A stretch of DNA of 64,000 nt from Eledone cirrhosa. Lineage: Eukaryota. Positions 1 to 64,000 of this stretch are shown here, in pieces. The notes below the pieces were generated by a model that was given only the letters and a program-made list of their open reading frames with translations, ran no database searches and had not been told where the DNA came from. Location of the stretch: assembly GCA_964016885.1 (NCBI GenBank), contig OZ024740.1, positions 93,496,001-93,560,000 of the forward strand, read 5' to 3'. Every line of letters starts with the position of its first letter. Positions within the stretch are counted from its first letter, which is position 1. Position numbers and translations under genes: made by a program.

Positions 1-196
1 GGCTCGCGAGTTTCGTGGATGGACGTCTTTCCGGGTAGCTGAAGGTAGACTGGTGTTTCAAAAACGCTCCTGATTTTATTTTCAACCTAAAAAGTTTCCG
101 ACTTACGCACGCAGTCTAATATTGCCTGTGTGAAGTGACCAGGTTTCTGCGCATGCGCTTTCGGTCGGTTGTCCTTCCTGTTCCTATAACCATGCC

Positions 197-245
197 CATT
201 CCGAGCTGAGGATCCACTAAGGTGAAACAATAGTTCTCGGTATGG
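197..245 (+). ncRNA. Degenerate minimal hammerhead-ribozyme-like motif (Penelope pLTR type)
   Basis: CCATT-CCGAG / CTGAGGA / TCCACTAAGGT / GAAAC-AATA-GTT / CTCGG-TATGG. Core boxes are in the correct order and stem I pairs (CCGAG:CTCGG, extended CCAT:ATGG). Stem II is weak. Confidence 0.4.
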
Positions 246-267
246 TGAACTAACTGGTGTGTAACCA

Positions 268-369
<102 letters not shown>

Positions 370-782
370 CTCCATATATTCATAAATAATAGAACTGTAA
401 CAACTTGTGTTTTAGAGACAACAATATAAACAATAAGATTTTTTTGTTGTATACTTAGGCTGTGTTTACATTCTGTGTAATTATCAAAATATATACAATG
501 TTTGTGTCGTAGCATACATTTTAATTTCATAATTAGATTAGTTTAAAATATGTTTTCATTATAATCTATAGAGCAGAAATGTGTTCAACTGCCCACTCAT
601 TTTTTTGGTTTTCATTATCATTTTCTTCACTAATGTGTATATGAAAATCATAAACACATCCCTTGCAATCTTTTATAATTTCTCTAACTATCTAAAGAAC
701 ATTATGTATGAAAGTTAACAGTGTATGTAAGTTATTTAAAAACGTAGTCAAATAATTCCTTGTCATACAGCTGTTGCCACAG

Positions 783-874
783 CTGCTACTGCTGCTGCTA
801 CTAAAACTACTTTTACTACTACTACTACTACTACTACTACTAATACTACTACTAATACTACTACTACTACTACT
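783..874. repeat. (GCT)n/(ACT)n microsatellite
   Basis: Directly visible. Confidence 0.9.
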
Positions 875-937
875 CAGATGAGGTCTACGACGCCGGCGTC
901 AATAGTGACTGTAATGGTGATATATATATATATATAT

Positions 938-3900
938 ATTTTTTTTTTCAAAATATAATTCATTAATAGAGAAAAGCAATGAAGAATGACATGATGCTGA
1001 ATAAAAACAAAACGAATATATACAAACACACACACACCGAACACAACTAAATATGGAATGATACGTGATGGGGCTCCGCCACAGCCTCGGCGGTCAGTTT
1101 GGAGAAGGCATTTCCCCGGAGGACAGCAAGGGAGACGCGCTGGAAAAGCCACTCCAACTCGCGGGGCCCACACATGCGTCTGGCCAGCTCAACACCTTTG
1201 GTAGTGAGTAGGAAGGTATCCCTAGGGGCAACGACACCAGAAGTCTCTACTGCCAGGCGTACAACAGCAAACATGTCGGAGAGCGACCGGTATTTGAGGA
1301 GTGTAGCCTCCTCAGCCCGACTTGCAGTAGAACCCGGGTTAATCGCAGACTGCACCAGGTTGCAGCTGCAAAAAGTGTCGGTGCAGGTGGCATCCCATAC
1401 GAGAGATTTACCACCGTGAAACGGGAAGATGGTCTTGCAATCTGGCCTTTTTCCGTCCACTCGGTCCATCACCACCGGCTCAAGCTGGGAAGGGAAGACT
1501 GCAGCGCCCAAGTCATGCTTTATGACCTCATTGAGGGCAGCATGGCGTGGAAGGCGGCTGGCACTGTGGCGACAGGAAAGCGGGTGGAGGCCAAAAGGGT
1601 CCACTGTTGATCCGCAGCGACATTGGTGTGGCTCGCAGATCCGAAGGCCGAGGCTTGAGTAAAACGCCAATGCACAGCCTATTATTGTCTAGCCTCGTGC
1701 CAGTGGAGAAGGAGGGGAGGGCATGGAGCCAGGCACCACTGTGGGGTTTGGAGGCCGCACGAAAACAGGCAACGGTGCTGGTGGAGTTGGCGAGTGAGCC
1801 TGCCTGTCTGCGGCCAGGCTGCACTGGATGGCATCCCACGTGCTTTGGAGGGACTTGACGTCAACAGGGGGAGAAGGAGGATGGATGTCTACTGGGCTGA
1901 GTCCCAGCCGGTCACACGTCTGACATGTGGCATCACGTTCTCTGAACACAGAGGGTTCTATTGTTTTGGAGAACCTTGCTGATGAGGACGCTGCACGAGG
2001 TTACCGACGAAAGATACGCCGGCAAAGCCAGTGACATCGGGGACGGGAGGCCAAGGCCGCATACCTGACAGGTAAAATTGCCTGTTGCCATCCAATGACG
2101 TCAAACTTGACGTTACATATCTCCTCGGCTGCTTCTCGGATACAAGTATCGAGGTTAGCGAGGAGAGATGTGTGAGTGTAGGACGGAGCGCTACGAAGTG
2201 TATACAGGAGCATCAGCATGGCGAAGCAGTTCCTCAACAGAAAAAGGGCAGGGTGGCCGTCGATCAAGCCTATTCGTGAGAGTCTGGTGTTGTTGAAGCC
2301 TGGACCTGACGGTGGAGCGCATGGCCGGCGGGTGGTTCGGTGCCCCGAAGATGAAGACATCCTCTTTAGGGGTCACCTGCACCTGGAGGAGAATGGGGAG
2401 GAGCCATGATACTCCGGGCGATGTGGTCTATAACAGGGTTAAACAGTATGGGTCCTAAAGGGCCGTCCTTTTGGACCCCAGTGGCCAAATGTATGACAGT
2501 ATCAGCAGCAAGGAGCATGCTCGGAGCTCCATACGACATGTAGGCAAGCGGGTAGGCAGGGGGGCCTCGGCTGAGGTAGGCTTCGAGCAGATGGTCCCGG
2601 CGTAAGCAGTTTAAGGCATTCCTTATGTCAAGCTTCAAAATGAGGAGCCTGGAGTCCCTGGGTGCCGGTTCCGAGGGGCAGTTTTGAAGAACTGCATGGT
2701 TGCAAGTGCGGCCTCCTCACAGCCACCGGACACGCCGACACCCAGTTGCACCGGACTGATCTTCTCACCAAGATCGGGTGTTATGGATCTGCAGAACACC
2801 TTCGCAGCCAGCCTCCTGAAGACATTGCCCACGGTGATGGAGCGTATGCCACACTCTTTCTTCCTAAAAGCGGTGAGGCTAGCCGAAACAAATAGACATC
2901 GGGCGTGAGGGTCCAGAGTCCCATGGATGACCCTATTGTTGAGCCCAAAATTGCACTCAGAAGGCGGCGCCCGGCCTCAGCGAAGAGGAGGGATAGGAGC
3001 TCCTTGAGGTGGCCTGGTCGGAGACCATCAACACTACTGCTGCTGCTAGCTGGGAAGAAGTTGATGGCGGACATTATGTCTGCATCAGAATCCACAAGGA
3101 GCAAGTGGGGGCCGGGTGGGGGTATGGTTCAGAGAACAGTGGGTGGCTCATGGTGCTTAAGTCGCAAGGCAGCCAGGGCCTCCTCAGTGGGCTAGAGGAC
3201 AGTGTCCTCAGAAGCAACCACTCTCATTGCGGCCGAGACATCACCCATGGTTAATTTAGCATTTACGCGGTCGTGAAAATGCTTAGCGCTGGCCTCAGGG
3301 GGGAGGATTGGGGGTACCCCCGAGTTGGGTGTATGGCGTCGCTGGGCACGCTTTGAATGGGCGCTTGCCCAGAGGACGAAACATTGGACTTGACGAAAGC
3401 TGCTGTCGAGTGTCAGCGCCAGAGGTGGGAGGCTGATGGCCAGTGGGGCGAAATAAGAAAGACGCTGCCAGTCGATGGCGCAATTGGGGACCAGGGCTCT
3501 TTCAATCGAAGAGGCGAGGGCATCGGCTACCTGCACTCGGGCCGCTCTAGGGATCTTGAGTGGCATCTTCCGGAGCTGCCTGAGCCGAACGATGTTAACC
3601 AGCGAGGTTTACGTGCCAGGCAAGCTCGCTGTCTCATATGGTCTTGTGCCAGACGGCCATGGCTGGGCAGACGAGGGCACTGGAGGCTCGACGTGTGAAG
3701 CCAACGCAGGTGAGCTGGGGGAAGTAGCCGAACCCCGATTAGTTCCGGCCCCTCTTCCGTCTCTTAGTGGTGCTGCAGGTGCTGCAGTTTTCGGCTTGAG
3801 GGGATGGGGGATGGGGCACCGTGCGGCATCGGGTGTGAGTGGCTGGCATGTGTGGGTGGAAGGGAAAGTGCTGGTAAGAGGGCCTCATAGCTCACCTACA

Positions 3901-4250
3901 TCATATATAGAGGCGTCAGAAGACAAGGGAGAAAAGAAGGGTGTGCATGGAGAGGGACACACAAGAGGGTAGAGTGTTAACAATTAAATAAATGAATGAA
4001 TGGATGAATGTACAAAAGAAAATAAACAAAAACAAATGGTTGGGGGAGAAAACAGGGGGTTCAACTCTCGACTTACGAAAGGATTCGTATAATTGAAGCC
4101 GTGTGTTACTGTTTAGCATAGAGCTACGGCCCTCCACGCCACTGGCCCATATCTCGCCGAGGACAACCCTGTCCTTTAACCCCACGGAGCCGACAAAACA
4201 AAGCACAAGCAATGCGATGGGACAATCGCTGTATAGTTGTTGTTTTCTTG
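938..4250 (-). mobile_element. Decayed CRE-like non-LTR retrotransposon (RT + CCHC + restriction-like endonuclease), frameshifted
   Basis: Minus-strand ORF pieces: GNVFRRLAAK..QLGVGVSGGCE, KLDIRNALNCLRRD, GVQKDGPLGPILF (RT); HSGAWLHALP; CRCG..D..GLHPLSC, RHAALN, DGKRPD, LVWDATCTDT (zinc finger + RLE). T-run at 938-948 is a poly(A) tail on the minus strand. The 5' boundary is approximate. Confidence 0.82.
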
Positions 4251-4699
4251 AAGCCTGATCGACGCCGGTGGTGGTGGATGGTGGCAGTGATAGTGGTGGC
4301 AATTGAAGTTGTTATTGTTGTTGTTCCTCTTGATGTTCATATCATTCTGAAGCTGCTGCTGAAAATTTAAGCCTGTGCGTTTATGTAATATTTCGCAGTG
4401 GTAAATCCACAGTAAAATCAGAAATTGGGAGTTTGTGTAAATTAAATGGTACGACGGTTCAGTTATATTCAAATATTGTAAGCACGTCTATTGAGAATAT
4501 CGTTGAGAAGTATACGATAATGTAAACAAATATTTATATCCCAGACAGAAATGTTAATTTCCCCTTCTATATACTCTTTGGAGGAGTGGATCCCGTCCTA
4601 GGAAAGATCTCCGAGAGATGTGTATTACACGCTGTGTCCCGCAGCAATGCCTTCAGCATCTTGTCCGTGGAATTGGTAGGGTGATGAGGAAATAACCTT

Positions 4700-7265
4700 T
4701 CTCTCAATTGATTTATGTAAGGTTTCAGTAGGTATTATTTTATGTAACGATATTTATGTATATATTTAAAACATATTTGTTGGAGTTTTTCAATCCGTTT
4801 GTTTAATGTACTTCTCAAGATGTTTTTTGTTTTTTTTCAAACACTCACTTTTATTGGTATTACCATCAACCTTTTCAGAGACCACGAATGCTTAAGAACT
4901 CAAACAAACCTGTCATATTTATGAATTGTTGTTCCTACTTCATCGCATACCTTGTTATCAGCTGACAATATTATATCTATGATCCAACACTGTTTGATGT
5001 GTTTTTTTTCTCAATTACTACTATACTTTGTCTCCTATAATCAATTTCATTGTCACACTGAATTACAAATCCCCGCAGTATTTTTCCATCAACATTTTCG
5101 CTAAGGTTTCAATGTTTTGTTTGTATCACTTTTCTGCTCTGTCAAGTGCATACTTTCCAGCGAATGGCCAGATGATTACCCTTGTTGCGTTGTCGTGACG
5201 TCTTGCATATTCTTACTGAGTTAGTTGCGGGCATTAGCTGGTAACATACCATATAGTCTCTCATTTCATGTCACAAATTATACAATTATCACTTTCTGAT
5301 GCGTGTTGTAATCTATGATTCATGTAGTTAGTTCTAAACGCTTGTTCTTGGGCAGCACAGATTAAGGCTACTATTTCCGGTGTTAGATCATTATAACGAT
5401 CAATAACCACCTTTTTTCTCTGTCAGTCCTATCTTCAGCAACGTTATGGAATTGTCTATACATTGTAAGTGGGTGTACGTTGAGATGCGTGGTGTGTATG
5501 GGATGTGTAGAAGAATGATGGAAAGAGTATAAAGGATAAAATGAAACGTGTCTATACATTATGTTAACCTGCCCAACTATTTTCAGTTTCATGCATTTTC
5601 AAATGCTTGTAATATGATATTTGTTCTTACTTCCAGCAAAAATGAGTATGTGTGTTGTATCATGTACCATGGCATTTAATTGTTATATTTCAAATTCTGT
5701 CTTCGTACCTCATCGGTCCACTTCCTCCTCTTTTTATTGGTACATATAATCTTTATATGTCACATTTTGGGTGAAGTAACCTTTATGTATTCACGATCGT
5801 TCGTGTCTTTTTGTCTAAACTGATTAGCTCTTCTTTTTGCTTCAACATCTCTATTGATTATAGCACGAACCCCTCAATGCTTTAAATCCTGCCTCTTTTC
5901 AAGATTAATACAATACGCTTTTTTAATCTAAACTCTATTTTGACATCATCACTAAATATATACACCATATCAACGTGGGAACCAAGCTAGGACACATTCT
6001 ACCATAAAACTTGCAATCGTCCACGAATAATTCGTGGTGCAATGTTTGCTGGTGACTTTTAAAATCAGAAGCAGCCTTAACCGTACTGAAAACCATTGTC
6101 AGTGGTATCATGCACCATATAAACATCAGTTGTGATAAGCTGTTACCGTTGAATATACCTCTCTAGATTTCTATTGTTCCTAAATGTATTCCATATGCTG
6201 TGAGATCAGTCTTCCTTTCTGTCATACTTTTCCTTATGAATCGCTCAACATTTAGTGCATTATCAAAACATTTTACGCTTTCAATAATCCAGGAGTGCAA
6301 AATCATATCATAAGTTTTGCCGTAATCGATCCACGCCATGGGCACGTTATTTTTCTTCCTCTTCCTATCTTCGAGTATTGTTTCACCCATCAAAAGCTTG
6401 TCCTTGGTACCTCCGAACTTACGCTTGCATTATTTCTGTTCATCTGGTAGAAATCCATTTTCTTCAAGATATCCGTTCATTGATTATGTGGTTATTCCAG
6501 TCAATAATTTCTACTTAGATGGTAGACATTGTATCGGTCTATAGCTGGCTACAGCATTCACTTTAGTGATGTCATTTAAGGACATAACTCTTCTGCCCTT
6601 GTAAGTCAATCCAGGATGACTTGGTCAGCATTTAGCAGTATTCGTTCATGGCATTCATCCACTAGCCTTGAAATACATATATTCTCGTAGACTTCCAATT
6701 ACCCAACTTTTTCTGTTTTCGTTCATACTTTTAGCTGAACTGACAAATTATGCCTGTTGATGGCAAGATGTTTGCTTGAGTTCATCTAACCCTTCGGCGT
6801 ACTATTTTGATCCATATCCTCACGACAAATGTTGCTCCAAAACATTTTACTTTCAACGTTATCCGGCATAATCATTTCGTCCGAACACTCTACAATTATT
6901 TCTCGGTAAATTTATGTTTGCATACTCTGGGGAGATTATTTTGCTGAAATTGATTTCGTCTTTGTTCGTATGAAACCGATCTAAACTTTTTATACAATGA
7001 GACATTGGTAGGTTTTCTTCATTACTACTTTTAGGCATTTTCTGTCAATGCTATCATTTCTGTCCAAAGATCTGTATTCTTTTTTTCATTGCTAAGCTCC
7101 TTACACTGTGTCGTTTTTTTAATCTCTGTTATTGTCTTTCTTTGCATTGGTATCAACATCTTCTGCTATAAGAATGCTTGCTGAATTTTTAAGGTCATTT
7201 GATTTTGTGATGTTATTTGGTTTGATTTATTCCAGAACTTCATTCACCATATATGTTTCTTGTCT
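4700..7265 (-). mobile_element. Old, heavily decayed R4/Dong-clade non-LTR retrotransposon
   Basis: PMAWIDYGKTYDMILHSW (6163-6393) and ELFVDDCKFY (5935-6126) match the R4/Dong RT pattern in the younger copy at 34780-38385. Many stops; boundaries approximate. Confidence 0.75.
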
Positions 7266-7269
7266 CATC

Positions 7270-7582
7270 TTTCATATGTCAAACTTCTTTAGGTTGTACC
7301 ACTCCTTGATATAAGTTTTACCTATGGCATCATTACCAAATGCCTGCTGAACCTTCTGGATTATTTGAACTGGTGTATCACCAAGCGTTTGGCAAATGTT
7401 GATGTGAAATATCTGCTCGACGCGTTCCCTCGCAAGCTGACATTTCTCGCTGTCTACCGGCACATAAATCTATACTCATGCGAACAATGGGTGGCCGCGC
7501 AAAGGAAAAATTCTGCCGATGTAGCATTATTTGTGGTGTGAGAAAATGTAAGTCCCATACTTTTTTTTTAATACAACACCTA
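7270..7582 (-). mobile_element. Mariner-like DNA transposon 5' fragment (TIR-like end + N-terminal HTH)
   Basis: ERVEQIFHINICQTLGDTPVQIIQKVQQAFGNDAIGKTYIKEWYN resembles the mariner transposase N-terminus. TIR-like sequence at ~7547-7582. Confidence 0.7.
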
Positions 7583-8120
7583 CACATATTTATGCATATA
7601 TATCGTGATATGAGTACATGTGCCCCTCTGGCGTGTGTAATTGTGTTTGTATGTGCTTCTATTTTTTTCTTTTGGATCCGACAATGTATACTACAGCAAT
7701 GATCATTTTATAATATATGGAAAATTTGAAATTATTTAATTTAGCCACACATTCAATATTCATCACTTATTTTTATATGGGACGGCTGATATGATCATGG
7801 TGAATTTATTGTCAGAGGCAATTAAGCGTAACGTTTTTAAGCCGTCACCTAATTGCATTTTGCTGTTCATCCAAAATATTTCCATTCATGATAATCTGTC
7901 TCAGAATATTTCACAAAATACAAGCTATAATTAAATACAACAAAGTGTATCAAAAAGGATTTTTCGTGTTTGTTTTAATTGTTTGTGATAGACGCATTTA
8001 TTAATATTTCACAATTAACTTTTTTTTTTGTAATTTATATTCATTCATTTATTCATTACTTAATATTAACATGAAATAACCAATTAAGGATTTACTTTAA
8101 CGAAAATAACATCAACGAAA

Positions 8121-8208
8121 ATAATAATAACAATTATAATAATAATAACTGTTTCATTTATTGGCCAGAAGGACCGACATATAAGGGGAGATACAACGAC
8201 AGGGACAC
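8121..8208 (-). mobile_element. Extremely 5'-truncated 3' end of the Tx1-like B family in an (AAT)n tract
   Basis: TTTCATTTATTGGCCAGAAGGACCGACATATAAGGGGAG..CAGGGACA aligns with the intact element's 3' terminus at 44541-44598 and is preceded by AAT repeats. Confidence 0.75.
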
Positions 8209-8429
8209 ACCATTATCTCCGTAGAAAGAACTTGGAGTAGATCAACCTCTCACACATCAGCGGCTGCTGAGTTCTGGGCCTAAGAGAGAGAGTAAGGACT
8301 TCATTTTTCTTGCACAGGAACAGTGCTTCCGAACGGGCATCTTTCCTTTCAATATTATTAGAAATGGAATTGAACAAATGTGTCGATTCTGTGATGAGCA
8401 TGCAAAGTATTAGCTATTTAGGAATATAA

Positions 8430-8825
8430 CAACGGGCTCGATAGGATGGGGAAATACATAGACTGTGTTGGTGTTACGGTCTGAACACGGAGGAAAATTG
8501 GTATAACCATAATCCAGATTCAGTAACAGGAGGGGAGAACGTAACAATCATCTGGGTGTTTCTTGACAATACTGACAGGAAAATCAAAGACTATAACGAG
8601 AATATACTCTAATTGACATGAACATTCCATCAAATCTATGAATTGAAATTGAGAAAATGTGGCATCTTAAGGCCTATATTGTACCAGTGATAATCGGCAC
8701 ACCTGGAATGATAGGAAAGTGTACAGTATGATATTTGGATTGGATACCATCGCTGGAAGAGATAGAGAAAATAATGCCGAATGATATTGTCTTTTTCCTG
8801 AAAATGGCATTATCAATTTAAAAAC
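8430..8825 (+). mobile_element. Decayed R4/Dong-like endonuclease-domain fragment
   Basis: Manual translation: WYNHNPDSVTGGENVTIIW..TDRKIK..EIEKMWHLKAYIVPVIIG. Confidence 0.65.
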
Positions 8826-9099
8826 TCGCAAAGATATTTACTGTTGTTTGTAGCCATGTGGCCTCATTTGAATGTCAATATGATTTTTAAATGTGCGTAT
8901 TATCAAATTTTGCATCTGCTGACAGGATGACACTCAGTGTGATTTGGGCAAGAAGCGGAATTGAAGAGGAGATGCAAATAAAAATAGAATTACTGATATT
9001 TATTTTTTTATTGGACACGAACATCTACTCAAAGTTAACAATTAAAAAAACAGTAACGCTTGAGGTTCACAAACCATCGTGTAAAATAATTTCCCTGCA

Positions 9100-10250
9100 A
9101 AATAAATAATAATATATACCACAAATAAAAGGGGTTACCACCCAGTGACTATTTAGGAAGGCCAAAAATCATAAAATGACATAATATCCAAGAGGACACT
9201 ACGAGTGCACCCCTCCTCTTGATAAATTAGCAACCTAAATGCGCATGATACAAATAGGCTTATGCACATTTTAGAAAATGTTAAGCGGTGGCATTCCTCT
9301 ATGTACTATCATTTTCCGGGCTTGACGGAAGCGAAATGTTCAGTATAAATTACATTCAGCTTCAACCACCACACAACAAGTTTGCTACGGATATTAGACA
9401 GAGGAAATTTGCGAGCACTTCTAGGCAATAAAAAGGAAATGGGATGGGTGATCTTCAGGATTGTCTCAGTTGATAGACCTGGTATAAGTGATACTAGCAG
9501 TTCAATAAATCGCCACAAGTCTGTAATCTACGAGCAATATTTAAGTGCGTGGATAGTTGTTTCGACACTCTGCTTTTTAGATAAATCCAACTGTCTGTAG
9601 ATTTAGTATCAAACAAGCAGTGCCTCCTGATTGCATAGCCAAGTGAGGGATTTCTGAATAATTTCCATAGTACATTGGTTGCACTCCCATAGTCCCCCGA
9701 AGGTTCTCTGCAGTAATTACATCAATGACGTATCAAGCGTGTTATCTGGAACAGTTCCGATAGAAGCCATTTGCATGTGAACACCAAGCAGATGCAGCTT
9801 CTAACCATGCAGCCTTCGAAGACGTGAGTAAAGCTGAATACTTTGGGGGTTGGGTCAAGCTAAAGCTGGTTGAACCTAAGACAGCTTTCGGTTGATTCAA
9901 ATTGATCAGAGCCCCATTGAAACAATGTTTATATCCTACACTCACTCTAATAAATTACAGGAAGTGGAGGTTGTCCTGTACAAATCTTTTCAGGCATCTT
10001 ACAATATTCGTCTCAGCCTCCAGGATTTCGACGACAAGCGCCAACCTCTATACTATGAAATCTGTAATTCTGTTCATAGCGGTGTCGTTGGCCCAAAGTT
10101 ATATAAAACATAGTTCATGAACATGTGTTTCCTCAGCCGAGTTATTACTCATCATCACTATATTTCCACATTCGCGAAATTCCGTCGGTTCTTGTCTGAG
10201 AGGTAGAATGCCTAAGCAGGTTGTAGGTCTTTTAAACTCCTTTCCCTTAT
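9100..10250 (-). mobile_element. Ancient, internally deleted copy of the Tx1-like family
   Basis: RLALVVEILEAE..DNLHFL..VGYKHCFNGALINLNQPKA (cf. VGCKPGFGGALINLDQSKA); RTFGG..TMEIIQKSLTW..ETTIHALKYC..DLWRFIELLVS..LSTETILKI (cf. ORF2 C-terminus); 9207-9258 aligns with the stop/3'UTR region at 44763-44816. Confidence 0.75.
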
Positions 10251-10360
10251 CTGCTCATCTCATATTCACCCGGTGTACGCATGTAATACCATTTCAGTCA
10301 CCGCCTTTAATGGCATAGATGGCAACTAATATCAACGCAGGACTGTCACTCTCAGCCACG

Positions 10361-10446
10361 TTCTTCTTCTTCTTCTTCTTCTTCTTCTTCTTCTTCTTCT
10401 TCTTCTTCTTCTTCTTCTTCTTCTTCTTCTTCTTCTTCTTCTTCTT
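10361..10446. repeat. (TTC)n microsatellite
   Basis: Directly visible. Confidence 0.97.
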
Positions 10447-10449
10447 TGT

Positions 10450-11150
10450 AGAATTGGCTTGTTAGAATTTGCAAGCGACAGGGTATTGTTTAACTCGAGT
10501 GAAAGTAATATCCGACTAGCACTTGGTAGGTTTGACGCAGAGTGCTGCATGTCTGCAATGGAAATCAGTGATTCGAAAACTAAGAGATTCTTCCTCTCAA
10601 GAAATCCTGCGCTATGAAATCTACATGTGAATGGACTTCTATTGAAGAAGGTGGAAGTGTTCAGATAACTCGAGGCAGGCATCTGGAGGGAAGGAAAGCA
10701 GGAGGAAAAAATTATCTGCAAGAATGCAGGAGTTGCTATTAATTGCAAATATGCTATTTTCAGAATCCAGTATTCAGATGAAGGTAGGTGTCAATGCGCA
10801 ACTCGCTGTAGTCAATACAGTATTCGGGCCCACCCTTATTTATGGTAATGGATCTTGTGTAATAACCAAACTATTACGATGCGAATACAAGAAACCGAAT
10901 TAGGTTTCTTCCCAGGGTTGCTGGAGTAATATTACTCGATAAAATGCGTAGTTCGGGTATCAGAGTGTCGCTCGAGTGACAAACACTACTTCTCCGAATT
11001 GACTGATTACAGCTCCGATACTATGCACATGTGATTAGAATGCCTCGGTAATTAAACGCTGGACAGACTTTACGGATAAAACCAACAGGGAAGTGACTCA
11101 GGACTAGAACACGAGGTTGGCTAGTCTCACTTGGGGATCCAGAAAGAAGA
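10450..11150 (+). mobile_element. Decayed RTE-clade (Rex3/Expander-like) LINE 3' fragment
   Basis: Manual translation: MEISDSKTK..HVNGLLLKKVEVFR and RFLPRVAGVILLDKMRSSGIRVSLE..LLLRID.LQLRYYAHVIRMPR. Confidence 0.65.
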
Positions 11151-12749
11151 ATTATTATCATTCCCGACTCTCATTGTTGAGGTGGCTTTCCAGTCATCCA
11201 GGAAAACCTTCATTCACGTATCATCAAGGGTATAACTTACTTTTTCTATTAACGGGGTTTTAACATCCCAGGCCGAATGTTATCCTTCCTAGTGGCATTG
11301 CCTTATCTGCGGTCTTTAAATTGTCTCCAGTCCTTAGCCTCCGAGTGATTAATCATCCGTCCCTGATGCAAATTATGCACACCAGAAAATGCTGTTGTGG
11401 TTTGTTTTAATTTTTCATAATTATTTATTAAATTCTCTATATTATTGCGCCATAACAAAGTAAACAGCTCGCTGTGTTGGAGTGGTTTTCATGTTGCTGG
11501 TGACGGCTTTCATTTTCCTTGAATCTGTGTCATTCATTTATTAACTTTATGTTTGTCTCGATTTCTGTCTGGTTTATCAACCCAGGGCTTAACATGCAAG
11601 CTAGTTAGTTAGCTGCTTTCTTATTGTTATCGTTGTCACTGTTACTGCAACTAAGTTTGTATTTGTTGTTGTTTTATTTGCTACTGTTGCTAATGTTGTT
11701 GTTATTTTTAGTATGGAGGGTGCGTGTTTGATGATCCTTTTAATGATGCCGGTGACTGATGATGATTACGCTGTTTTTGGTAACACTTAGACTCATGTCT
11801 GAAACGTTGTAAATGCAGATGTTTTTTTCTCATTTAAAACTAGTTAACGTTTATGGCTGGATATGTGTGGTAACATACATTTTTTGATTTTAAAATATTT
11901 TGGCGTAATTTGTGATTAAATTTACAAATATTATGATGTCAACTAACATTAGGACAATGCATGGTGCACTATTAAAGGATTGTAATACAATTCTAACAAT
12001 AAAATGTTTTTGAAACAAAAATGCAACACATTTACTAGAGCTGACTCGTACGTTTTATAGCCTACCAAAGACAAATAATAATAATAACATTTATGTTATT
12101 ACATAAATGTGTTCGGATATCGAGTTATCTATTATGAACATAAAGTTTATGAAATTACTGTCTACGTTTCAGAGCATATGAACCAACATCTTTCCGATCC
12201 GTTATAATTTAGTCACTCAAACACATAGACACCTCCCATACCAGTACTAATTTTAATTTGAGGTGTTTTATTTTAGTTGAAATTGTAAGATTTCAAAACG
12301 CAACACATAACGGTGACATTAAATGATTTCGAAAAAAAAATAGTTCAGCAGTTTATATATTTTGTTAGCCAAACATGTATTGAATTACAAATCTTTATAA
12401 GGATATTGCTAAGATTACCCTGGGAAAATATATCATTAAATATGTTGAGGTGAAATCTTTTTTAAATGAATAAAATATAACGTAAATATTAAATAAGATA
12501 TATTTCTGCTGCAATAGAATGAAAGTGGTAAACATATGCAGCAAGCAAAATGTGTACAGAAAAATAAATATGTATCAAAGATACATTTATAAGAAGAGAT
12601 TTTTATTCTAAATTAAAAAAATAATATAAAAAAGTGTCAATGTTTTAAATCTAAAATATAGTCACATTCAATGTTATTTTGAATTAGGATGGAGAAAAAG
12701 CATTAAAGATACATGATTAAGAAACTATTAATATTGACAGTAAGTGAAG

Positions 12750-12970
12750 GGCGGTGGATTGGCAGTATCGGTAGAGAGTCGGACGCCATGCTTTCCAGCA
12801 AAGAGTTACGGTCCTTTATGATCTGAGAACAAATTCCGCTGAGGTTAACTTGGACTTTCATCCTCACGGGGTCGATAAAATAAAGTACCTGTCACGCACT
12901 GGGGTCGATTTAATCGACTTTCCCCTCCCCCAAAATCACTGGCCTTGTGCCTATATAAGATACCAATATT
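12750..12970 (+). mobile_element. Full-length tRNA-derived SINE, long variant (octopus-type; Meta-domain-like core)
   Basis: A-box TGGCAGTATCGG, decayed B-box, core CTTTCATCC..GGGGTCGATAAAATAAAGTACC, 3' CTGGCCTTGTGCC. Keeps a GGGGTCGATTTAATCGACTTTCCCCTCCCCC segment that the other copies lack. Confidence 0.85.
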
Positions 12971-13713
12971 GAAAGTTGGTAAAGAAAAAACATTATTTAC
13001 TCTAATACAGCTTAGGTTAGAAACAGTATGAACAATCACTCTCAGCGTGTGCTCATGGGAATCTTTCGCACCGATCTCATCACAAATCATACACTATCAA
13101 TGCTGCACGTTGTCATTCCAGGTTTACCCCAATCTAAATTTATTTTGAAGCAAAATTCCATTCAAATATATTTCAGTTACTAAACTAAAAGAAACATACA
13201 CGTGGGAAGTTTCTGGAAATGAAATCATCACGCGATTATGGGATATACCTATCTATATAGACTTATGAAAAAACAATTACAACGATTCGATATCTAAACA
13301 ATTAAAATAAAATTCAGAATGAATGAACATTCAAACATCTGAAACTGCATATCTGCTGCATATTTAAACGGTAGCATCAATGTTGAAGTTGTAAACTACA
13401 CTCGATTCAAGAATATCAACAATAATACGCTTACAAAGTTCACATTTATACATTCATCCCCATATGCTATATTTGCGATCTACGGAAAGCAAAGTAAATA
13501 CTTTGCTTAATTTGCCTGAAACGTCAACACGTATTAGCTTCTGTTTCTGAAGCAGGTGTCAAAATGCATATGTTCTAACTGAAATTCAATTCTGTGAATA
13601 TGCCGTTTTATGATTAACACTGTCATTATAACCACCCTCACATGCATGGCCACACACAAAAGCACAAACACTCACACACTCACACACAAACACATACATA
13701 CACACAAGCACAG

Positions 13714-13755
<42 letters not shown>

Positions 13756-13790
13756 TAATGTTAATAATAACAAAAACAACAAAAACAACC

Positions 13791-13980
13791 ATAATAATTG
13801 TTTCTACTTTAGGCACAAGGCCAGCAATAATCCAGTACATTACTGGTACTTTATTTTATCGACCGCGTAAGGATGAAAGGCAAAGTTAACCTCGGCGGGA
13901 TTTGAACTCCCATAATAATAATAATTGTTTCTACTTTAGGCACAAGGCCAGCAATTATCCAGTACATTACTGGTACTTTA
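13791..13980 (-). mobile_element. Two tandem 5'-truncated SINE copies with (ATT)n tails
   Basis: ATAATTGTTTCTACTTTAGGCACAAGGCCAGCAAT occurs at ~13794 and ~13921. Confidence 0.9.
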
Positions 13981-14020
13981 ATAATAATAATACCATATTA
14001 ATAATAATAATAATAATAAT

Positions 14021-14825
14021 ACTTACCTCCCGGGGTCTTGTGAAGATCGGGTTGTTCGTCGTCCATGGTTGGTGGGGATTCTTTTTGGAACCCGTTTAAA
14101 AGTCACGATGTGGGTTTCACATTCGAGGTTCCCACGTCTTGAGGAAAGCTCTCTCGAATTTAATTGAAGGAATCGAGTGACATTCGGACCAGAAGCAAAT
14201 CTTCTGGCACGCAAAATATGCTCATTTCAAAAAATCTCCCCCTCTGTTTGAATGTCCTTGCTTCGTGCTAAGAGGGCCATCAGTTTATCGTTGGCCATTC
14301 TGACAAGCACGAAGTCTTTAACATTTTGTTGGTGTGGTTTTATTTGTTTTCGTTTTGGTGACTGTGGTAGTGATGGTTTTGGTGGTGTTGTTTCGGGTAT
14401 GTCTGTGTTTGTTGTAAGTGTGGTGTCTGCAATTTCAGGTATTTGTGTGTTTATTTGTACTAGTTTGTTTAGGTTGTTTGTGTTTCGGGGATGGTGGTGG
14501 TGGTGTAGATGTTGCTGTCGGTGCTAATGTTATTGGGGAAGATTTGCGTTAGTGGTGTCTGTATTTTTTGTTTTGTATGTATTTGTGTTTTGTTGGAGCC
14601 TTTTTTGGGTGAGGTTTCTTTTTTTTTTTTTTGCACTTTTGCGTTTTCCTTCAGCTTGCTGCTGGAAGACAACGTGCCTGGGGATGTGAGTGTCTCTGTG
14701 TCTGTTGTGCCTTTATTGTTTTGTCTATGTGTATAATTGGGAGGAGTGTAGGGGGAGTGGAATAGCTTTCCTCGTTTTCCCCTTGGATTGGTTTCAGTAT
14801 TGGTAGTGGTCCGTGTCTTTGTTGG
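14021..14825 (-). mobile_element. Tx1-like B/D-type ORF1 C-terminal fragment joined directly to (ATT)n, no ORF2
   Basis: Aligns with ~48243-49050 (end of intact ORF1); ends at GGTAAGT followed by ATT repeats. Confidence 0.85.
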
Positions 14826-14868
<43 letters not shown>

Positions 14869-17800
14869 TTTCTTTATTAACCACATGGGTTTACATAAAG
14901 TAGACATTAAGGACAGTGCAGGACAATACAGGACGGTACAAATGGGCATTTCTGCGTGTAAAAAACAAAAACACAGGATGTAACAAAAATAACAATGAAA
15001 AATTCCCCAATAGGGGGGAGACTTCGGGGGGACATTTGTGGAGAAAGCCCAGTAAAAGGCCACAATGACCCTGACCACCAAGGCAAGTGCCCTCTCCCAG
15101 TTTTCCACCTTTAATTTACAGATATATACTCAGAGTAGGCCCATTCACTCGGGCCATTCTTGCTTCTCTCACCCATCTTTCAACAAAATGCTGGGAATAG
15201 AGCACTTCCCTCTCTACTCTGATTTTCCTTTTCAAATGAAATTTGAAAAAGTCAATCAGAGCATCACCGAAGAGGTAAGTGCTCGTCTTCAGCCCTTTCA
15301 AACGTCCATCATACTATCTCTTTCGCCATGGCCACCAGACAGATAAAAACTGCCTGCCCTTCCCGGCTAAAGGAGGAGGGCGGGGCAATCCTCACGATGG
15401 ACTCAGATGATAGCCGGATCCGTCCTAAACGCGACAGCAGGTGTTCGACATAAACCCACAAGTCAGCAATTTTCGGACACTGGACGAGTGCGTGCAGGAC
15501 GATTTCGTCGCCCTGCGCGCAATCGGACATGCCCGGCGAACGGCATCTCCATGCCTGTAGAGTTTATCCCGAACTGGCAAGGCTCCTCTGTAGCACTGCC
15601 AGGCCAGAGATTTCTGGAAGTTGTCCATAGGCCCCGGCCCGAGAGTTCTTCCGAAGAGATTGGCTAGTTGATTTTCGTCGACGCCTAGAATTTCCCCAAG
15701 TGTACGCCATCACTCTTCCCCTCCACTAATCTTCTATAGAACGCCGAGGTGGAGTTTCCACCGATCGCATTGCCCGATTGGTCGAGGGCTGTGAGCGCCT
15801 GAAGACATTCCAGTCTCCAGGCGCTCCCTATCGGTCTTCGCTTGACCCAGGACTGCAGCTCCGTCAAGGAAACGAGCTGGGGAAATACGTGTCTAGCAAA
15901 CGGCGACCACACCTGATCACCGTCGAGGAAGAGGTGGAGATGTCGTAGCCTGAGCGCGTGCCTGCGCATCATCAGCCACAGCATGCCCAGCCCTCCACGT
16001 AGCGGGTGTTGACAACAGATGGACCGCCTGACCATCGGAGCGCGTCCCTTCTACAGAAAGCGAAAGAGCAAACGTCCCAGCGCAGTCAGGCGATGCTTAG
16101 AGCAAGGTACGACGGTCAGGCGGTAGCAGATGACAGACGCGATGTACGCGTTAGCCACCTCAGCTCGACCTTTCAGGGATAGCTTTCTCTCCGCCCATTT
16201 CTGAGTGAGAGAAGCCACCCTGCTCGTCTCCTCGTCCCAGTTTTTGTCCGTCTGGAGGTCCGAACCGAACCAGACCCCTAGCAATTTAACCGGTCCGTCC
16301 GTCCAGCGTCCGACGACGCTGTTGGACGGCATGGACCTTCCTCTCCAGGTGCCGAGCTGCAGGCCCACTGACTTATCCTGGTTGATCATTGCTCATGTCA
16401 CCGCTTCGTATTCTCTTAGTGTAGTGCCGATCGCCTTGATGTGTTTGGAGTTCGACACCGCTACGGTGACATCGACCGCATATGCTGACACGGATCTTCC
16501 GCATCCTAGTTCGCGCGGGACGCCCGTCAAGGTCTCCAGTTTGTGCAGTAATGGCTTGAGAGTCAATACGTACAAGAGGGACGAGAGGGGACATCCTTGG
16601 CGGACCGAGCGCATGATGTTGATCGGTTCCGACAGGTGACCGTTCTCTCTCACCAAAGAGCAGATGTCGCGGTGCATGGCAGCGATCCAGCCTCTGAAGA
16701 CGGTCCCAAAGCCAGCCGCCCTCAGGATTGCCGCTAGATAACGATGGTGTACCCTATCGAAAGCTTTCGACTGATCTAAATTGATCAAGGACCCACCCGT
16801 GCCAGGTTCCCTAGCTACCCTCTCTACGATGCATCGCATGAGGTAGAGGTTGTCGTGGATGGATCTGTCGGGAATGGCGCATGTCTGCGCCTCTCCCACT
16901 AGACCACCAACGACAAGCACCAACCTCTTTGCTAGCACCTTGGCCAATATCTTGAACTCTGTGTTTAGCAGAGTTATGGCCGGAAATTATCTATGTTATC
17001 CCCCTTGTTCGGATCCTTTCTCAGCAGTGCCACCGCTTCTCGGCTCACAGAACTGTGAATTCTCCCGTTCAGTTGCCAGTTGCAGTAGACGTCCGCCAAG
17101 AGGCCTTCGAACAAGTCTGACATCTGTACGTAAAGTTCATAGGGCAGACCACCCTAACCAGGCGATTTACCCCTTGTGCAGCCAGTCATTGTCTACCTTA
17201 CTTCAGCGGCTGTTATCGGCTTTTCGCAACACTTCGCCTCGGTGGCCGAGAGCCGCGTCAGTCCGACGAGGTAGACACTAAAGTCCATCCCTCAACCCGG
17301 CCCACCGCTGGCCCCAAACAGCTAAGCGAAGTGTCGCTGAAAAGTTTCACACATTTTCCCGGGATCGAGTAGCATGCGCCCGTCGTGGTCCACCAAAGAG
17401 CGGATCGTGGCTTTGTTGCCACGACGCGCCTCCGCCACTCGGGCCCATTGAACGGCTTTCGTCCCCTCGTGTATGAGAGCACGCACCCTTGCTCTGACAA
17501 CGCAGCCTTCGTGCTTTGCATTGAAGAATTGGTCAAGGGCCAATTTCGCCGCAAGCACGTCGGTCGCAATGCCTTTGCTAAGCGCCTCGTCTAATTTTCT
17601 AAGAGTTCTCCCTCTGCTCTATTTTTCTCTATTGCTAAAGCCTTACTAAACCTAATGGATTCTATTCTAATCGCTCTTTTCAGAGCAAACCACCACTTGT
17701 TGTTGACGATGGCCCCCGTCAACGCCCGCTTAACTAGTTCGCTAATCCGGTCTCTGTAGGCCTTGCGCGCTGGTAAGGACGCGTTTAGCTTCCAGTAGCC

Positions 17801-20800
17801 GAGTCCTCGTCTATGAATCCTATCTAAGTCAAGCACACAGATCACGAATTTGTGGTCCGTGTAGCTGACTATCTTGAATTGTGGACAGCCTATGCTAGAC
17901 CCATCTATTTCCCTACAAAATACTCTATCTAGATATGATCTGGATGACCCTATAAGTTTTGTGCAAGTCCACATTGGCACATTCGGGAAATCCAATCGGT
18001 ACCTGTCAGATAGTTCAAAACGCCTGAACAGGTGGTGAGGCTCTTGCACCATCCTCCCCTATCCGCTAATCCCACACAGTCCCAGCGTGCATCTAAGATC
18101 CCGTTCCAGTCGCCCACTAACACTAAAGAGCGGGATGTTCCAAGAAAGGTCTCCAGACGCCGGAAGAAATCAGGCCGCCCTGCTCCTGTCGGGGCATAGA
18201 CGGCCACTAGCCTGAAAGCTTGCCCGTCTCCGCTGGTCACGTCCAGCACCACCAGCTTACCCTCTGGGTTCAGGAAGATGGCCCGTATGGCGAGATCCAA
18301 ACCTCTCCGAAAAAGCACAGCAACTCCTCCCCCGATCCAGGACGGCTGGGAGATGCGTACACATCGTAGCCGCCGAAGATCGGTGCGAAGGCCCGTGCTT
18401 CGGAGATTCTGGTTTCGCTGATGGCCACTACATCTATGTTTAGTGACCTGAGGTCGTTGAGCAGGTGACCCTGCTTCCATGACGACCCCAAGCCACGCGC
18501 ATTTATGCTGCCTATTCTGAGTGGGGTCATGTTTAAAATAGAGTGGAAAAGTTGAGAAAGACCACTTACCGTACTTTTCGTAGAGGAGGGATGGTTTTTA
18601 CATCCCTTTTCACTTGATCGTCTGGTGAATGGACCGTTGAATCGTCCCTTCGGCTGGTCGTCGGCTCTTCTATGAGTATGTCCGAATATACTCTTCGATT
18701 GATAGTTCCACCTAGATCCCTGAAATCACCAACTGCGTTGGGGAATTTCGTTTTAATGTTTGTGTATTGTTTCTGTGCTATTTTTAGCAGTCTTATTTTA
18801 GTTGGCGTTTTGATTGGTGCTGGTATTATGTAGTCGTGTTGTGAAATGTCTGTGTGTTCAATTATGTAAGTCATTAGTTTCTTGTTGTGTGTATTTATTG
18901 CCGTGCATTTGTTTTTCTGGGGGTGTGGTGTGGTTCTGCTATTTTCTTGTCGTTGTTGCTGGGTGTGTGTGTTTTGTTGTTGTGTTTGCGATGTTGGTGC
19001 TTGTGGCGGTGGTGTTGAAGGTGTTGTTGTTGTTGTTGGCAGTGGGGTTGTCGCCGGTGGTGATGGTGGTGCTAGTGTGGGTTGTAATGGTGTTGCTGGT
19101 GTTGCTGCTCTGAGTCTCTTTGCAGTAGACTTTACGCTTTTCTCATTTTTTTCCTCCCTTTTCAAAGGCGACTATGCGCTGCTTCTGCGTTTGTGCCTTC
19201 TTACGACCATTTGCCATCCCTCTCCCACCTCACACTCCATGTCTGATTCTGTGAGGTCGGGGAGGTGTACCAGCTCCACTCTTTCACTTCTTGTTGTTGG
19301 TGATGTTTGCACTGCTGCTGCTGTTTTTGATTTCCTTGGCGTGGGTATGGGTGCCACGGACCTATCGTTCCTGGTTGCCGCTTGTCCTGTTGCTCGTAGC
19401 CGTGGAGTCGGTTTCGGAAGGAGGGGGGTTTTCTCCTTTCTCGGGGTCTTCTCGTTGCAGAAGGCCCTGAGGTGAGTCTTCGATCCACAGCGAAAGCATT
19501 TCGGGCGTTTGGCCTCAACACTTTTGGGCAGTTGAGTGCCGTTATCGAAGTCTATCACATCCGGGATAGCTTCGATGCACTCCTGGTTGGTTTAGATTAA
19601 CATCTCAATGGAGGTGCCGACCCAATCTTCTCTTACTTTTTTCTGTACTTGCAGTACAGTTGTTTTGTCCTCGATTCCGACGAGGACAGACGCGGCCAGC
19701 CAAGAAGGGGCCAACCCGTTTTGACGTGGGTCAGTTTGACCCTCACAATTTTTTGCCCGCAGTAGGAGGGCACCAACACCATTTCCTCGCTCTTTAGGGT
19801 CACTACGGATTGAGCCTTTGCCTCCAGGGGTGTGGCAAAAAGTACGTCTACGGTTGCATATTTTTTGCCTCGGGTGATTTGCGTTTTCCGCTGCCACACA
19901 GACCCCGAGGCTTTTTGTATTTGAGCCTCTGTGGCTCTTTCAACCCTACGGGATTTGGTACTTACTGTACGGTACGTGACCGTACAGTGCTGTTGGGTTT
20001 CGAAAAATGTTTCCGCTGCCTTGCAGATTGCTCGGTGTCCATTCTTTGTCACCATCTTCTTCGCTTCCTCTAATTCCTCATTTGTTATGAGGATTGTTTC
20101 CAGGTTCTTAGCAATACCTGCAAACGAGATTGGTTTTTCTTTGCTGCTGTTGTTGTTGTTGTCGTCAGAGCTGCTGTTACTTTTGTTGTTGCTGCAGGTA
20201 CTACGACTACTGACTCCGCCGCTGTTGCTGTGGTTGTTGTTGGTGTTGCTGCTGCTAATGCTGTTGTTGTTTATGCTGCTGTTGATGCTGTTGCGGCTGC
20301 TACTGTTGTTTTCATTGTCACGGTTGCTGTTGTTATTACGGCTGCTACTGCAATTATTCCTGACGTCAGACGAATGAAATGGGTTTTCGTATTTTCCGCA
20401 CACCTGTTTCGTCGTTGTCGTCGTCGTCGTGGAGAAATCTTGCACGCTTTGCACGAGACTTTTCTTTTCTGTCGTCGCTTGCGAAAGAGAAGGAAGGGAG
20501 AGAGACAATCTTCTCTCTGCTGTAGTGATGATTGAGGAAGAAGAAGATGGAATCAGTGGGAGTGACCTATGAAAATTCTTTTTCGTAGCCATTTTGTTTT
20601 TTTTGTTTAAATTAAATATTGGGCACAAACCCCAATAAGCAGTTATTTAACCCCGAAGAGCCAAATAACGGGCAGAGAGACATCCTCTCACGAGGAGGAG
20701 GGTGTTTTTGTCTACAAGTTCGTTAAAGTTTTAAACAATTTACAATTATTATAGCGTTCAAAATGTACAATACCTTACAGAGCCGAGCCTCCGTCAACCA

Positions 20801-20808
20801 TAGCATTC
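14826..20808 (-). mobile_element. Tx1/L1-clade LINE copy A1, full length, frameshifted
   Basis: (ATT)n tail 14826-14866; ORF2 relics 18530->15116 (GSINARGL, VYAPT, GDWN, LDQSKAFDRV, SVRQGCPLS); ORF1 relics 20592->18566 with CFRCGSKTHLRAFC knuckle; 5' end abuts (AAT)n. Confidence 0.95.
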
Positions 20809-20843
<35 letters not shown>

Positions 20844-21970
20844 GTAGAAGAAGAAGAAGAAGAGAACAATAGACCAGGGGATGTCCGAGGAATAAATAAC
20901 AACACGGAGGATGAGCAACCTTCATGTAAAATCCCTTCATAATACCTTCTTTAAGAAAACTGAATTTAGAGATCCACAGACATGGAACTGGTTAAAAAGA
21001 GGAGACCTTAAAAAGGCTACAGAAGGAATGCTAATGGCTGCGCAAGAGCAGACATTCAAAACGAAGTGGGTGAAACACCATATTTACAAGGAGGAAGCTA
21101 GCCCACTGTGTATGATCTGTGGAGAGAGAGAGGAGAGACTGGGGCTCACATTGTATCCAAGTGTAAACACCTAGCCCAGACTCACTATAAAGGCTGGAGA
21201 CATGATGTGATGGCAGGGTGATCCACTGGCACCTATGCAAAAGTAAACAATGTACCTAATTCTGAGAAGTGGTATGAGCATGAGCCAGAGTTGGTGATAG
21301 AAAACGATCAGGTGAAGGTGCTATGGGATTTTAGGATACAGACGGAAACTGGAACTCGATAGGCCTAATCTGGTGGTTTTGGACAAGGAAAAAGATCGTG
21401 CCTGATTGTAGATGTAGCCTACTCATTTGACACGAGAGTGCAAGAAAAGGAGAGGGAGAAAATTAACCGATACCAGGAATTAAAGTCGGAGGTAAAAAGG
21501 ATTTGGAACTGCCATGGAGTCAGAGTCGACCCGATTGTCATAGGCGCACTTGGTACTATCTCAAAGAGTGTCCAAGGATGGTTAAAGAAAGTTAATCCAG
21601 CCCTGCTTTTTGGAACACTTCAAAAGGAATGCTTGTTGGGAACAGCAAGAACCCTGCGATACGCCCTGAATATCTGAGGCTGCAGATAACGGCTTGATAT
21701 TCAACTAACTTTCCAGTTAAATAACTTTTTCTACTTTAGGCACAAGGCCAGCAATTACCCAGTGCATTACTGGTACTTTATTTTATCGACCCCGTAAGGA
21801 TGAAAGGCAAAGTCAACCTCGGCGGGATTTGAACTCAGATCGTAAAGGGACGTAACTATGTTGGAAAGCATGGTTTCTGACCCTCTACCGATACTGCCAA
21901 TCCACCGCCCAGTTAAATTTCCAGTTAAATAACATCAATGACTGAGACTCAAAGAACAATAATAATAATA
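20844..21970 (+). mobile_element. 5'-truncated R4/Dong-clade element with (AAT)n tail; SINE in its 3'UTR
   Basis: TEGMLMAAQEQ, CMICGE, EKEREKINRYQELK..PIVIGALGT; closely similar to 37551-38385; AAT repeats at both ends. Confidence 0.9.
21726..21910 (-). mobile_element. Full-length SINE with 16-bp target-site duplication
   Basis: TTTCCAGTTAAATAAC at 21710-21725 and 21918-21933; A-box and B-box (GAGTTCAAATCC) present. Confidence 0.92.
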
Positions 21971-22013
21971 ATTGTGTCTAATTTAGGCACAAGGCCAGCA
22001 ATTACCCAGTAAA

Positions 22014-25000
22014 AATAATAATAATTTATTTCATTTATTGGCCACAAGGGACGACACATAGTGGACAATACAAGAAACTGTGACAGTGGGGGTCTATATA
22101 TACAACTGTAAACAATATAAATAACAATAACAAAATAACAATAAGAATACAACGAGAATCATTCCCCGATGGGGGGATGACGACCCATGGCTCACTCAGG
22201 TACCCCACCAATCCTGAACGTTTCGATGTTTAGAGAGCACCCGGGAAGGGCACCCCTATCCTACTCAAATTCACCCACCTACAGGCGCATGATCAGAGTA
22301 GGCCCACTCATACGGGCCAATCTCGCCACATTCACCCACCTTTCAGCAAATGTACTGGGTGTTTGCAGCACTTCTCTCTCCACCTGCACCGTCATTTCCA
22401 AGTAAAACTTGAAAAAGGTGATGGGGGATTGGCCGAAGAGAAAAGTGTCTGTCTTCAGTCCTTTCAACCTGGTACACCATACAATCTCTTTCGCTACTCC
22501 CTGTGAAAGAGAAATTGCCTGCCCTTCGAGGCCAAAAGAAGGCGGCGGGTCGATCTATACTATAGACTCGGCTGTAAGCCGGATCCGTTCTACACGCAAC
22601 AGAAGCTGGTCGACATAACTCCACAAGTTAGTAATGACGGACACTGGACGTGTGCGTGAAGAACGGTTTCGTCGCTCTGTACTCATCTCGGGCAGGTCAG
22701 TCTGACAGCACTTCCGTGCCTGTAGTGTTTATCTCGAACCGGCAGTGCCTCCCGGTAGCACTGCAAAGCGAAGGATTTTTGGAAATTATCCATCGTCCAC
22801 GGCTCGAAAGTCCTCCGAAACAGACTGGTTAGTTCGACTTCGTCGACGCCCAGAGCGTCTCCGAGTGCGTCGTCGCAACATTCCAGATGCCAGTCACCTA
22901 GTCTCGCTCTTTTCTTGACCCAGGATTGCAGCTCAATCAAAGAGATGGGCTGCGGAAAGGGCCGTCTGACAAACGGCGGTCACATCTGTTCAGCGCGTGT
23001 CTGCACATCATTAGCCACGACATACCCAGCCTTTCACGTAGAGGGTGTTGGCAGCAGATGGACCACCTCAGCAACGGAACCTGACCCCTCCACAAATGTT
23101 TGTAGAGGAGCCGTTCCATGTTGGCGATGCGCGAACGGGGGCAAGGGACGACGGTCAGGCGGTAGTTGATGACGGACGCGATGTACGCATTCGCGACCTC
23201 TGCCCGACCTTTCAGTGAGAGCTTCCTTGCAGCCCATTTCAGGGTTAGACTGGCTACCTGGCCCGTCACCTCGTCCCAATTCTTATCCACCTGAAGGTCT
23301 GACCCACACCAAACCCCGAGCAACTTTACCGGTCCAGCGCCTAACGACGCTGTTGGACGGCATGGAGATGCCTCTCCAGGTGCCGTGTTACAAGCCCACC
23401 GACATTTCCGGGTGAAGTTTTGCACCTGTCAACCTTTCATATTCCTACAATACGTTGCCGACCACCTCGATTTATGAAGGGTCCAACACCATCATGGTGA
23501 CGTCGTCCGCATAAGCCGACACAGCGTTTCCACGTCCTGGTTCGAGCTTGCTGCCCTGCAACAACTCCAGCTTCCGCAGTAAGGGCTCGAGAGTCAATAC
23601 GTACAGAAGACAGCAGGGAGGTCATCCTTGACGGACCGATCTGGAGATCTGAAACGGTTGCGAGAGGTGGCTATTAACTTTAACCACAGCAGATGCCGCT
23701 GTGCATTGCAGCGATATTGCTTCTGAAGACGGGCCTGAACCTGCTGCCTTGAAGATAGCTTCCAGTTACCGATGGTCGACCCTATCGAATGATTTCGATT
23801 GATCTAAATTGATCAGAGCCCCACCGAAGCCAGGTTTACACCCTACCACCTCTATGATGTATCGCATCAGATAGTGGTTGTCGTGTATGAACCTGGTCAG
23901 GATTGCGCAAGTTTCTGCCTCAGCAAACAAATCCTCGACGACAAACGCCAACCTATTCAGTAACACCGTGGCCAGAATCTTAAACTCTGTGTTGAGCACA
24001 GTTATGGGTCTGAAATTGTCTAAGGTGTCCTTCTTGTTCTTGTCTTTCCTTATCAGCATCACTACGCCCCGGCTCACAGTACTGGGAATACTCCAGTTCT
24101 GCTACCAGTTGCAGTAGAGCGCTACGAGGAGATCGTAGAACAAGTCTGGCAAATTTACGTAAAGCTCGTAACGCAGACCTTCCAAACCGTGTGAGTTGCG
24201 CCTCACGCAGCCGACAAAGGCATCCTGAATCTAGGCTGAAGCGATCGGCCATTCGCAGCGCTCACTGTAGGCCGTCGAGAGTTCCGGCAAGCCATCGAGT
24301 TAGGGACTGAAGTCCGCCACCGTCTCTGAAAACTACCGAGCAAAATGTTGGCGAAAGGCCTCACACATCTGCTTGGAATCGTTTGTGTCTGTCTCGTTCC
24401 GTCAAAGACTGAATCGTAGTTTTATTACCACGCTGCGTCTCTGCCACCCGGGCCAATCGAACAACTTTGGTTCCCTTGTTTCTCAGAGCACGCGCCTAAG
24501 CACTGACAATGCAAGAGACGTGTTTCTCATTGAAGAAATGATCTAATACCTTTCTCATCGCTAGCACGTCAGTTGCAATGTCACTACAAATAGAATCGTC
24601 TAACTTATCTACCAACTCGCTCTCCTTTCTATTTTTCTCTAACTCTACTTCTTTTCTAAACCCTATCGACATTACTCTAATCACTGTTTTGAGAGTCCCC
24701 CACCATCTACTGTTGACGACTCCCCCTGTCAACTTTTTCTTAAGTAAATTCTTGACCCGGTCCATGTAAGCCTTACGTGCTGGAAATGGCATGTCCAGCC
24801 CCCAGTAACCAGGTCGTAACCTACGCATCTTATCTAGGTCGACCTTACAGACAACAAACGTGTGATCTCTATAGCCGACCGTTTTAAAACGTGGACAGCT
24901 TACACTATCTGTCTATTTTCGTTATGAATATCCTGTCTATATAAGATTAAGATGACCCTATGCGGTCGAACCAGGACCAGGTTCACACTAGGGAAATCTA

Positions 25001-27933
25001 GTCGGTACCTGTCAGACAGTTGGAACTGACTGATCAGGTACTACAGGCTTTTGCACACCCCTGCTCCTATCGGATACTCCCACACAGTCCCAGCGTGCGT
25101 CTAAGATGCAGTTCCAGTCTCCCGCTAACAGTAAAGTGCGGAACGTACCCAGAAATGCTTCCAGGCATCTAAAAAAGTCCGGCCTTCCTGCCCCAGTAGG
25201 GGCGTAGACGGCCACCCGTCTAAAGGCACCACCTTTGTTATTGTTCATGTCCAGGACTACCAACTTACCGTCCGGGTCCCTGATGATCGACCTTACCTCG
25301 AGATCCAGGCCTTTCCTAAACACCACTGCCACCCCACCCACATTGCCGGGCGACTAACAGTTGCGAAGATTTGATAGTCTTCGAAAATGGGGACTAGATA
25401 GGCTCGTGTCGGAAATCCTGGTCTCGCTGACGGCAATTACATTCATTTCTACAGGCTTGAGGTCGTTAAGCAGGTGACCCTGCTTCCAGGACGATCCCAG
25501 GCCTCGAACATTTAGACTTCCTACTCTTAATACGGCCATGTTGGCAGACTAAAAGAGAGAGGAAAGGTTTACTTACCCTCCGGGCTCTTGTGAAGGTCGG
25601 GTGGTTTGACCTCCATAGTTGGTGGAGTTTCTTTTGGGAACCCCTTTAAAAGTATTGAAGGGGATTTCACGTTGGGGGTTCCCAGGTCTCGAGGAAAGCT
25701 GTCTCGTATCTCTTTGCATTCGAGCGACATTTGCCCCTGAACAAATCTTCCGGCACGTTAAATGTGCCCGATTTAATAATACCCACCTCTTTTTGAATCT
25801 CTTTTATTTCGTGCTACGAGGGCCATGATGTCCTTGTTGGCCCTTCTGACGATTATGAAGTTGTGTATGTTTTGTTGGTGTGATTTTATTTGCTTGCGTG
25901 GCTTGGTGGTGATGGTTTTGATAGTGTTGTTTCGGTTGTGTCTGTGTTTGTTGTGAGTGCAGTGTCTGTGGTTTCAGATGTACGTGTGTATATTTGTTCT
26001 TCCGTCTGTTTAGGTTGTTTGTGTTTGGGGCATTGTGTTGATGGTGATGGTGATGGTGGTGTTGATGTTGGTGTTGTCGGGCAGATGTTTGAGTGAGCGG
26101 TATGTACATTTTTTTTCGTGGATGTTTTTGTATTTTGTGGATTTTTTTTACGTTTCCTTGTTTGTATTTTGGGGGATTTGGTTTTACCTCCTCGTCACTA
26201 CTGGTAGATGAATGGTCTGCGTCTGCAAGTGTGTCCGTGTCTGTGTGTGTGTTTATGTTTTTATTGGTGTGTGTATTTTCATCGGGAGGGGGGAGTTTCC
26301 TCGACCTCCCTCCCCTGAGTGTTCAATGCTGGTGGTGGTGTTACTATTAATGTTCTTACTGGTGGTGGTTTCGCCGGTGCTGGTGTTGGTTGTGGTCTTC
26401 GCACCGGCGTCGGCAGCAGTGGAGCACATCGACCCCTTCCATCTTTCAGCACTTGAGGGCAGAAGGCCCGCAAATGGACTTTTTCCCCACAAACAAAACA
26501 ATGCGGCCTTTTCCCCGCGGCATAATGTGATTTACCGTCCTGCTCTGTAGACGGATGTGGTCCGGGATTGTTTTGATATTCTCGGGCCTGATCTGGAGAA
26601 GTATCTTTAGGTCAACCCCGGACCAGTCCTCTCCGGCAGTTCTTGTTACATCTATCGGGACGTTATATGTCCCTTCCGCAATCACACATCCTAGAAGCCA
26701 CCACGTGTCAAGTCCTTGTGGGATTCTGGGAATGCGGAGACGGGCTGTCATTTTTCCTATGTGCGAAGGGTACATTATTACCTTGCTGGTTTTGCAAAGT
26801 GTCATAGCATGTTTGATAGTGAGGGCTTCTGACTTAAACGGGACCGAAATTCTGCCGTACTGTCTGCCCCTCGCTATGTATGAGGTGTCGACCCTGATGC
26901 ACCTCCACGCGACTTCGACATCTGATTGTGGAATTAAAGCTGCCCTCTTGGTTTGTGCTGAGATGCATCTGTAATATACCGCTGTCCTCTATTGCTTCAA
27001 TAGCTTCTACCGAGACAGTTAAGTTGGTACAAGTTTGCTCTTGCTTGATGCGTTTCCTGACCTGGGCCAAATTTTCATCTTTGTTCGAGAGGCCCATGAT
27101 GAAGCGCGGCCTCTTTTTGGCTGCTGCCGCAGCGAAAATGTTCTTGTTGTCCTTGTTGCTGTTGGTGTCGTCGTTGTTATTGTGGGTGTTGTTGGACTTA
27201 TCACTGTTGCAGTTGGTTATATCTTTGATGCCGACTTTGTTGTTGTTATTGGCACAGTTGTTATTGTTGCTATTGGAGCTGTCACTGTTTATATTCTGGT
27301 TAGTGGTGTTAATTTCATTGTTGTTTTCTTTGATATTGTTGTTGCTGCTATTGTTGTTATTGTTGTTGTTGTTGTTGTTGTGGTTGTCACTGTTGTTGAT
27401 ATTGTTTCCTTTGTTGTCGTTCTTTCTGTTTTTGGTGTTGTTATCATTATTGCAGTTGTTGATTTTTCTGTCGTTGTGGCTGGTGCTTTTGTCGTTCTTG
27501 TTCACAACTGTTGTTTTGTTTACTGTTTTTGGTAATGTCGCTGATGCGGTTGTTGTCATTTTTCTTCATATTATTATTATTGCTGTTGTTGGCGACATTG
27601 CCTGATGTGTTGTTACATTTAAAATTGATGCGGGAGGGGCAGAGTTATTAGCCTCAAAGATCGACACGCTGTCGGCAGACAGCAAGCTAAAAAATGGGCG
27701 TGGCTCCGCCATATTTTATTTTTTAAATTCTTTTATAAAAACTTTGTTTTAAACACACACAGCTTAAATATTTGGGCCAACAGGCCCGAATATTATGGGG
27801 AGTCCTTTTTGGGGGACAAAGACTAAAGCTTATTTCCCGTTTGAAGCAAAAATATTAATGACAAACGTATTTCAAAGAGTAGAAAAATCTTACTTAGGAG
27901 CTCACCATAGTACATCCATTCGCTTCAACGAAC
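22014..27933 (-). mobile_element. Tx1/L1-clade LINE copy D (B-related), full length, decayed
   Basis: ORF1 starts MAEPRP at 27712, Asn-rich N-terminus, ends ~25569; ORF2 relics 25539->22279 (MAVLRVGSLNVRGL..GPTLIMRL); AAT repeats at both ends. Confidence 0.95.
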
Positions 27934-27964
<31 letters not shown>

Positions 27965-28928
27965 TTAATAATAATAATAATGTTTTCTTTATTAACCACA
28001 AGGGTTTACATAAAGTAGACATTAGGGACAGTACAGGACAATACAGGAGGGTACAAATGGGCATTTCTGCGTGTAAAAAACGGAGGTTGAAATAAAATAA
28101 CAAAGAAAAATTCCCCAATAGGGGGGAGACTTCTGAGGGACATTTGTGGAGGAAGCCCATTAAAAGACCACAGTGCCTCTGACCACCAGGGCAAGTGCCC
28201 TCTCCCAGTTTTCCACCTTTAATTTACAGACACATACTCAGAGAAGGCCCATTCATTCGGGCCATACTTGCTTCTCTCACCCATCTTTCAACAAAATGCT
28301 GGGAAGAGAGCACTTCCCTCTCTACCCTGATTTTCCTTTTCAAATGAAATTTGAAAAAGTTAATCAGGGCATCACCGAAGAGGTAAGTGCTCGTCTTCAG
28401 CCCTTTCAAACGTGTCTACCATACTATCTCTTTCGCCATGGCCACCAGACAGATAAAAACTGCCTGCCCTTCCCGGCTAAAGGAAGGGGGCGGGGCAATC
28501 CTCACGATGGACTCAGCTGATAGCTGGATCCGTCCTACAAGTGACAGCAGGTGTTCGACATGAACCCACAAGTCAGCAATGCTCGGACACTGGACGAGTG
28601 CGTGCAGGACGGTTTCGTCGCCCTGCGCGCATCTCGGACATGCCCGGCTGACGGCACCTACATGCCTGTAGAGTTTATCCCGAACTGGCAAAGCTCCTCG
28701 GTAGCACTGCCAGGCCAGGGATTTCTGGAAGTTGTCCATAGGCCCCGGCCCGAAAGTCCTTCCGAAGAGATTGGCTAGTGGATTTTCGTCGACGCCTAGA
28801 GTTTCTCCAAGTGCGTCGTCGCTCTTCCCCTCCACTAATCCCCTATAGAACGCCAAGGTGGAGTTTCCACCGATCACATTGCCCGATTGGTCGAGGGCTG
28901 TGAGCGCCTGAAGACATTCCAGTCTCCA
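27934..28928 (-). mobile_element. Tx1-like A-family copy A2, 5'-truncated (~1 kb)
   Basis: Tail 27934-27981, A-type 3'UTR, ORF2 C-terminus with CPRC..H...C motif; truncated at 28928 where the next tail begins. Confidence 0.93.
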
Positions 28929-31900
28929 TAATAATAATGATTTCTTTATTAACCACAAGGGTTTACATAAAGTAGACATTAAGGACAGTGCAGGACAATA
29001 CAGGACGGTACAAATGGGCATTTCTGCGTGTAAAAAACAAAAACAGAGGATGTAACAGAAAATAACAATGAAAAATTCCCAAATAGGGGGGAGACTTCGT
29101 AGGGACATTTGTGGAGAAGCCCAGTAAAATGCCACAGTGACCCTGACCACCAAGGCAAGTGCCCTCTCCCAGTTTTCCACCTTTAATTTACAGATATATA
29201 CTCAGAGTAGGCCCATTCACTCGGGCCATTCTTGCTTCTCTCACCCATCTTTCAACAAAATGCTGGGAAGAGAGCACTTCCCTCTCTACGCTGATTTTCC
29301 TTTTCAAATGAAATTTGAAAAAGTCAAACAGAGCATCACCGAAGAGGTAAGTGCTCGTCTTCAGCCCTTTCAAACGTGTCCACCATACTATCTCTTTCGC
29401 CATGGCCACCAGACAGATAAAAACTGCCTGCCCTTCCAGGCTAAAGAAGGAGAGCGGGGCAATCCTCATGATGGACTCAGATGATAGCCGGATCCGTCCT
29501 ACACGCGACAGCAGATGTTCGACATAAACCCACAAGTCAGCAATTTTCGGACACTGAACGATGCATGCAGGACGGTTTCGTCGTCCTGCGCGCATCTCGG
29601 ACATGCCCGGCTGACGGCACCTCCATGCCTGTAGAGTTTATCCCGAACTGGCAAGGCTCCCCGGTAGCACTGCCAGGCCAGAGATTTCTGGAAGTTGTCC
29701 ATAGGCCCTGGCCCGAAAGTTCTTCCGAAGAGATTGGCTAGTTGATTTTCGTCGACGCCTAGAATTTCCCCAAGTGTACGCCGTCACTCTTCCCCTCCAC
29801 TAATCCTCTATAGAACGCCGAGGTGGATTTTCCACCGATCACATTGCCCCATTGGTCGAGGGCTGTGAGCGCCTGAAGACATTCCCTTCTCCAAGCGCTC
29901 CCTCTCGGTCTTCGCTTGACCCAGGACTGCAGCTCCGTCAAGGAAACGAGCTGGGGAAGTACTGTCTAGCAAACGGCGACCACACCTGATCACCGTCGAG
30001 GAAGAGGTGGAGATGTCGTAGCCTGATCGCTTGCCTGCGCATAATCAGCGACGGCATGCCCAGCCCTCCACGTAGTGGGTGTTGACAACAGATGGACCGC
30101 CTGACCATCGGAGCGCGTCCCTTCCCCAACAAGCGAAAGAGCAAACACTCCAGCGCAGTCAGGCGAGGCTAGGACAAGGTACGACGGTCAGGCGGTAGCA
30201 GAAGACAGACGCGATGTACGCTATAGCCACCTCCGCTCGACTTTTCAGGGATAGCTTCCTCTCCGCCCATTTCTAAGTGAGAGAAGCCAGCCTGCTCGTC
30301 ACATCGTCCCAGTTTTTGTCCGTCTCGAGGTCCGGACCTAAACAGAACCCTAGCAATTTACCGGTCGGTCCGCCCAGTATCCGACAACGCTGTTGGACGG
30401 CATGGACCTGCCTCTCCAGGTGCCGAGCTGCAGGCCCACTGACTTTTCCTGGTTGATCATTGCTCCTGTCACCGCTTCGTATTCTCTTAGTGTAGTGCCG
30501 ATCGCCTCGATGTGTTTGGCGTTCGACACCACTACGGTGACATCGTCCGCATATGCTGACACGGATCTTCCGCATCCTAGTTCGCGTGGGACGCCCCTCA
30601 ACGTCTCCAGTTTGTGCAGTAATGGCTCGAGAGTCAATAGGTACAAGAGGGATGAGAGGGGACATCCTTGGCGGACCGAGCGCATGATGTTGAACGGTTC
30701 CGAAAGGTGACCGTTCACTCTCACCACAGAGCAGATGTCGCTGTGCATGGCACATGAAGACAGGCCCCAAATCAGCCGCCCTCAGGAGTGCCGCTAGGTA
30801 ACGATGGTCGACCCTATCGAAAGCTTTCTACTGATCTAAATTGATCAAGCACCCACCCGTGCCAGGTTCCCTAGCTACCCTCTCTACGATGTATCGCATG
30901 AGGTGGAGGTTGTCGTGGATGGATATGTCAGTGCCACCGCTCCTCGGCTCACAGAACTGGGAATTCTCCCGTTCTGTTCCCAGTTGCAGTAGACGTCCGC
31001 CAAGAGGCCTCCGAACAAGTCTGGCATCTGTACGTAAAGTTCATAGGGCAGACCATCCAAACCAGGCGATTTACCCCTTGTGCAGCCAGTCATTGCCTCC
31101 CTTACTTCAGTGGCTCTTATCAGCTTTTCGCAAAACTCCGCCTCAGTGGCCGAGTGCCGCGGCAGTCCGTCGAGGTAGACACTAAAGTACATCCCTAGAA
31201 TGGTGACAGCCTATGCTAGACCTATCTATTTCCCTACAAAATACTCTATCTAGATATGATCTGGATGACCCTATGCGATTTGTCCAAGTCCACATTGGCA
31301 CATTCGGGAAATCCAATCGGTACCTGTCAGACAGTTCAAAACGCCTGAGCAGGTTGGTGAGGCTCTTGCACCCTCCACCCCTATCCCCCAATCCCACAAC
31401 GTCCCAGCGTGCATCTAAGATCCCGTTCCAGTCGCCCACTAACACTAAAGAGCGGATGTTCCAGGAAAGGTCTCCAGACGCCGGAAGAAATCAGGCCGCC
31501 CTACTCCTGTCGGGGCATAGACGGCCACTAGCCTGAAAGCTTGCCCGTCTCCGCTGGTCACGTCCAGCACCACCAACTTAAACTCTGGGTCCAGGAAGAT
31601 GGCCCGTATGACGAGATCCAAACCTCTCCGAAAAAGCACAGCAACTCCTACCCCCCGATCCAGGACGGCTGGTAGAAGCGTACACATCGTAGCCGCCGAA
31701 GATCCGTGCGAAGGCCCGTTTCGGAGATCCTGGTCTCACTGATGGCCACTATATCTATCTTTAGTGACCTGAGGTCGTTGAGCAGGTGACCCTGCTTCCA
31801 TGGCCACCCCAAGCCACACGCATTTATGCTGCCTATTCTGAGTGAGGTTATGTTTAAAATAGAGTGCAAAAAAATGTGAAAGACCAGTTACCGTACTTTT

Positions 31901-34181
31901 CGTAGAGGAGGGATGGTTTTTCCATCCCTTTTCACTTGATCGTCTGGTGAAGGGACCGTTGAATCGTCCCTTCAGCTGGTTGTCGGCGCTTCTATGAGTA
32001 TGTCCGAATATACTCTTCGTTTGAGTGTCCCTCCTAGGTCTCTGAAATCACCAACTGCGTTGGGGAATTTCGTTTTAATGTTTGTGTATTGTTTCTGTGC
32101 TACTTTTAGCAGTCTTATGTTAGTTGGCGTTTTGATTGGTGCTGGTATTATGTAGTCGTGTTGTGAAATGTCTGTGTGTTCAATTATGTAAGTCATTAGT
32201 TTCTTGTTGTGTGCATTTGTTTTTCTGGGGGTGTGGTGTGCTTCTACTATTTTCTTGTCGCTGTTGCTGGGTGTGTGTGTTTTGTTGTTGTGTTTGCGAT
32301 GTTGGTGCTTGTGGTGGTGGTGTTGAAGGTGTTGTTGTTGTTGGCGGTGGTGATGGTGGTGCTAGTGTGGGTGGTGATGGTGTTGGTGGTGTTGCTGCTG
32401 TGAGTCTCTTTGCAGTAGCCTTTACCCTTTTTTCATTACTTTCCTTCCTTTTCAAAGGCGACGACGCGCTGCTTCTGCGTTTGTGCCTTACGATCTTTTG
32501 CCATCACTCTCCCACCTCACACTCCATGTCTGATTCTGTGAGGTCGGGGAGGGGTACCAGCCCCACTCTTTCACTTGTTGTTGTTGGTGATATTTGCACT
32601 GGAGTCTCTGTTGCAGCTGCATTTGGTATTGCTGTTGTTGTTGTTAATACTTCCACTGCTGCTGCTATTTTTGATTTCCGTGGCGTGGGTATGGGTACCA
32701 CGGACCTATCGTTCCTGGTTGCCGCTTGTCCTGTTGCTGGTAGCCGTGGAGCCGGTTTCGGAAGGAGAGGGGGGGTTCTCCTTTCTCAGGGTATTCTCGT
32801 TGCAGAAGGCACTGAGGTGAGTCTTCGATCCACAGCGAAAGCATTTCGGGCGTTTACCCTCAACACTTATGGTCAGTTGATTGCCGTTATCGAAGTCTAT
32901 CACATCCGGGATAGCTTCGATGCACTCCTGGTTGATTTGGATTAACATCTCAATGGAGGTGCGGACCCAATCTTCTCATACTTTTTTCTGTACTTGCAGT
33001 ACAGTTGTTTTGTCCTCGATTCCGACGAAGACAGACGCGGCCAGCCAAGAAGGGGCCATCCCGGGGGGGGGGGGGCGTGGGTCAGTTTTGCCCTCACAAT
33101 TTTTTACCCGCAGTAGGACGGCACCAACACCATTTCCTCGCTCCTTAGGGTCACTACGGATTGAGCCTTTGCCTCCTGGGGTGTGGCAAAAAGTACGTCT
33201 ACGGTGGCATATTTCTTGCCTCGGGTGTTGTGCGTTTTCCGCTGCCACACAGTCCCCAAGGCTTTTTGTATTTGAGCCTCTGTGGCTCTTTCAACCCTAT
33301 GGGATTTTGTACTTACTGTACGGTACGTGACCGTACACTGCTGTTGGGTTTCGAAAAATGTTTCCGCTGCTTTGCAGATTGTTCGGTGTCCAGATTTTGT
33401 CACCATCTTCTTCGCTTCCTCTAATTCCTCATTTGTTATGAAGATGGTTTCCAGGTTGTTTGCGATACCTGCAAACAAGATTTGTTTTTCTTTGCTGCTG
33501 TTGTTGTTGTTGTTGTCGTCAGAGCTGCTGTTACTGTTGTTGTTGCTGCAGGTACTACGACTACTGCCGCCGCCGCTGTTGCTGTGGTTGTTGTTGTTGT
33601 TGCTGCTGCCGCTGTTGTTGTTGCTGATAATGATGTTGTTGTTTATGCTGCTGCTGATGCTGTTGCGGCTGTTACTGTTGTGTTCCTTGTCACTGTAGCT
33701 GCTGTTATTACGGCTGCTATTGCTAGTATTCCTGACGTCAGCCCAATGAAATGGGTTTTCGTATTTCTTGCACAACCTTTTCGTCGTTGCTCGCTTTGCA
33801 CGTGATTTTTCTTTTCTGGTGTCAGTTGCGAAAGAGAAGTGAGGGAGAGTGACACATTTAGAGAAGAGAGGGAGAGAGACAATCTTCTCTCTGCTGTAGT
33901 GACGGTTAAGGAAGAAGAAGACGGAATGAGTGGGAGTGACCTATGAAAATTATTTTTCGTAGCCAGGTTGTTTTTTTGTTTAAAATAAATATTGGGCACA
34001 AAAAACCAATAGGCGGTTATTTAACCACGAAGGGCCAAATAACGGGCAGAAAGACCCCTCTCACGAGGAGGAGGGTGTTTTTATCTACAAGTTGGTTAAA
34101 GTTTTAAACAAATTACAATTATTATAGCGGTCAAAATTTACAATACCTTACAGAGCCGAGCCTCCGTCAACCATAGCAGTC
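28929..34181 (-). mobile_element. Tx1/L1-clade LINE copy A3, reaches 5' end, two internal deletions
   Basis: Colinear with A1. Deletions near 30927 (RT) and 31195 (EN-RT linker). YADD present. 5'UTR nearly identical to A1. Confidence 0.95.
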
Positions 34182-34779
34182 AATAATAATAATAATAATA
34201 ATGTTTTCTTTATTAACCAGAAGGGTTTACATAAAGTAGACATTAAGGACAGTACAGGAAAATACAGGACGGTACAAATGGGCATTTCTGCGTGTAAAAA
34301 AACAGATGTAATAAAATAACAAAGAAATAGGGGGGGGGGGGAGACTTCCGAGGGACATTTGTGAAGAAAGCCCATTAAAAGACCACAGTGACCCTGACCA
34401 CCAGGGCAAGTACCCTCTCCCAGTTTTCCACCTTTAATTTACAGACACATACTCAGAGTAGGCCCATTCACTCGGGCCATACTTGCTTCTCTCACCCATC
34501 TTTCAACAAAATGCTGGGAAGAGAGCTCTTCCATCTCTACCCTGATTTTCCTTTTCAAATTAAATTTGAAAAAGTTAATCAGGGCATCACCGAAGCGGTA
34601 AGTGCTCGTCTTCAGCCCTTTCAAAGGTGTCCACCATACTATCTCTTTCGCAATGGCCACCAGACAGATAAAAACTGCCTGCCCTTCCCGGCTAAAAGAA
34701 GAGGGCGGGGCAATCCTAACGATGGACTCAAGATGATAGCCAGATCCGTCCTACACGCGACAGCAGGTGTTCGACATAA
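34182..34779 (-). mobile_element. Tx1-like A-family copy A4, 5'-truncated (~0.6 kb)
   Basis: Tail 34182-34202, A-type 3'UTR, last part of ORF2. Confidence 0.92.
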
Positions 34780-37700
34780 AGAGTGTTTAAATGTCGAACC
34801 TAAACAGTTCGAATAGCGGTGAAGTGGAGACTAGAATGTCATGTGACAGACTCTCACCCAGCAGGTGCTCCTTGGCTCGGCAGCAGGGAGCTCAACAGGG
34901 CTGTCAACCAAATACTGCTGGTGTCATAGGAAGAAGAAGAAGTAAAGGGACCAGAACCAACTGGACGAAAGAATTGAATAGAACTGTTATGCAATGTTAC
35001 CTGAAGAGTAACCCCAAGGAGAAAGGCTATACGAAACGGATGCATATCATATGGAACGAGATTGGTCTATTTAAATTAGATGAACAAAAATTGGCCGGGG
35101 AGGCTCGGGTAATAAGAACTAATGGGTGGATAAGCGAAATGGAACTGGAGGAACTGAGCAGAGAGATTAGCTTGGAAATGGAGAGTGGAGTATGGCAGGC
35201 AAACGAGCCAGTGGGAAATGAAGATCAGGAGGTTGAGAGAACGGAGGAACCATCCGAAGCAGACAATGATCTGAATGCTGAAATAAATAATTGTTTCTAC
35301 TTTAGGCACAAGGCCAGCAATAACCCAGTGCATTACTGGTACTTTATTTTATCGACCCCGTAAGGATGAAAGGCAAAGTCAACCTCGGCGGGATTTGAAC
35401 TCAGATCGTAAAGGGACGTAACTATGCTGGAAAGGATGGCGTCCGACCCTCTACCGATACTACCAATCTGGAACAAAGATACGGCCATTGAGGAGATGAA
35501 TGGTGACAGGCTAGGACTAGATTTGTTTGATATCCTAAACTTAGTGGTAGATGAATTGAACAATGATAGTGGGAAACCTATGAAGCTAAGATTTGTAGAC
35601 AGAAAAAAGTAAAAAAAAACAATAGCTAAGGTAAACAAAGTCATCCCATACGTTGAGGCGAGGAGCCTTCACCAGTGCAACAATATCCTCAAAGCAACAG
35701 CAAATGCGGTGATGAAATTACTTGGTAGAAAAGCGAGAGGAAACAACGAACAAGACAGATCAGAGATTTGGTGGAAGAAATGACTGAATGGTCAAATCAG
35801 GGAAATTAGAAATGACATTGGAAAGCTTGAGTCCCTACTGAATAGGACACTAAAAAACAAAGACACTAAAAATAGACTGGAAATAAAGTACAAAACTAGG
35901 AGGAAAAAGCTAAATATTATCATAGAGGAACTGAAGCAACGCATTGTAGCAAAGAGTGCAGAAATTACGCGATACGAGAGCAGAGTCAGTCAGTATAGAC
36001 ATAACCGCATATTTGACAACAACCAGAAGATGCTATCTGGACATCTTGAGGGAAAGAAAGAGGCTTGATCCCTGAGGCGGAACAAACTAAAACATTCTGG
36101 AGCAGGATGTTAAACATAATGACCAGGCAGTGTGCATTGAGACAGTACTGAAGGAGATTAGTGAACAGGCACACCAACAAACTGATTTGAGTATCACAGT
36201 TGAAACTCTTAAGGGGCAGGCCTAAAAAATAACCAACTGGAAATCACCAGGCCCAGATGGTGTGCAGGGGTATTGGATTAAAAATATAACATCCCTCCAC
36301 CCGAAACTGACAATCATGTTCAATGATTGCTTGATTTCCGGTGAGGTACCAGAGTGGTTGACAAAAAGTACCACAGTTCTGGTAATGAAAGACCGAATCA
36401 AGGGTAATGATGTTACCAACTATAGACCTATCACATTTCTGTCGGTAATGTGGAAACTGTTGACAAGCATTATGTCTGAGGAAATCTACCATCACCTCCG
36501 CACAAACAACTTGTTACCGGACGAACAGAAAGGATGCCGAAAGAAATCCTGTGGTACAAAGGACCAGTTACTTATTGATGAGATGGTAATGAGGAATTGC
36601 AAGAGGAGACACACTGGTCTTGCCATGGGATGGATAGACTACAAAAAGGCATTTGACATGGTGCCTCATTCTTGGATCACCAAAAGACTATAGATCTTCA
36701 AGGTGGCAGATAACATCAGACAGTTGTTGGGCAAAAGTATGAAGTCCTGGAAAACAGAGTTAACATCAGCTGGATAATCCTTGGGAGGCGTGAAGATCAA
36801 GAGAGGTAACTTCCAGGGAGATAGTCTGTCCCCTCTGTTGTTAGTCCTTGCCGTGATGCCCCTGACAATTCTACTCCGAAAATGAGAGCAGAATATAAGT
36901 TGGGAAAGGGAGAGCTTACCATCAATCACATACTCTTCATGGACGATCTTAAGCTCTTCGGAAAGAGTGAGAAGGAGTTGGATGTGCTTGTTGACACTGT
37001 CCGTATTTTCAGCAATTATATATGTATGCAATTTGGTATTAGTAAGAGTGGAGTCCTTGTGAGGAAGATTGGTAAATTGAGCAGAAGCAACGGAATCCAG
37101 GTACCAACAGGTGAGATGATAAAGGAAATTGACACTGAAGAAGGATACAAGTATGTGGGTGTTCTGGAGGCAGATGACATCAAGAACAAAAAAATGAAGG
37201 AATTGATAAGATCTGAATACATTCGGAGAGTAAGGAGCGTATTAAAGTCACATCTGAACAGTAGGAATGCCATAAGTGCAGTAAATTCCCGAGCTCTGTC
37301 TATTATTAGGTACAGTGCGGGAATTCTGAAATGGAATGTTGCTGAACAAAAAGAAATGGATAGGAAGACAAGGAAGCTATTGACTATCTACAACATGTTC
37401 CACAAGAGGAGTGTTGTCGATAGATTCTACTTAAGGAGATCTGAAGATGGAAGAGGTCTTATCAGCATAGAGGACTGTGTTCAGATGGAGAAAAACAACC
37501 TACACAAATACGTGACTGAGAGTAAGGAATCAAGCCGAGAACTGTACTGAAGGAGAGGACAATAGACCAGGGGATGTCCAAGGAGAAAATAACAACAAGG
37601 AGAAAGAGCAGCCTTCAGGAAATATCCCTTCATAATACCTTCTTTGAGAAAATTGAATTCAGATATTCACAGACATGGAACTGGTTGAAAAGAAGAGACC

Positions 37701-38385
37701 TTAAAAAGGCTACAGAAGGAATGTTAATGGCTGCGCAAGAGCAGGCCCTCAAAACGAAGTGGTTGAAACACCATATTTACAAGGAGGAGGTTAGCCCACT
37801 GTGCAGGATCTGTGGAGAGATAGGAGACTGTGGCTCACATTGTATTCGAGTGTAAACACCTAGCCCAGACTCACTATAAGGGCTGGAGACATGATGTGAT
37901 GGGCAGGGTGATCCACTGGCACCTATGCAAAGTAAACAATTTATCACATTCTGAGAAGTGGTATGAGCATAAGCCAGAGTCGGTGATAGAAAAAGATTAG
38001 GTGAAGGTGCTGTGGGATTTTAGGATACGGATGGACAAGAAACTGGAACACACTATACTTGACCTGGTGGTTTTGGACAAAGAAAAAAGATCGTGCAATA
38101 GAAGGAGAGGGAGAAAATTAACCGATACCAGAACTTAAAGTGGGAGGGAGGTAAAAAGGATTTGGAACTGCTATGAAGTCAAAGTGGTCCCGGTTGTCAT
38201 AGGCGCACTAGGTACTATCTCAAAAAGTTTCCAGGGATGGTTAAAGAAATTTGGCCCCTTCACGCTTTTTGGAACCCTTCAAAAGGCGTGCTTGCCGGGA
38301 ACAGCAAGAACCCTCCGATACGTCCTGAATATCTGAGGCTGCAGGTAATGGCTTGATATTCATTTCGACAAACTTTCCAGTTAAC
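34780..38385 (+). mobile_element. Near full-length R4/Dong-clade non-LTR retrotransposon (single ORF RT-CCHC-RLE), disrupted
   Basis: WTKELNRTVMQCYLKSNPKEKGYTKRMH (N-terminus), NYRPITFL, EQKGCRK..GTKDQLLID, WIDYKKAFDMVPHSW, FQGDSLSPLL, NHILFMDDLKLF, GRGLISIED, TEGMLMAAQEQAL, CRICGE; several stops and frameshifts. Confidence 0.92.
35286..35468 (-). mobile_element. Near full-length SINE inserted in the R4/Dong ORF
   Basis: Closely matches 21726-21910. Confidence 0.92.
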
Positions 38386-38387
38386 TA

Positions 38388-38452
38388 GGCCAGCAATTAC
38401 ACAGTACATTACTGGTACATTATTTTATCGACCCCGTAAGGATGAAAGGCAA

Positions 38453-38456
<4 letters not shown>
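38388..38456 (-). mobile_element. SINE fragment at the R4/Dong 3'UTR
   Basis: GGCCAGCAATTAC..ACTGGTAC..TCGACCCCGTAAGGATGAAAGGCAAAGTT. Confidence 0.85.
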
Positions 38457-38490
<34 letters not shown>

Positions 38491-41400
38491 CTTTCTTTAT
38501 TAACCACAAGGGTGTACATAAAATAGACATTAACGACAGTACAGGACAATACAGGACGGTAAACATGGGCATTTCTGCGTGTAAAAAACATGAAACAGAG
38601 GATGAAATAATAGAACAATGATAACATTCCCCAATAGTGGGGAGACTTCCGAGGGACATTCGTTGTGAAAGCCCATTAAAAAGCCACAGTGACGCTGACC
38701 ACCAGGGCAAATGCCCTCTCCCAGTTTTCCACCTTTAATTTACAGACACATACTCAGAGTAGGCTTATTCACTCGGGCCATTCTTTCCTCTCTCACCCAT
38801 CTTTCAACAAAATGCTGGGAATAGAGCACTTCCCTTTCTACCCTGATTTTCCTTTTCCAATGAAATTTGAAAAAGTTAATCAGGGCATCACCGAAGAGGT
38901 AAGTGCTCGACTTTCGCCATGGCCACCAGGCAGATAAAAACTGCCTGCCCTTTCCGGCTAAAGGAAGAGGGCGGGGCAATCCTCACGATAGACTCAGCTA
39001 ATAGCTGGATGCGTCCTACACGCGACAGCATGTGTTCGACATAAGCCCACAAGTAAGCAATGCTCGGACACTGGACGAGTGCGTGCAGGATGGTTTCGTC
39101 GCCCTGCGCGCATTTCGGACATGCCCGGCTGACTGGACCTCCATGCCTGTAGAGTATATCCCGAACTGGCAAAGCTCATCGGTAGCACTGCCAGGTCGGG
39201 GATTTCTGGAATATGTCCATAGGCCACTGCCCGAAAGTTCTTCCGAAGAGATTGGCTAATTGATTTTCGTCGACGCCTAGAGTTTCCCAAAGTACGTCGT
39301 CGCTCTTCCCCTCCACTAATCCTCTATAGAACGCCAATGTGCAGTTTCCACCGATCACATTGCCCGATTGGTCGAGGGCTGTGAGCGCCTGAAGACATTC
39401 CAGTCTCCAAGCGCTCCCTCACTGTCCTCGCTTGACCCAGGACAGCAGTTCCGTGAAGGAGACGAGCTGAGCCAAGACATGTCTAGCAAACGGCGACCAC
39501 ACCTGAACACCGTCGAGGAAAAGGTGGAGATGTCGTAGCCTGAGCGCGTTGTCTGCGCATCATCAGCCACGGCATTCCCTGTCCTCCACGTAACGGGTGT
39601 TGACAGCAGATAGACCGCCTGACCATCGGAGCGCGTCCCTTCCACAAAAAGCGAAACAGCAAACGCTTCAGTGCAGTCAGGCGGGGCTTCGGACAAGGTA
39701 CGACGGTCAGGCGGTAGTATATGACGGACGTGATATACGTGTTAGCCACATCTGTTCGACCTTTCAGGGATAGCTTCCTCTCGGTCCATTTCTGGGTGTG
39801 AGAAGCCACCCTGCTCGTCACTTCGTCTCAGTTTTTTGTCCGTCTGGAGATACGGACCGAACCAGACACAGAGCAATTAACGGTCCGTCCGTCCAGCGCC
39901 CAACGACGCTGTTGGACGGCATGGAGCTGGCTCTCCAGGTGCCGAGCTGCAGGCCCACTGACTTTTCATGGTATATATTGCTCCTGTCACCGCTACGTAT
40001 TCTCATAGTGTAGTGCCGATCGCCTCGATGTGTTTGGCGTTCGACACCACTACTGTGACATCGTCCGCATATGCTGACACGGATCTTCCGCATCCTAGTT
40101 CCCCCTCCCCCTCAACGTTTCCTGTCTGTGCAGTAATGGCTCGAGAGTCAATAGGTACAAGAGGGACGAGAGGGGACATCCATGGCTGACCGAGCGCATG
40201 ATGTTGAACGGTTCCGAAAGGTGACTGTTCACTCTCACCACAGAGCAGATGTCGCTGTGCATGGCAGCGGTCCAGCCTCTGAAGACGGGCCCAAAGCCAG
40301 CATCCCTCAGGACTGCCGCTGGGTAACGATGGTCGACCCTATCGAAAGCTTTCGACTGATCTAAATTGATCAAGGAGCCACCCGTGCCAGGTTCCCTAGC
40401 CACCCTCTCTACGATGTATCGCATGAGGTCGAGGTTATCGTGGATTGATCTGTCGGGAACGACGCATGTCTGCGCCTCTACCACCAGACTACCATCGACA
40501 AGCGCCAACCTCTTTGCTAGCACCTTGGCCAAAATCTTGAACACTGTGTTTAGCAGAGTTATGGGCGTAAAATGATCTATGTTATCCCCCTTGTTCGGAT
40601 CCTTTCTCAGCAGCGCTACAGTTCCAAGGTTCACAGAGCTGGGAATTCTCCTGTTCTGTTGCCAGTTGCAGTAGACGTCCGCCAAGAGTCCTCCGAACAA
40701 GTCTGGCATCTGTACGTAAAGTTCATAGGGCAGACCATCCAAACCAGGCGATTTACCCGTTGTGCATCCAGTCATTACCTCCCCTACTTCAGCGGTTGCT
40801 ATCGGCTTTTCGCAACACTCCACCACAGTGGCCAAGTCCCGCGGCAGACCGTCGAGTTGACACTAAGGTCCATCCCTCGATCTTCTGCCCCCGAACAGCT
40901 GAGCGAAGTGTCGCTGAAAAGCTTCACACATTTGCCCGGGATCGAGTAGCATGTGCCCGTCGTGGTCCACCAAAGACCGGATCGTGGCTTTGTTGTCACG
41001 ATGCGACTCCGCCACTCGGGCCCATTGTACGGCTTTCGTCCCCTCGTGTCTGAGAGCACGCACCCTTGCTCTGACAACGCAGCCTTCGTGCTTTGCATTG
41101 AAGAATTGGTCAAGGGCCAATTTCGGCGCAAGTACGTCGGTCGCGATGCATTTGCTAAGCGCCTCGTCTAATTTTCTAACTATTTCTCCCTCTGCTCTAT
41201 TTTTCTCTATTGCTAAAGCCTTACTAAACCTAATTGACTCTATTCTAATTGCTCTTTTTAGAGCAAGCCACCACTTGCTGTTGACGATGGTCCCCGTCAA
41301 CGCCCTCTTAACTAGTTCGCTAATCCGGTCTCTGTAGACCTTTCGCGCTGGTAAGGATGCGTTTAGCTTCCTGTAGCCGGGTCCTCATGTATGAGGCCTA

Positions 41401-44400
41401 TCTAATTCAAGCACACAGATCACAAATTTGTGGTCCGTGTAGCTTACTATCTTATATTGTGGACAGCCTTTTCTAGACCTATCTATTTCGCTACAAAATA
41501 CTCTATCTAGATATGATCTGGATGACCCTACGTGATTTGTCCAAGTCCACATTGGCACATTCGGGATATACAATCGGTACCCGTCAGACAGTTCAAAACG
41601 CCTGAGCTGGTTGGTGAGGTTCATGCATCCTCCCCCCTATCCGCTAATCCCACACAGTCCCAGCGTGCATCTAAGATCCCGTTCCAGTCGCCCACTAAAG
41701 ATCGGGACGTTCCAAGAAAGGTCTCCAGATGCTGGAAGAAATCAGGCCGCCCTGCTCCTCTCGGGGCATAGACGGCCACTAGCCTGAAAGCTTGTCCCTC
41801 TCCGCTGGTTACGTCTAGCACCACCAACTTACCTTCTGGGTCCAGGAAGATGGCCCGTATGGCGAGATCCAAACCTCTCCGAAAAAGCAGAAACTTCACT
41901 CACGCCCCTGATCCCGGACGGCTGGGAGATGAGTACACAACGTAGCCGCCGAAGATCGGTGCGAAGGCCCGTGCTTCGGTACCGATTGTATTTCCCGAAT
42001 GTTTCGGAGATTCTGGTCTCGCTGATGGCCACTACATCTTTGTTTAGTGACCTGAGGTATTTGAGCAGGTGGCCCTGCTTCCATTATGACCCCAAGCCAC
42101 GCGCATTTATGCTGCCTATTCTGAGTGAGGTCATGTTGAAATGGAGTGGAAATGTTGGGAAAAGACCACTTACCTTACTTCACGTAGAGGATGGATGGTT
42201 TGTCCTTTCTTTTCACTGCTTGTGGCCTCCTCCGGAAGGATGTCCTTATTAATCCTCCTGGAGAGTGTTTGTCCGAAGTCTCCGATGTCTTTGGGGAACT
42301 TTTGTTTTAGTGTCGTGTAGGTTTTCAGTGTGAGGCGAGTGATTTGTATGTGTGGATGTGGTGTGGACATTTGGGTTGTTGTGTAGTCTATTTATGTCAT
42401 GCTGGTGTTGTGTTGCATGTAGTGTAATCATTGGTTGATGTTCAAATTTAATTGTTTCTACTTTAGGCACAAGGCCAGCAATTAACCAGTGTATTACTGG
42501 TACTTTATTTTATCGATCCCGTAAGGATGAAAGGCAAAGTTAACCTCGGTGGGATTTGAACTCAGAATAGCAAGGGCCGTAACTCTATGTGTCATAACAT
42601 GGCGTCCGACTCTCTACTAATACTGCCAATTCAAATTTAATGCTGTCTAGTGTGTATTGTTTTGGTGGTTTTGTTTTGTTTGCGTTTGTTGTGGGTTTGT
42701 TTATGTTACGCTTTTTGGTGACTTTTGTGGTGTTTGTATCGGTAGTGTTGGGGTTAATGATGGTGATGGTGTTGGTGTTTGTGGGGATGAGGTTGGTGAT
42801 GCTGGTGTGGATGGTGGCATATCTGTCCTAACTTTTTTGTTTGATAATTTATTTATTTCGCTTTGTATTTTGTTTTTGGAGGGGGAAGGAAGAGAATTTT
42901 TTTCTTTTTTGGTTTCATTTTTTCTTTTTTCCTGATACCGTTTCCCACTCTTCGTCGTCACAATCTATCTCCAGTTGTGATAGACCGGGGAGTGGAAAAT
43001 CCTCCACAGGCGTTGGTTTTGGTTGTGGCGTGGTGGATGGTGTACGCGCTGGTGCCAGTTCTGTTGCTGGGGTTTGTTGCTGTTACAGTTGCTTCTGTTG
43101 TTGCTGCTATAGCTGTTGTTTCCATTTCTGCTGCTGGTGGTGTTGATGGTTGAGGTCATGGGGTGGGTATGAGAGGTGGCCTCAACCTTTTAACCTGAGG
43201 GCAGAAAGCCCTTAGGTAGGTTGCTTAACCACAAACGACACACCTAGGCCTTCTGCCCTCGACGATTACGCTGAGGTGGCTGCCGTCACTGAGGTCTATA
43301 ACCTCGGGGATCTCCTCAATGCTTTTATGGTCTGCTTGGATCAGGTGCTCCATCCCAGATCCGGAGCAGTTCTCCTGCTTTTCTTTCGCTATTTTGATTA
43401 TCTTGGTGTTGGTCTCGATGCCGGCGAGGAAGGCACCATTAGCCAGGGATTTCGAGGGCCGGTGGCACGTGGGTCACCCTGATCTTCACCAGTCTCTGGC
43501 CACAATAGCTTAGGACGAGTGTGAAGTCGTCACTTCTTAATGGGGCCATGGAATGTTCTCTGGCCTCCTGTGGTTTTTCAAAGAACACGTCCACGGTTCC
43601 ATATTTCTGCCCACGTCTGATGTGGGTTTTTTCTGCCCACACATGCGATTTGGGACTCGGATGCCCGTTCCACTCGGCGCGATGTTATGTTAATTGTCCG
43701 ATAAGACTCGGTGCATAGGCGACGATGCTCCATTTTATTAGGTGTGTGTGTCTGTGGGGGGGGGGGGGGGGTGACCTTGTACCCATCTTTCTTTACCATT
43801 CTTTTGGCTTCTTCTAACTCCGCCTGAGTTATCTACCTGGATCGCTTCGCACGTTTTTGCTACTCTGGCAAAACTCAGGGTAGTTTTCTTAATTTCATTG
43901 TTGCTGTTGTTGTTATCGTTATGTTTGTTATTGTTAATTTTAGTTTCAGTTGTGGTGGTGGTGGCGTCAGTGGTGTTCGGTGTTGAAGAGTTCATTTTGC
44001 TTGAATTCATTTCGATATCACGAGTTAATTTATTTTTTTCTTTTGTTTCTGTTGTCGCTGTGGTGGTGGTGGCGGGGGTTGTCGCTTTGGTGGCGGTGGT
44101 GGGGTGGGGGTGGCGGCTTTAACACCTGCAGTCATTGGTAATGGCGGGAAATTTTAAATATTGAGTCAAATTTAAAATATTGCTACTGCTTATATATTTA
44201 GTGTTGGCAAACGTAGTAATATTTACAATGGTGGTGTCGGTGTGAGGTGTTAGTTTGTGAGGAAGGTGTGAATCTGAGTCCGCCATGATTTTTCAAAGAA
44301 CATTTTTTTTTTTGTTTGATGATTAAAAAAAGTTTAAATTTTGGGCCCAATGCCCCAATATTTTTGATTGTCCTTTTCAGAAATCAATGTGTGTGCACTT

Positions 44401-44506
44401 ATATACAGTTAACAATAACAATTTTCCATAAATGGCAATTTTAAACAACTGAAAATAACAAACATTTGCGGAGCTCACGATGATACGATTTACTACGTAG
44501 GTCGCC
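38457..44506 (-). mobile_element. Tx1/L1-clade LINE copy C: A-type ORF2/3'UTR with a divergent ORF1/5'UTR, decayed
   Basis: Tail 38457-38489; ORF2 relics ~42134->38740 closely match A1; ORF1 from ATG 44286 matches A1 only at protein level (RRVERASESQI, RGQKYGTVDVFF). Confidence 0.93.
42451..42630 (-). mobile_element. SINE inserted in ORF1 of copy C, with target-site duplication
   Basis: TTCAAATTTAA at 42441-42451 and 42630-42640. Confidence 0.92.
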
Positions 44507-44541
<35 letters not shown>

Positions 44542-44791
44542 TTTCATTTATTGGCCACAAGGGCCGACATATAGGGGACAACACAATAGACAGGGACAGT
44601 GGGGGTTTACATAGAGATCGAGTAAGTATAAATAACAAAAAACAAAATAACAATAAAAATACAACAATGAAAGTTCCCCAATAAGAGGGATCACCACCCA
44701 GGGTTGACTCAAGCACCCCACCAGTCCTGAGCCACCCGACGCTCCTAGGGCACCCGGGAAGGGCACCCCTCTCCTTCTCGAATTCACCAGC

Positions 44792-47700
44792 CTACAGGCG
44801 CATGATCAGAGTAGGCCCACTCACACGGGCCATTCTCGCCACATTCACCCACCTTTCAGTAAATGTACTGGGGGGCAGCACTTCTCTCTCCACCCTCACC
44901 TTCCTTTCCAAGTGAAACTTGAAGAAGTTGATGAGGGATTGGCCGAAGAGAAAAGTGTCTGTCTTCAGTCCTTTCAACCTGGTCCACCATGCAACCTCTT
45001 TCGCTACTGCCACCAGGCAGAGGAAAATTGCCTGCCCTTCCTGACCAAAAGAAGGCGGCGGGTCAATCTTCACTATGGACTCGGACGATAGCCGGATCCG
45101 TTCTACACGCGACAATAGCTGTTCGACATAACCCCACAAGTCAGCAATGCACGGACACTGGACGAGTGCGTGCAGAACGGTTTCGTCGCTCTGCGCGCAT
45201 CTCGGGCAGGTTCGTCTGACAGCACTTCCGTGCCTGTAGAGTTTATCCCGAACCGGCAGCGCCCCCCGGTAGCACTGCCAAGCGAGGGATTTCTGGAAGT
45301 TATCCATCGTCCCCGGCTCGAAAGTCCTCCGGAACATACTGGTCAGTTCTACTTCGTTGACGCCCAGAGCCTCTCCTAGTACGTCATCGCACTTGCCCTC
45401 CACTAATCCTCTATAGAAATCTTGAGTGGAAGTTCCACTGACCGCATTGCCCACCTTGCAGAGTGCAGTGAGCGCCTGGCAACATTCCAGATGCCAGTCG
45501 CCCAGTCTCGGTCTCTTCTTGACCCAGGACTGCAGCTCAGTCAAAGAGATGAGCTGCGGAAAGGCCCGTCTAACAAACGGCGACCACACCTGTTCACCGT
45601 TTAGGCAAAATATCTGGAGATGTCGCAGCCTCAGCGCATGTCTGCGCATCATTAGCCACGGCATGCCCAGCCCTCCACGAAGAGGGTGCTGGCAGCAGAT
45701 GGACCGCCTCACCAACGGGACCCGTCCCCTCCACAAAAATTTGAAAAGGAGCCGTTCCAAATTGGCGAGGCGTGGACGGGGGCAAGGCACGACGGTCAGG
45801 CGGTAGTAGATGACGGACGCGATGTACGCGTTCGCCACCTCCGCCCGCCCTTTCAGTGATAGCTTTCTCTCAGCCCATTTCTGGGTGAGGTTGGCTATCC
45901 TGCTCGTCACCTCGTCCCAATTCTTATCCACCTGGAGGTCTGGTCCGAACCAAACCCCGAGCAACTTTACCGGTCCGTCTGTCCAGCGCCCAACGACGCT
46001 GTTGGACGGCATGGACTTGCCTCTCCAGGTGCCGAGCTGCAAGCCCACCGACTTTTCCGGGTTAAGTTTTGCTCCCGTCAACCTTTCATATTCCTCCAAA
46101 TGGGTGCGGATCACCTCGACTTCCGAGGTGTCCGACACCATCACGGTGATGTCGTCCGCATAAGCGGACGCAGCCTTTCTACGTCCCGGTTCGAGCGGGA
46201 TGCCCTGCAACAACTCCAGCTTCCGCAGTAGAGGCTCAAGAGTCAATACGTACAGAAGTGAGGAGAGAGGGCACCCTTGACGGACCGATCGAGAGATCTG
46301 AAACGGTTCCGAGAGGTGGCCATTAACTTTGACCACCGAGCGGATGCCGCTGTACATTGCAGCGATCCAGCTTCTGAAGACGGGGCCGAAGCCAGCCGCC
46401 TCGAGGACAGCCTCCAAGTACCGATGGTCGACCCTATCGAATGCTTTCGATTGATCTAAATTGATCAGAGCCCCACCGAAGCCAGGTTTGCACCCAACCC
46501 TCTCTATGATGTATCGCATGAGGTGGAGGTTGTCGTGTATGGACCTGGTCGGGATTGCGCAAGTTTGCGCCTCCCCAACCAAATCTTTGACGACAAGCGC
46601 CAACCTTTTCGCTAACACCTTGGCCAAAATCTTAAACTCTGTGTTGAGCAGGGTTATGGGCCTGAAATTATCTAGTGTGTCCCTCTTGTTCTCGTCTTTC
46701 CTTATCAGCGTCACTACGCCACGGCTCACAGAACTGGGAATGCTCCCGTTCTGCTGCCAGTTGCAGTAGAGCGCTTCGAGGAGATCGGAGAACAAGTCTG
46801 GCATATTTACGTAAAGCTCGTAGGGCAGACCATCCAAACCGGGTGACTTGCGACTCGAGCAGCCGACAAGGGCGTCCTGAATTTCGGCTGATGTTATCGG
46901 CTCTTCGCAGCGCTCAGCGTCGGCCGTCGAGAGGCGTGGCAAGCCGTCGAGGTAGGGACTGAAGTCCGCCGCCGTGTCCGACTCACCCATCCTCCCGAAC
47001 AATCGAGCAAAGTGCTGGCGAAAGGCCTCACACATCTGCTTGGAATCGCTCAGTTCGTGTCCATCTCGATCCGTCAAAGACCGAATTGTGGTTTTATTTC
47101 CACGCTGCGTCTCTGCAAAGCGAGCCCATCGGGCAGCTTTGGTTCCCTCGTTCCTCAGAGCACGCGCCTTAGCTCTGACAATGCAACCTTCGTGTTTCGC
47201 ATTGAAGAAATGGTCTAGTGCCATTCTCGCCGCTAGCACGTCTGTTGCAATGCCACTACAAATAACCTCGTCTAACTTAGCTATCAGCCCCTCCTCCTTT
47301 CTATTTTTCTCTATTGCTACTTCTTTGCTAAATCCTATCGAGGTTGCTCTAATCTCTCTTTTGAGTGCCCCCCACCACCTGTTGTTGACAACCCCCCCTG
47401 TCAACTTTTGCTTAACTAAGTTGTTGACCCGGTCCCTGTAAGCTTTACGTGCCGGAAACGACATGTTTAGCTTCCAGTAGCTAGGTCCTAACCTACGTGT
47501 CTTATCTAGGTCGACCATACAGATCACAAGCTTGTGATCTGAATAGGCAACCGTTTTAAAATGTGGACATCCTACACTATTTCTATCTCTTTTCCTAATG
47601 AAAATCCTATCTATGTACGATCTAGATGACCCTATGCGATTGGTCCAGGTCCATACTGGCGCATTAGGGAAATCTAGTCGGTACCTGTCAGACAGTTGAA

Positions 47701-48211
47701 ACTGGCTGATCAGGTACTTGAGGCTTTTGCACCCCCCGCTCCTATCAGATACTCCCACACAATCCCAGCGTGCTTCTAAGATGCCATTCCAATCCCCTAT
47801 TAACAGTAAAGGGCGAGACGTAAGCAGAAAGTTTTCCAGGCGCCTAAAGAAGTCCGGCCGACCGGCCCCAGTAGGGGCGTAGACGGCCACCAGTCTAAAG
47901 GCACCACCTTCGCTATTGCTCACGTCCAGGACCACCAACTTTCCGTCAGGATCCCGGAAGATTGACCTTACCTCGAGATCCAGACATTTCCTAAACAGCA
48001 CAGCCACTCCACCTCCCATTCCCGGCCGACTGACAGATGCAAAGATCTGATAATCGTCGAAAATCGGCGCCAGTGCGCGTGTGTCGGAAATTCTGGTCTC
48101 GCTGATCGCAATTACATCCATTCCTAGTGACCTGAGGTCGTTGAGCAAGTGACCTTGCTTCCAGGGCGACCCCAGGCCACGAACATTTAAACTTCCTACT
48201 CTTATGGCCAT
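44792..48211 (-). CDS. ORF2 protein, 1139 aa: APE endonuclease + reverse transcriptase + C-terminal CCHC finger
   Basis: APE motifs SLNVRGL, ISETR, VYAPT, GDWN, SYIDRIF, SDHK; RT motifs KSPGLDGLPYE, FRPITLLNTEFKILAKVLAKRL, LDQSKAFDRVDH, VRQGCPLS, YADD; CPRC..ETVLHALVQC. Confidence 0.97.
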   Translation of the reverse strand: MAIRVGSLNVRGLGSPWKQGHLLNDLRSLGMDVIAISETRISDTRALAPIFDDYQIFASVSRPGMGGGVAVLFRKCLDLEVRSIFRDPDGKLVVLDVSNSEGGAFRLVAVYAPTGAGRPDFFRRLENFLLTSRPLLLIGDWNGILEARWDCVGVSDRSGGCKSLKYLISQFQLSDRYRLDFPNAPVWTWTNRIGSSRSYIDRIFIRKRDRNSVGCPHFKTVAYSDHKLVICMVDLDKTRRLGPSYWKLNMSFPARKAYRDRVNNLVKQKLTGGVVNNRWWGALKREIRATSIGFSKEVAIEKNRKEEGLIAKLDEVICSGIATDVLAARMALDHFFNAKHEGCIVRAKARALRNEGTKAARWARFAETQRGNKTTIRSLTDRDGHELSDSKQMCEAFRQHFARLFGRMGESDTAADFSPYLDGLPRLSTADAERCEEPITSAEIQDALVGCSSRKSPGLDGLPYELYVNMPDLFSDLLEALYCNWQQNGSIPSSVSRGVVTLIRKDENKRDTLDNFRPITLLNTEFKILAKVLAKRLALVVKDLVGEAQTCAIPTRSIHDNLHLMRYIIERVGCKPGFGGALINLDQSKAFDRVDHRYLEAVLEAAGFGPVFRSWIAAMYSGIRSVVKVNGHLSEPFQISRSVRQGCPLSSLLYVLTLEPLLRKLELLQGIPLEPGRRKAASAYADDITVMVSDTSEVEVIRTHLEEYERLTGAKLNPEKSVGLQLGTWRGKSMPSNSVVGRWTDGPVKLLGVWFGPDLQVDKNWDEVTSRIANLTQKWAERKLSLKGRAEVANAYIASVIYYRLTVVPCPRPRLANLERLLFKFLWRGRVPLVRRSICCQHPLRGGLGMPWLMMRRHALRLRHLQIFCLNGEQVWSPFVRRAFPQLISLTELQSWVKKRPRLGDWHLECCQALTALCKVGNAVSGTSTQDFYRGLVEGKCDDVLGEALGVNEVELTSMFRRTFEPGTMDNFQKSLAWQCYRGALPVRDKLYRHGSAVRRTCPRCAQSDETVLHALVQCPCIADLWGYVEQLLSRVERIRLSSESIVKIDPPPSFGQEGQAIFLCLVAVAKEVAWWTRLKGLKTDTFLFGQSLINFFKFHLERKVRVEREVLPPSTFTERWVNVARMARVSGPTLIMRL

Positions 48212-48240
48212 GCTGGCAGGATGAATGGGAGAGGAAAGGT

Positions 48241-50151
48241 TTACTTACCTTCCGGGGTCTTGTGAAGGTCGGGTGGTTCGACCTCCATGGTTTGTGGGGT
48301 TTCTTTTGGGAACCCCTTTAATAGTCTTGACGTGGGTTTTACGTTCGGGGTTCCCACATCCCGAGGAAAGCTCTTTCGAATTTCTTTGTATGAAGCGAGC
48401 GACATTCGCATCAGAAGCAAATTATCTGGTACGCGAAATGTGCTCGCTTCAAATGTTTCCCCGTCTTTTTCGATGTTTGTGCTTCGTGCTACATGGGCCA
48501 TCAATTCCTTGTTGGCCCTTCTGGCAAGCACGAAGTTTTTATAGTTTTGTTGCTCGGGTTTTATTTGTTCGTGTGATTGTGGTGGTGATAGCTTTGTTAG
48601 TGTTGTTTCTATTGTGTCTGCGTTTGTTGTGGGTGGGGTGTCTGTAGTTTCTGATGTTTGTGTGTCTATTTGTTCTTGTGTCTGTTTAGCTTGTTTGCGT
48701 TTGGGGGATTGTGGTGGTTGTGTTGGTGATGCTGTGGGGAAAATGTTTGTGTGGGTGGTGTGTGTATTTTTTTTTGTGGGGGTGTTTGTGCTTTGTGGAT
48801 TTCTTTTTTTTTTGTGTTTTGTTTTTTGTATTTTGGGGGACTTTGGTTTTCCCTCATCTTCACTGCTGGAGGATGAGGGGTCTGTGGCTGTGAGCGTGTT
48901 TGTGTCTGAGTGAGTGTTTATGTTCTTGTTCGTGTGTGTATTTTGGGGGGGAGGGGGAATGGGAGAGCTTTCCTCGTTTCCCCCCTGGGTGTGCAATTTT
49001 GGTGGTTCCATTGTTGACGGTGTTGCTGGTGGTCCTTGTCCCGGCGTCGCCAGCAGTGGAATCTTTCGACCCCTTGCGCTTTTCGGCAGTTGAGGGCAGA
49101 AGGCTCGCAAGTGTGTCGTTTCCCCACAAAGGAAACAATGCGGCCTTTTGCCCTCAGTCATTATATGCAACACCCTCCCGTTTTGGAGGCGGATGTGGTC
49201 CGGGATTGTTTTTACGTTTTCGGGTCTGATTTGGAGCAGTATCTCCAGATCAACCCCGGACCAGTCGTCCCTGGCAGTTCTCGTTGCCTCTACCGGGACT
49301 GTATCCGTTCCTTCCACGATTACGCAACCCAGGAGCCACCACATATCAAGTCCTGGTGGAATCCTGGGAATGCGCACACGTGCTATTCGTTTTCCCATGT
49401 GGGAGGGGTACATTATGACCTTGCTGGTTTTGCAAGGGGTCATTGAATGCTTCACAGCGAGGGCTTCAGACTTGAACAGCACCGAAACGGTGCCGTATTG
49501 CCTGCCCCTCTCTATGAAGTCTGTGTCCTCTCTGATGTATTTCAGTGCGGCTTCTATGTCAGCTTGGGCGATTATCGCTGCCCTCTTTGTCTCTACTGAG
49601 ATGCATCTGAAATGCACCGTTCTTTTTTCCACTGCCTCAATGGCTTCTGCCGGGACAGTTAAGTTTGCCCAGGTCTGCTCTTGATTTATGATTTTCCAGG
49701 CCTGGGCCAACTTTTCCTCTCTGTTGGTTAAGTCGATGCTGTAGCATGGTCTCCTTTTAGCCGCTGCCACAGCAGCGAAAGTGTTCTTGTTGGTGTTGTC
49801 ACTGTTGTTGTTCTTGTTGGTGTTGCTGCTGCTATTGCTGTTGTTGTTCTCCCCTGTGTCGTGGTTACCTTCTGTGCTGTTGGCCTTGTTGGTGCTGCTG
49901 CTGTCGCTACTATTACTCTCTGTGCTGTTCGTTTTGTTGGTGCTCTCGCTATTACCACCTTCTGCGCTCTTCGGCTTGTTGGTGTTGGTGTTGTCGCTGT
50001 TACCACCTTCCGCGCCGCTCGGCCCGTTGGTGCTGGCACTGTCGCTGCTCACATTCGTGCTGGTGGCGCTCCTCGCCTCACCTCTCCTCTCAACGCTCAA
50101 GTCGCCGTTGCACGACAGCAGACCCGCCTCTAGGGGGCGTGGCTCCGCCAT
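48241..50151 (-). CDS. ORF1 protein, 636 aa: low-complexity N-terminus, RRM-like core, CCHC zinc knuckle, low-complexity C-terminus
   Basis: CFLCGETTHLRAFC (CX2CX4HX4C); RGRQYGTVSVLF RNP-like segment; lies upstream of ORF2. Confidence 0.92.
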   Translation of the reverse strand: MAEPRPLEAGLLSCNGDLSVERRGEARSATSTNVSSDSASTNGPSGAEGGNSDNTNTNKPKSAEGGNSESTNKTNSTESNSSDSSSTNKANSTEGNHDTGENNNSNSSSNTNKNNNSDNTNKNTFAAVAAAKRRPCYSIDLTNREEKLAQAWKIINQEQTWANLTVPAEAIEAVEKRTVHFRCISVETKRAAIIAQADIEAALKYIREDTDFIERGRQYGTVSVLFKSEALAVKHSMTPCKTSKVIMYPSHMGKRIARVRIPRIPPGLDMWWLLGCVIVEGTDTVPVEATRTARDDWSGVDLEILLQIRPENVKTIPDHIRLQNGRVLHIMTEGKRPHCFLCGETTHLRAFCPQLPKSARGRKIPLLATPGQGPPATPSTMEPPKLHTQGGNEESSPIPPPPQNTHTNKNINTHSDTNTLTATDPSSSSSEDEGKPKSPKIQKTKHKKKRNPQSTNTPTKKNTHTTHTNIFPTASPTQPPQSPKRKQAKQTQEQIDTQTSETTDTPPTTNADTIETTLTKLSPPQSHEQIKPEQQNYKNFVLARRANKELMAHVARSTNIEKDGETFEASTFRVPDNLLLMRMSLASYKEIRKSFPRDVGTPNVKPTSRLLKGFPKETPQTMEVEPPDLHKTPEGK

Positions 50152-50197
50152 GTTTTTTTGAGAACAAAATTATTATTTTTTTTCAAAATAAAGTTCA

Positions 50198-50225
50198 AAT
50201 ATTTGGGCCAAAAGGCCCAAATATT
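50198..50225 (-). promoter_or_regulatory. Conserved 5'UTR hairpin upstream of ORF1
   Basis: AATATTTGGGCC-AAAA-GGCCCAAATATT is a perfect 12-bp inverted repeat; related stems occur in copies D, C and A1. Confidence 0.6.
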
Positions 50226-50382
50226 ATGAGTTATTCCTTCACAGGATACAAATTAATGTCTTATAATGCTTCAGCGGTACAAAAAATAAACAATTCTCTA
50301 CAATTAATCCTCAAAAATTGCTTACTCACGGAGCTTCAAAAAACGTACATCCACTTTCGTCAATAATAATAATAATAATAAT

Positions 50383-50463
50383 AATTGTTTCTACTTTAGG
50401 CACCAGGCCAGCAATTACCCAGTGCATTACTGGTACTTTATTTTATTGACCCCGTAAGGATGA
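50383..50463 (-). mobile_element. 5'-truncated SINE between two (AAT)n tracts
   Basis: SINE 3' end; AAT tracts at 50362-50385 and 50464-50496. Confidence 0.9.
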
Positions 50464-50497
<34 letters not shown>

Positions 50498-50893
50498 CTT
50501 TCTTTATTAACCACAAGCGTTTACATAAAGTAGACATTAAGGGCAGTACAGGACAATACAGGACGGTACAAATGGGCATTTCTGCGTGTAAAAAAAACAG
50601 AGGATGTAATAAAATAACAAAGAAAAATTCCCCAATAGGGGGGAGACTTCCGTGGGACATTTGTGGAGAAAACCCATTAAAAGACCACAGTGACCCTGAC
50701 CACCAGGGCAAGTGCCCTCTCCCAGTTTTCCACCTTTAATTTACAGACACATATTCAGAGTATTCACTCGGGCCATACTTGCCTCTCTCACCCATCTTTC
50801 AACAAAATGCTGGGAAGAGAGCACTTCCCTCTCTACCCTGATTTTCAATTTTCAAATGAAATTTGAAATTTGAAAAAGTTAATCAGGGCATCG
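50464..50893 (-). mobile_element. Tx1-like A-family copy A5, 5'-truncated (~0.4 kb)
   Basis: Tail plus A-type 3'UTR and ORF2 end. Confidence 0.9.
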
Positions 50894-50904
50894 CAATATC
50901 ATAA

Positions 50905-51003
50905 TACTTGTTTCTACTTTTGGCACAAGGCCAGCAATTATCCCAGCGCATAACTGGTAATTTATGTTATCGACCCCGTAAGGATGAAAGGGAAAGTTAA
51001 CCC
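50905..51003 (-). mobile_element. SINE 3' fragment
   Basis: TTGTTTCTACTTTTGGCACAAGGCCAGCAATT..GATGAAAGG. Confidence 0.85.
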
Positions 51004-51014
51004 ATGTGGTATAT

Positions 51015-53828
51015 TGATCACAACGGTTGACACAAAGTATAATATTAAGGCCAACACAGGACAATATAGGACGGTACAAATGGGCATTTCTGCAAGTAAA
51101 AAAAAACAGAGGATGTGACTAAAAAAAAAGAAACGATGAAAGATTCCTCAATAGGGGAGAGACTTCCGTTGGTCGCTCGTGGAGAAAGCCCACAAAAAAG
51201 CCACGGTTACCCTGACCGCTAGGGAAAGTGACCACTTCCAGTTTTCCTCCTACGTTGCTAAAAGCACACGGTCAGAGTAGGCCCACCCACACAGGGCATT
51301 TGTCCCTCTCTCTTCCTCATTTCAACAAACTTGCTGGAAGGCAGCACTTCACTCTCCATCCTGATTTTCCTTTTCAGATGAACCTGAAAAAGTTAATGAG
51401 GGCGTCATCAACCCTTTCAAACATGTCCAACATAGGATCTCTTTTACCATGGCATTTAGGCAGATACAACCTCCCTGCCCTTCCCAGCTAAAGGAAGGCG
51501 GCAGGGCAATTCTCACAATGGACTCAGTTGATAGCCGGATACGTTCTACACAGCAGGTGTTCGACATAAACAAACAAGTCAGCAATGCTCGGACACTGGA
51601 CGAGTGTGTGCATGACGATTTCATCGCACTACGCGCATCTCCGACAGTCAAGGCTGACGGTACTTCCCTTCTTGTAGAGTTTATTCTGAACTGGCAATGT
51701 TCCTGAGTAGCACTGCCAGGCCAGGGATTTCTGGAGGTGTACATGGGCCCCGACCCGAAAGTTCTCCAGAAGAATTTGACTAGCTGATGTTCGTCGACGC
51801 CCAGAGTCTTCCCCAGAACGTCGTCACACATTCGCTCCACTAACCCTCTATAGAACGCTAAGGTGGGGTTACCACTGATTGTATTTCCCGACTGGTTGAG
51901 GGTTGTAAGCGCTTGAAGACATTCCAGTCTCCAAGGGCTTCCACTCGGTCTTCGCAAGACACAGGCCTGCAGCTCTGTCAAGGAAACACGCGTCTAGCAA
52001 AGAGCGAGCACACCTGCCAAACGTCAATGATGAGGTGGAGATGCCGTAGCTTGAGCGCATGTCTGCGCATCATCAGCCACGTCATGTATAGCCCTCCGCG
52101 TAGCGTGTATTGACAGCAGATGCACCGTCTGACTATCGGAACAAATTCCTTACACAAAGGGAGAAAGAGCAAACGCTCATGCGCACTCACCGCGGTCAGG
52201 CGGTAGCAGATGTCGGACGCGATGTACTTGCTCGCCACCTCCACTCGACTTTCAGGGATAGATTCCTCTCGGCCCAATTCTCGGTGAGTGAGGCCACCCG
52301 GCTCGTCACATCGTCCCAGTGTCTGTCCGTTTAGAGGTCCGGACCGAACAAGACACCTAGCAATTTAACCGGTCCACCGGCCAGCGTCCGACTGCGCTGT
52401 TAGATAGCATGGACCTGTCTCTTCAGGTGCCGAGTTGCAGACCCAGCGACTTTTCCTGGTTGAACATTGCTCATGTCACCGACTCGTATTCTCATAGTGT
52501 GGTGCTGATCGCCTCGATGTGTTTGGCATTAACCACTACTACGGTGACTTTGTCTACATATTTTGACACTCGCATCCAGTTCACCCAGGTTCCCCACAAA
52601 GTCTCCAGTATGTTCAGTAATGGCTCAAGAGTCAATACGAACTACAGGGACGAGAGAGTACATCCTTGGCTGACCGACCGCATGATGTTGAACGGTTACG
52701 AAAGGTGACCGTTCACTCTCATCACAGAGCATATGTCTCTGTGCATAGCAGCAATCCAGCACCTGAAGACAGCCGCCCTCAGGACCGCCGACAGATAAGG
52801 ATGGTCAACGCAACTGAAAGCTTTCGACTAATCTAAATTGTTAAAAACCCACACGTGTCAGGTTGCCTAGCTACTCTCTCTAAAATGAGGTGGAGGTTGT
52901 CGTGGATGGATCTGTCTGGAATGGCGCATGTCTGTGCCTCACCCACCAGACTACCACCGACAAGCGCCACCCTTTCTGCTAGCACCTCAGCCAAAATCTT
53001 GAACTCTGTGTTTAGCAGAGTTATGGGCCTGAAATGATTCCCCCTGTTCGGATCCTTTCTCAACAGCGCCACGCTTCTAGGCTCACATAGCTGGGAATTA
53101 TCCCGTTCTGCTTCCAGTTGCAGTAGATGTCCGCTAGGAGGTCTCTGAACATGTCTAGCATATGTACGTAAAGTTCCTAGGGTAGACCATCCAAACCAGG
53201 TGATTTACACATTGTACAGCCAGACCGTCGAGGTAGGCACTAAAGTCCATCCCGTGATGCGGCCCGCCCTATCTCTGAACAGCTGAGCAAAATGCCACTG
53301 AAAAGCTTCACACATCTGCGTGTGATCGAGTACCATGCGCCCGTCGTGGTCTTCCAAAGACCGAATCGTGACTCTGTTGCCACGACGCGCCTCTGCCTCC
53401 CGGGCCCATTGACGGTTTCGTCCTATCGTATCTGAGAGCACGCACCCTAGCTCTGATAACGCAACCTTCGTACTCTGCGGTAAAAAAAATTGTTCGCGAG
53501 CCAATTTCGCAGCAAGCACGTCGGTTGCGATGCCTTTACTAAGCGTTTCGTCTAATTTGCTAATTAGATCTCCCTCTGCTCTAATTTTCCCTCTTACTAA
53601 GGCCTTACTAAACCTAATGGACTCTATTCTAATCGCACTTTTCAGGGTTAACCACTATTTGCTATTGACGATGGCCCCCGTTAACACCCACTTAACCAGT
53701 TCGCTAATCCGGTCTCTGTAAGCTTTGAGCGCTGTTAACGGCGCGTTTAGCTTCCAGTAGCCGGGTCCCTCTCTATGAAGCCTGTGTAATTCAACCACAC
53801 ATATCACACATTTCTGGTCCATCTAGTC
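51015..53828 (-). mobile_element. Older, more diverged 5'-truncated Tx1-like A-related copy E
   Basis: ORF2 relics (HFRPITLLNTEFKILAEVLAERVAL, WLMMRRHALKLRHL, WRLECLQALT); truncated in the late APE region; tail not preserved. Confidence 0.9.
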
Positions 53829-53845
53829 ACCTCCCTATATACATA

Positions 53846-53915
53846 TAATTGTTTCTACTTTAGGCACAAGGCCAGCAATTACCTAGTGCATTACTGGTAC
53901 TTTATTTTATCGACT
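53846..53915 (-). mobile_element. SINE 3' fragment
   Basis: AATTGTTTCTACTTTAGGCACAAGGCCAGC. Confidence 0.88.
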
Positions 53916-53919
53916 TAAT

Positions 53920-54535
53920 AACACAGGAGTATCAATTCAAGTTGATAAGAAGTTGAGTTGATCAAAATTGCCGATCGTGCAAAAAATGATTTGAAAAGTG
54001 AACAACTTAATCTTTCGAAGTAAAGTCGAATCTCCAGTAGAATATAAATGAAGGCATGAGAGAATTGGACAATATCTACACTGGGGAAAACATTGGCATT
54101 ATGAAATCAAAACTGATGAAAACCGGTAAATTATCACCCTGGGGCTGTTACTGTGAAAGAAAATATAACGATGTTTTGGCTTTTCTATACATACGGAAAG
54201 ATCCCTCAACGCTAATCAACATCATGTTATTGTAAAATAACTAAGTAAAGAAATGTTATTATTTGATATGAGCATCCCATATAGTCACAATAACACGGCA
54301 AAAAAGTTTGACAAGATCAGAATGCATAATAGTTTTCTCGTTGAAATTGAAAACAATATTGCATATCACGGTGGCATATGTACCAAAGGTCGTAGGAGCA
54401 CCAAGAAAAACCAGAACAGTAACAAAAAATATTATTTAAGAAAGAACTGTGAATCACTATCTCTGCAGAGAAGTGCAACACACAGTTGTTAGTGGTAAGA
54501 CACATATATTAAAATAAGCACTATCAAAGTAAGAA
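53920..54535 (+). mobile_element. Decayed R4/Dong-like endonuclease-domain fragment
   Basis: Manual translation: RIGQYLHWG, YHPGAVTVKENITMFW, LLFDMSIPYSHNNTAKKFDK. Confidence 0.6.
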
Positions 54536-54572
54536 CGATATTCCTCCATATATATTGTTTGTATATCATTAT

Positions 54573-54764
54573 GGCGGTGGATTGATAGTATCGCTAGAGG
54601 GTCGGACACTATTCTTTGACACATAGAGTTACGCTCCTTGCCATTCTGAGTTCAAATCCCGCCGAGGTTAACTTTGCCTTTCATCCTTACGGGGTCGATA
54701 AAATAAAGTACCAGTAATGTACTGGGTAATTGCTGGCCTTGTGTCAGCCTTAGAAACAATTATT
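54573..54764 (+). mobile_element. Full-length SINE (short variant)
   Basis: GGCGGTGGATTG..GAGTTCAAATCCCGCCGAGG..GCCTTTCATCCTTACGGGGTCGATAAAATAAAGTACC..GCTGGCCTTGTG..AGAAACAATTATT. Confidence 0.92.
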
Positions 54765-55074
54765 TGAATATATTCTATGATTATGGATGATGTAAATAAT
54801 CGAAAACTCATAAATAAATGATTATCATTTTGTGGTTAATGTGACTTTTCATGGAGAGTATACACACGCATAATGTAAATATTTTATTTGTAAATATGTA
54901 AAGAGCGTTACGTCAAAAATGTGATGCGTTCATTTATATGGCTTATAATGTATGCATATAGTTTCTGCAACTTCCGTACCGTGAAAGAGTCGGCAATAAA
55001 TGAAAACAAAATCGATGGTATAGTAAAAATTCAGACAGAAGGTCACCGATATTTTGGGGTGGCAAGTCTATAAA

Positions 55075-55222
55075 TCGGCCCTACTGCATTACTGGTACTT
55101 AATGTTATAGAACCTGTAAGATGAAAGGAAAAAGCTAACTTCGACAGAATTGGAACTCATGAGGAAAAAGGCTGTGACCATATAGCATGTTCTTCCAGGC
55201 TGTACCGGTACTGGCATCATAT
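55075..55222 (-). mobile_element. Decayed SINE
   Basis: ACTGCATTACTGGTACTT..GATGAAAGG..GAACTCA. Confidence 0.7.
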
Positions 55223-55309
55223 TAAATAGTAATAATGAGCGAGAACTATTAGCATTCCCCGGTGCCACATATATACATATATATAAATATAAATATAAAA
55301 TAAGGAGGT

Positions 55310-55381
55310 TGCCGTGACCAGGATTCGAACATAGGTTACCACGGCCGCAACGTGGGATCCTAACCACTAGACGGCCATTAA
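55310..55381 (-). pseudogene. tRNA-His pseudogene (anticodon reads GCG instead of GTG; 5' acceptor strand lost)
   Basis: Reverse complement CGTCTAGTGGTTAGGATCCCACGTTGCGGCCGTGGTAACCTATGTTCGAATCCTGGTCACGGCA matches invertebrate tRNA-His. T-stem has mismatches; no CCA. Confidence 0.85.
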
Positions 55382-55391
55382 ACCTATATAT

Positions 55392-55600
55392 ATCTATATA
55401 CATAAATGTCAATTTCTGTCTGTTTGTGTGTGTGTTTGTTTGTGGATTTATTTGTCAACCTAAAACTCTAAGACTACCAAACGGATCTTGTTGAAACTTG
55501 ATACGTGTGTGGGGGCTCATGCCCATTTGATTTATTACGGATATTTCCTTTTAATCAATCAAAGGGTTCCCCCGCACAGTGGTTGTGTGATGCATTGAAC
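55392..55600 (+). mobile_element. Possible non-autonomous Helitron/DINE-1-like fragment
   Basis: TCTATATACATAAA start, (TGTC/TG) microsatellite, then CCAAACGGATCTTGTTGAAACTTGATAC; layout typical of DINE-1/HINE-type elements. Confidence 0.45.
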
Positions 55601-55639
55601 TGTACGTGAAGGAAGCTTTGCGGCAGCTTCATAGATCCC

Positions 55640-56290
55640 TCTTCTACACCTAACCTCTCTGATCATACTTATCAATACCAGCAACAAGTATCCACTTCCA
55701 TACAACTCGTATACTCCTCCTTAATACCGCCACTGCTACCAATCCTCACCATATAATTCTTCCCCAATATCCAAAGACCCGATTCTCTTCACAGCCCAAT
55801 TTTCTCTGCCAGTAAATGCCCTAGCGAACACATCTCCGCCTAAATCGAATTCATGCTTGCACACGTAGAAGCCTACTCCCCTCTAACATATCCGACACTA
55901 ACACCACCCTTCCTCTATTTGTCACTTTTGCATTTCCAAACGGCCAACCCCCACATGTTCACACTCAATATCAAATCTCTTTACACAGTCAGTCATTCCC
56001 AAGGCCGATGGCCTATGTGTCCTCCAACACTCCCTCGATCTACGCCCTTCCACACTTCTCTCAAACTCCACCCTAATTTGCGACACCGAGGAGTTCTACG
56101 CACTGAAGGATCTTTACTTTTCGGGTGATATATAATAAGTTACTGGGATGATCATGAACACAAAATTTGACTCAAACTACACCAACCTATTTGTAGGCTG
56201 ATCCTCAAATATTTTCCCAATACACCCGCACCATCCCTGAGCCATACGTTCGTTACATTGACTAATGTATCGGCACCACCGCATTCACCT
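55640..56290 (+). mobile_element. Decayed Penelope-like RT fragment
   Basis: Manual translation: KCPSEHISA, MFTLNIKSLYT, NYTNLFVG, PYVRYID resemble PLE RT motifs (CPTE.IS, FTMDVKSLYT, YANLF, RYIDD). Confidence 0.7.
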
Positions 56291-56307
56291 TCTCTTCATA
56301 TATATAC

Positions 56308-56359
<52 letters not shown>

Positions 56360-56559
56360 CGGCGTTGAATTAGTTTTGCGAGGCTTTTGATATGAAATCG
56401 TGTGTCGAAACAAATATTGTTATACTTGGGGAGGGTCATATTTATGTAATAATATTGCCAGAATTAATAACAGAACACACTCACTGTTTGGTTGGTTTTC
56501 GCTTCTTTGTTTTTTATATGGGTTAATTTAATTTATTCGGTCCTCAATCTTGCCATTGA

Positions 56560-56889
56560 CTGACCACCGGTCAAAAATACAGATACAATATAGACACACA
56601 CACATATATATAGTCTATCAAAGTTCATTCGTTGCACATCTGCAACATCGTCAGTGTTGCTATTTTGTTTCCTCCCGTTGCATTGTATGCCTCCGCCATC
56701 TTTATTTAGTCTGCTTATTTATTTATTTATTTGTTTATTTGTTGTCTTCTCTGCGCATGCGTTTGCGCGTGTGTATAGTCTTTTGTTTGATGTGTGTAAT
56801 TGTTTGGGTGACTGTGTATTGGTTAGTGTATTCTATCTTAGTTTACTAGTTTGTGTTTATATGTGTTTGTTGTTATTGTGCTTGTGTAT

Positions 56890-56920
<31 letters not shown>

Positions 56921-57470
56921 TACATCTCTTAGGTCAGTGTTGTTTGTTTGGGTGTTGTTGTTATTCCACTCATTGTTTCTCTTTAGCATTGGCCTTCTAA
57001 GTTCTATTTCGCTGGCCTCTCTGATTTGCCTATCTGCTGGGTCATTTCTATGTTTAGATATTATTCTAACTTCTATGTTGTCTATCTTACCGTTGTGTTG
57101 TTGTCTAGCATGTTCGTATAGTACTGAGCCGTTTTTTCGTCCTTTTATTTCCCCCCAGTTTTGGTCTATCCTTTCACCTATGCTATGATACGAGCTGTCT
57201 CACCTATGTATGTTGTTGTCATGTTTCTGCAAGTATCCTCTGTACATCTTATGCTATAGACTACGTTTCTAGTTTTACAGTTTATCCGGGGGTTTACTCT
57301 ACATATGCTACATTTCCTATTAGTACAGCGGGTTTTCTTAAAAGGGTAGGTTTTGCTGATCAGGGATTTTATGGTTGTTCCTGGCTTTTCTACCACCTTA
57401 ATCTTTAAGTGGGTCTTTCTCAGGGCCTTTCTACACTGGTTAGCTAATTTCCCTCCAGGGAACATTTCAT
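56560..57470 (-). mobile_element. Penelope-like element 3' part: Cys-rich linker + GIY-YIG endonuclease and terminal region
   Basis: KIKVVEKPG..CTNRKCSIC..NCKTRNVVYSIRC..C..TYIGETAR; continues in another frame with SVLYEHARQQH..DPADRQIREA..N.EW. Confidence 0.82.
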
Positions 57471-57842
57471 GACATAACCAATAGAGTTTGGAGGTTTATG
57501 CACATCTGTATAAATGCGAAAATGATATGTTTAAACATTGTTCCACATGCAACCAGATGGATGTTGAGCGTAAGTTCAATGAAACTATTATAGCGAAAAT
57601 TCACTATTAGGAGGATATGCAGGTAAGCGTACGAACGCAAGAAGAAAGAAGAAATTTAATCCAGGTAAAATCATTGTGTTGAGGCGTATTGAGAGCTAAG
57701 AACACACTCCCCCTATTGTATATCATTATAGAGTCCTTTGTTATGAATTCGTAGTTACAATGGATTTACAAATCAATGACTTATATTATTTCCGAGGAAA
57801 TGTCATGCTCGGTACGTTGGAAATATGTATCGCCCCTCACCC

Positions 57843-57996
57843 CCCACACACACATACACATACATACACTCACATACAGTCACATGCACACACACAGATA
57901 CACAAAACACACACACATACATACACACACACGTGCGCATGCGCGCACACAAACACACACAAAACACACACACATCTATATTTATATATATATGTG
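57843..57996. repeat. (CA)n/(TA)n microsatellite region
   Basis: Directly visible. Confidence 0.9.
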
Positions 57997-58275
57997 TTTA
58001 TGTGTGACATATTGAAAATATGTGCGTTGACATCTCTGAAGTATGTCTTAATATATGCGCATACATTTTTATTATTATGCTGAGCTCGTGAACAAAAACG
58101 AACACAGAATGGCTTCCACATTCGTTTTTTATTCATATTTTATTATAAATATTTTATCAAATATGAAAATGATTCTACTTTAATATATTTTTTATTTCGC
58201 TTATTATTCACGAAAACTACTAGTATAAACATAAAGATTTCTGTCATGAAATCATGAATACTTAACAATGTCATT

Positions 58276-58280
<5 letters not shown>

Positions 58281-58337
<57 letters not shown>

Positions 58338-58388
58338 GGAAAAAATGAAACGATATTTCATACTTATATATATTTGTTATTATTATTA

Positions 58389-58434
<46 letters not shown>

Positions 58435-58452
58435 ATATATATAGATATATAG

Positions 58453-58500
<48 letters not shown>

Positions 58501-58560
58501 GTGTGTGTGTTTGTGTGTGAGTGTCTGCTTGTATGGGTGTTTGTGTGTTAGTGTTTGTGT
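58281..58560. repeat. (TA)n-(ATT)n-(TA)n-(TG)n compound microsatellite
   Basis: Directly visible; the (ATT)n tract at ~58377-58430 has no flanking element. Confidence 0.93.
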
Positions 58561-58735
58561 TTTGGTATGTACAAATATATTAGTGCGTGCACTTAACAAG
58601 ATTTTCGTAAGAAGAGAATATAAGTCATTCCACTATCAGTATATAAAATATGTTTCTGTAACTGAAGATAGAAAATGTGAAATTTTCAAAACTGTTTAAA
58701 CACACACACACACAAGCATATACATATATACGTAA

Positions 58736-58781
<46 letters not shown>

Positions 58782-60839
58782 TTATATTAGAAACGTTTTA
58801 CCAAGCAGTGTTGCATACGACACACATCAATAAGGAAACGACGATGCAATTAGGTTGAAGCGCACCCTTCTTGCTTGTGCTTCCTTCGCAATCCGAATCG
58901 GGCGTTCATAACATAGTATTCGTACAATAATGATAATTGTAAAGCCCAGATGTAAATATCCATAACTTAATATATTCATAACAGCCCTAATTCATATTCC
59001 GCGTTGTATTTGAATCATACGAAAATCACATTTGCTAGTATGTTGCGGTGATGTCTAATGTTCTTGATCGGTTATTTTATGTTAATTAATCATATGATGA
59101 GGTAATACATATCATGTCAGTGTCTGGAACTTGGTAGCATTTGTGATGTCTTCAAGTTTGTTCTTTATTTGACATACCGTTTTGAACAGAATACGCTAAA
59201 AAAGCAAAGAGGTTAATGATAGTATTATTACTTTATCCAAGTCCTCATTCATATAGATCAATATAGATTTTCTGTTGTTCCCGCTTACATTACGGTTTAT
59301 TCTGTTATATATGAGGAATATATTTAATCAGCAACGTGTTTGAAAATATTTCTTCGCACTGACTATCTTATAAAAGGGTGAATGGATAGCCATATGGAAT
59401 AGCATTAAACGTGCATTGATGTAAACCATTTACATAGCTTGTTTAAACAGCAGGTTGATTGTTCCTGACAACAGACCCGTTGCTATGTTGTGTAGGGCAA
59501 CCTTTACACACAACGTAATTTCATGAACATAATTACAAAACTCATCAGCTTCTTTACCAGAGATCACACCAAGATTCTAAGACCCACTGCCTGCAGATCA
59601 TCTCTGAATATGGGATAATTTCGTCAATCAGTTGGCTTGTCTATTTGCCGATTTCCTGCTGTGTCTATTTATTATGTTTACATGAATGACGGGAGCAACC
59701 ATCTTAACAATACATCTGCTAAATGCAATGTTGAGACAACTTCAATTTCCTGTCCAGAAGGTGAGATGTGACGACGAAATTTATACTAAATTTTCTAATC
59801 GTTTCCCCGCTTTGTACGTACACCATGGTGTGTCAGTGCATCTCTCCCGCAATCGCAGGTGGATATGCCGACACGCTATACCCCCGCATTGAATAACCTG
59901 TCAAATTCTCCATCAATGCCATGAGGTTTTTAAAAATCAAAGATCAAAATTACAGGTAAATTCACCAGCACGATAAATAATATTCAGTCTCACTGGTCTT
60001 TTGCGAATATCTGTATATCATTTTCTTCTATGTGGTAGAGAATTTATGGAATCGTAAGGAGGCTGCTATTAAAACAAACAATCTGAAACCACATTCTCTT
60101 TACGCAGACAAATTACTCATAAAAAGGCGTATAAAACGATTTTGGAAGGACAGAGCAAGGATTGAAATGTAATTTCCAGCACTGCAACTTGATGAAATGA
60201 AGTCCAGTAAATCAGCCACAACAATATCAGCATTGGTTGTTTTGGATTTATTTACGCCCCGAAAGTGAGATTTGTTAAAAATAAATTGGATAGTGGTAGA
60301 ATCACCCTATAATTTCCCTATAATCACCCGTTTTCATAATCGCAATTTCGGGTATTAATTTCAAACAATTTTCGCTCACAAAACACCGCTACAAGAAGCG
60401 AAAATTAGTATTGGAAATGCTCTATGGCGTAGTTGTATCTGATAGAGAAAGCTTAAAATTCAATAAAACATCCCATTAAACGCTCTTACAACGTATTGAA
60501 TTATGATTATAACACGTGGGATCATACCAGTCTCAGTGGCGAAAAATCTTTGTATAATATTCATTTGTATCATTCTGGTTCTATTGCATCAGCGTTTCCT
60601 TTCGGTAGTTAGGGAATTATATTATTGATGTGTGAAGGTTCAACTGGAAAAAAAGAGTATGTCAAACATAATGTTCCGTATGGAATAATCTCATTCTAGT
60701 TCATACCTAGATTTCAAAAGACTGAAACAGCTGTAGAGATGTAGAAGACATATCTATGTAAAATACATAGATTTATTCTTTACTAACCCATTCAGTAACT
60801 TACTTAACTATGGTTATTTACCCCCCCATATATATATAA

Positions 60840-60871
<32 letters not shown>

Positions 60872-61743
60872 GTTTATATATATATATATATCCAGGGAGT
60901 GTAACGTGAAGTTACAGATCGAATACAGATCGAACCTTGAGCTGATCAGCAGCGTCACCAATAAATAAATGAAATGAGGGCTTAACAAATGGTCCTTGTA
61001 TTATTATTACTATTATTATATATATATATATATATATACACATAAATGTCAACACACACACATATATATATAAGGGATAACAAAATATCGTTATAGGTAA
61101 TCCGGTTAGAGTTTGTGAATACTTCTAATTTTTTTTTTGGTGCCTTATTTACCCAACAAGTATTCAAAAGTGGTCAGAAACAAGGCGAAACACAATTTTA
61201 GAGATATGCGACAAGCGCTCAATGGACTAAAAGAAGACCAGAGCAATACACATAGGTTATAGAGGTCAAACAAAATGAAAACGGCGGTCATGAAGCTATC
61301 AGCCACCTAAGCCAACAAAACGAAGCAAGCTGAACAGGTCAAAAGAAAGAATTTACCTGGACCCCTGGAATTGATGGTGTAATCCAGTGAAAGGTTTCTG
61401 CGACACCTAAATCAATTTTACTGCCTGCTTCCATATTCAGATGTTGGTATAATGATCGACAAAGCTGCCACTTCGTCAACAGGTATTTTCTTCTCACCCA
61501 GCGAACGGGTTCCTAGCAGTTGTATTGTTGGAGTGATTACCCCACGTGTATTACCCTGTAAGGGAGGTAACCCCTGTTTTTGGTGGATGGATTCAGTGTA
61601 AAATTAATGCAAGAATTGCAAAAACTGTACAAATCGAATTATGCCCTCGACCGACCGGGTTATTTTTAAAATAAACTTAAGCAATTAATCGGTCAATAGA
61701 ATTATCTAGTAGAATTAACTGGTTAATTGCTAGGCCCGGCAGA

Positions 61744-61795
<52 letters not shown>

Positions 61796-61870
61796 TAAAT
61801 ATTTGCTCTACGGTTCTTATATATCCATATCAAACCCTCTTTGGATTTTAGTCTTCAAATTTATTATTAT

Positions 61871-61925
<55 letters not shown>

Positions 61926-63528
61926 CCTACATATAAGAATGTGTGAGTGTATGTGTTGGTGGGTGTATTTAAGTGGTGCGTGCATCGATAGTACCTGTTG
62001 TTTCCATTTTACCTGTGCTTTCGTATGATTAAACACAGGTATGACAGAATTAATAAAACTGTTAATTTAATTACTCCCAACTTATATGGCGTTTGATTTC
62101 TCCTTCATTTTTACATAAACACTTCAATTAAAGCCCATACTTCAAGCACACAAAGATTGGTGTGAATTATGTTCAGATAATCCAAATATCTAGGACATAT
62201 AAAACCATCTTACCTTTAGACTTATTTCTGCGGCTATTTATTTAACAAGTATATATTTTCTGAATATTGTCGCACTATGCTTATTTTTGAGAAAGATGTA
62301 AATTTGATAACTGTTTATGAAAATATCGGGCCACTTACAACGGTTGAGTATTCTTAGTGATATGAGACTACTTTTGTAAAGACAAATATTTGGATATTGA
62401 AGATCACTTTTTCGGGATCCCGTAAACAACCTTTAAAATAAACATGTCGATCTTCATTTTATTCGTTCACACTATCACTAAAACCATGCTCTCCCTTGGC
62501 GTATTCCATGCATTTTTTCGTACTGCATGGTTTTTCGTTATTTATTATTAACTAGAAAATAAAGATGTAAAGAACTTTCACTTTTTATGGAAATACTGAA
62601 TCATTAATATTTGAGCAATGGTTTGACTTAAGTACACGAGGAGAAAATGCATACAAATATTCAGAAAAAAATGAAATTATATTCTGCACCAATCTTTCTT
62701 GGAGCAAGTGCGATCGAACTAACTCTCAATATACATTTTTTTTCTCCTTTCTTTGATATTCGCATATGTGAAGACGACAGCAAATATCATGCAAATTCTT
62801 AGTTCTGCGGGAAGATGTTTAGATAAATGAAAGTTTTCAAAATGTTAGTTCTATGTTTAATCTCTCTCTAAGGAAATTAATAAAATATTCGTACAGGTGA
62901 AAAAAGAAATGTTTGAAAGTTCGCAGAATATATACACTCGAGGATATAACCAAAACAATCTAGATAAAATATGGTAATGTTTGCATGATAAAAACAGTAG
63001 AAAAAAGATTGAGAAACATGAGGAGATTGGTGAGGACTTATTTAAAACAGAAATTTCCTTGTATTCATAATCAACGTCATATGATACTAATAATTATACA
63101 TCTCAAAATATGTTGTACGCTAAACACAATGCTAATGAAATATACGAATTTACACTTCAGCTGCGACAAAACTATACTAAATATTGGTGATTGATGCACA
63201 AAAAAAATATATAATTCCCTAAAATATTTCAAAATTTGGTTGAACTCTATTTCACGTCCCAGAAAATTAAATCCATTCGACCTTCCTTACATGACGAATG
63301 TTATTTTAGGGTTATATAATATTTGCTTTATTAGAATATTGCAATAGCAATATGACAAAAAATCAGCAAGTATATGTGGCTTGAATAATATAATGAAATA
63401 TATAGTTGTAAACACCATGGCAAGTATTCAATGCAATAAAGGAATATGTCTATGGGAATAGAAATAAATATTAATCAAAGTAAACGTGACCAGAGTTTAA
63501 TTCTTTACACACGTATATATTATGTGTG

Positions 63529-63596
<68 letters not shown>

Positions 63597-63867
63597 AGAA
63601 AAACAACAGACCCTCCATCTCAACTCACCTTTTGAAAAGCAGAAGAACTGCGAAACCGGTAAAGGAATCAAATAAATATATATATATTTTTTTTTAAATA
63701 AGACTCCAGTTGCATTTTCGATTTCATCTCTTTTTCTTTATACTTTCACTCGTGCAGGACACCTCGGTTATTTTTCATTTTGTAAAAAAAACCTCACTTT
63801 CTAATATATATTTATATATATATATATATTTATTTATTGAAATAACAGATTGTTTTTCACCGCTCCA

Positions 63868-63990
63868 AATAATTGTTTCTACATTTGGCACAAGGCCAGC
63901 AATTACCCAATGCATTACTGGTACTTTATTCTATCGACCCCGGCGGGATGTGAACTCAGATCATACAGGGAGGTAACTCTATGCTTCTGT
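63868..63990 (-). mobile_element. SINE copy with internal deletion near the window end
   Basis: AATAATTGTTTCTACATTTGGCACAAGGCCAGCAATTACCC..GAACTCAGATC. Confidence 0.85.
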
Positions 63991-64000
63991 CTTTGCGCAT

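What the first reader, a model, noticed from the sequence alone, without database searches (positions are those of the whole stretch)
13791..53915. Self-assembling ~40-kb head-to-tail array of (TTA)n-microsatellite-targeting Tx1/L1-clade retrotransposons
Seen: ten Tx1-like units, all on the minus strand. Nine end in (ATT)n instead of poly(A), and all five complete 5' ends (20808, 27933, 34181, 44506, 50361) abut (AAT)n directly. Units differ in family, length and decay, so this is not a simple tandem duplication. Known: Tx1-clade APE elements include target-specific families (Kibi/Koshi on TCC/TTC repeats, Keno on U2 snRNA, Dewa in tRNA arrays). I do not recall a (TTA)n-specific one from cephalopods but cannot search. 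Inference: each insertion leaves target repeat on both sides, so the locus regenerates landing sites and grows as a polar array.
Basis: partly seen in the sequence, partly recalled or inferred. Interest (0 to 1): 0.9.

Follow-up and report, generated by a model that had tools for sequence, protein, structure and literature searches.

The report
ATT-repeat-targeting LINEs stacking into arrays
Several families of L1-type jumping genes in this animal genome sit almost always in ATT repeats and copy about 18 bases of the repeat on both sides, which likely lets later copies keep landing at the same spot and build long same-direction stacks; the stacking route is known, but this target appears to be new for this kind of element.

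Summary
Largely confirmed. The window holds ten minus-strand L1/Tx1-like units of different families and ages, and all five complete 5' ends abut (ATT)n. The targeting is genome-wide: 317 of 323 exact 5' ends of the youngest family follow (ATT)3, as do 30 of 30 sampled 5' ends in each of two other families. Interrupted repeats show an 18-bp target duplication (3 copies), so the ATT 'tail' is mostly duplicated target and both junctions stay usable. Under half of 5'-incomplete copies (15-17 of 36) abut ATT. Same-strand clusters are common in this genome, and some runs (up to 10 copies) were also amplified locally. Tandem build-up through duplicated targets is published (R1, SINEU-3), as is TAA targeting by Dong; no paper found reports ATT for a Tx1-type element, but Repbase/Dfam could not be searched and Tx1 membership is untested. 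This scan reported the same phenomenon before at other loci of this genome.

The parts
44540..50361 (-). U3, full-length young element (family A1), 5822 bp; ORF1 48241-50169 frame (642 aa stop to stop, one CCHC knuckle), ORF2 44792-48244 frame (1150 aa, APE-RT-zf-RVT), both open
   Evidence: 99.7% to dispersed copies
38490..44506 (-). U4, full-length decayed element (family B2), SINE inserted in ORF1 region
28939..34181 (-). U6, family B1, complete 5' end, internal deletions
22026..27933 (-). U8, full-length decayed A-related element; its 5' 25-mer is unique in the genome
14867..20808 (-). U9, full-length decayed element (family B1)
51010..53830 (-). U1, 5'-incomplete element of a further family; last bases and ATT run replaced by a SINE piece
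50497..50892 (-). U2, B-type 3' fragment
34203..34779 (-). U5, B-type 3' fragment, abuts the 5' part of D1
27982..28927 (-). U7, B-type 3' fragment, 5' junction at (ATT)3, 98% to dispersed B2 copies
14021..14827 (-). U10, ORF1 3' fragment ending at the ORF1 stop; no ORF2 or 3' UTR
34780..38383 (+).
20864..21957 (+). D2, 5'-truncated copy of the same LINE, (AAT)11(AGA)n at its 5' side and (AAT)5 at its 3' end
21720..21910 (-). SINE inside D2 with a 16-bp target duplication
35286..35468 (-). SINE inside D1
42449..42633 (-). SINE inside U4 with a 12-bp target duplication that begins ATT
50380..50465 (-). SINE 3' fragment between U2 and U3 (further fragments at 53845-53914, 50906-51002, 38384-38458, 21967-22010, 13920-13980, 13793-13909)
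50362..50385 (.). (AAT)8 at U3 5' junction; the other junction runs are 50464-50496, 44507-44539, 38457-38489, 34182-34202, 28928-28938, 27934-27981, 22014-22025, 21958-21972, 20809-20841, 14828-14866, 14000-14020
8150..12073 (-). U11, older, heavily decayed related element outside the reported range, (ATT)4 at the apparent 5' end and ATT run at the 3' end

Best explanation
Several related APE-type LINE families sit in (ATT)n microsatellites in one fixed orientation with a 15-18-bp duplication of the repeat on both sides, and the array likely grew by repeated independent insertion into these regenerated sites. [quoted passage not shown] Each event leaves at least (ATT)5-6 on both sides, so any junction, not only the array's ends, takes the next element. 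A Dong/R4-like LINE uses the same repeat from the other strand and an ATT-ended SINE adds further sites. Once two copies of one family are adjacent, unequal exchange (or multimeric reverse transcription) can expand them.
For: 5' flanks: 317 of 323 exact A1 5' ends follow (ATT)3; 30 of 30 B1 and 30 of 30 B2 5' ends follow at least (ATT)3 (families have 2340 and 2233 exact 5' motifs); 19 of 19 full-length A1/A2 copies and 13 of 13 B copies. The flank is a pre-existing site, not only a leader: upstream lie compound microsatellites, other elements' 3' ends (11 of 30, 8 of 30) or 5' junctions of opposite-strand D1-like copies (9 of 60). Duplication: of 68 full-length copies with both ends, 3 have an interrupted repeat repeated on both sides, each exactly 18 nt (L081, L091, L117); truncated L084, L074, L078 show 15-17-nt duplications running into non-ATT sequence; L113 and the last copy of the 10-mer have GTT straight after the element end, so no ATT tail is obligatory. 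A1-A1 spacers are (ATT)5-7 in 12 of 13 pure junctions. Independence: window units are closer to dispersed copies than to each other (U9 94% to L193 vs 90% to U6; U7 98%; U3 99.7%). Clustering: among the first 100 B-type 3' ends, 19 neighbours lie within 7.5 kb (1.6 expected), 18 on the same strand, against 28 of 55 for distant pairs. Local amplification: four copies on C4 differ by 2-6 substitutions and share private variants; a 10-copy run has two copies without substitution and mosaic neighbours. ORF2 is open with APE, RT and zf-RVT domains.
Against: Only 15 (17 with two marginal cases) of 36 5'-incomplete copies with a readable junction abut ATT or show an ATT-started duplication; 19 do not, among them young copies L063, L094, L194, L195 (read by eye; some may be later deletions or insertions). 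The 317/323 figure could be inflated if the RNA carries AUU at its 5' end. In several full-length copies with a short 3' ATT run the non-ATT bases are not duplicated (L098, L118, L125, L052, L054, L057, L061, L062, L080). No empty allele or orthologous empty site was seen. No nicking data; endonuclease versus RNA-tail choice of target is unresolved.
Confidence: 0.85

Rival explanations
1. The target is chosen by RNA-DNA pairing: a loosely specific endonuclease nicks AT-rich DNA and only sites that pair with AUU repeats at the RNA's ends are completed.
For: Truncated copies need only ATTATT or less at the start of the duplication (L074, L078, L084) while full-length copies end in-phase in ATT in 98%; 332 A1 3' motifs against 323 5' motifs suggests most finished insertions are full-length; precedent for R2 5' junctions (PMC3774820 passages). 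Earlier scan notes report relatives in TCTA and GATA repeats (not checked by me).
Against: L113 and one array copy begin their 3' flank with GTT, and L091 and L117 carry no ATT beyond the 18-nt duplication; Tx1-clade target choice is ascribed mainly to the endonuclease (PMC4494074 passage). The two models are not exclusive.
Confidence: 0.3
2. The elements insert at random and carry their own (ATT)n at both ends; clusters come from passive survival in dispensable regions.
For: 19 of 36 5'-incomplete copies have non-ATT 5' junctions.
Against: Interrupted repeats duplicated on both sides; 5' runs of 3-27 units grading into compound microsatellites and other elements' ends; 18 of 19 close neighbours on one strand.
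Confidence: 0.04
3. The window's array is an old tandem duplication or an assembly artefact.
For: Two B1 units each follow a D-type element; homogeneous runs exist elsewhere; no read spans the array in the runs laid.
Against: Units are 66-92% alike and closer to dispersed copies; short-read contigs of runs X2/X3 carry window-specific stretches of U8 and U10 with 0-3 differences at single-copy depth 7-15 (these runs may be the assembly's own sample).
Confidence: 0.04

Closest known systems
Kibi (TC)n, Koshi (TTC)n and crocodilian Tx1 families on (TTCC)n/(TTTC)n (PMC4494074: passages and section 15 read; figure 3 and supplements not seen)
   Same: APE-type LINEs specific for a microsatellite
   Different: Target is (ATT)n, host is an invertebrate; phylogenetic link not tested
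Dong (R4 clade; Bombyx Dong, DongAg, DongBg) targeting TAA microsatellites (PMC3812793 passage; PMC3774820 passages)
   Same: Same repeat; a Dong-like element is in this array and faces Tx1-like 3' ends tail to tail in 16 of 40 B-type loci
   Different: R4 is an RLE clade (PMC4640811 passage); opposite strand polarity to the APE elements here
R1 tandem arrays in Drosophila and double insertion in general (PMC5932611 passages); tandem SINEU-3 insertions sandwiching a TSD (PMC4494074 passage)
   Same: Head-to-tail copies separated by the duplicated target, later expanded by unequal exchange
   Different: Here the target is a dispersed trinucleotide repeat, many families of two clades and a SINE share it, and arrays are scattered over the genome
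L1-Tx1 and Dong-R4 families of Octopus vulgaris (PMC13282606 passages: 13 and 5 recently active families)
   Same: Same two LINE groups recently active in an octopus
   Different: That paper's main text has no occurrence of 'target'; whether its families are these was not tested

Membership tests
L1 group of non-LTR retrotransposons | ORF2 with N-terminal APE, RT and C-terminal CCHC region; separate ORF1 | tested here: met
   Pfam PF03372, PF00078, PF13966 on U3 ORF2; two open frames
L1 group of non-LTR retrotransposons | RT closer to L1 than to R2 | tested here: met
   human L1 ORF2 121 bits vs R2 80 bits; EN hits only L1-EN and its chimeras among nucleases
Tx1 clade | RT phylogeny groups with Tx1L, Keno, Kibi, Koshi | not testable with these tools
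   no named Tx1 reference among 99 homologues or their clusters or in the atlas; no tree built
Tx1 clade | ORF1 with RNA-binding domain(s) and CCHC knuckle (recalled feature) | tested here: inconclusive
   one CX2CX4HX4C motif in sequence; zf-CCHC_4 E 0.23 below cut-off; atlas look-alikes zf-CCHC and ZCCHC3-type RBD at 0.90-0.92
Tx1 clade | Target-sequence preference (more than 20% of flanks, criterion of PMC4494074) | tested here: met
   317 of 323; 30 of 30; 30 of 30
Kibi/Koshi lineage | (TC)n or (TTC)n target | tested here: not met
   target is (ATT)n; (TTC)n at only 2 of 40 B-type 5' junctions
R4 clade / Dong (for D1, D2) | RT followed by CCHC and restriction-like endonuclease, no APE | tested here: inconclusive
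   RT best hits R2 proteins, E 2e-11; C-terminal piece aligns to the R2 RLE region only at E 0.13; the name Dong/R4 is recalled, no R4 reference was compared
R4 clade / Dong (for D1, D2) | Insertion in TAA repeats | tested here: met
   D2 has AAT runs on both sides; 9 of 60 sampled flanks are D-type 5' junctions at differing positions abutting (AAT)n

The most novel reading that the evidence does not exclude
An undescribed lineage of APE retrotransposons reads (ATT)n with both its endonuclease and AUU repeats at both RNA ends, which makes about nine in ten new insertions full-length; together with an opposite-strand RLE element and a SINE it has built a large share of the genome's long ATT runs into a self-feeding network of landing pads that seeds 6-kb-unit satellites (up to 10 copies seen).
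Probability: 0.3. Interest if true: 0.65.

Novelty: new variant of a known kind. Interest (0 to 1): 0.45.

Why it matters
It adds a microsatellite target to APE-type site-specific retrotransposons and shows convergence of APE and RLE elements on opposite strands of one repeat. A young family with hundreds of near-identical, mostly full-length copies and an open ORF2 makes it directly testable whether endonuclease or RNA-target pairing sets specificity and 5' completeness, and the genome shows both stages of the TE-to-satellite path (independent stacking, then local amplification).

Tried and rejected
Clade placement by homologue names: no informative names. Rfam scan of 8000-56000 at E up to 0.05: no match, so no known ribozyme family at the 5' ends. 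Sequencing runs: no RNA holder listed; laying contigs and RAD reads did not span junctions or reveal an empty allele. A genome-wide count of junction classes with a gapped pattern was not obtained; position lists and fetched loci were used, so neighbour fractions are samples from C1-C3. U8's family could not be sampled (motif unique). SINE tail versus LINE tail: global alignment of the last 45 nt scored 19-26 against a shuffle mean of 7 and maximum of 29 in 1000, so the partner link is suggestive only. Tandem duplication of D+B1 blocks in the window rejected. Kojima and Fujiwara 2004 is not held and supplements of PMC4494074 could not be read; both could list an ATT/TAA-targeting Tx1 family. 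Nine paper searches gave no report of an (ATT)n-specific Tx1/L1 family; I opened six papers only and most subscription journals, Repbase and Dfam are not covered.

Full report
Anatomy. Self-comparison and tblastn with the open frames of U3 give ten minus-strand units between 14021 and 53830. U3 (44540-50361) is intact: ORF2 has APE, RT and zf-RVT domains and its RT is closer to human L1 than to R2. Eight units have a real 3' end followed by (ATT)n; U10 is an ORF1 fragment broken at the ORF1 stop and U1 ends in a SINE piece. The host is probably an octopod; this rests on my recollection of the SINE and on no call.

Targeting across the genome. The 23-mer at the U3 5' end occurs 323 times and 317 of these follow ATTATTATT. 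A U3-specific 3' motif occurs 332 times, so most young copies appear to be full-length. The U9/U6 and U4 5' motifs occur 2340 and 2233 times; the first 30 listed of each all follow at least (ATT)3. A sister family (A2) found among 40 loci picked by a shared 3' motif does the same: 19 of 19 full-length copies (40 of the first 100 of 947, chosen for lacking a nearby A1 5' end). In 40 B-type loci (hand-picked from the first 100 of 8,015, all selected for (ATT)6 at the 3' end and favouring those without a known 5' end) 13 of 13 full-length copies abut ATT. 5'-incomplete copies are less clear. Reading by eye, 15 have ATT at the junction or an ATT-started duplication, 2 are marginal and 19 do not (2 of them TTC runs, 1 an AAT run). 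I set aside 7 where the upstream sequence is rearranged element or an unreferenced family, 6 where alignment was lost in the 5' UTR, and L092, L097, L112 as unresolved. Two pairs (L218/L223, L222/L225) look like one event each.

Target duplication. Among 68 full-length copies with both ends, three carry an interrupted repeat on both sides, each 18 nt (L081, L091, L117). Truncated L084, L074 and L078 show 15-17 nt duplications that start with ATT and run into other sequence. L113 and the last copy of the 10-mer have GTT right after the element end. So the (ATT)n 'tail' is mainly duplicated target. A1-A1 spacers are (ATT)5-7 in 12 of 13 pure junctions, and all nine in the 10-mer are (ATT)5. Against a fixed stagger: nine full-length copies with a short 3' run do not repeat the non-ATT bases upstream. 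This could reflect later insertions and mutation or an AUU leader that anneals to the target, as proposed for R2 (PMC3774820, passages).

Array growth. Window units are 66-92% alike and closer to dispersed copies, from 99.7% (U3) and 98% (U7) to 94% (U9), 90% (U4, U6) and 84% (U8), so they arrived separately over time, and the youngest is in the middle. Elsewhere 11 of 36 sampled A1 5' ends outside A1 runs (by eye), 11 of 30 B1 and 8 of 30 B2 5' ends follow another element's 3' end. B-type ends alone make up 8,015 of the 44,308 (ATT)6 runs that start after a non-T base, so the elements supply a substantial part of their own target pool and only a modest extra preference, if any, is needed. Of the first 100 B-type ends, 19 neighbours lie within 7.5 kb (1.6 expected), 18 co-oriented. 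Seventeen of the first 100 A1 5' ends are about 5.84 kb from a co-oriented A1. Of four such runs examined, one (C1 181.4 Mb) has copies 20-52 substitutions apart, as expected from independent insertion; one (C4) has copies 2-6 apart with private variants; the 10-mer ranges 0-42 with mosaic neighbours, which points to unequal exchange as well. D-type elements face B-type 3' ends tail to tail in 16 of 40 loci and their 5' junctions abut the same runs in 9 of 60.

Assembly. Not settled by reads: contigs are short in repeats. Window-specific stretches of U8 and U10 are present at single-copy depth in X2/X3, and unit divergence makes collapse or expansion unlikely for this window; the two substitution-free copies in the 10-mer remain open to doubt.

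Comparison with what is known. Kibi (TC)n, Koshi (TTC)n and crocodilian Tx1 on (TTCC)n/(TTTC)n are the known microsatellite-specific Tx1 families, and tandem SINEU-3 insertions sandwich a TSD (PMC4494074, passages and section 15). TAA repeats are the target of Dong (PMC3812793, passages). Double insertion at a duplicated target followed by unequal exchange is documented for R1 and other elements (PMC5932611, passages). PMC13282606 (passages) lists active L1-Tx1 and Dong-R4 families in Octopus vulgaris without target analysis. PMC4640811 (passages) places R4 among RLE clades. Searches found no (ATT)n-specific Tx1/L1 family; Repbase, Dfam, the 2004 screen and the supplements of PMC4494074 were out of reach and may bear on novelty. 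Eight earlier notes of this scan describe the same or related patterns at other loci of this genome; they are not independent evidence.

Verdict. Real, well supported, a new target variant of a known kind of element with a known stacking mechanism; interest 0.45.

Noticed in passing
G000:C1:423362000-423420200 (L031-L038): Ten full-length A1 copies head to tail (58 kb), all spacers (ATT)5; the four downstream copies are more diverged than the six upstream ones.
   Followed up: partly
genome-wide: The young A1 family has nearly as many 5' motifs (323) as 3' motifs (332), unusual for a LINE, where 5' truncation is the rule (recalled).
   Followed up: partly
L222 and L225, 5' junction: A B-type element broken at the same position and joined to a short degenerate (TAACCC)-like repeat, possibly a telomere-like or Penelope-type end.
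   Followed up: no
L215: The first 8 bases of a B1 5' end are joined directly to the last 333 bases of a B element, next to a full B1 copy: deletion or template jump.
   Followed up: no
L113-type and C1 10-mer downstream flank (L031-L032): Just after the last copy lies a short inverted copy of the element's own 3' end.
   Followed up: no
window 50315-50361, 44460-44506, 27885-27933, 20765-20808: All complete 5' ends start with G and share a short motif about 30-45 bases in that ends in a splice-donor-like GT(A/G)AG; perhaps an internal promoter element.
   Followed up: no
window 21720 and 38384: SINE sequence sits at nearly the same position in the 3' end of both D1 and D2, at a GTTA(T/G)TTAAC site; independent targeting or shared history not resolved.
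   Followed up: partly
Runs labelled as three different organisms (A, B, C) hold 65-80% of the sampled words of the young element, so close relatives carry near-identical copies.
   Followed up: no
window 10361-10444: (TTC)28 inside the decayed U11 region; (TTC)n or (AGA)n also appears at some junctions (D2, L206, L210, L213).
   Followed up: no

Follow-up and report, generated by a model that had tools for sequence, protein, structure and literature searches.

Retrotransposons of the L1/Tx1 group, such as Kibi and Koshi of the Tx1 clade and the elements called L1-Tx1 in Octopus vulgaris, carry two open reading frames, an ORF1 with a CCHC knuckle and an ORF2 of the APE-RT-zinc finger type. Thirteen recently active L1-Tx1 families have been listed for O. 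vulgaris (PMC13282606), and microsatellites are the preferred neighbours of Kibi, (TC)n, and Koshi, (TTC)n (PMC4494074). Splice signals inside LINE RNA are known from human L1 and its SpIREs, where the donors belong to the 5'UTR, are not stable over time and have been described as dead ends (PMC5860796). In the Ty1/copia element EVD a U1-bound donor is found at the end of the structural gene and a spliced short GAG RNA is made, with a possible excess of structural protein (PMC8892269). Work on retained 5' splice sites in human cells found that the consensus motif in unspliced RNA affects 3' cleavage, polyadenylation and export, that it promotes nuclear retention and decay, and that it is depleted from intron-less mRNAs (PMC4380460). 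At the ORF1/ORF2 border itself cis-elements have been reported for SART1 (UAAUG) and mammalian L1, and coupled termination-reinitiation makes the LINE ORF2 in SART1 and has been proposed to do so in L1 (PMC5972666). The available portions of PMC9341512 and PMC5203782 contain nothing on the motif considered here, and no description of a donor consensus at LINE ORF stops appears in the titles and abstract openings of the literature searched.

The locus compared with these systems is a stretch of 64,000 nucleotides from Eledone cirrhosa, referred to below as the window, which holds the following elements and parts.

44540..50361, minus strand: element B, full length, neither ORF interrupted; terminal AATAAA (44547-44552) followed by (ATT)n
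48241..50151, minus strand: ORF1 of B, 636 aa counted from the first ATG; CCHC knuckle; C-terminal half rich in T, K and P
44792..48211, minus strand: ORF2 of B, 1139 aa; Exo_endo_phos, RVT_1 and zf-RVT
48212..48242, minus strand: spacer of 31 nt in B from motif to ORF2 ATG; 74% pyrimidine; ACCTTTCC is a possible pairing partner of GGAAGGT
50198..50225, minus strand: 5'UTR hairpin of B, shortly upstream of the ORF1 ATG
44336-44362 (C), 27767-27794 (D), 20617-20638 (A1) and 33990-34012 (A3), minus strand: counterparts of the 5'UTR hairpin
14867..20808, minus strand: element A1, full length; stops and frameshifts break the ORFs
22026..27934, minus strand: element D, full length, broken
38490..44506, minus strand: element C, full length, broken; SINE-like insert at 42425-42633
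30929..34181, minus strand: element A3, 5' part with internal deletions
14021..14827, minus strand: 3' fragment of an ORF1 of B/D type, between the A1 tail and an (ATT)n tract

By their domains, ORF1 knuckle and copy structure these are L1/Tx1-type LINEs. ORF2 of B matches PF03372, PF00078 and PF13966 (endonuclease, reverse transcriptase and zinc finger), all above cut-off; its ORF1 has no Pfam match, and the knuckle C-x2-C-x4-H-x4-C can be read in B and in the alignment, the zf-CCHC profile being above cut-off in the relative L098 only and below it in the others. The copies have no LTRs, include 5'-truncated ones and end in AATAAA plus a simple-repeat tail or are bounded by a target-site duplication (13 nt around L175). 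A possible microsatellite preference, as in Kibi and Koshi, would here concern (ATT)n, a tract of which precedes all five full-length 5' ends in this one window. A target in snRNA, SL-RNA or tRNA arrays was considered and found unsupported, with no Rfam family in the window or 10 array loci and no tRNA gene. Element B is intact and, judged by contigs from sequencing runs, belongs to a high-copy family. Nucleotide identity over ORF2 and 3'UTR is 86% between B and D, 90% between A1 and C and 67-73% between A/C and B/D.

A preliminary description of the window had reported the heptamer GGTAAGT at the ORF1 stops, and all five copies, together with a GGTAACT in A3, are present on the minus strand where it had placed them (a slash marks the predicted exon end).

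48243..48249, minus strand: GGTAAGT at the ORF1 end of B, GAA G/GT AAG TAA; predicted exon end 48249, intron start 48248
25571..25577, minus strand: GGTAAGT at the ORF1 end of D, GAG G/GT AAG TAA
18564..18570, minus strand: GGTAAGT at the ORF1 end of A1, CG/G TAA GT
42168..42174, minus strand: GGTAAGT at the ORF1 end of C, AG/G TAA GT
31886..31892, minus strand: GGTAACT, one change, in the broken copy A3, whose ORF2 start is likewise decayed (ATA)
14021..14027, minus strand: GGTAAGT at the 3' end of the ORF1-only fragment of B/D type, with the (ATT)n tract directly after

The heptamer matches the U2-type 5' splice-site consensus G/GTRAGT. This is the sequence that pairs with U1, and it was used for scoring. 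Three-frame translation bore out the reported difference in stop register, GG-TAA-GT in A1 and C (CGG-TAA-CT in A3) against GGT-AAG-TAA in B and D; the ORF1 products end in RKVR (A1, A3), REVR (C) and PEGK (B, D). The ORF1-only fragment has the B register, and its (ATT)n tract follows GGTAAGTA. The motif is real, but the "divergent families" in which it was said to be conserved amount within the window to two lineages, A/C and B/D, whose motif flanks are partly alike. Window-wide there are 12 matches to GGTAAGT against 7.2 expected, a number reached in 8 of 100 shuffles and so not above chance. Five matches are on the plus strand, in homologous positions close to the 3' end of ORF2 in copies of A type, and a second sense-strand match occurs within ORF2 of D (at 25263) and C (at 41827); in B, A1 and the outside relative L083 the heptamer is single in the ORF1 plus ORF2 body, at the ORF1 end. 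The window alone proves little, and the case for more than chance depends on relatives outside it.

The most informative of these is L083, a distant relative with an ORF2 identity of 41% and an ORF1 that is 26% identical to that of B over 224 aa. A quick tree, built from relatives only, places it about 1.6 amino-acid changes per site away, and only 35 of 149 fourfold sites are identical between it and B, which is chance level, so that silent sites are saturated. TAA-GGTAAGT nevertheless stands at its ORF1 end in 57/57 array copies; these are distinct copies, the base after the heptamer varying (G in 35, C in 15, T in 7), but as members of tandem arrays in a single record they are by no means independent. 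A 14-mer spanning the motif region, AGTAAGGTAAGTGG, is identical in C and L083. In a second record the motif is intact at one of four junctions, in the old copy L167 (TAG-GA-GGTAAGT), the others having GATAAGT (L158), GGTAGGA (L177) or a deletion (L160), and all four copies are broken; in L154 the junction is deleted. Relative to the stop codon the motif thus occurs in four arrangements, -5 (B/D), -1 (A/C), +4 (L083) and +6 (L167), so neither the protein nor the stop codon explains it. The earlier proposal that conservation is at the nucleotide level therefore gains two further stop arrangements outside the window, the heptamer surviving across saturated divergence at an ORF1 stop where human L1 donors are 5'UTR sites that shift. 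Protein homologs of ORF1 are compatible with the B register, P0300 (30% identical) and P0250 (32%, Argonauta hians) ending in GK and GKS as GGT AAG T would give, at protein level only; for the families of P0003, P0004/5, P0008, P0013/14, P0015, P0250 and P0300 no DNA match was found in viral contigs, genome contigs (P0004 and B ORF2), plasmids or by ORF1 words.

The wider comparison of junctions that had been suggested gave a divided answer. Set against L083 and L167 are L114, nested within the clade in the quick tree and without the motif at its ORF1 end, so that the motif must be dispensable or replaced there, and the more distant L1/Tx1 elements, where GGTAAGT at the ORF1 stop was found in 0/33 junctions tested, their stops having been picked by script and a few possibly being wrong. 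The 33 were drawn from 38, leaving aside L016, L048 and L068 (ORF1 stop unclear) and L038 and L074 (near-copies of L039 and L057); none of these five has a GTRAGT in the stretch examined. The donor consensus at ORF stops thus distinguishes the window clade from distant L1/Tx1 elements. At the stop of one of these, L023, GGG/GTGAGTAA resembles a donor. As background, the motif occurs at 12 of 9622 stop triplets (0.12%).

A sister clade carries a second GTRAGT at or just past the ORF2 stop in 47/47 copies, again tandem array copies of one record and far from independent, and in L114. GTRAGTA is invariant across the 47 array copies and GTRAGT is found in L155, L168 and L114, the site ranking in the top two 6-column windows of the 3'UTR alignment by conservation. 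Its triplet in the ORF2 frame is the real stop in L106, L111, L175 and L176, and it is out of frame only in L114, 43 nt behind the stop. The A/G wobble of the second site has another possible reading, as TAA/TGA, which counts against the U1 interpretation. Downstream of the second site an internal AATAAA is present at +420 to +471 in seven of the eight sister-clade 3'UTRs examined; as these end at about +660 to +730 (the end of L175 being fixed by its 13-nt target-site duplication), the signal lies well before the end and must be read through. The four 3'UTRs of the window have a single terminal AATAAA and no site of this kind. A weak counterpart of the second donor is present in the B/D lineage and absent in A types.

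44782..44787, minus strand: GTGAAT just past the ORF2 stop of B
22269-22274, minus strand: GTGAAT counterpart in D

U1 sites in HIV-1 and papillomavirus provide further examples of control of 3'-end formation by U1 (telescripting). On the evidence above, recognition of the motif by U1 in some form, with or without splicing to an ORF1-only RNA, is probable. The form favoured here, though only tentatively, is a U1-binding 5' splice site that would act mostly without splicing to keep the LINE RNA full-length. Selection would keep the consensus for the binding of U1 snRNP to the nascent, intron-less RNA; the retrotransposing RNA would remain unspliced, and splicing from the motif would be rare or a dead end. 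U1 bound at the ORF1 end, and in the sister clade at the ORF2 end too, would mainly control where the RNA is cut and polyadenylated, internal signals being held off to give a full-length RNA with a proper 3' end. The motif may sit at the ends of the ORFs because protein constraint first lifts there. The window LINE would share with the retained 5' splice sites of human cells a consensus site in unspliced RNA, but it keeps a motif that is depleted from intron-less mRNAs, and the nuclear retention and decay attributed to that motif (PMC4380460) would be effects for a LINE to avoid, which counts against this reading. The polyadenylation argument for the ORF1 site itself is weak: within ORF2, AATAAA occurs once in B but not in A1, C or L083, and the motif is missing from L114 despite an AATAAA 137 nt upstream. 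An upstream AATAAA cluster, 313-335 nt before the motif in all four window elements, was set aside as chance level in A-rich ORF1s (P 0.50-0.66). Protection from HUSH was dropped as a lead, since a review does not link intron protection to splicing or recruitment of the splicing machinery (PMC7619638). The motif suggests that these intron-less LINEs, probably a group of octopus-like animals, may borrow part of the splicing machinery. A LINE clade using U1 on purpose, for full-length RNA or an ORF1-only mRNA, would bear on the means by which LINEs escape early polyadenylation and on the control of their ORF1p to ORF2p ratio.

The main rival, rather unlikely in our estimate, is a true alternative donor joining the ORF1 end to an acceptor in the 3'UTR, the next tandem unit or the flank, so that ORF2 is removed and an ORF1-only mRNA supplies excess ORF1p as for the Gag of Ty1/copia; the second donor would then give an ORF1 plus ORF2 mRNA with a trimmed 3'UTR. 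A copia-like arrangement likewise has its donor close to where the structural ORF ends, a spliced short GAG RNA is established in EVD (PMC8892269), the variable phase is compatible with an ORF1-only product, and acceptor-like sites occur in the 3'UTRs of A1, C, D, L083 and L114. Every donor, moreover, lies from 5 nt before to 43 nt after a stop codon, inside the limit of 50-55 nt below which NMD is not triggered by a downstream junction (PMC5378362). EVD, however, belongs to the LTR elements, and its intron, acceptor and terminator have been demonstrated, whereas the window LINEs, read from DNA only, share no acceptor: B has no AG after the U-rich tract of its 3'UTR, and no acceptor-like site aligns in all lineages over ORF2 and 3'UTR, by a crude score that left branch points, flanks and the next unit outside the scan. 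No copy spliced at either site is found among the 57 and 47 array copies, which also counts for the U1 reading; spliced human L1 RNAs do retrotranspose (PMC5860796), and splicing at the second site would leave both proteins encoded. Among 15 of about 2100 joints, in contigs of unstated kind from four of five sequencing runs, none resumes at 48249. A deep ORF1 contig in X4 is not taken as a splice branch, as it stops at 48263 and not at the donor. That the clade ends each ORF with an NMD-safe donor, giving three RNAs per unit (ORF1-only, ORF1 plus ORF2 and unspliced genome), is unlikely; it would amount to copia-like subgenomic splicing in a non-LTR element, with ORF1p:ORF2p set by splicing and not by reinitiation alone. 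Fusion of ORF1 to ORF2 by splicing, also raised at the outset, is excluded by donor phases that differ between lineages and a spacer of only 7-34 nt; the spacers of A1, A3, C and L083 have no AG, and the AG of B and D puts ORF2 out of frame. The pyrimidine-rich spacer described earlier holds for the window (31-34 nt, 71-74% pyrimidine) and fails in L083 (7 nt, GGGATTG); as a shared acceptor it was discarded, having no AG in A/C and being absent in L083.

A signal in translation, a termination context or termination-reinitiation element bringing ribosomes to the ORF2 ATG, is improbable. In its favour, the motif is found right beside a stop codon in every case, and the stop is itself part of the motif in A/C ORF1 and at the ORF2 end of L106, L111, L175 and L176; a few codons past the ORF1 stop of L083 and L114 an in-frame TGA overlaps the ORF2 ATG (TGATG), and coupled reinitiation has its precedent in SART1. 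Yet the motif stands anywhere between -5 and +6 relative to the stop and 7 to 34 nt ahead of the ORF2 ATG, its exact agreement with the U1 consensus is left as coincidence, and the same motif recurs, unlike in SART1, at an ORF2 end that no ORF follows (out of frame and 43 nt off in L114), which weakens the reinitiation signal proposed earlier. The SART1 type of stop-start overlap has no counterpart in the ORF1 stop and ORF2 ATG, which are apart in every motif-bearing lineage, and only the second TGA of L083 and L114 overlaps.

Descent of the stop-codon neighbourhood from a common ancestor plus chance, without a function of its own, is quite doubtful and already strained. It draws on the two window lineages with partly similar flanks, the unremarkable window count, the failure of L114 and three of the four broken second-record copies to hold an intact motif, and the three of seven motif letters that TAA supplies in the A/C register. 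It has to accommodate silent sites saturated between two clades while the heptamer and, between C and L083, 14 nt survive register shifts, a chance of about 0.3% for one match in two outside lineages (arithmetic from 0.12% per stop), and a second GTRAGT at the other stop. That the motif serves as half of an RNA stem and not as a U1 site is highly improbable: GGARGGT can pair with ACCTTTCC in B and D, an A-U pair becoming G-U in D, and the motif likewise folds into stems in L098 and L167, but the partner differs between lineages, the sense strands have no complement of the motif at a common position, and folds give no support to a conserved structure at the junction, the consensus of the five window junctions leaving the motif mostly unpaired with a covariation term of +4.84 (unfavourable).

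The window carries minus-strand LINEs of the ordinary L1/Tx1 type, piled head to tail over about 14 to 54 kb. In element B, which is intact, ORF1 (636 aa) contains a CCHC knuckle and ORF2 (1139 aa) encodes endonuclease, RT and zinc-finger domains. The copies A1, A3, C and D are broken, and several further pieces are 5'-truncated. At its end every element of the pile has AATAAA followed by an (ATT)n tract, and in this one window such a tract also precedes all five full-length 5' ends. Interspersed with these tracts are 3' pieces from a SINE-like repeat, itself ending in (ATT)n, and the LINEs look like a family that inserts into (ATT)n. Among 20 ORF1 homologs looked up, the named ones came only from Argonauta hians, Octopus sinensis and O. 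bimaculoides (25-32% identity to B), which makes an octopod the probable host. A hairpin of the AATATT-GGG...CCC-AATATT type is kept shortly upstream of the ORF1 ATG in 5'UTRs that are otherwise unlike.

44540-50361, minus strand: element B, intact, both ORFs
13900-53900, minus strand: stacked LINEs and SINE-like 3' pieces on (ATT)n tracts
50198-50225, 44336-44362, 27767-27794, 20617-20638 and 33990-34012, minus strand: 5'UTR hairpins

An RT-bearing element of another kind lies on the plus strand at 36148-36888 (26% to B ORF2), together with a related second piece; the regions 20856-21816 and 37549-38458 are listed alongside it. A decayed, older 3' piece of B/D type at 8137-10050 (minus) is terminated by an AATAAA and (ATT)n tail belonging to it alone.

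The preliminary description placed GGTAAGT, a match to the U1-pairing 5' splice-site consensus, at the ORF1 stop of A1, B, C, D and a fragment, with one change in A3 (GGTAACT) and with the stop codon in different registers in the A/C and B/D lineages, and all sites and registers were found to be so. Its 'divergent families' amount to two lineages in the window, 67-73% identical in nucleotides. Since there are just two lineages, the flanks of the motif are partly alike between them and the count of GGTAAGT (12 observed, 7.2 expected, with 8 of 100 shuffles reaching 12) is within chance, the window by itself makes a thin case for conservation. One ORF1-only fragment (14001-14027, minus) terminates at GGTAAGTA, after the second base of the TAA stop, and is followed by (ATT)n; this single case may derive from an RNA that ended at the motif, from internal priming on two bases or from a deletion that came afterwards. 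Contigs include a B-family variant without the base directly before the motif (window 48250; depth 1181 of 20910 in X1), in which the register would shift again and which D-like copies may cause as an alignment effect.

A scan of genome contigs revealed a relative (L083) with 41% ORF2 identity in tandem arrays. The contigs, whose record (G001) is labelled a bacterial MAG, are taken to be animal DNA, likely host DNA in the bin; they hold long head-to-tail arrays of mostly intact 6.4-6.8 kb LINE units (L081-L124) with 71 ORF2 N-terminal matches. Contig C16 of record G002 looks like contamination of the same kind. The relative's ORF1 ends GAG TAA GGTAAGT, with the ORF2 ATG 7 nt further on. GGTAAGT is kept in 57/57 distinct junction copies (in one of them an additional A precedes it) and the base after it varies, although these are array copies from a single record and weigh about as one lineage. 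Between B and this relative ORF1 identity is 26% over 224 aa, the ORF2 path on a quick tree amounts to ~1.6 changes per site, and 35 of 149 fourfold sites are identical, which is the chance level. Old, broken members of the relative's family occur in a second record, where the motif is intact in one of four: L167 reads GAG TAG GA GGTAAGT AAAGA ATG, differing from the relative in stop codon, spacing and flank, while L158 has GATAAGT, L177 has GGTAGGA and the L160 junction is lost. The motif is missing at the ORF1 stop of L114, a family nesting between the two groups, and at the junctions of all 33 distant L1/Tx1 elements used (23-32% identity; 33 of 38 junctions); the background rate is 12 in 9622 stop triplets. 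Two ORF1 proteins (protein sequence only) have the C-termini GK and GKS at the aligned place. The claim that conservation is at the nucleotide level was supported by retention of the 7-mer in a relative with chance-level fourfold sites, including the other stop and spacing of L167; with the two window registers this makes four arrangements around the stop, and the nucleotide motif is very probably under selection. Inheritance by descent is an improbable explanation, with 14 identical bases common to C and L083 at the junction to be set beside the saturated fourfold sites. A signal for translation, the reinitiation of the preliminary description, is also unlikely, though slightly less so. In L083 (12431-12436) and L114 (2001-2006) the ORF2 ATG shares bases with an in-frame TGA (TGATG) a few codons past the ORF1 stop.

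The sister clade has a second site, GTRAGT, at the ORF2 end. It is present in 47/47 array copies with A (24) or G (23) at +3 as the sole variation, while the flanks change, and it recurs in L155, L168 and L114, the last with an otherwise poorly alignable 3'UTR. Its place in the majority of array copies is 17 nt past a TAG, and in L114 it is out of frame, 43 nt past the stop. In L106, L111, L175 and L176 the ORF2 stop lies inside it (CGG-TAA-GT, AGG-TAA-GT, TGG-TGA-GT), the layout seen at the A and C ORF1 stop; because of this, and the different placement elsewhere, the wobble may be either splice-site R or TAA/TGA alternation. Past the ORF2 stop, the window elements B and D have just a weak GTGAAT as a counterpart, and A-type copies have no such site there. 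Among 21 distant elements with long ORF2, four have a site scoring at least 8 on a crude pairing score within 60 nt of the stop, and GTRAGT is the best ORF2-end site in none. An internal AATAAA occurs at +420 to +471 in 7 of 8 sister-clade 3'UTRs, whose true 3' end is at about +660 to +730, and the four window 3'UTRs have one each, terminal; the association of ORF2-end site and internal AATAAA is a correlation across two clades, no more.

The reading ranked first, tentatively and from sequence, is U1 binding without much splicing. U1 would occupy the donor motif on nascent LINE RNA and suppress internal polyadenylation, so that full-length RNA, 3' end included, would be made. Such a guard would fit the ORF2-end site well and the ORF1-end site only loosely, because AATAAAs near the latter are at chance level. 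It is placed first since ORF1-ORF2 fusion by splicing, proposed earlier, is ruled out by phase, length and a missing AG, no acceptor common to all lineages was found, and no spliced copy was seen among the 57 ORF1-junction and 47 ORF2-end array copies; nor was there a joint at the donor on B among 15 contig joints listed of about 2100. The same missing acceptor and spliced copies count against a real donor giving ORF1-only mRNA, which follows at a short distance as a possible though less likely reading; in its favour, the donor positions are NMD-safe by the account in PMC5378362, and U1 sites and splicing are described for the Ty1/copia element EVD, with its spliced short GAG RNA (PMC8892269), as a precedent. 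An arm of an RNA stem is very unlikely. Splicing in human L1 is also already reported (PMC5860796), as is the influence that a retained 5'SS motif can have (PMC4380460). A literature search, with most subscription journals and Repbase outside its coverage, returned no description of a conserved donor at the stop codons of LINEs, which is no proof of absence.

Several elements also have donor-like GTGAG/GTAAG words close to their 5' ends:

50315-50335: B
about 27890-27910: D
about 20770-20785: A1
about 10205 in L083: the array relative

Sense-strand words resembling the U1 5' end, ATACTTACTC in B (44620-44630, minus) and TACTTACCTG in the L155 3'UTR, could pair with the donor motif and are absent from other lineages. 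GGCCTYGTGCC is found at the 3' ends of the relative (L083 10125-10140), L114 and L175 and also at that of the window SINE-like repeat (50390-50401, minus), a possible LINE-SINE partner tail.

Follow-up and report, generated by a model that had tools for sequence, protein, structure and literature searches.

The window (the whole 64,000-nucleotide stretch of Eledone cirrhosa DNA analysed here) contains a structurally complete, 5.8-kb LINE of the L1/Tx1 group with two ORFs, which is confirmed at 44540..50361 on the minus strand. It lies in an array of related copies, most of which are joined at AAT/ATT tracts. The reading we favor, with moderate confidence, is that it is a recent, complete and autonomous Tx1-like octopod LINE, belonging to a lineage that prefers (ATT)n tracts and enters them in a fixed orientation.

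An intact two-ORF element of the L1 group

The initial annotation had described open ORFs, APE and RT catalytic motifs and complete UTRs, and all of these are borne out (Table 1). ORF2 matches the Pfam domains Exo_endo_phos, RVT_1 and zf-RVT, with no match to RNase H; its APE residues N, E, Y, D/N, D and D/H line up with those of human L1 ORF2p, where they are catalytic, and its RT domain carries the QG and YADD motifs. The 5' UTR and the corresponding ends of four further full-length copies can be aligned, and folding reveals a near-perfect hairpin within it (~50195-50229; z -5.66, 0/200 shuffles). An intron within the ORF1-ORF2 spacer was rejected by eye: the spacer is ~36 nt and out of frame. 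The pure AAT tracts claimed for both flanks are indeed perfect repeats, (AAT)11 and (AAT)8; the one on the 5' side, however, is the tail of a SINE and not part of the element. Because the insertion lies within pure repeat, no target-site duplication is discernible.

Table 1. Features of the intact copy and of the array around it
Feature	Coordinates	Strand	Description
5' UTR	50152..50361	-	210 nt, first base G
ORF1	50151-48241	-	636 aa; open, ATG to stop
ORF1 layout			low-complexity N-terminus; two RRM-like domains ~49653-49147; CCHC knuckle 49137-49096; low-complexity C-terminal part
ORF1/ORF2 junction	48212..48249	-	splice-donor-like G|GTAAGT at ORF1 stop, pyrimidine-rich spacer, ORF2 ATG
ORF2	48211-44792	-	1139 aa; open, ATG to stop
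ORF2 layout			APE endonuclease 48211-47501; RT core 46687-45953; zf-RVT 45292-45134
3' UTR	44540..44791	-	252 nt; ends with 4-bp stem, CUUGU loop (44565-44553), AATAAA
(ATT)11 tract	44507..44539	-	3' tail of intact copy and right remnant of target; adjoins 5' G of copy C
(ATT)8 tract	50362..50385	-	5' of intact copy; tail of upstream SINE piece and left remnant of presumed target
Array	13795..53914	-	10 same-strand L1/Tx1-like copies (five full-length), SINE pieces, two plus-strand RLE-type LINEs
11th related copy	~8120-10150	-	
Copy C	38490..44506	-	full-length, older, decayed relative, about 5-6% decay
SINE within copy C	~42449-42633		
SINE piece	50386..50463	-	tRNA-type, 5'-truncated; between two ATT tracts
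f50	50464..50898	-	family-B LINE fragment, 5'-truncated, with own (ATT)11 tail

The layout is that of the L1 group: two ORFs, with ORF2 combining an N-terminal APE, an RT and a C-terminal Cys-rich finger. The Dong/R4 layout, namely a C-terminal RLE without an N-terminal APE, does not apply, as ORF2 carries the latter. Against a small set of solved references, ORF2 is nearer to L1 ORF2p (E 1.8e-57) than to R2 (3.8e-22). Structure prediction, which had been suggested for the specificity loops of the APE, yields an L1-EN-like fold (pLDDT 91), while the specificity itself is not predicted by the model; within a small reference set its top match is L1 EN (Z 29.0 to an L1 EN variant, rmsd 2.3, 227 aligned), ahead of TRAS1 (24.1) and R1Bm (23.2). 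The ORF1 model (pLDDT 92) matches tandem-RRM structures (best E 3.5e-6, Z about 9), and in the ORF1 alignment zf-CCHC is matched by 16/95 members and Transposase_22 by 0/95. ORF1 is thus predicted to be of Type I (RRM and CCHC) and not a Transposase_22 protein. Type I ORF1s are tied to Tx1 in animals, yet are also present in plant L1s (PMC5203782). In a tree of 40 rows (124 were eligible and 45 chosen, five of which were dropped as too short; no named Tx1/L1 reference is among them), the octopod clade (support 100/98) is sister to a clade holding a cuttlefish protein, and the nearest named relatives of the intact copy come from Argonauta. Judged from its sequence, the element is probably a Tx1-like member of the L1 group.

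Age and state of the intact copy

The intact copy looks the youngest in the window: its decay is bounded at about 0.7-1.6% or less versus 3-10% in five neighbours, a bound that is indirect, being derived from how private changes fall across codon positions and from a simulation of ORF survival. The recent insertion proposed at the outset is supported on these grounds. The private changes number 12/744 at codon position 2, 25/688 at position 1 and 45/515 at position 3 (position 2 versus 3, Fisher p 3e-9), a purifying pattern, and the copies B1 and B2 show a flat 3%; against B1 by itself, the difference at position 2 falls short of significance (p 0.086). In the simulation, both ORFs stay open with a probability of 0.038 when decay is 0.75% and each substitution brings 0.05 frameshifts, and of 0.065 when decay is 1.5% and there are no frameshifts. 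The surrounding relatives are decayed, as had been noted: each of the five that align over most of ORF2 has 6-18 private frameshifting indels versus none in the intact copy. The immediate neighbours on either side likewise look older, with private changes of 41/762 in copy C (p 7e-5 versus the intact copy), 12/369 in the fragment f50 and 2/74 in the SINE piece, the age of which rests on those 2 changes. CpG depletion was tried as an age marker and is uninformative (0.83-0.92 in all six copies). Tract purity, which the initial annotation had taken as a sign of youth, fails as one because decayed copies are also flanked by pure tracts (13 units at 14828, 11 at 38457). A recently active TE has been defined as lying at most 2% from its family consensus at 90% or more of its length (PMC13282606, in excerpt); the intact copy is full-length, and its decay bound of ~1.6% is an indirect one.

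There is a considerable, if lesser, chance that the intact copy is structurally whole yet dead or silenced, and as much as a few million years of age; this bears on activity only and is compatible with targeting. Its decay bound leaves room for about 2-4 My at a published octopus rate, and of 555 conserved positions 19 carry an amino-acid change private to it, some of these being radical (G76C, S134P, C624R, G702R). The near-identical copies that had been suggested as a check did not turn up: the best relative in the window is 86% identical in DNA, and protein searches returned no relative of at least 90% among 87 matches from 7998 scored candidates or among 96 from 8000, the best outside the window being 84% among the matches listed. 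A word search with ORF1 gave nothing among 3878 candidates, a full HMMER search with it gave 252 relatives, and a search of prokaryotic genome contigs for independent junctions at host-contaminant loci gave no match. Against a dead copy stand 5.3 kb without a frameshift or stop, a private amino-acid rate (15/508, 3.0%) that lies inside the 0.5-26% of the 13 database relatives listed and is half as high as in the least decayed neighbours, and the poor coverage of octopus repeats in the protein collection.

ATT junctions and the growth of the array

All related copies (11/11) lie on one strand, and the 5' ends of 7/11 are preceded by 10-40 nt of ATT repeat. The five full-length copies all read ATT|G at the 5' junction, in the same phase and after tracts of 21-35 nt; the background for an ATT junction context is 254/63991 positions. 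The exceptions are two 5' junctions with just 5-6 nt in ATT phase and two with none (one boundary uncertain). Taken over the whole array, the 5' junctions support, within the window, the initially proposed insertion into (TTA)n, or (ATT)n. A binomial p of 1e-11 overstates this case, since the array is one locus, noticed as an array, and its junctions are not independent. Microsatellite-specific Tx1 families have been recognized by a target in >20% of a family's flanks genome-wide (PMC4494074), and the 7/11 seen here describes one ascertained locus, not a genome.

Under the targeting reading that we favor, the 5' UTR would drive transcription, as in L1 biology, and the RNA would be coated by ORF1p through its two modelled RRM-like domains and CCHC knuckle. 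The 3' end of this RNA would be bound by ORF2p, probably via the CUUGU hairpin and the (AUU)n tail. The APE would then nick the strand carrying (AAT)n, and the 3' end set free would pair with the (AUU)n tail and prime reverse transcription, as the junctions and orientation suggest. The new copy would be ATT-flanked on both sides and bring an additional tract, so that later copies could stack head-to-tail as in the array observed. The tract entered by the intact copy itself would already have been there, with the SINE piece on one side and the older copy C on the other. We think that the endonuclease adds a real sequence preference beyond annealing, and this is the least certain step.

It is possible, though rather doubtful, that a relaxed L1-like EN nicks AT-rich DNA and that the (AUU)n tail merely needs a complementary primer, so that ATT tracts are preferred and not required. 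The EN loop is as long as in human L1, whose enzyme is relaxed (the two align without a gap), a long tract is absent at 4/11 LINE junctions, and L1 annealing to a poly(A) target has been described (PMC13708176, in excerpt). Further, the putative partner SINE, whose 3' end the LINE appears to share, has two full-length copies that lie outside microsatellites and are flanked by duplications of some 12 and 15 bp (by eye) starting ATTA or TTATT; these dispersed SINEs may, however, be mobilised by another LINE. Speaking for targeting instead are the common phase of the five full-length copies directly after their tracts, and the EN hairpin loop, identical in the intact copy and B2 despite a dS of 0.75 between them (families A and B).

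Two other explanations dispense with repeated targeting. The head-to-tail array could stem from template jumping in single reverse-transcription events, or from tail recombination or duplication, which we regard as very improbable. Template jumps are expected to yield tail-to-5'-end joins, and 5'-truncated SINE pieces do follow LINE tails; yet adjoining units come from families 75-86% identical and are unequal in age (about 1% beside 5%; 3% beside 9%), where equal ages would be expected from co-insertion or recent duplication. Hardly less improbable is a passive accumulation of copies in a region that is permissive or silencing (of low recombination, or piRNA-cluster-like), their orientation being fixed by selection. 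TE hotspots are reported in Octopus vulgaris (PMC13282606, in excerpt), and such accumulation was suggested for Waldo near CA repeats (PMC3812793, in excerpt), but it leaves the base-precise joins to ATT tracts unexplained, and the RLE-type LINEs of the same array are on the other strand.

Another possibility considered was that the insertion of the SINE at 50909-50987 had produced the SINE piece at 50386-50463 as a long target-site duplication; this is unlikely, as the two are 90% identical and the piece is 96-97% identical to two other copies.

The candidate 3' hairpin of the intact LINE appears to be shared with the tRNA-type SINE. A 3'-end sequence and stem-loop in common are what characterises a stringent-type LINE and its partner SINE. 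In three of the four pairs of the stem both sides change, with 83% of 72 cells paired, and the SINE and LINE 3' ends match at 15/26 nt (p 0.003, offsets allowed), compared with only 10/26 for the 3' end of the RLE element; folding z-scores are just 0.26, -1.71 and -0.61. The SINE is presumably tRNA-derived, going by box-like motifs; as Rfam gave 0 matches at gathering scores, its tRNA origin is left resting on these. Were the LINE linked to it, this would be of consequence, SINEs accounting for 11.6% of the O. vulgaris genome (PMC13282606, in excerpt).

More tentatively, the octopod Tx1-like APE may recognise (AAT)n, with insertions renewing their own target and building arrays; the microsatellite may be shared, in opposite orientation, with Dong/R4-like RLE elements; and this may be the partner LINE of the abundant octopus tRNA-type SINE via the CUUGU hairpin. 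We hold this wider proposal to be unlikely as a whole; were it true, the intact copy would be a working enzyme for the claims of AAT recognition, shared microsatellite and SINE partnership.

Comparison with known retrotransposons

Microsatellite-targeting families of the Tx1 clade are already known: Kibi at (TC)n, Koshi at (TTC)n and crocodilian families at (TTCC)n/(TTTC)n (PMC4494074). They are likewise L1-group APE LINEs within a short tandem repeat, and differ in that the target here is (ATT)n and the host a mollusc; the likeness drawn here is one of target habit. An ATT target for such families appears to be absent from the literature searched. If the junction pattern holds genome-wide, (ATT)n would join the APE-type microsatellite targets, and the intact enzyme could help to separate endonuclease specificity from tail-primer annealing, in a mechanism that a 2013 review called "not well understood" (PMC3812793, in excerpt). 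The tool value raised by the initial annotation is doubtful: TAA-type repeats are dispersed in mammalian genomes (same excerpt), so that (ATT)n is not a single-site target, and a dispersed microsatellite is a poor one for gene insertion.

An intact young copy is by itself ordinary, young intact L1-Tx1 copies being common in O. vulgaris, with 80 families, 56 Mb, and 13 families holding 421 recently active near-full-length insertions (PMC13282606, in excerpt). These are probably of the same group as the intact copy, young and near-full-length at about 5.4 kb on average; they are compared here by description, the excerpt giving neither target preference nor sequences. Human L1 (8sxt, 1vyb, 2v0r) is the best solved match in sequence and EN fold, with the same ORF2 layout and EN loop length; the intact copy differs from it in having a Type I ORF1 (RRM and CCHC), a repeat tail instead of poly(A) and a candidate 3' hairpin.

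RLE-type LINEs sit at AAT tracts on the opposite (plus) strand of the same array. Dong, which targets TAA microsatellites and goes by the label Dong-R4 in octopus annotations, uses the same microsatellite as the intact copy, which is set apart by its N-terminal APE and ATT-strand insertion. R4 elements encode an RLE (PMC4640811), in conflict with the placement of Dong among the APE types (PMC3812793, in excerpt). Finally, SART and TRAS at the telomeric repeats of Bombyx (PMC10088271) are comparable as two families occupying one repeat in opposite orientations and forming arrays; both, however, are R1-clade and telomeric, whereas here an L1-group and an RLE-type family meet at an AAT microsatellite.

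Architecture of the intact element

The minus-strand LINE of the L1 group is real and structurally intact. ORF calls bear out the initial annotation's claim that both frames are open. A domain search of ORF2 recovered Exo_endo_phos, RVT_1 and zf-RVT domains, with no match to an RNase H domain. ORF2 aligns with human L1 ORF2p (E 1.8e-57), the claimed APE and RT motifs being present and aligned, and we assume that these have catalytic roles. The EN model (pLDDT 91.3) has L1 EN as its top structural match (Z 29.0, rmsd 2.3, 227 aligned), with Z 24.1 to TRAS1 and 23.2 to R1Bm. The ORF1 core, for which sequence searches found 252 relatives, is modelled (pLDDT 92.2) as a CCHC knuckle with two RRM-like domains, the predicted fold being that of a type I ORF1. 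One study associates this type with Tx1 in non-mammalian animals (PMC5203782).

Coordinates of the intact element and associated features
Feature	Position	Strand	Basis
Intact LINE body	50361 (G) to 44540	-	sequence
(ATT)11 after LINE 3' end	44539-44507	-	sequence
ORF1, 636 aa, open	50151-48241	-	ORF call
ORF2, 1139 aa, open	48211-44792	-	ORF call
5' UTR hairpin, 11-12 bp, ~45 nt upstream of ORF1 start	50195-50229	-	alignment and folding
G/GTAAGT sites	48249-48243, 25577-25571, 18570-18564, 42174-42168, 14027-14021	-	sequence
ORF1-only, 5'-truncated family A copy	14021-14827	-	ends exactly at donor-like GTAAGT, then ATT tail
Decayed LINE, RT, CCHC and PD..D..K-type motifs, AAT tracts both sides	~20842-21957	+	motifs
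Decayed LINE, RT, CCHC and PD..D..K-type motifs	34781-38384	+	motifs
213-aa frame, Cys/His and PD..D motifs	1047-1688	-	motifs
SINE, ~190 nt, abundant (16 matches)	12749-12903, 21722-21915, 35288-35468, 42449-42633, 54573-54743 and 11 shorter		BLAST

Six window copies cluster with Argonauta in the tree (support 100/98), and the named protein matches of ORF2, among the best 87 of 7998 and 96 of 8000 candidates, come from Argonauta hians (59-67%) and the cuttlefish Acanthosepion pharaonis (49%); grouping and matches point to an octopod host. The tree contains no Tx1 reference, so the label 'Tx1-like' rests on architecture. One ORF2 fragment (P0093), 68% identical and carrying a Herbaspirillum MAG annotation, is probably host DNA contaminating a bacterial bin.

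The G/GTAAGT motif stands at the ORF1 stop in five of six copies, in two codon registers, and is mutated in the decayed copy B2. Families with the motif have non-aligning ORF1 ends, and a pyrimidine-rich spacer follows it in the four copies having ORF2. Its recurrence suggests an RNA-level signal; the single ORF1-only copy is possibly a half-LINE or an internally primed product. The 5' UTR hairpin is near-perfect in the intact copy (z -5.66) and recognisable in the aligned 5' UTRs of all five full-length copies, with altered stems in family B.

Age and activity

The relatives are decayed, as first described: five aligned over most of ORF2 have 6-18 private frameshifting indels each, versus none in the intact copy. 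Counting only sites on which the other copies are unanimous, the intact copy has private changes at 12/744 second, 25/688 first and 45/515 third codon positions, the pattern of a lineage under selection; the corresponding figures are ~3% at every codon position in B1 and B2, 5-7% in the older full-length neighbour C and 9-15% in A1 and D. In simulations, both ORFs are open with a probability of 0.038 when decay is 0.75% and each substitution brings 0.05 frameshifts (a ratio estimated from the window copies' substitutions and indels), and of 0.065 when decay is 1.5% and frameshifts are absent. Converted with the rate that PMC13282606 quotes for O. bimaculoides, this bound is no more than about 2-4 My. 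The element is thus probably the youngest copy in the window. The proposal of a young insertion is supported on these grounds but not on tract purity, which is ruled out as a sign of age because decayed copies are flanked by equally pure tracts.

Near-identical copies, sought as a sign of activity, failed to appear: the nearest window relative is 86% identical over ORF2, and the protein searches gave no match of at least 90% identity (87 matches from 7998 candidates and 96 from 8000). Together with private changes at 19/555 conserved residues, this argues against activity.

Insertion at ATT tracts

All 11 related LINE copies in the window lie on the minus strand. In seven, 10-40 nt of ATT repeat immediately precede the 5' end; another two follow 5-6 nt of ATT from SINE tails, and the last two have no preceding ATT, one of these with an uncertain boundary. 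The ATT/G junction recurs in all five full-length copies. As background, 254 of 63991 window positions follow 9 nt of that ATT phase. From these non-independent junctions at one ascertained locus, it is likely that the lineage prefers ATT tracts. Prokaryotic genome contigs, searched for host contamination, yielded no independent loci with junctions outside the window. The AAT tracts initially annotated on both sides are present, but the 5' one belongs to a truncated SINE piece, of which it forms the tail, and the pair alone therefore proves little about targeting. Two AAT/ATT tracts (12074-12085 and 58377-58430) adjoin no recognised element and are unoccupied potential targets. A pure (TTC)28 lies at 10361-10446, close to the 5' end of E, the oldest copy, and a short TTC-type run adjoins the RLE fragment at 20842.

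Around the intact copy, decay counts (SINE at 50909, 5/74; C, 23/379; the family B fragment f50, 12/369; SINE piece, 2/74; the SINE figures being noisy) fit repeated use of one tract, with the intact copy last. Template jumping or duplication could instead have made the array, but neighbouring units differ in age, which argues against either. The mechanism most likely to join the observed domains, junctions, orientation and relative ages is target-primed reverse transcription, in which, as inferred from L1-group biology, the RNA would be recognised, APE would nick the AAT strand and the primer would pair with the (AUU)n tail; each insertion would leave ATT on both sides.

The EN hairpin loop has the length of that of L1; it is the same in the intact copy and B2 (dS 0.75) and different in 40%-identity relatives. 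Two full-length SINE copies occupy ordinary sites with short duplications beginning ATTA or TTATT; if this LINE moves them, a bias driven by annealing rather than by endonuclease specificity would be favoured.

A candidate SINE partner and known systems

A CUUGU loop closed by a 4-bp stem occurs at the 3' end of family A, family B and the SINE (44565-44553 in the intact copy). Of the four pairs in the stem, three vary on both sides, and pairing holds in 83% of 72 cells (18 rows from about three lineages, the structure being chosen by eye). The LINE and SINE 3' ends match at 15/26 nt (p 0.003), but the folding energies are unremarkable. The common hairpin makes the two candidate partners. We take the SINE to be tRNA-type; it was matched to no named octopus SINE family. 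It has also inserted in both plus-strand LINEs, which from their motifs are presumably R4/Dong-like and RLE-type. The 213-aa frame, without a Pfam match, seems to us to resemble the C-terminal end of an RLE LINE of the HERO type.

The open-access papers searched yielded neither a partner LINE for an octopus SINE nor an ATT-targeting Tx1, though the supplements of PMC4494074 may list more targets. Among the L1-Tx1 families of O. vulgaris, 13 are recently active and together account for 421 insertions (PMC13282606). SART and TRAS use a common repeat in opposite orientations (PMC10088271), and Dong targets TAA (PMC3812793). Known Tx1 microsatellite families target TC, TTC, TTCC and TTTC repeats (PMC4494074), whereas the LINE in the window is found at ATT tracts.
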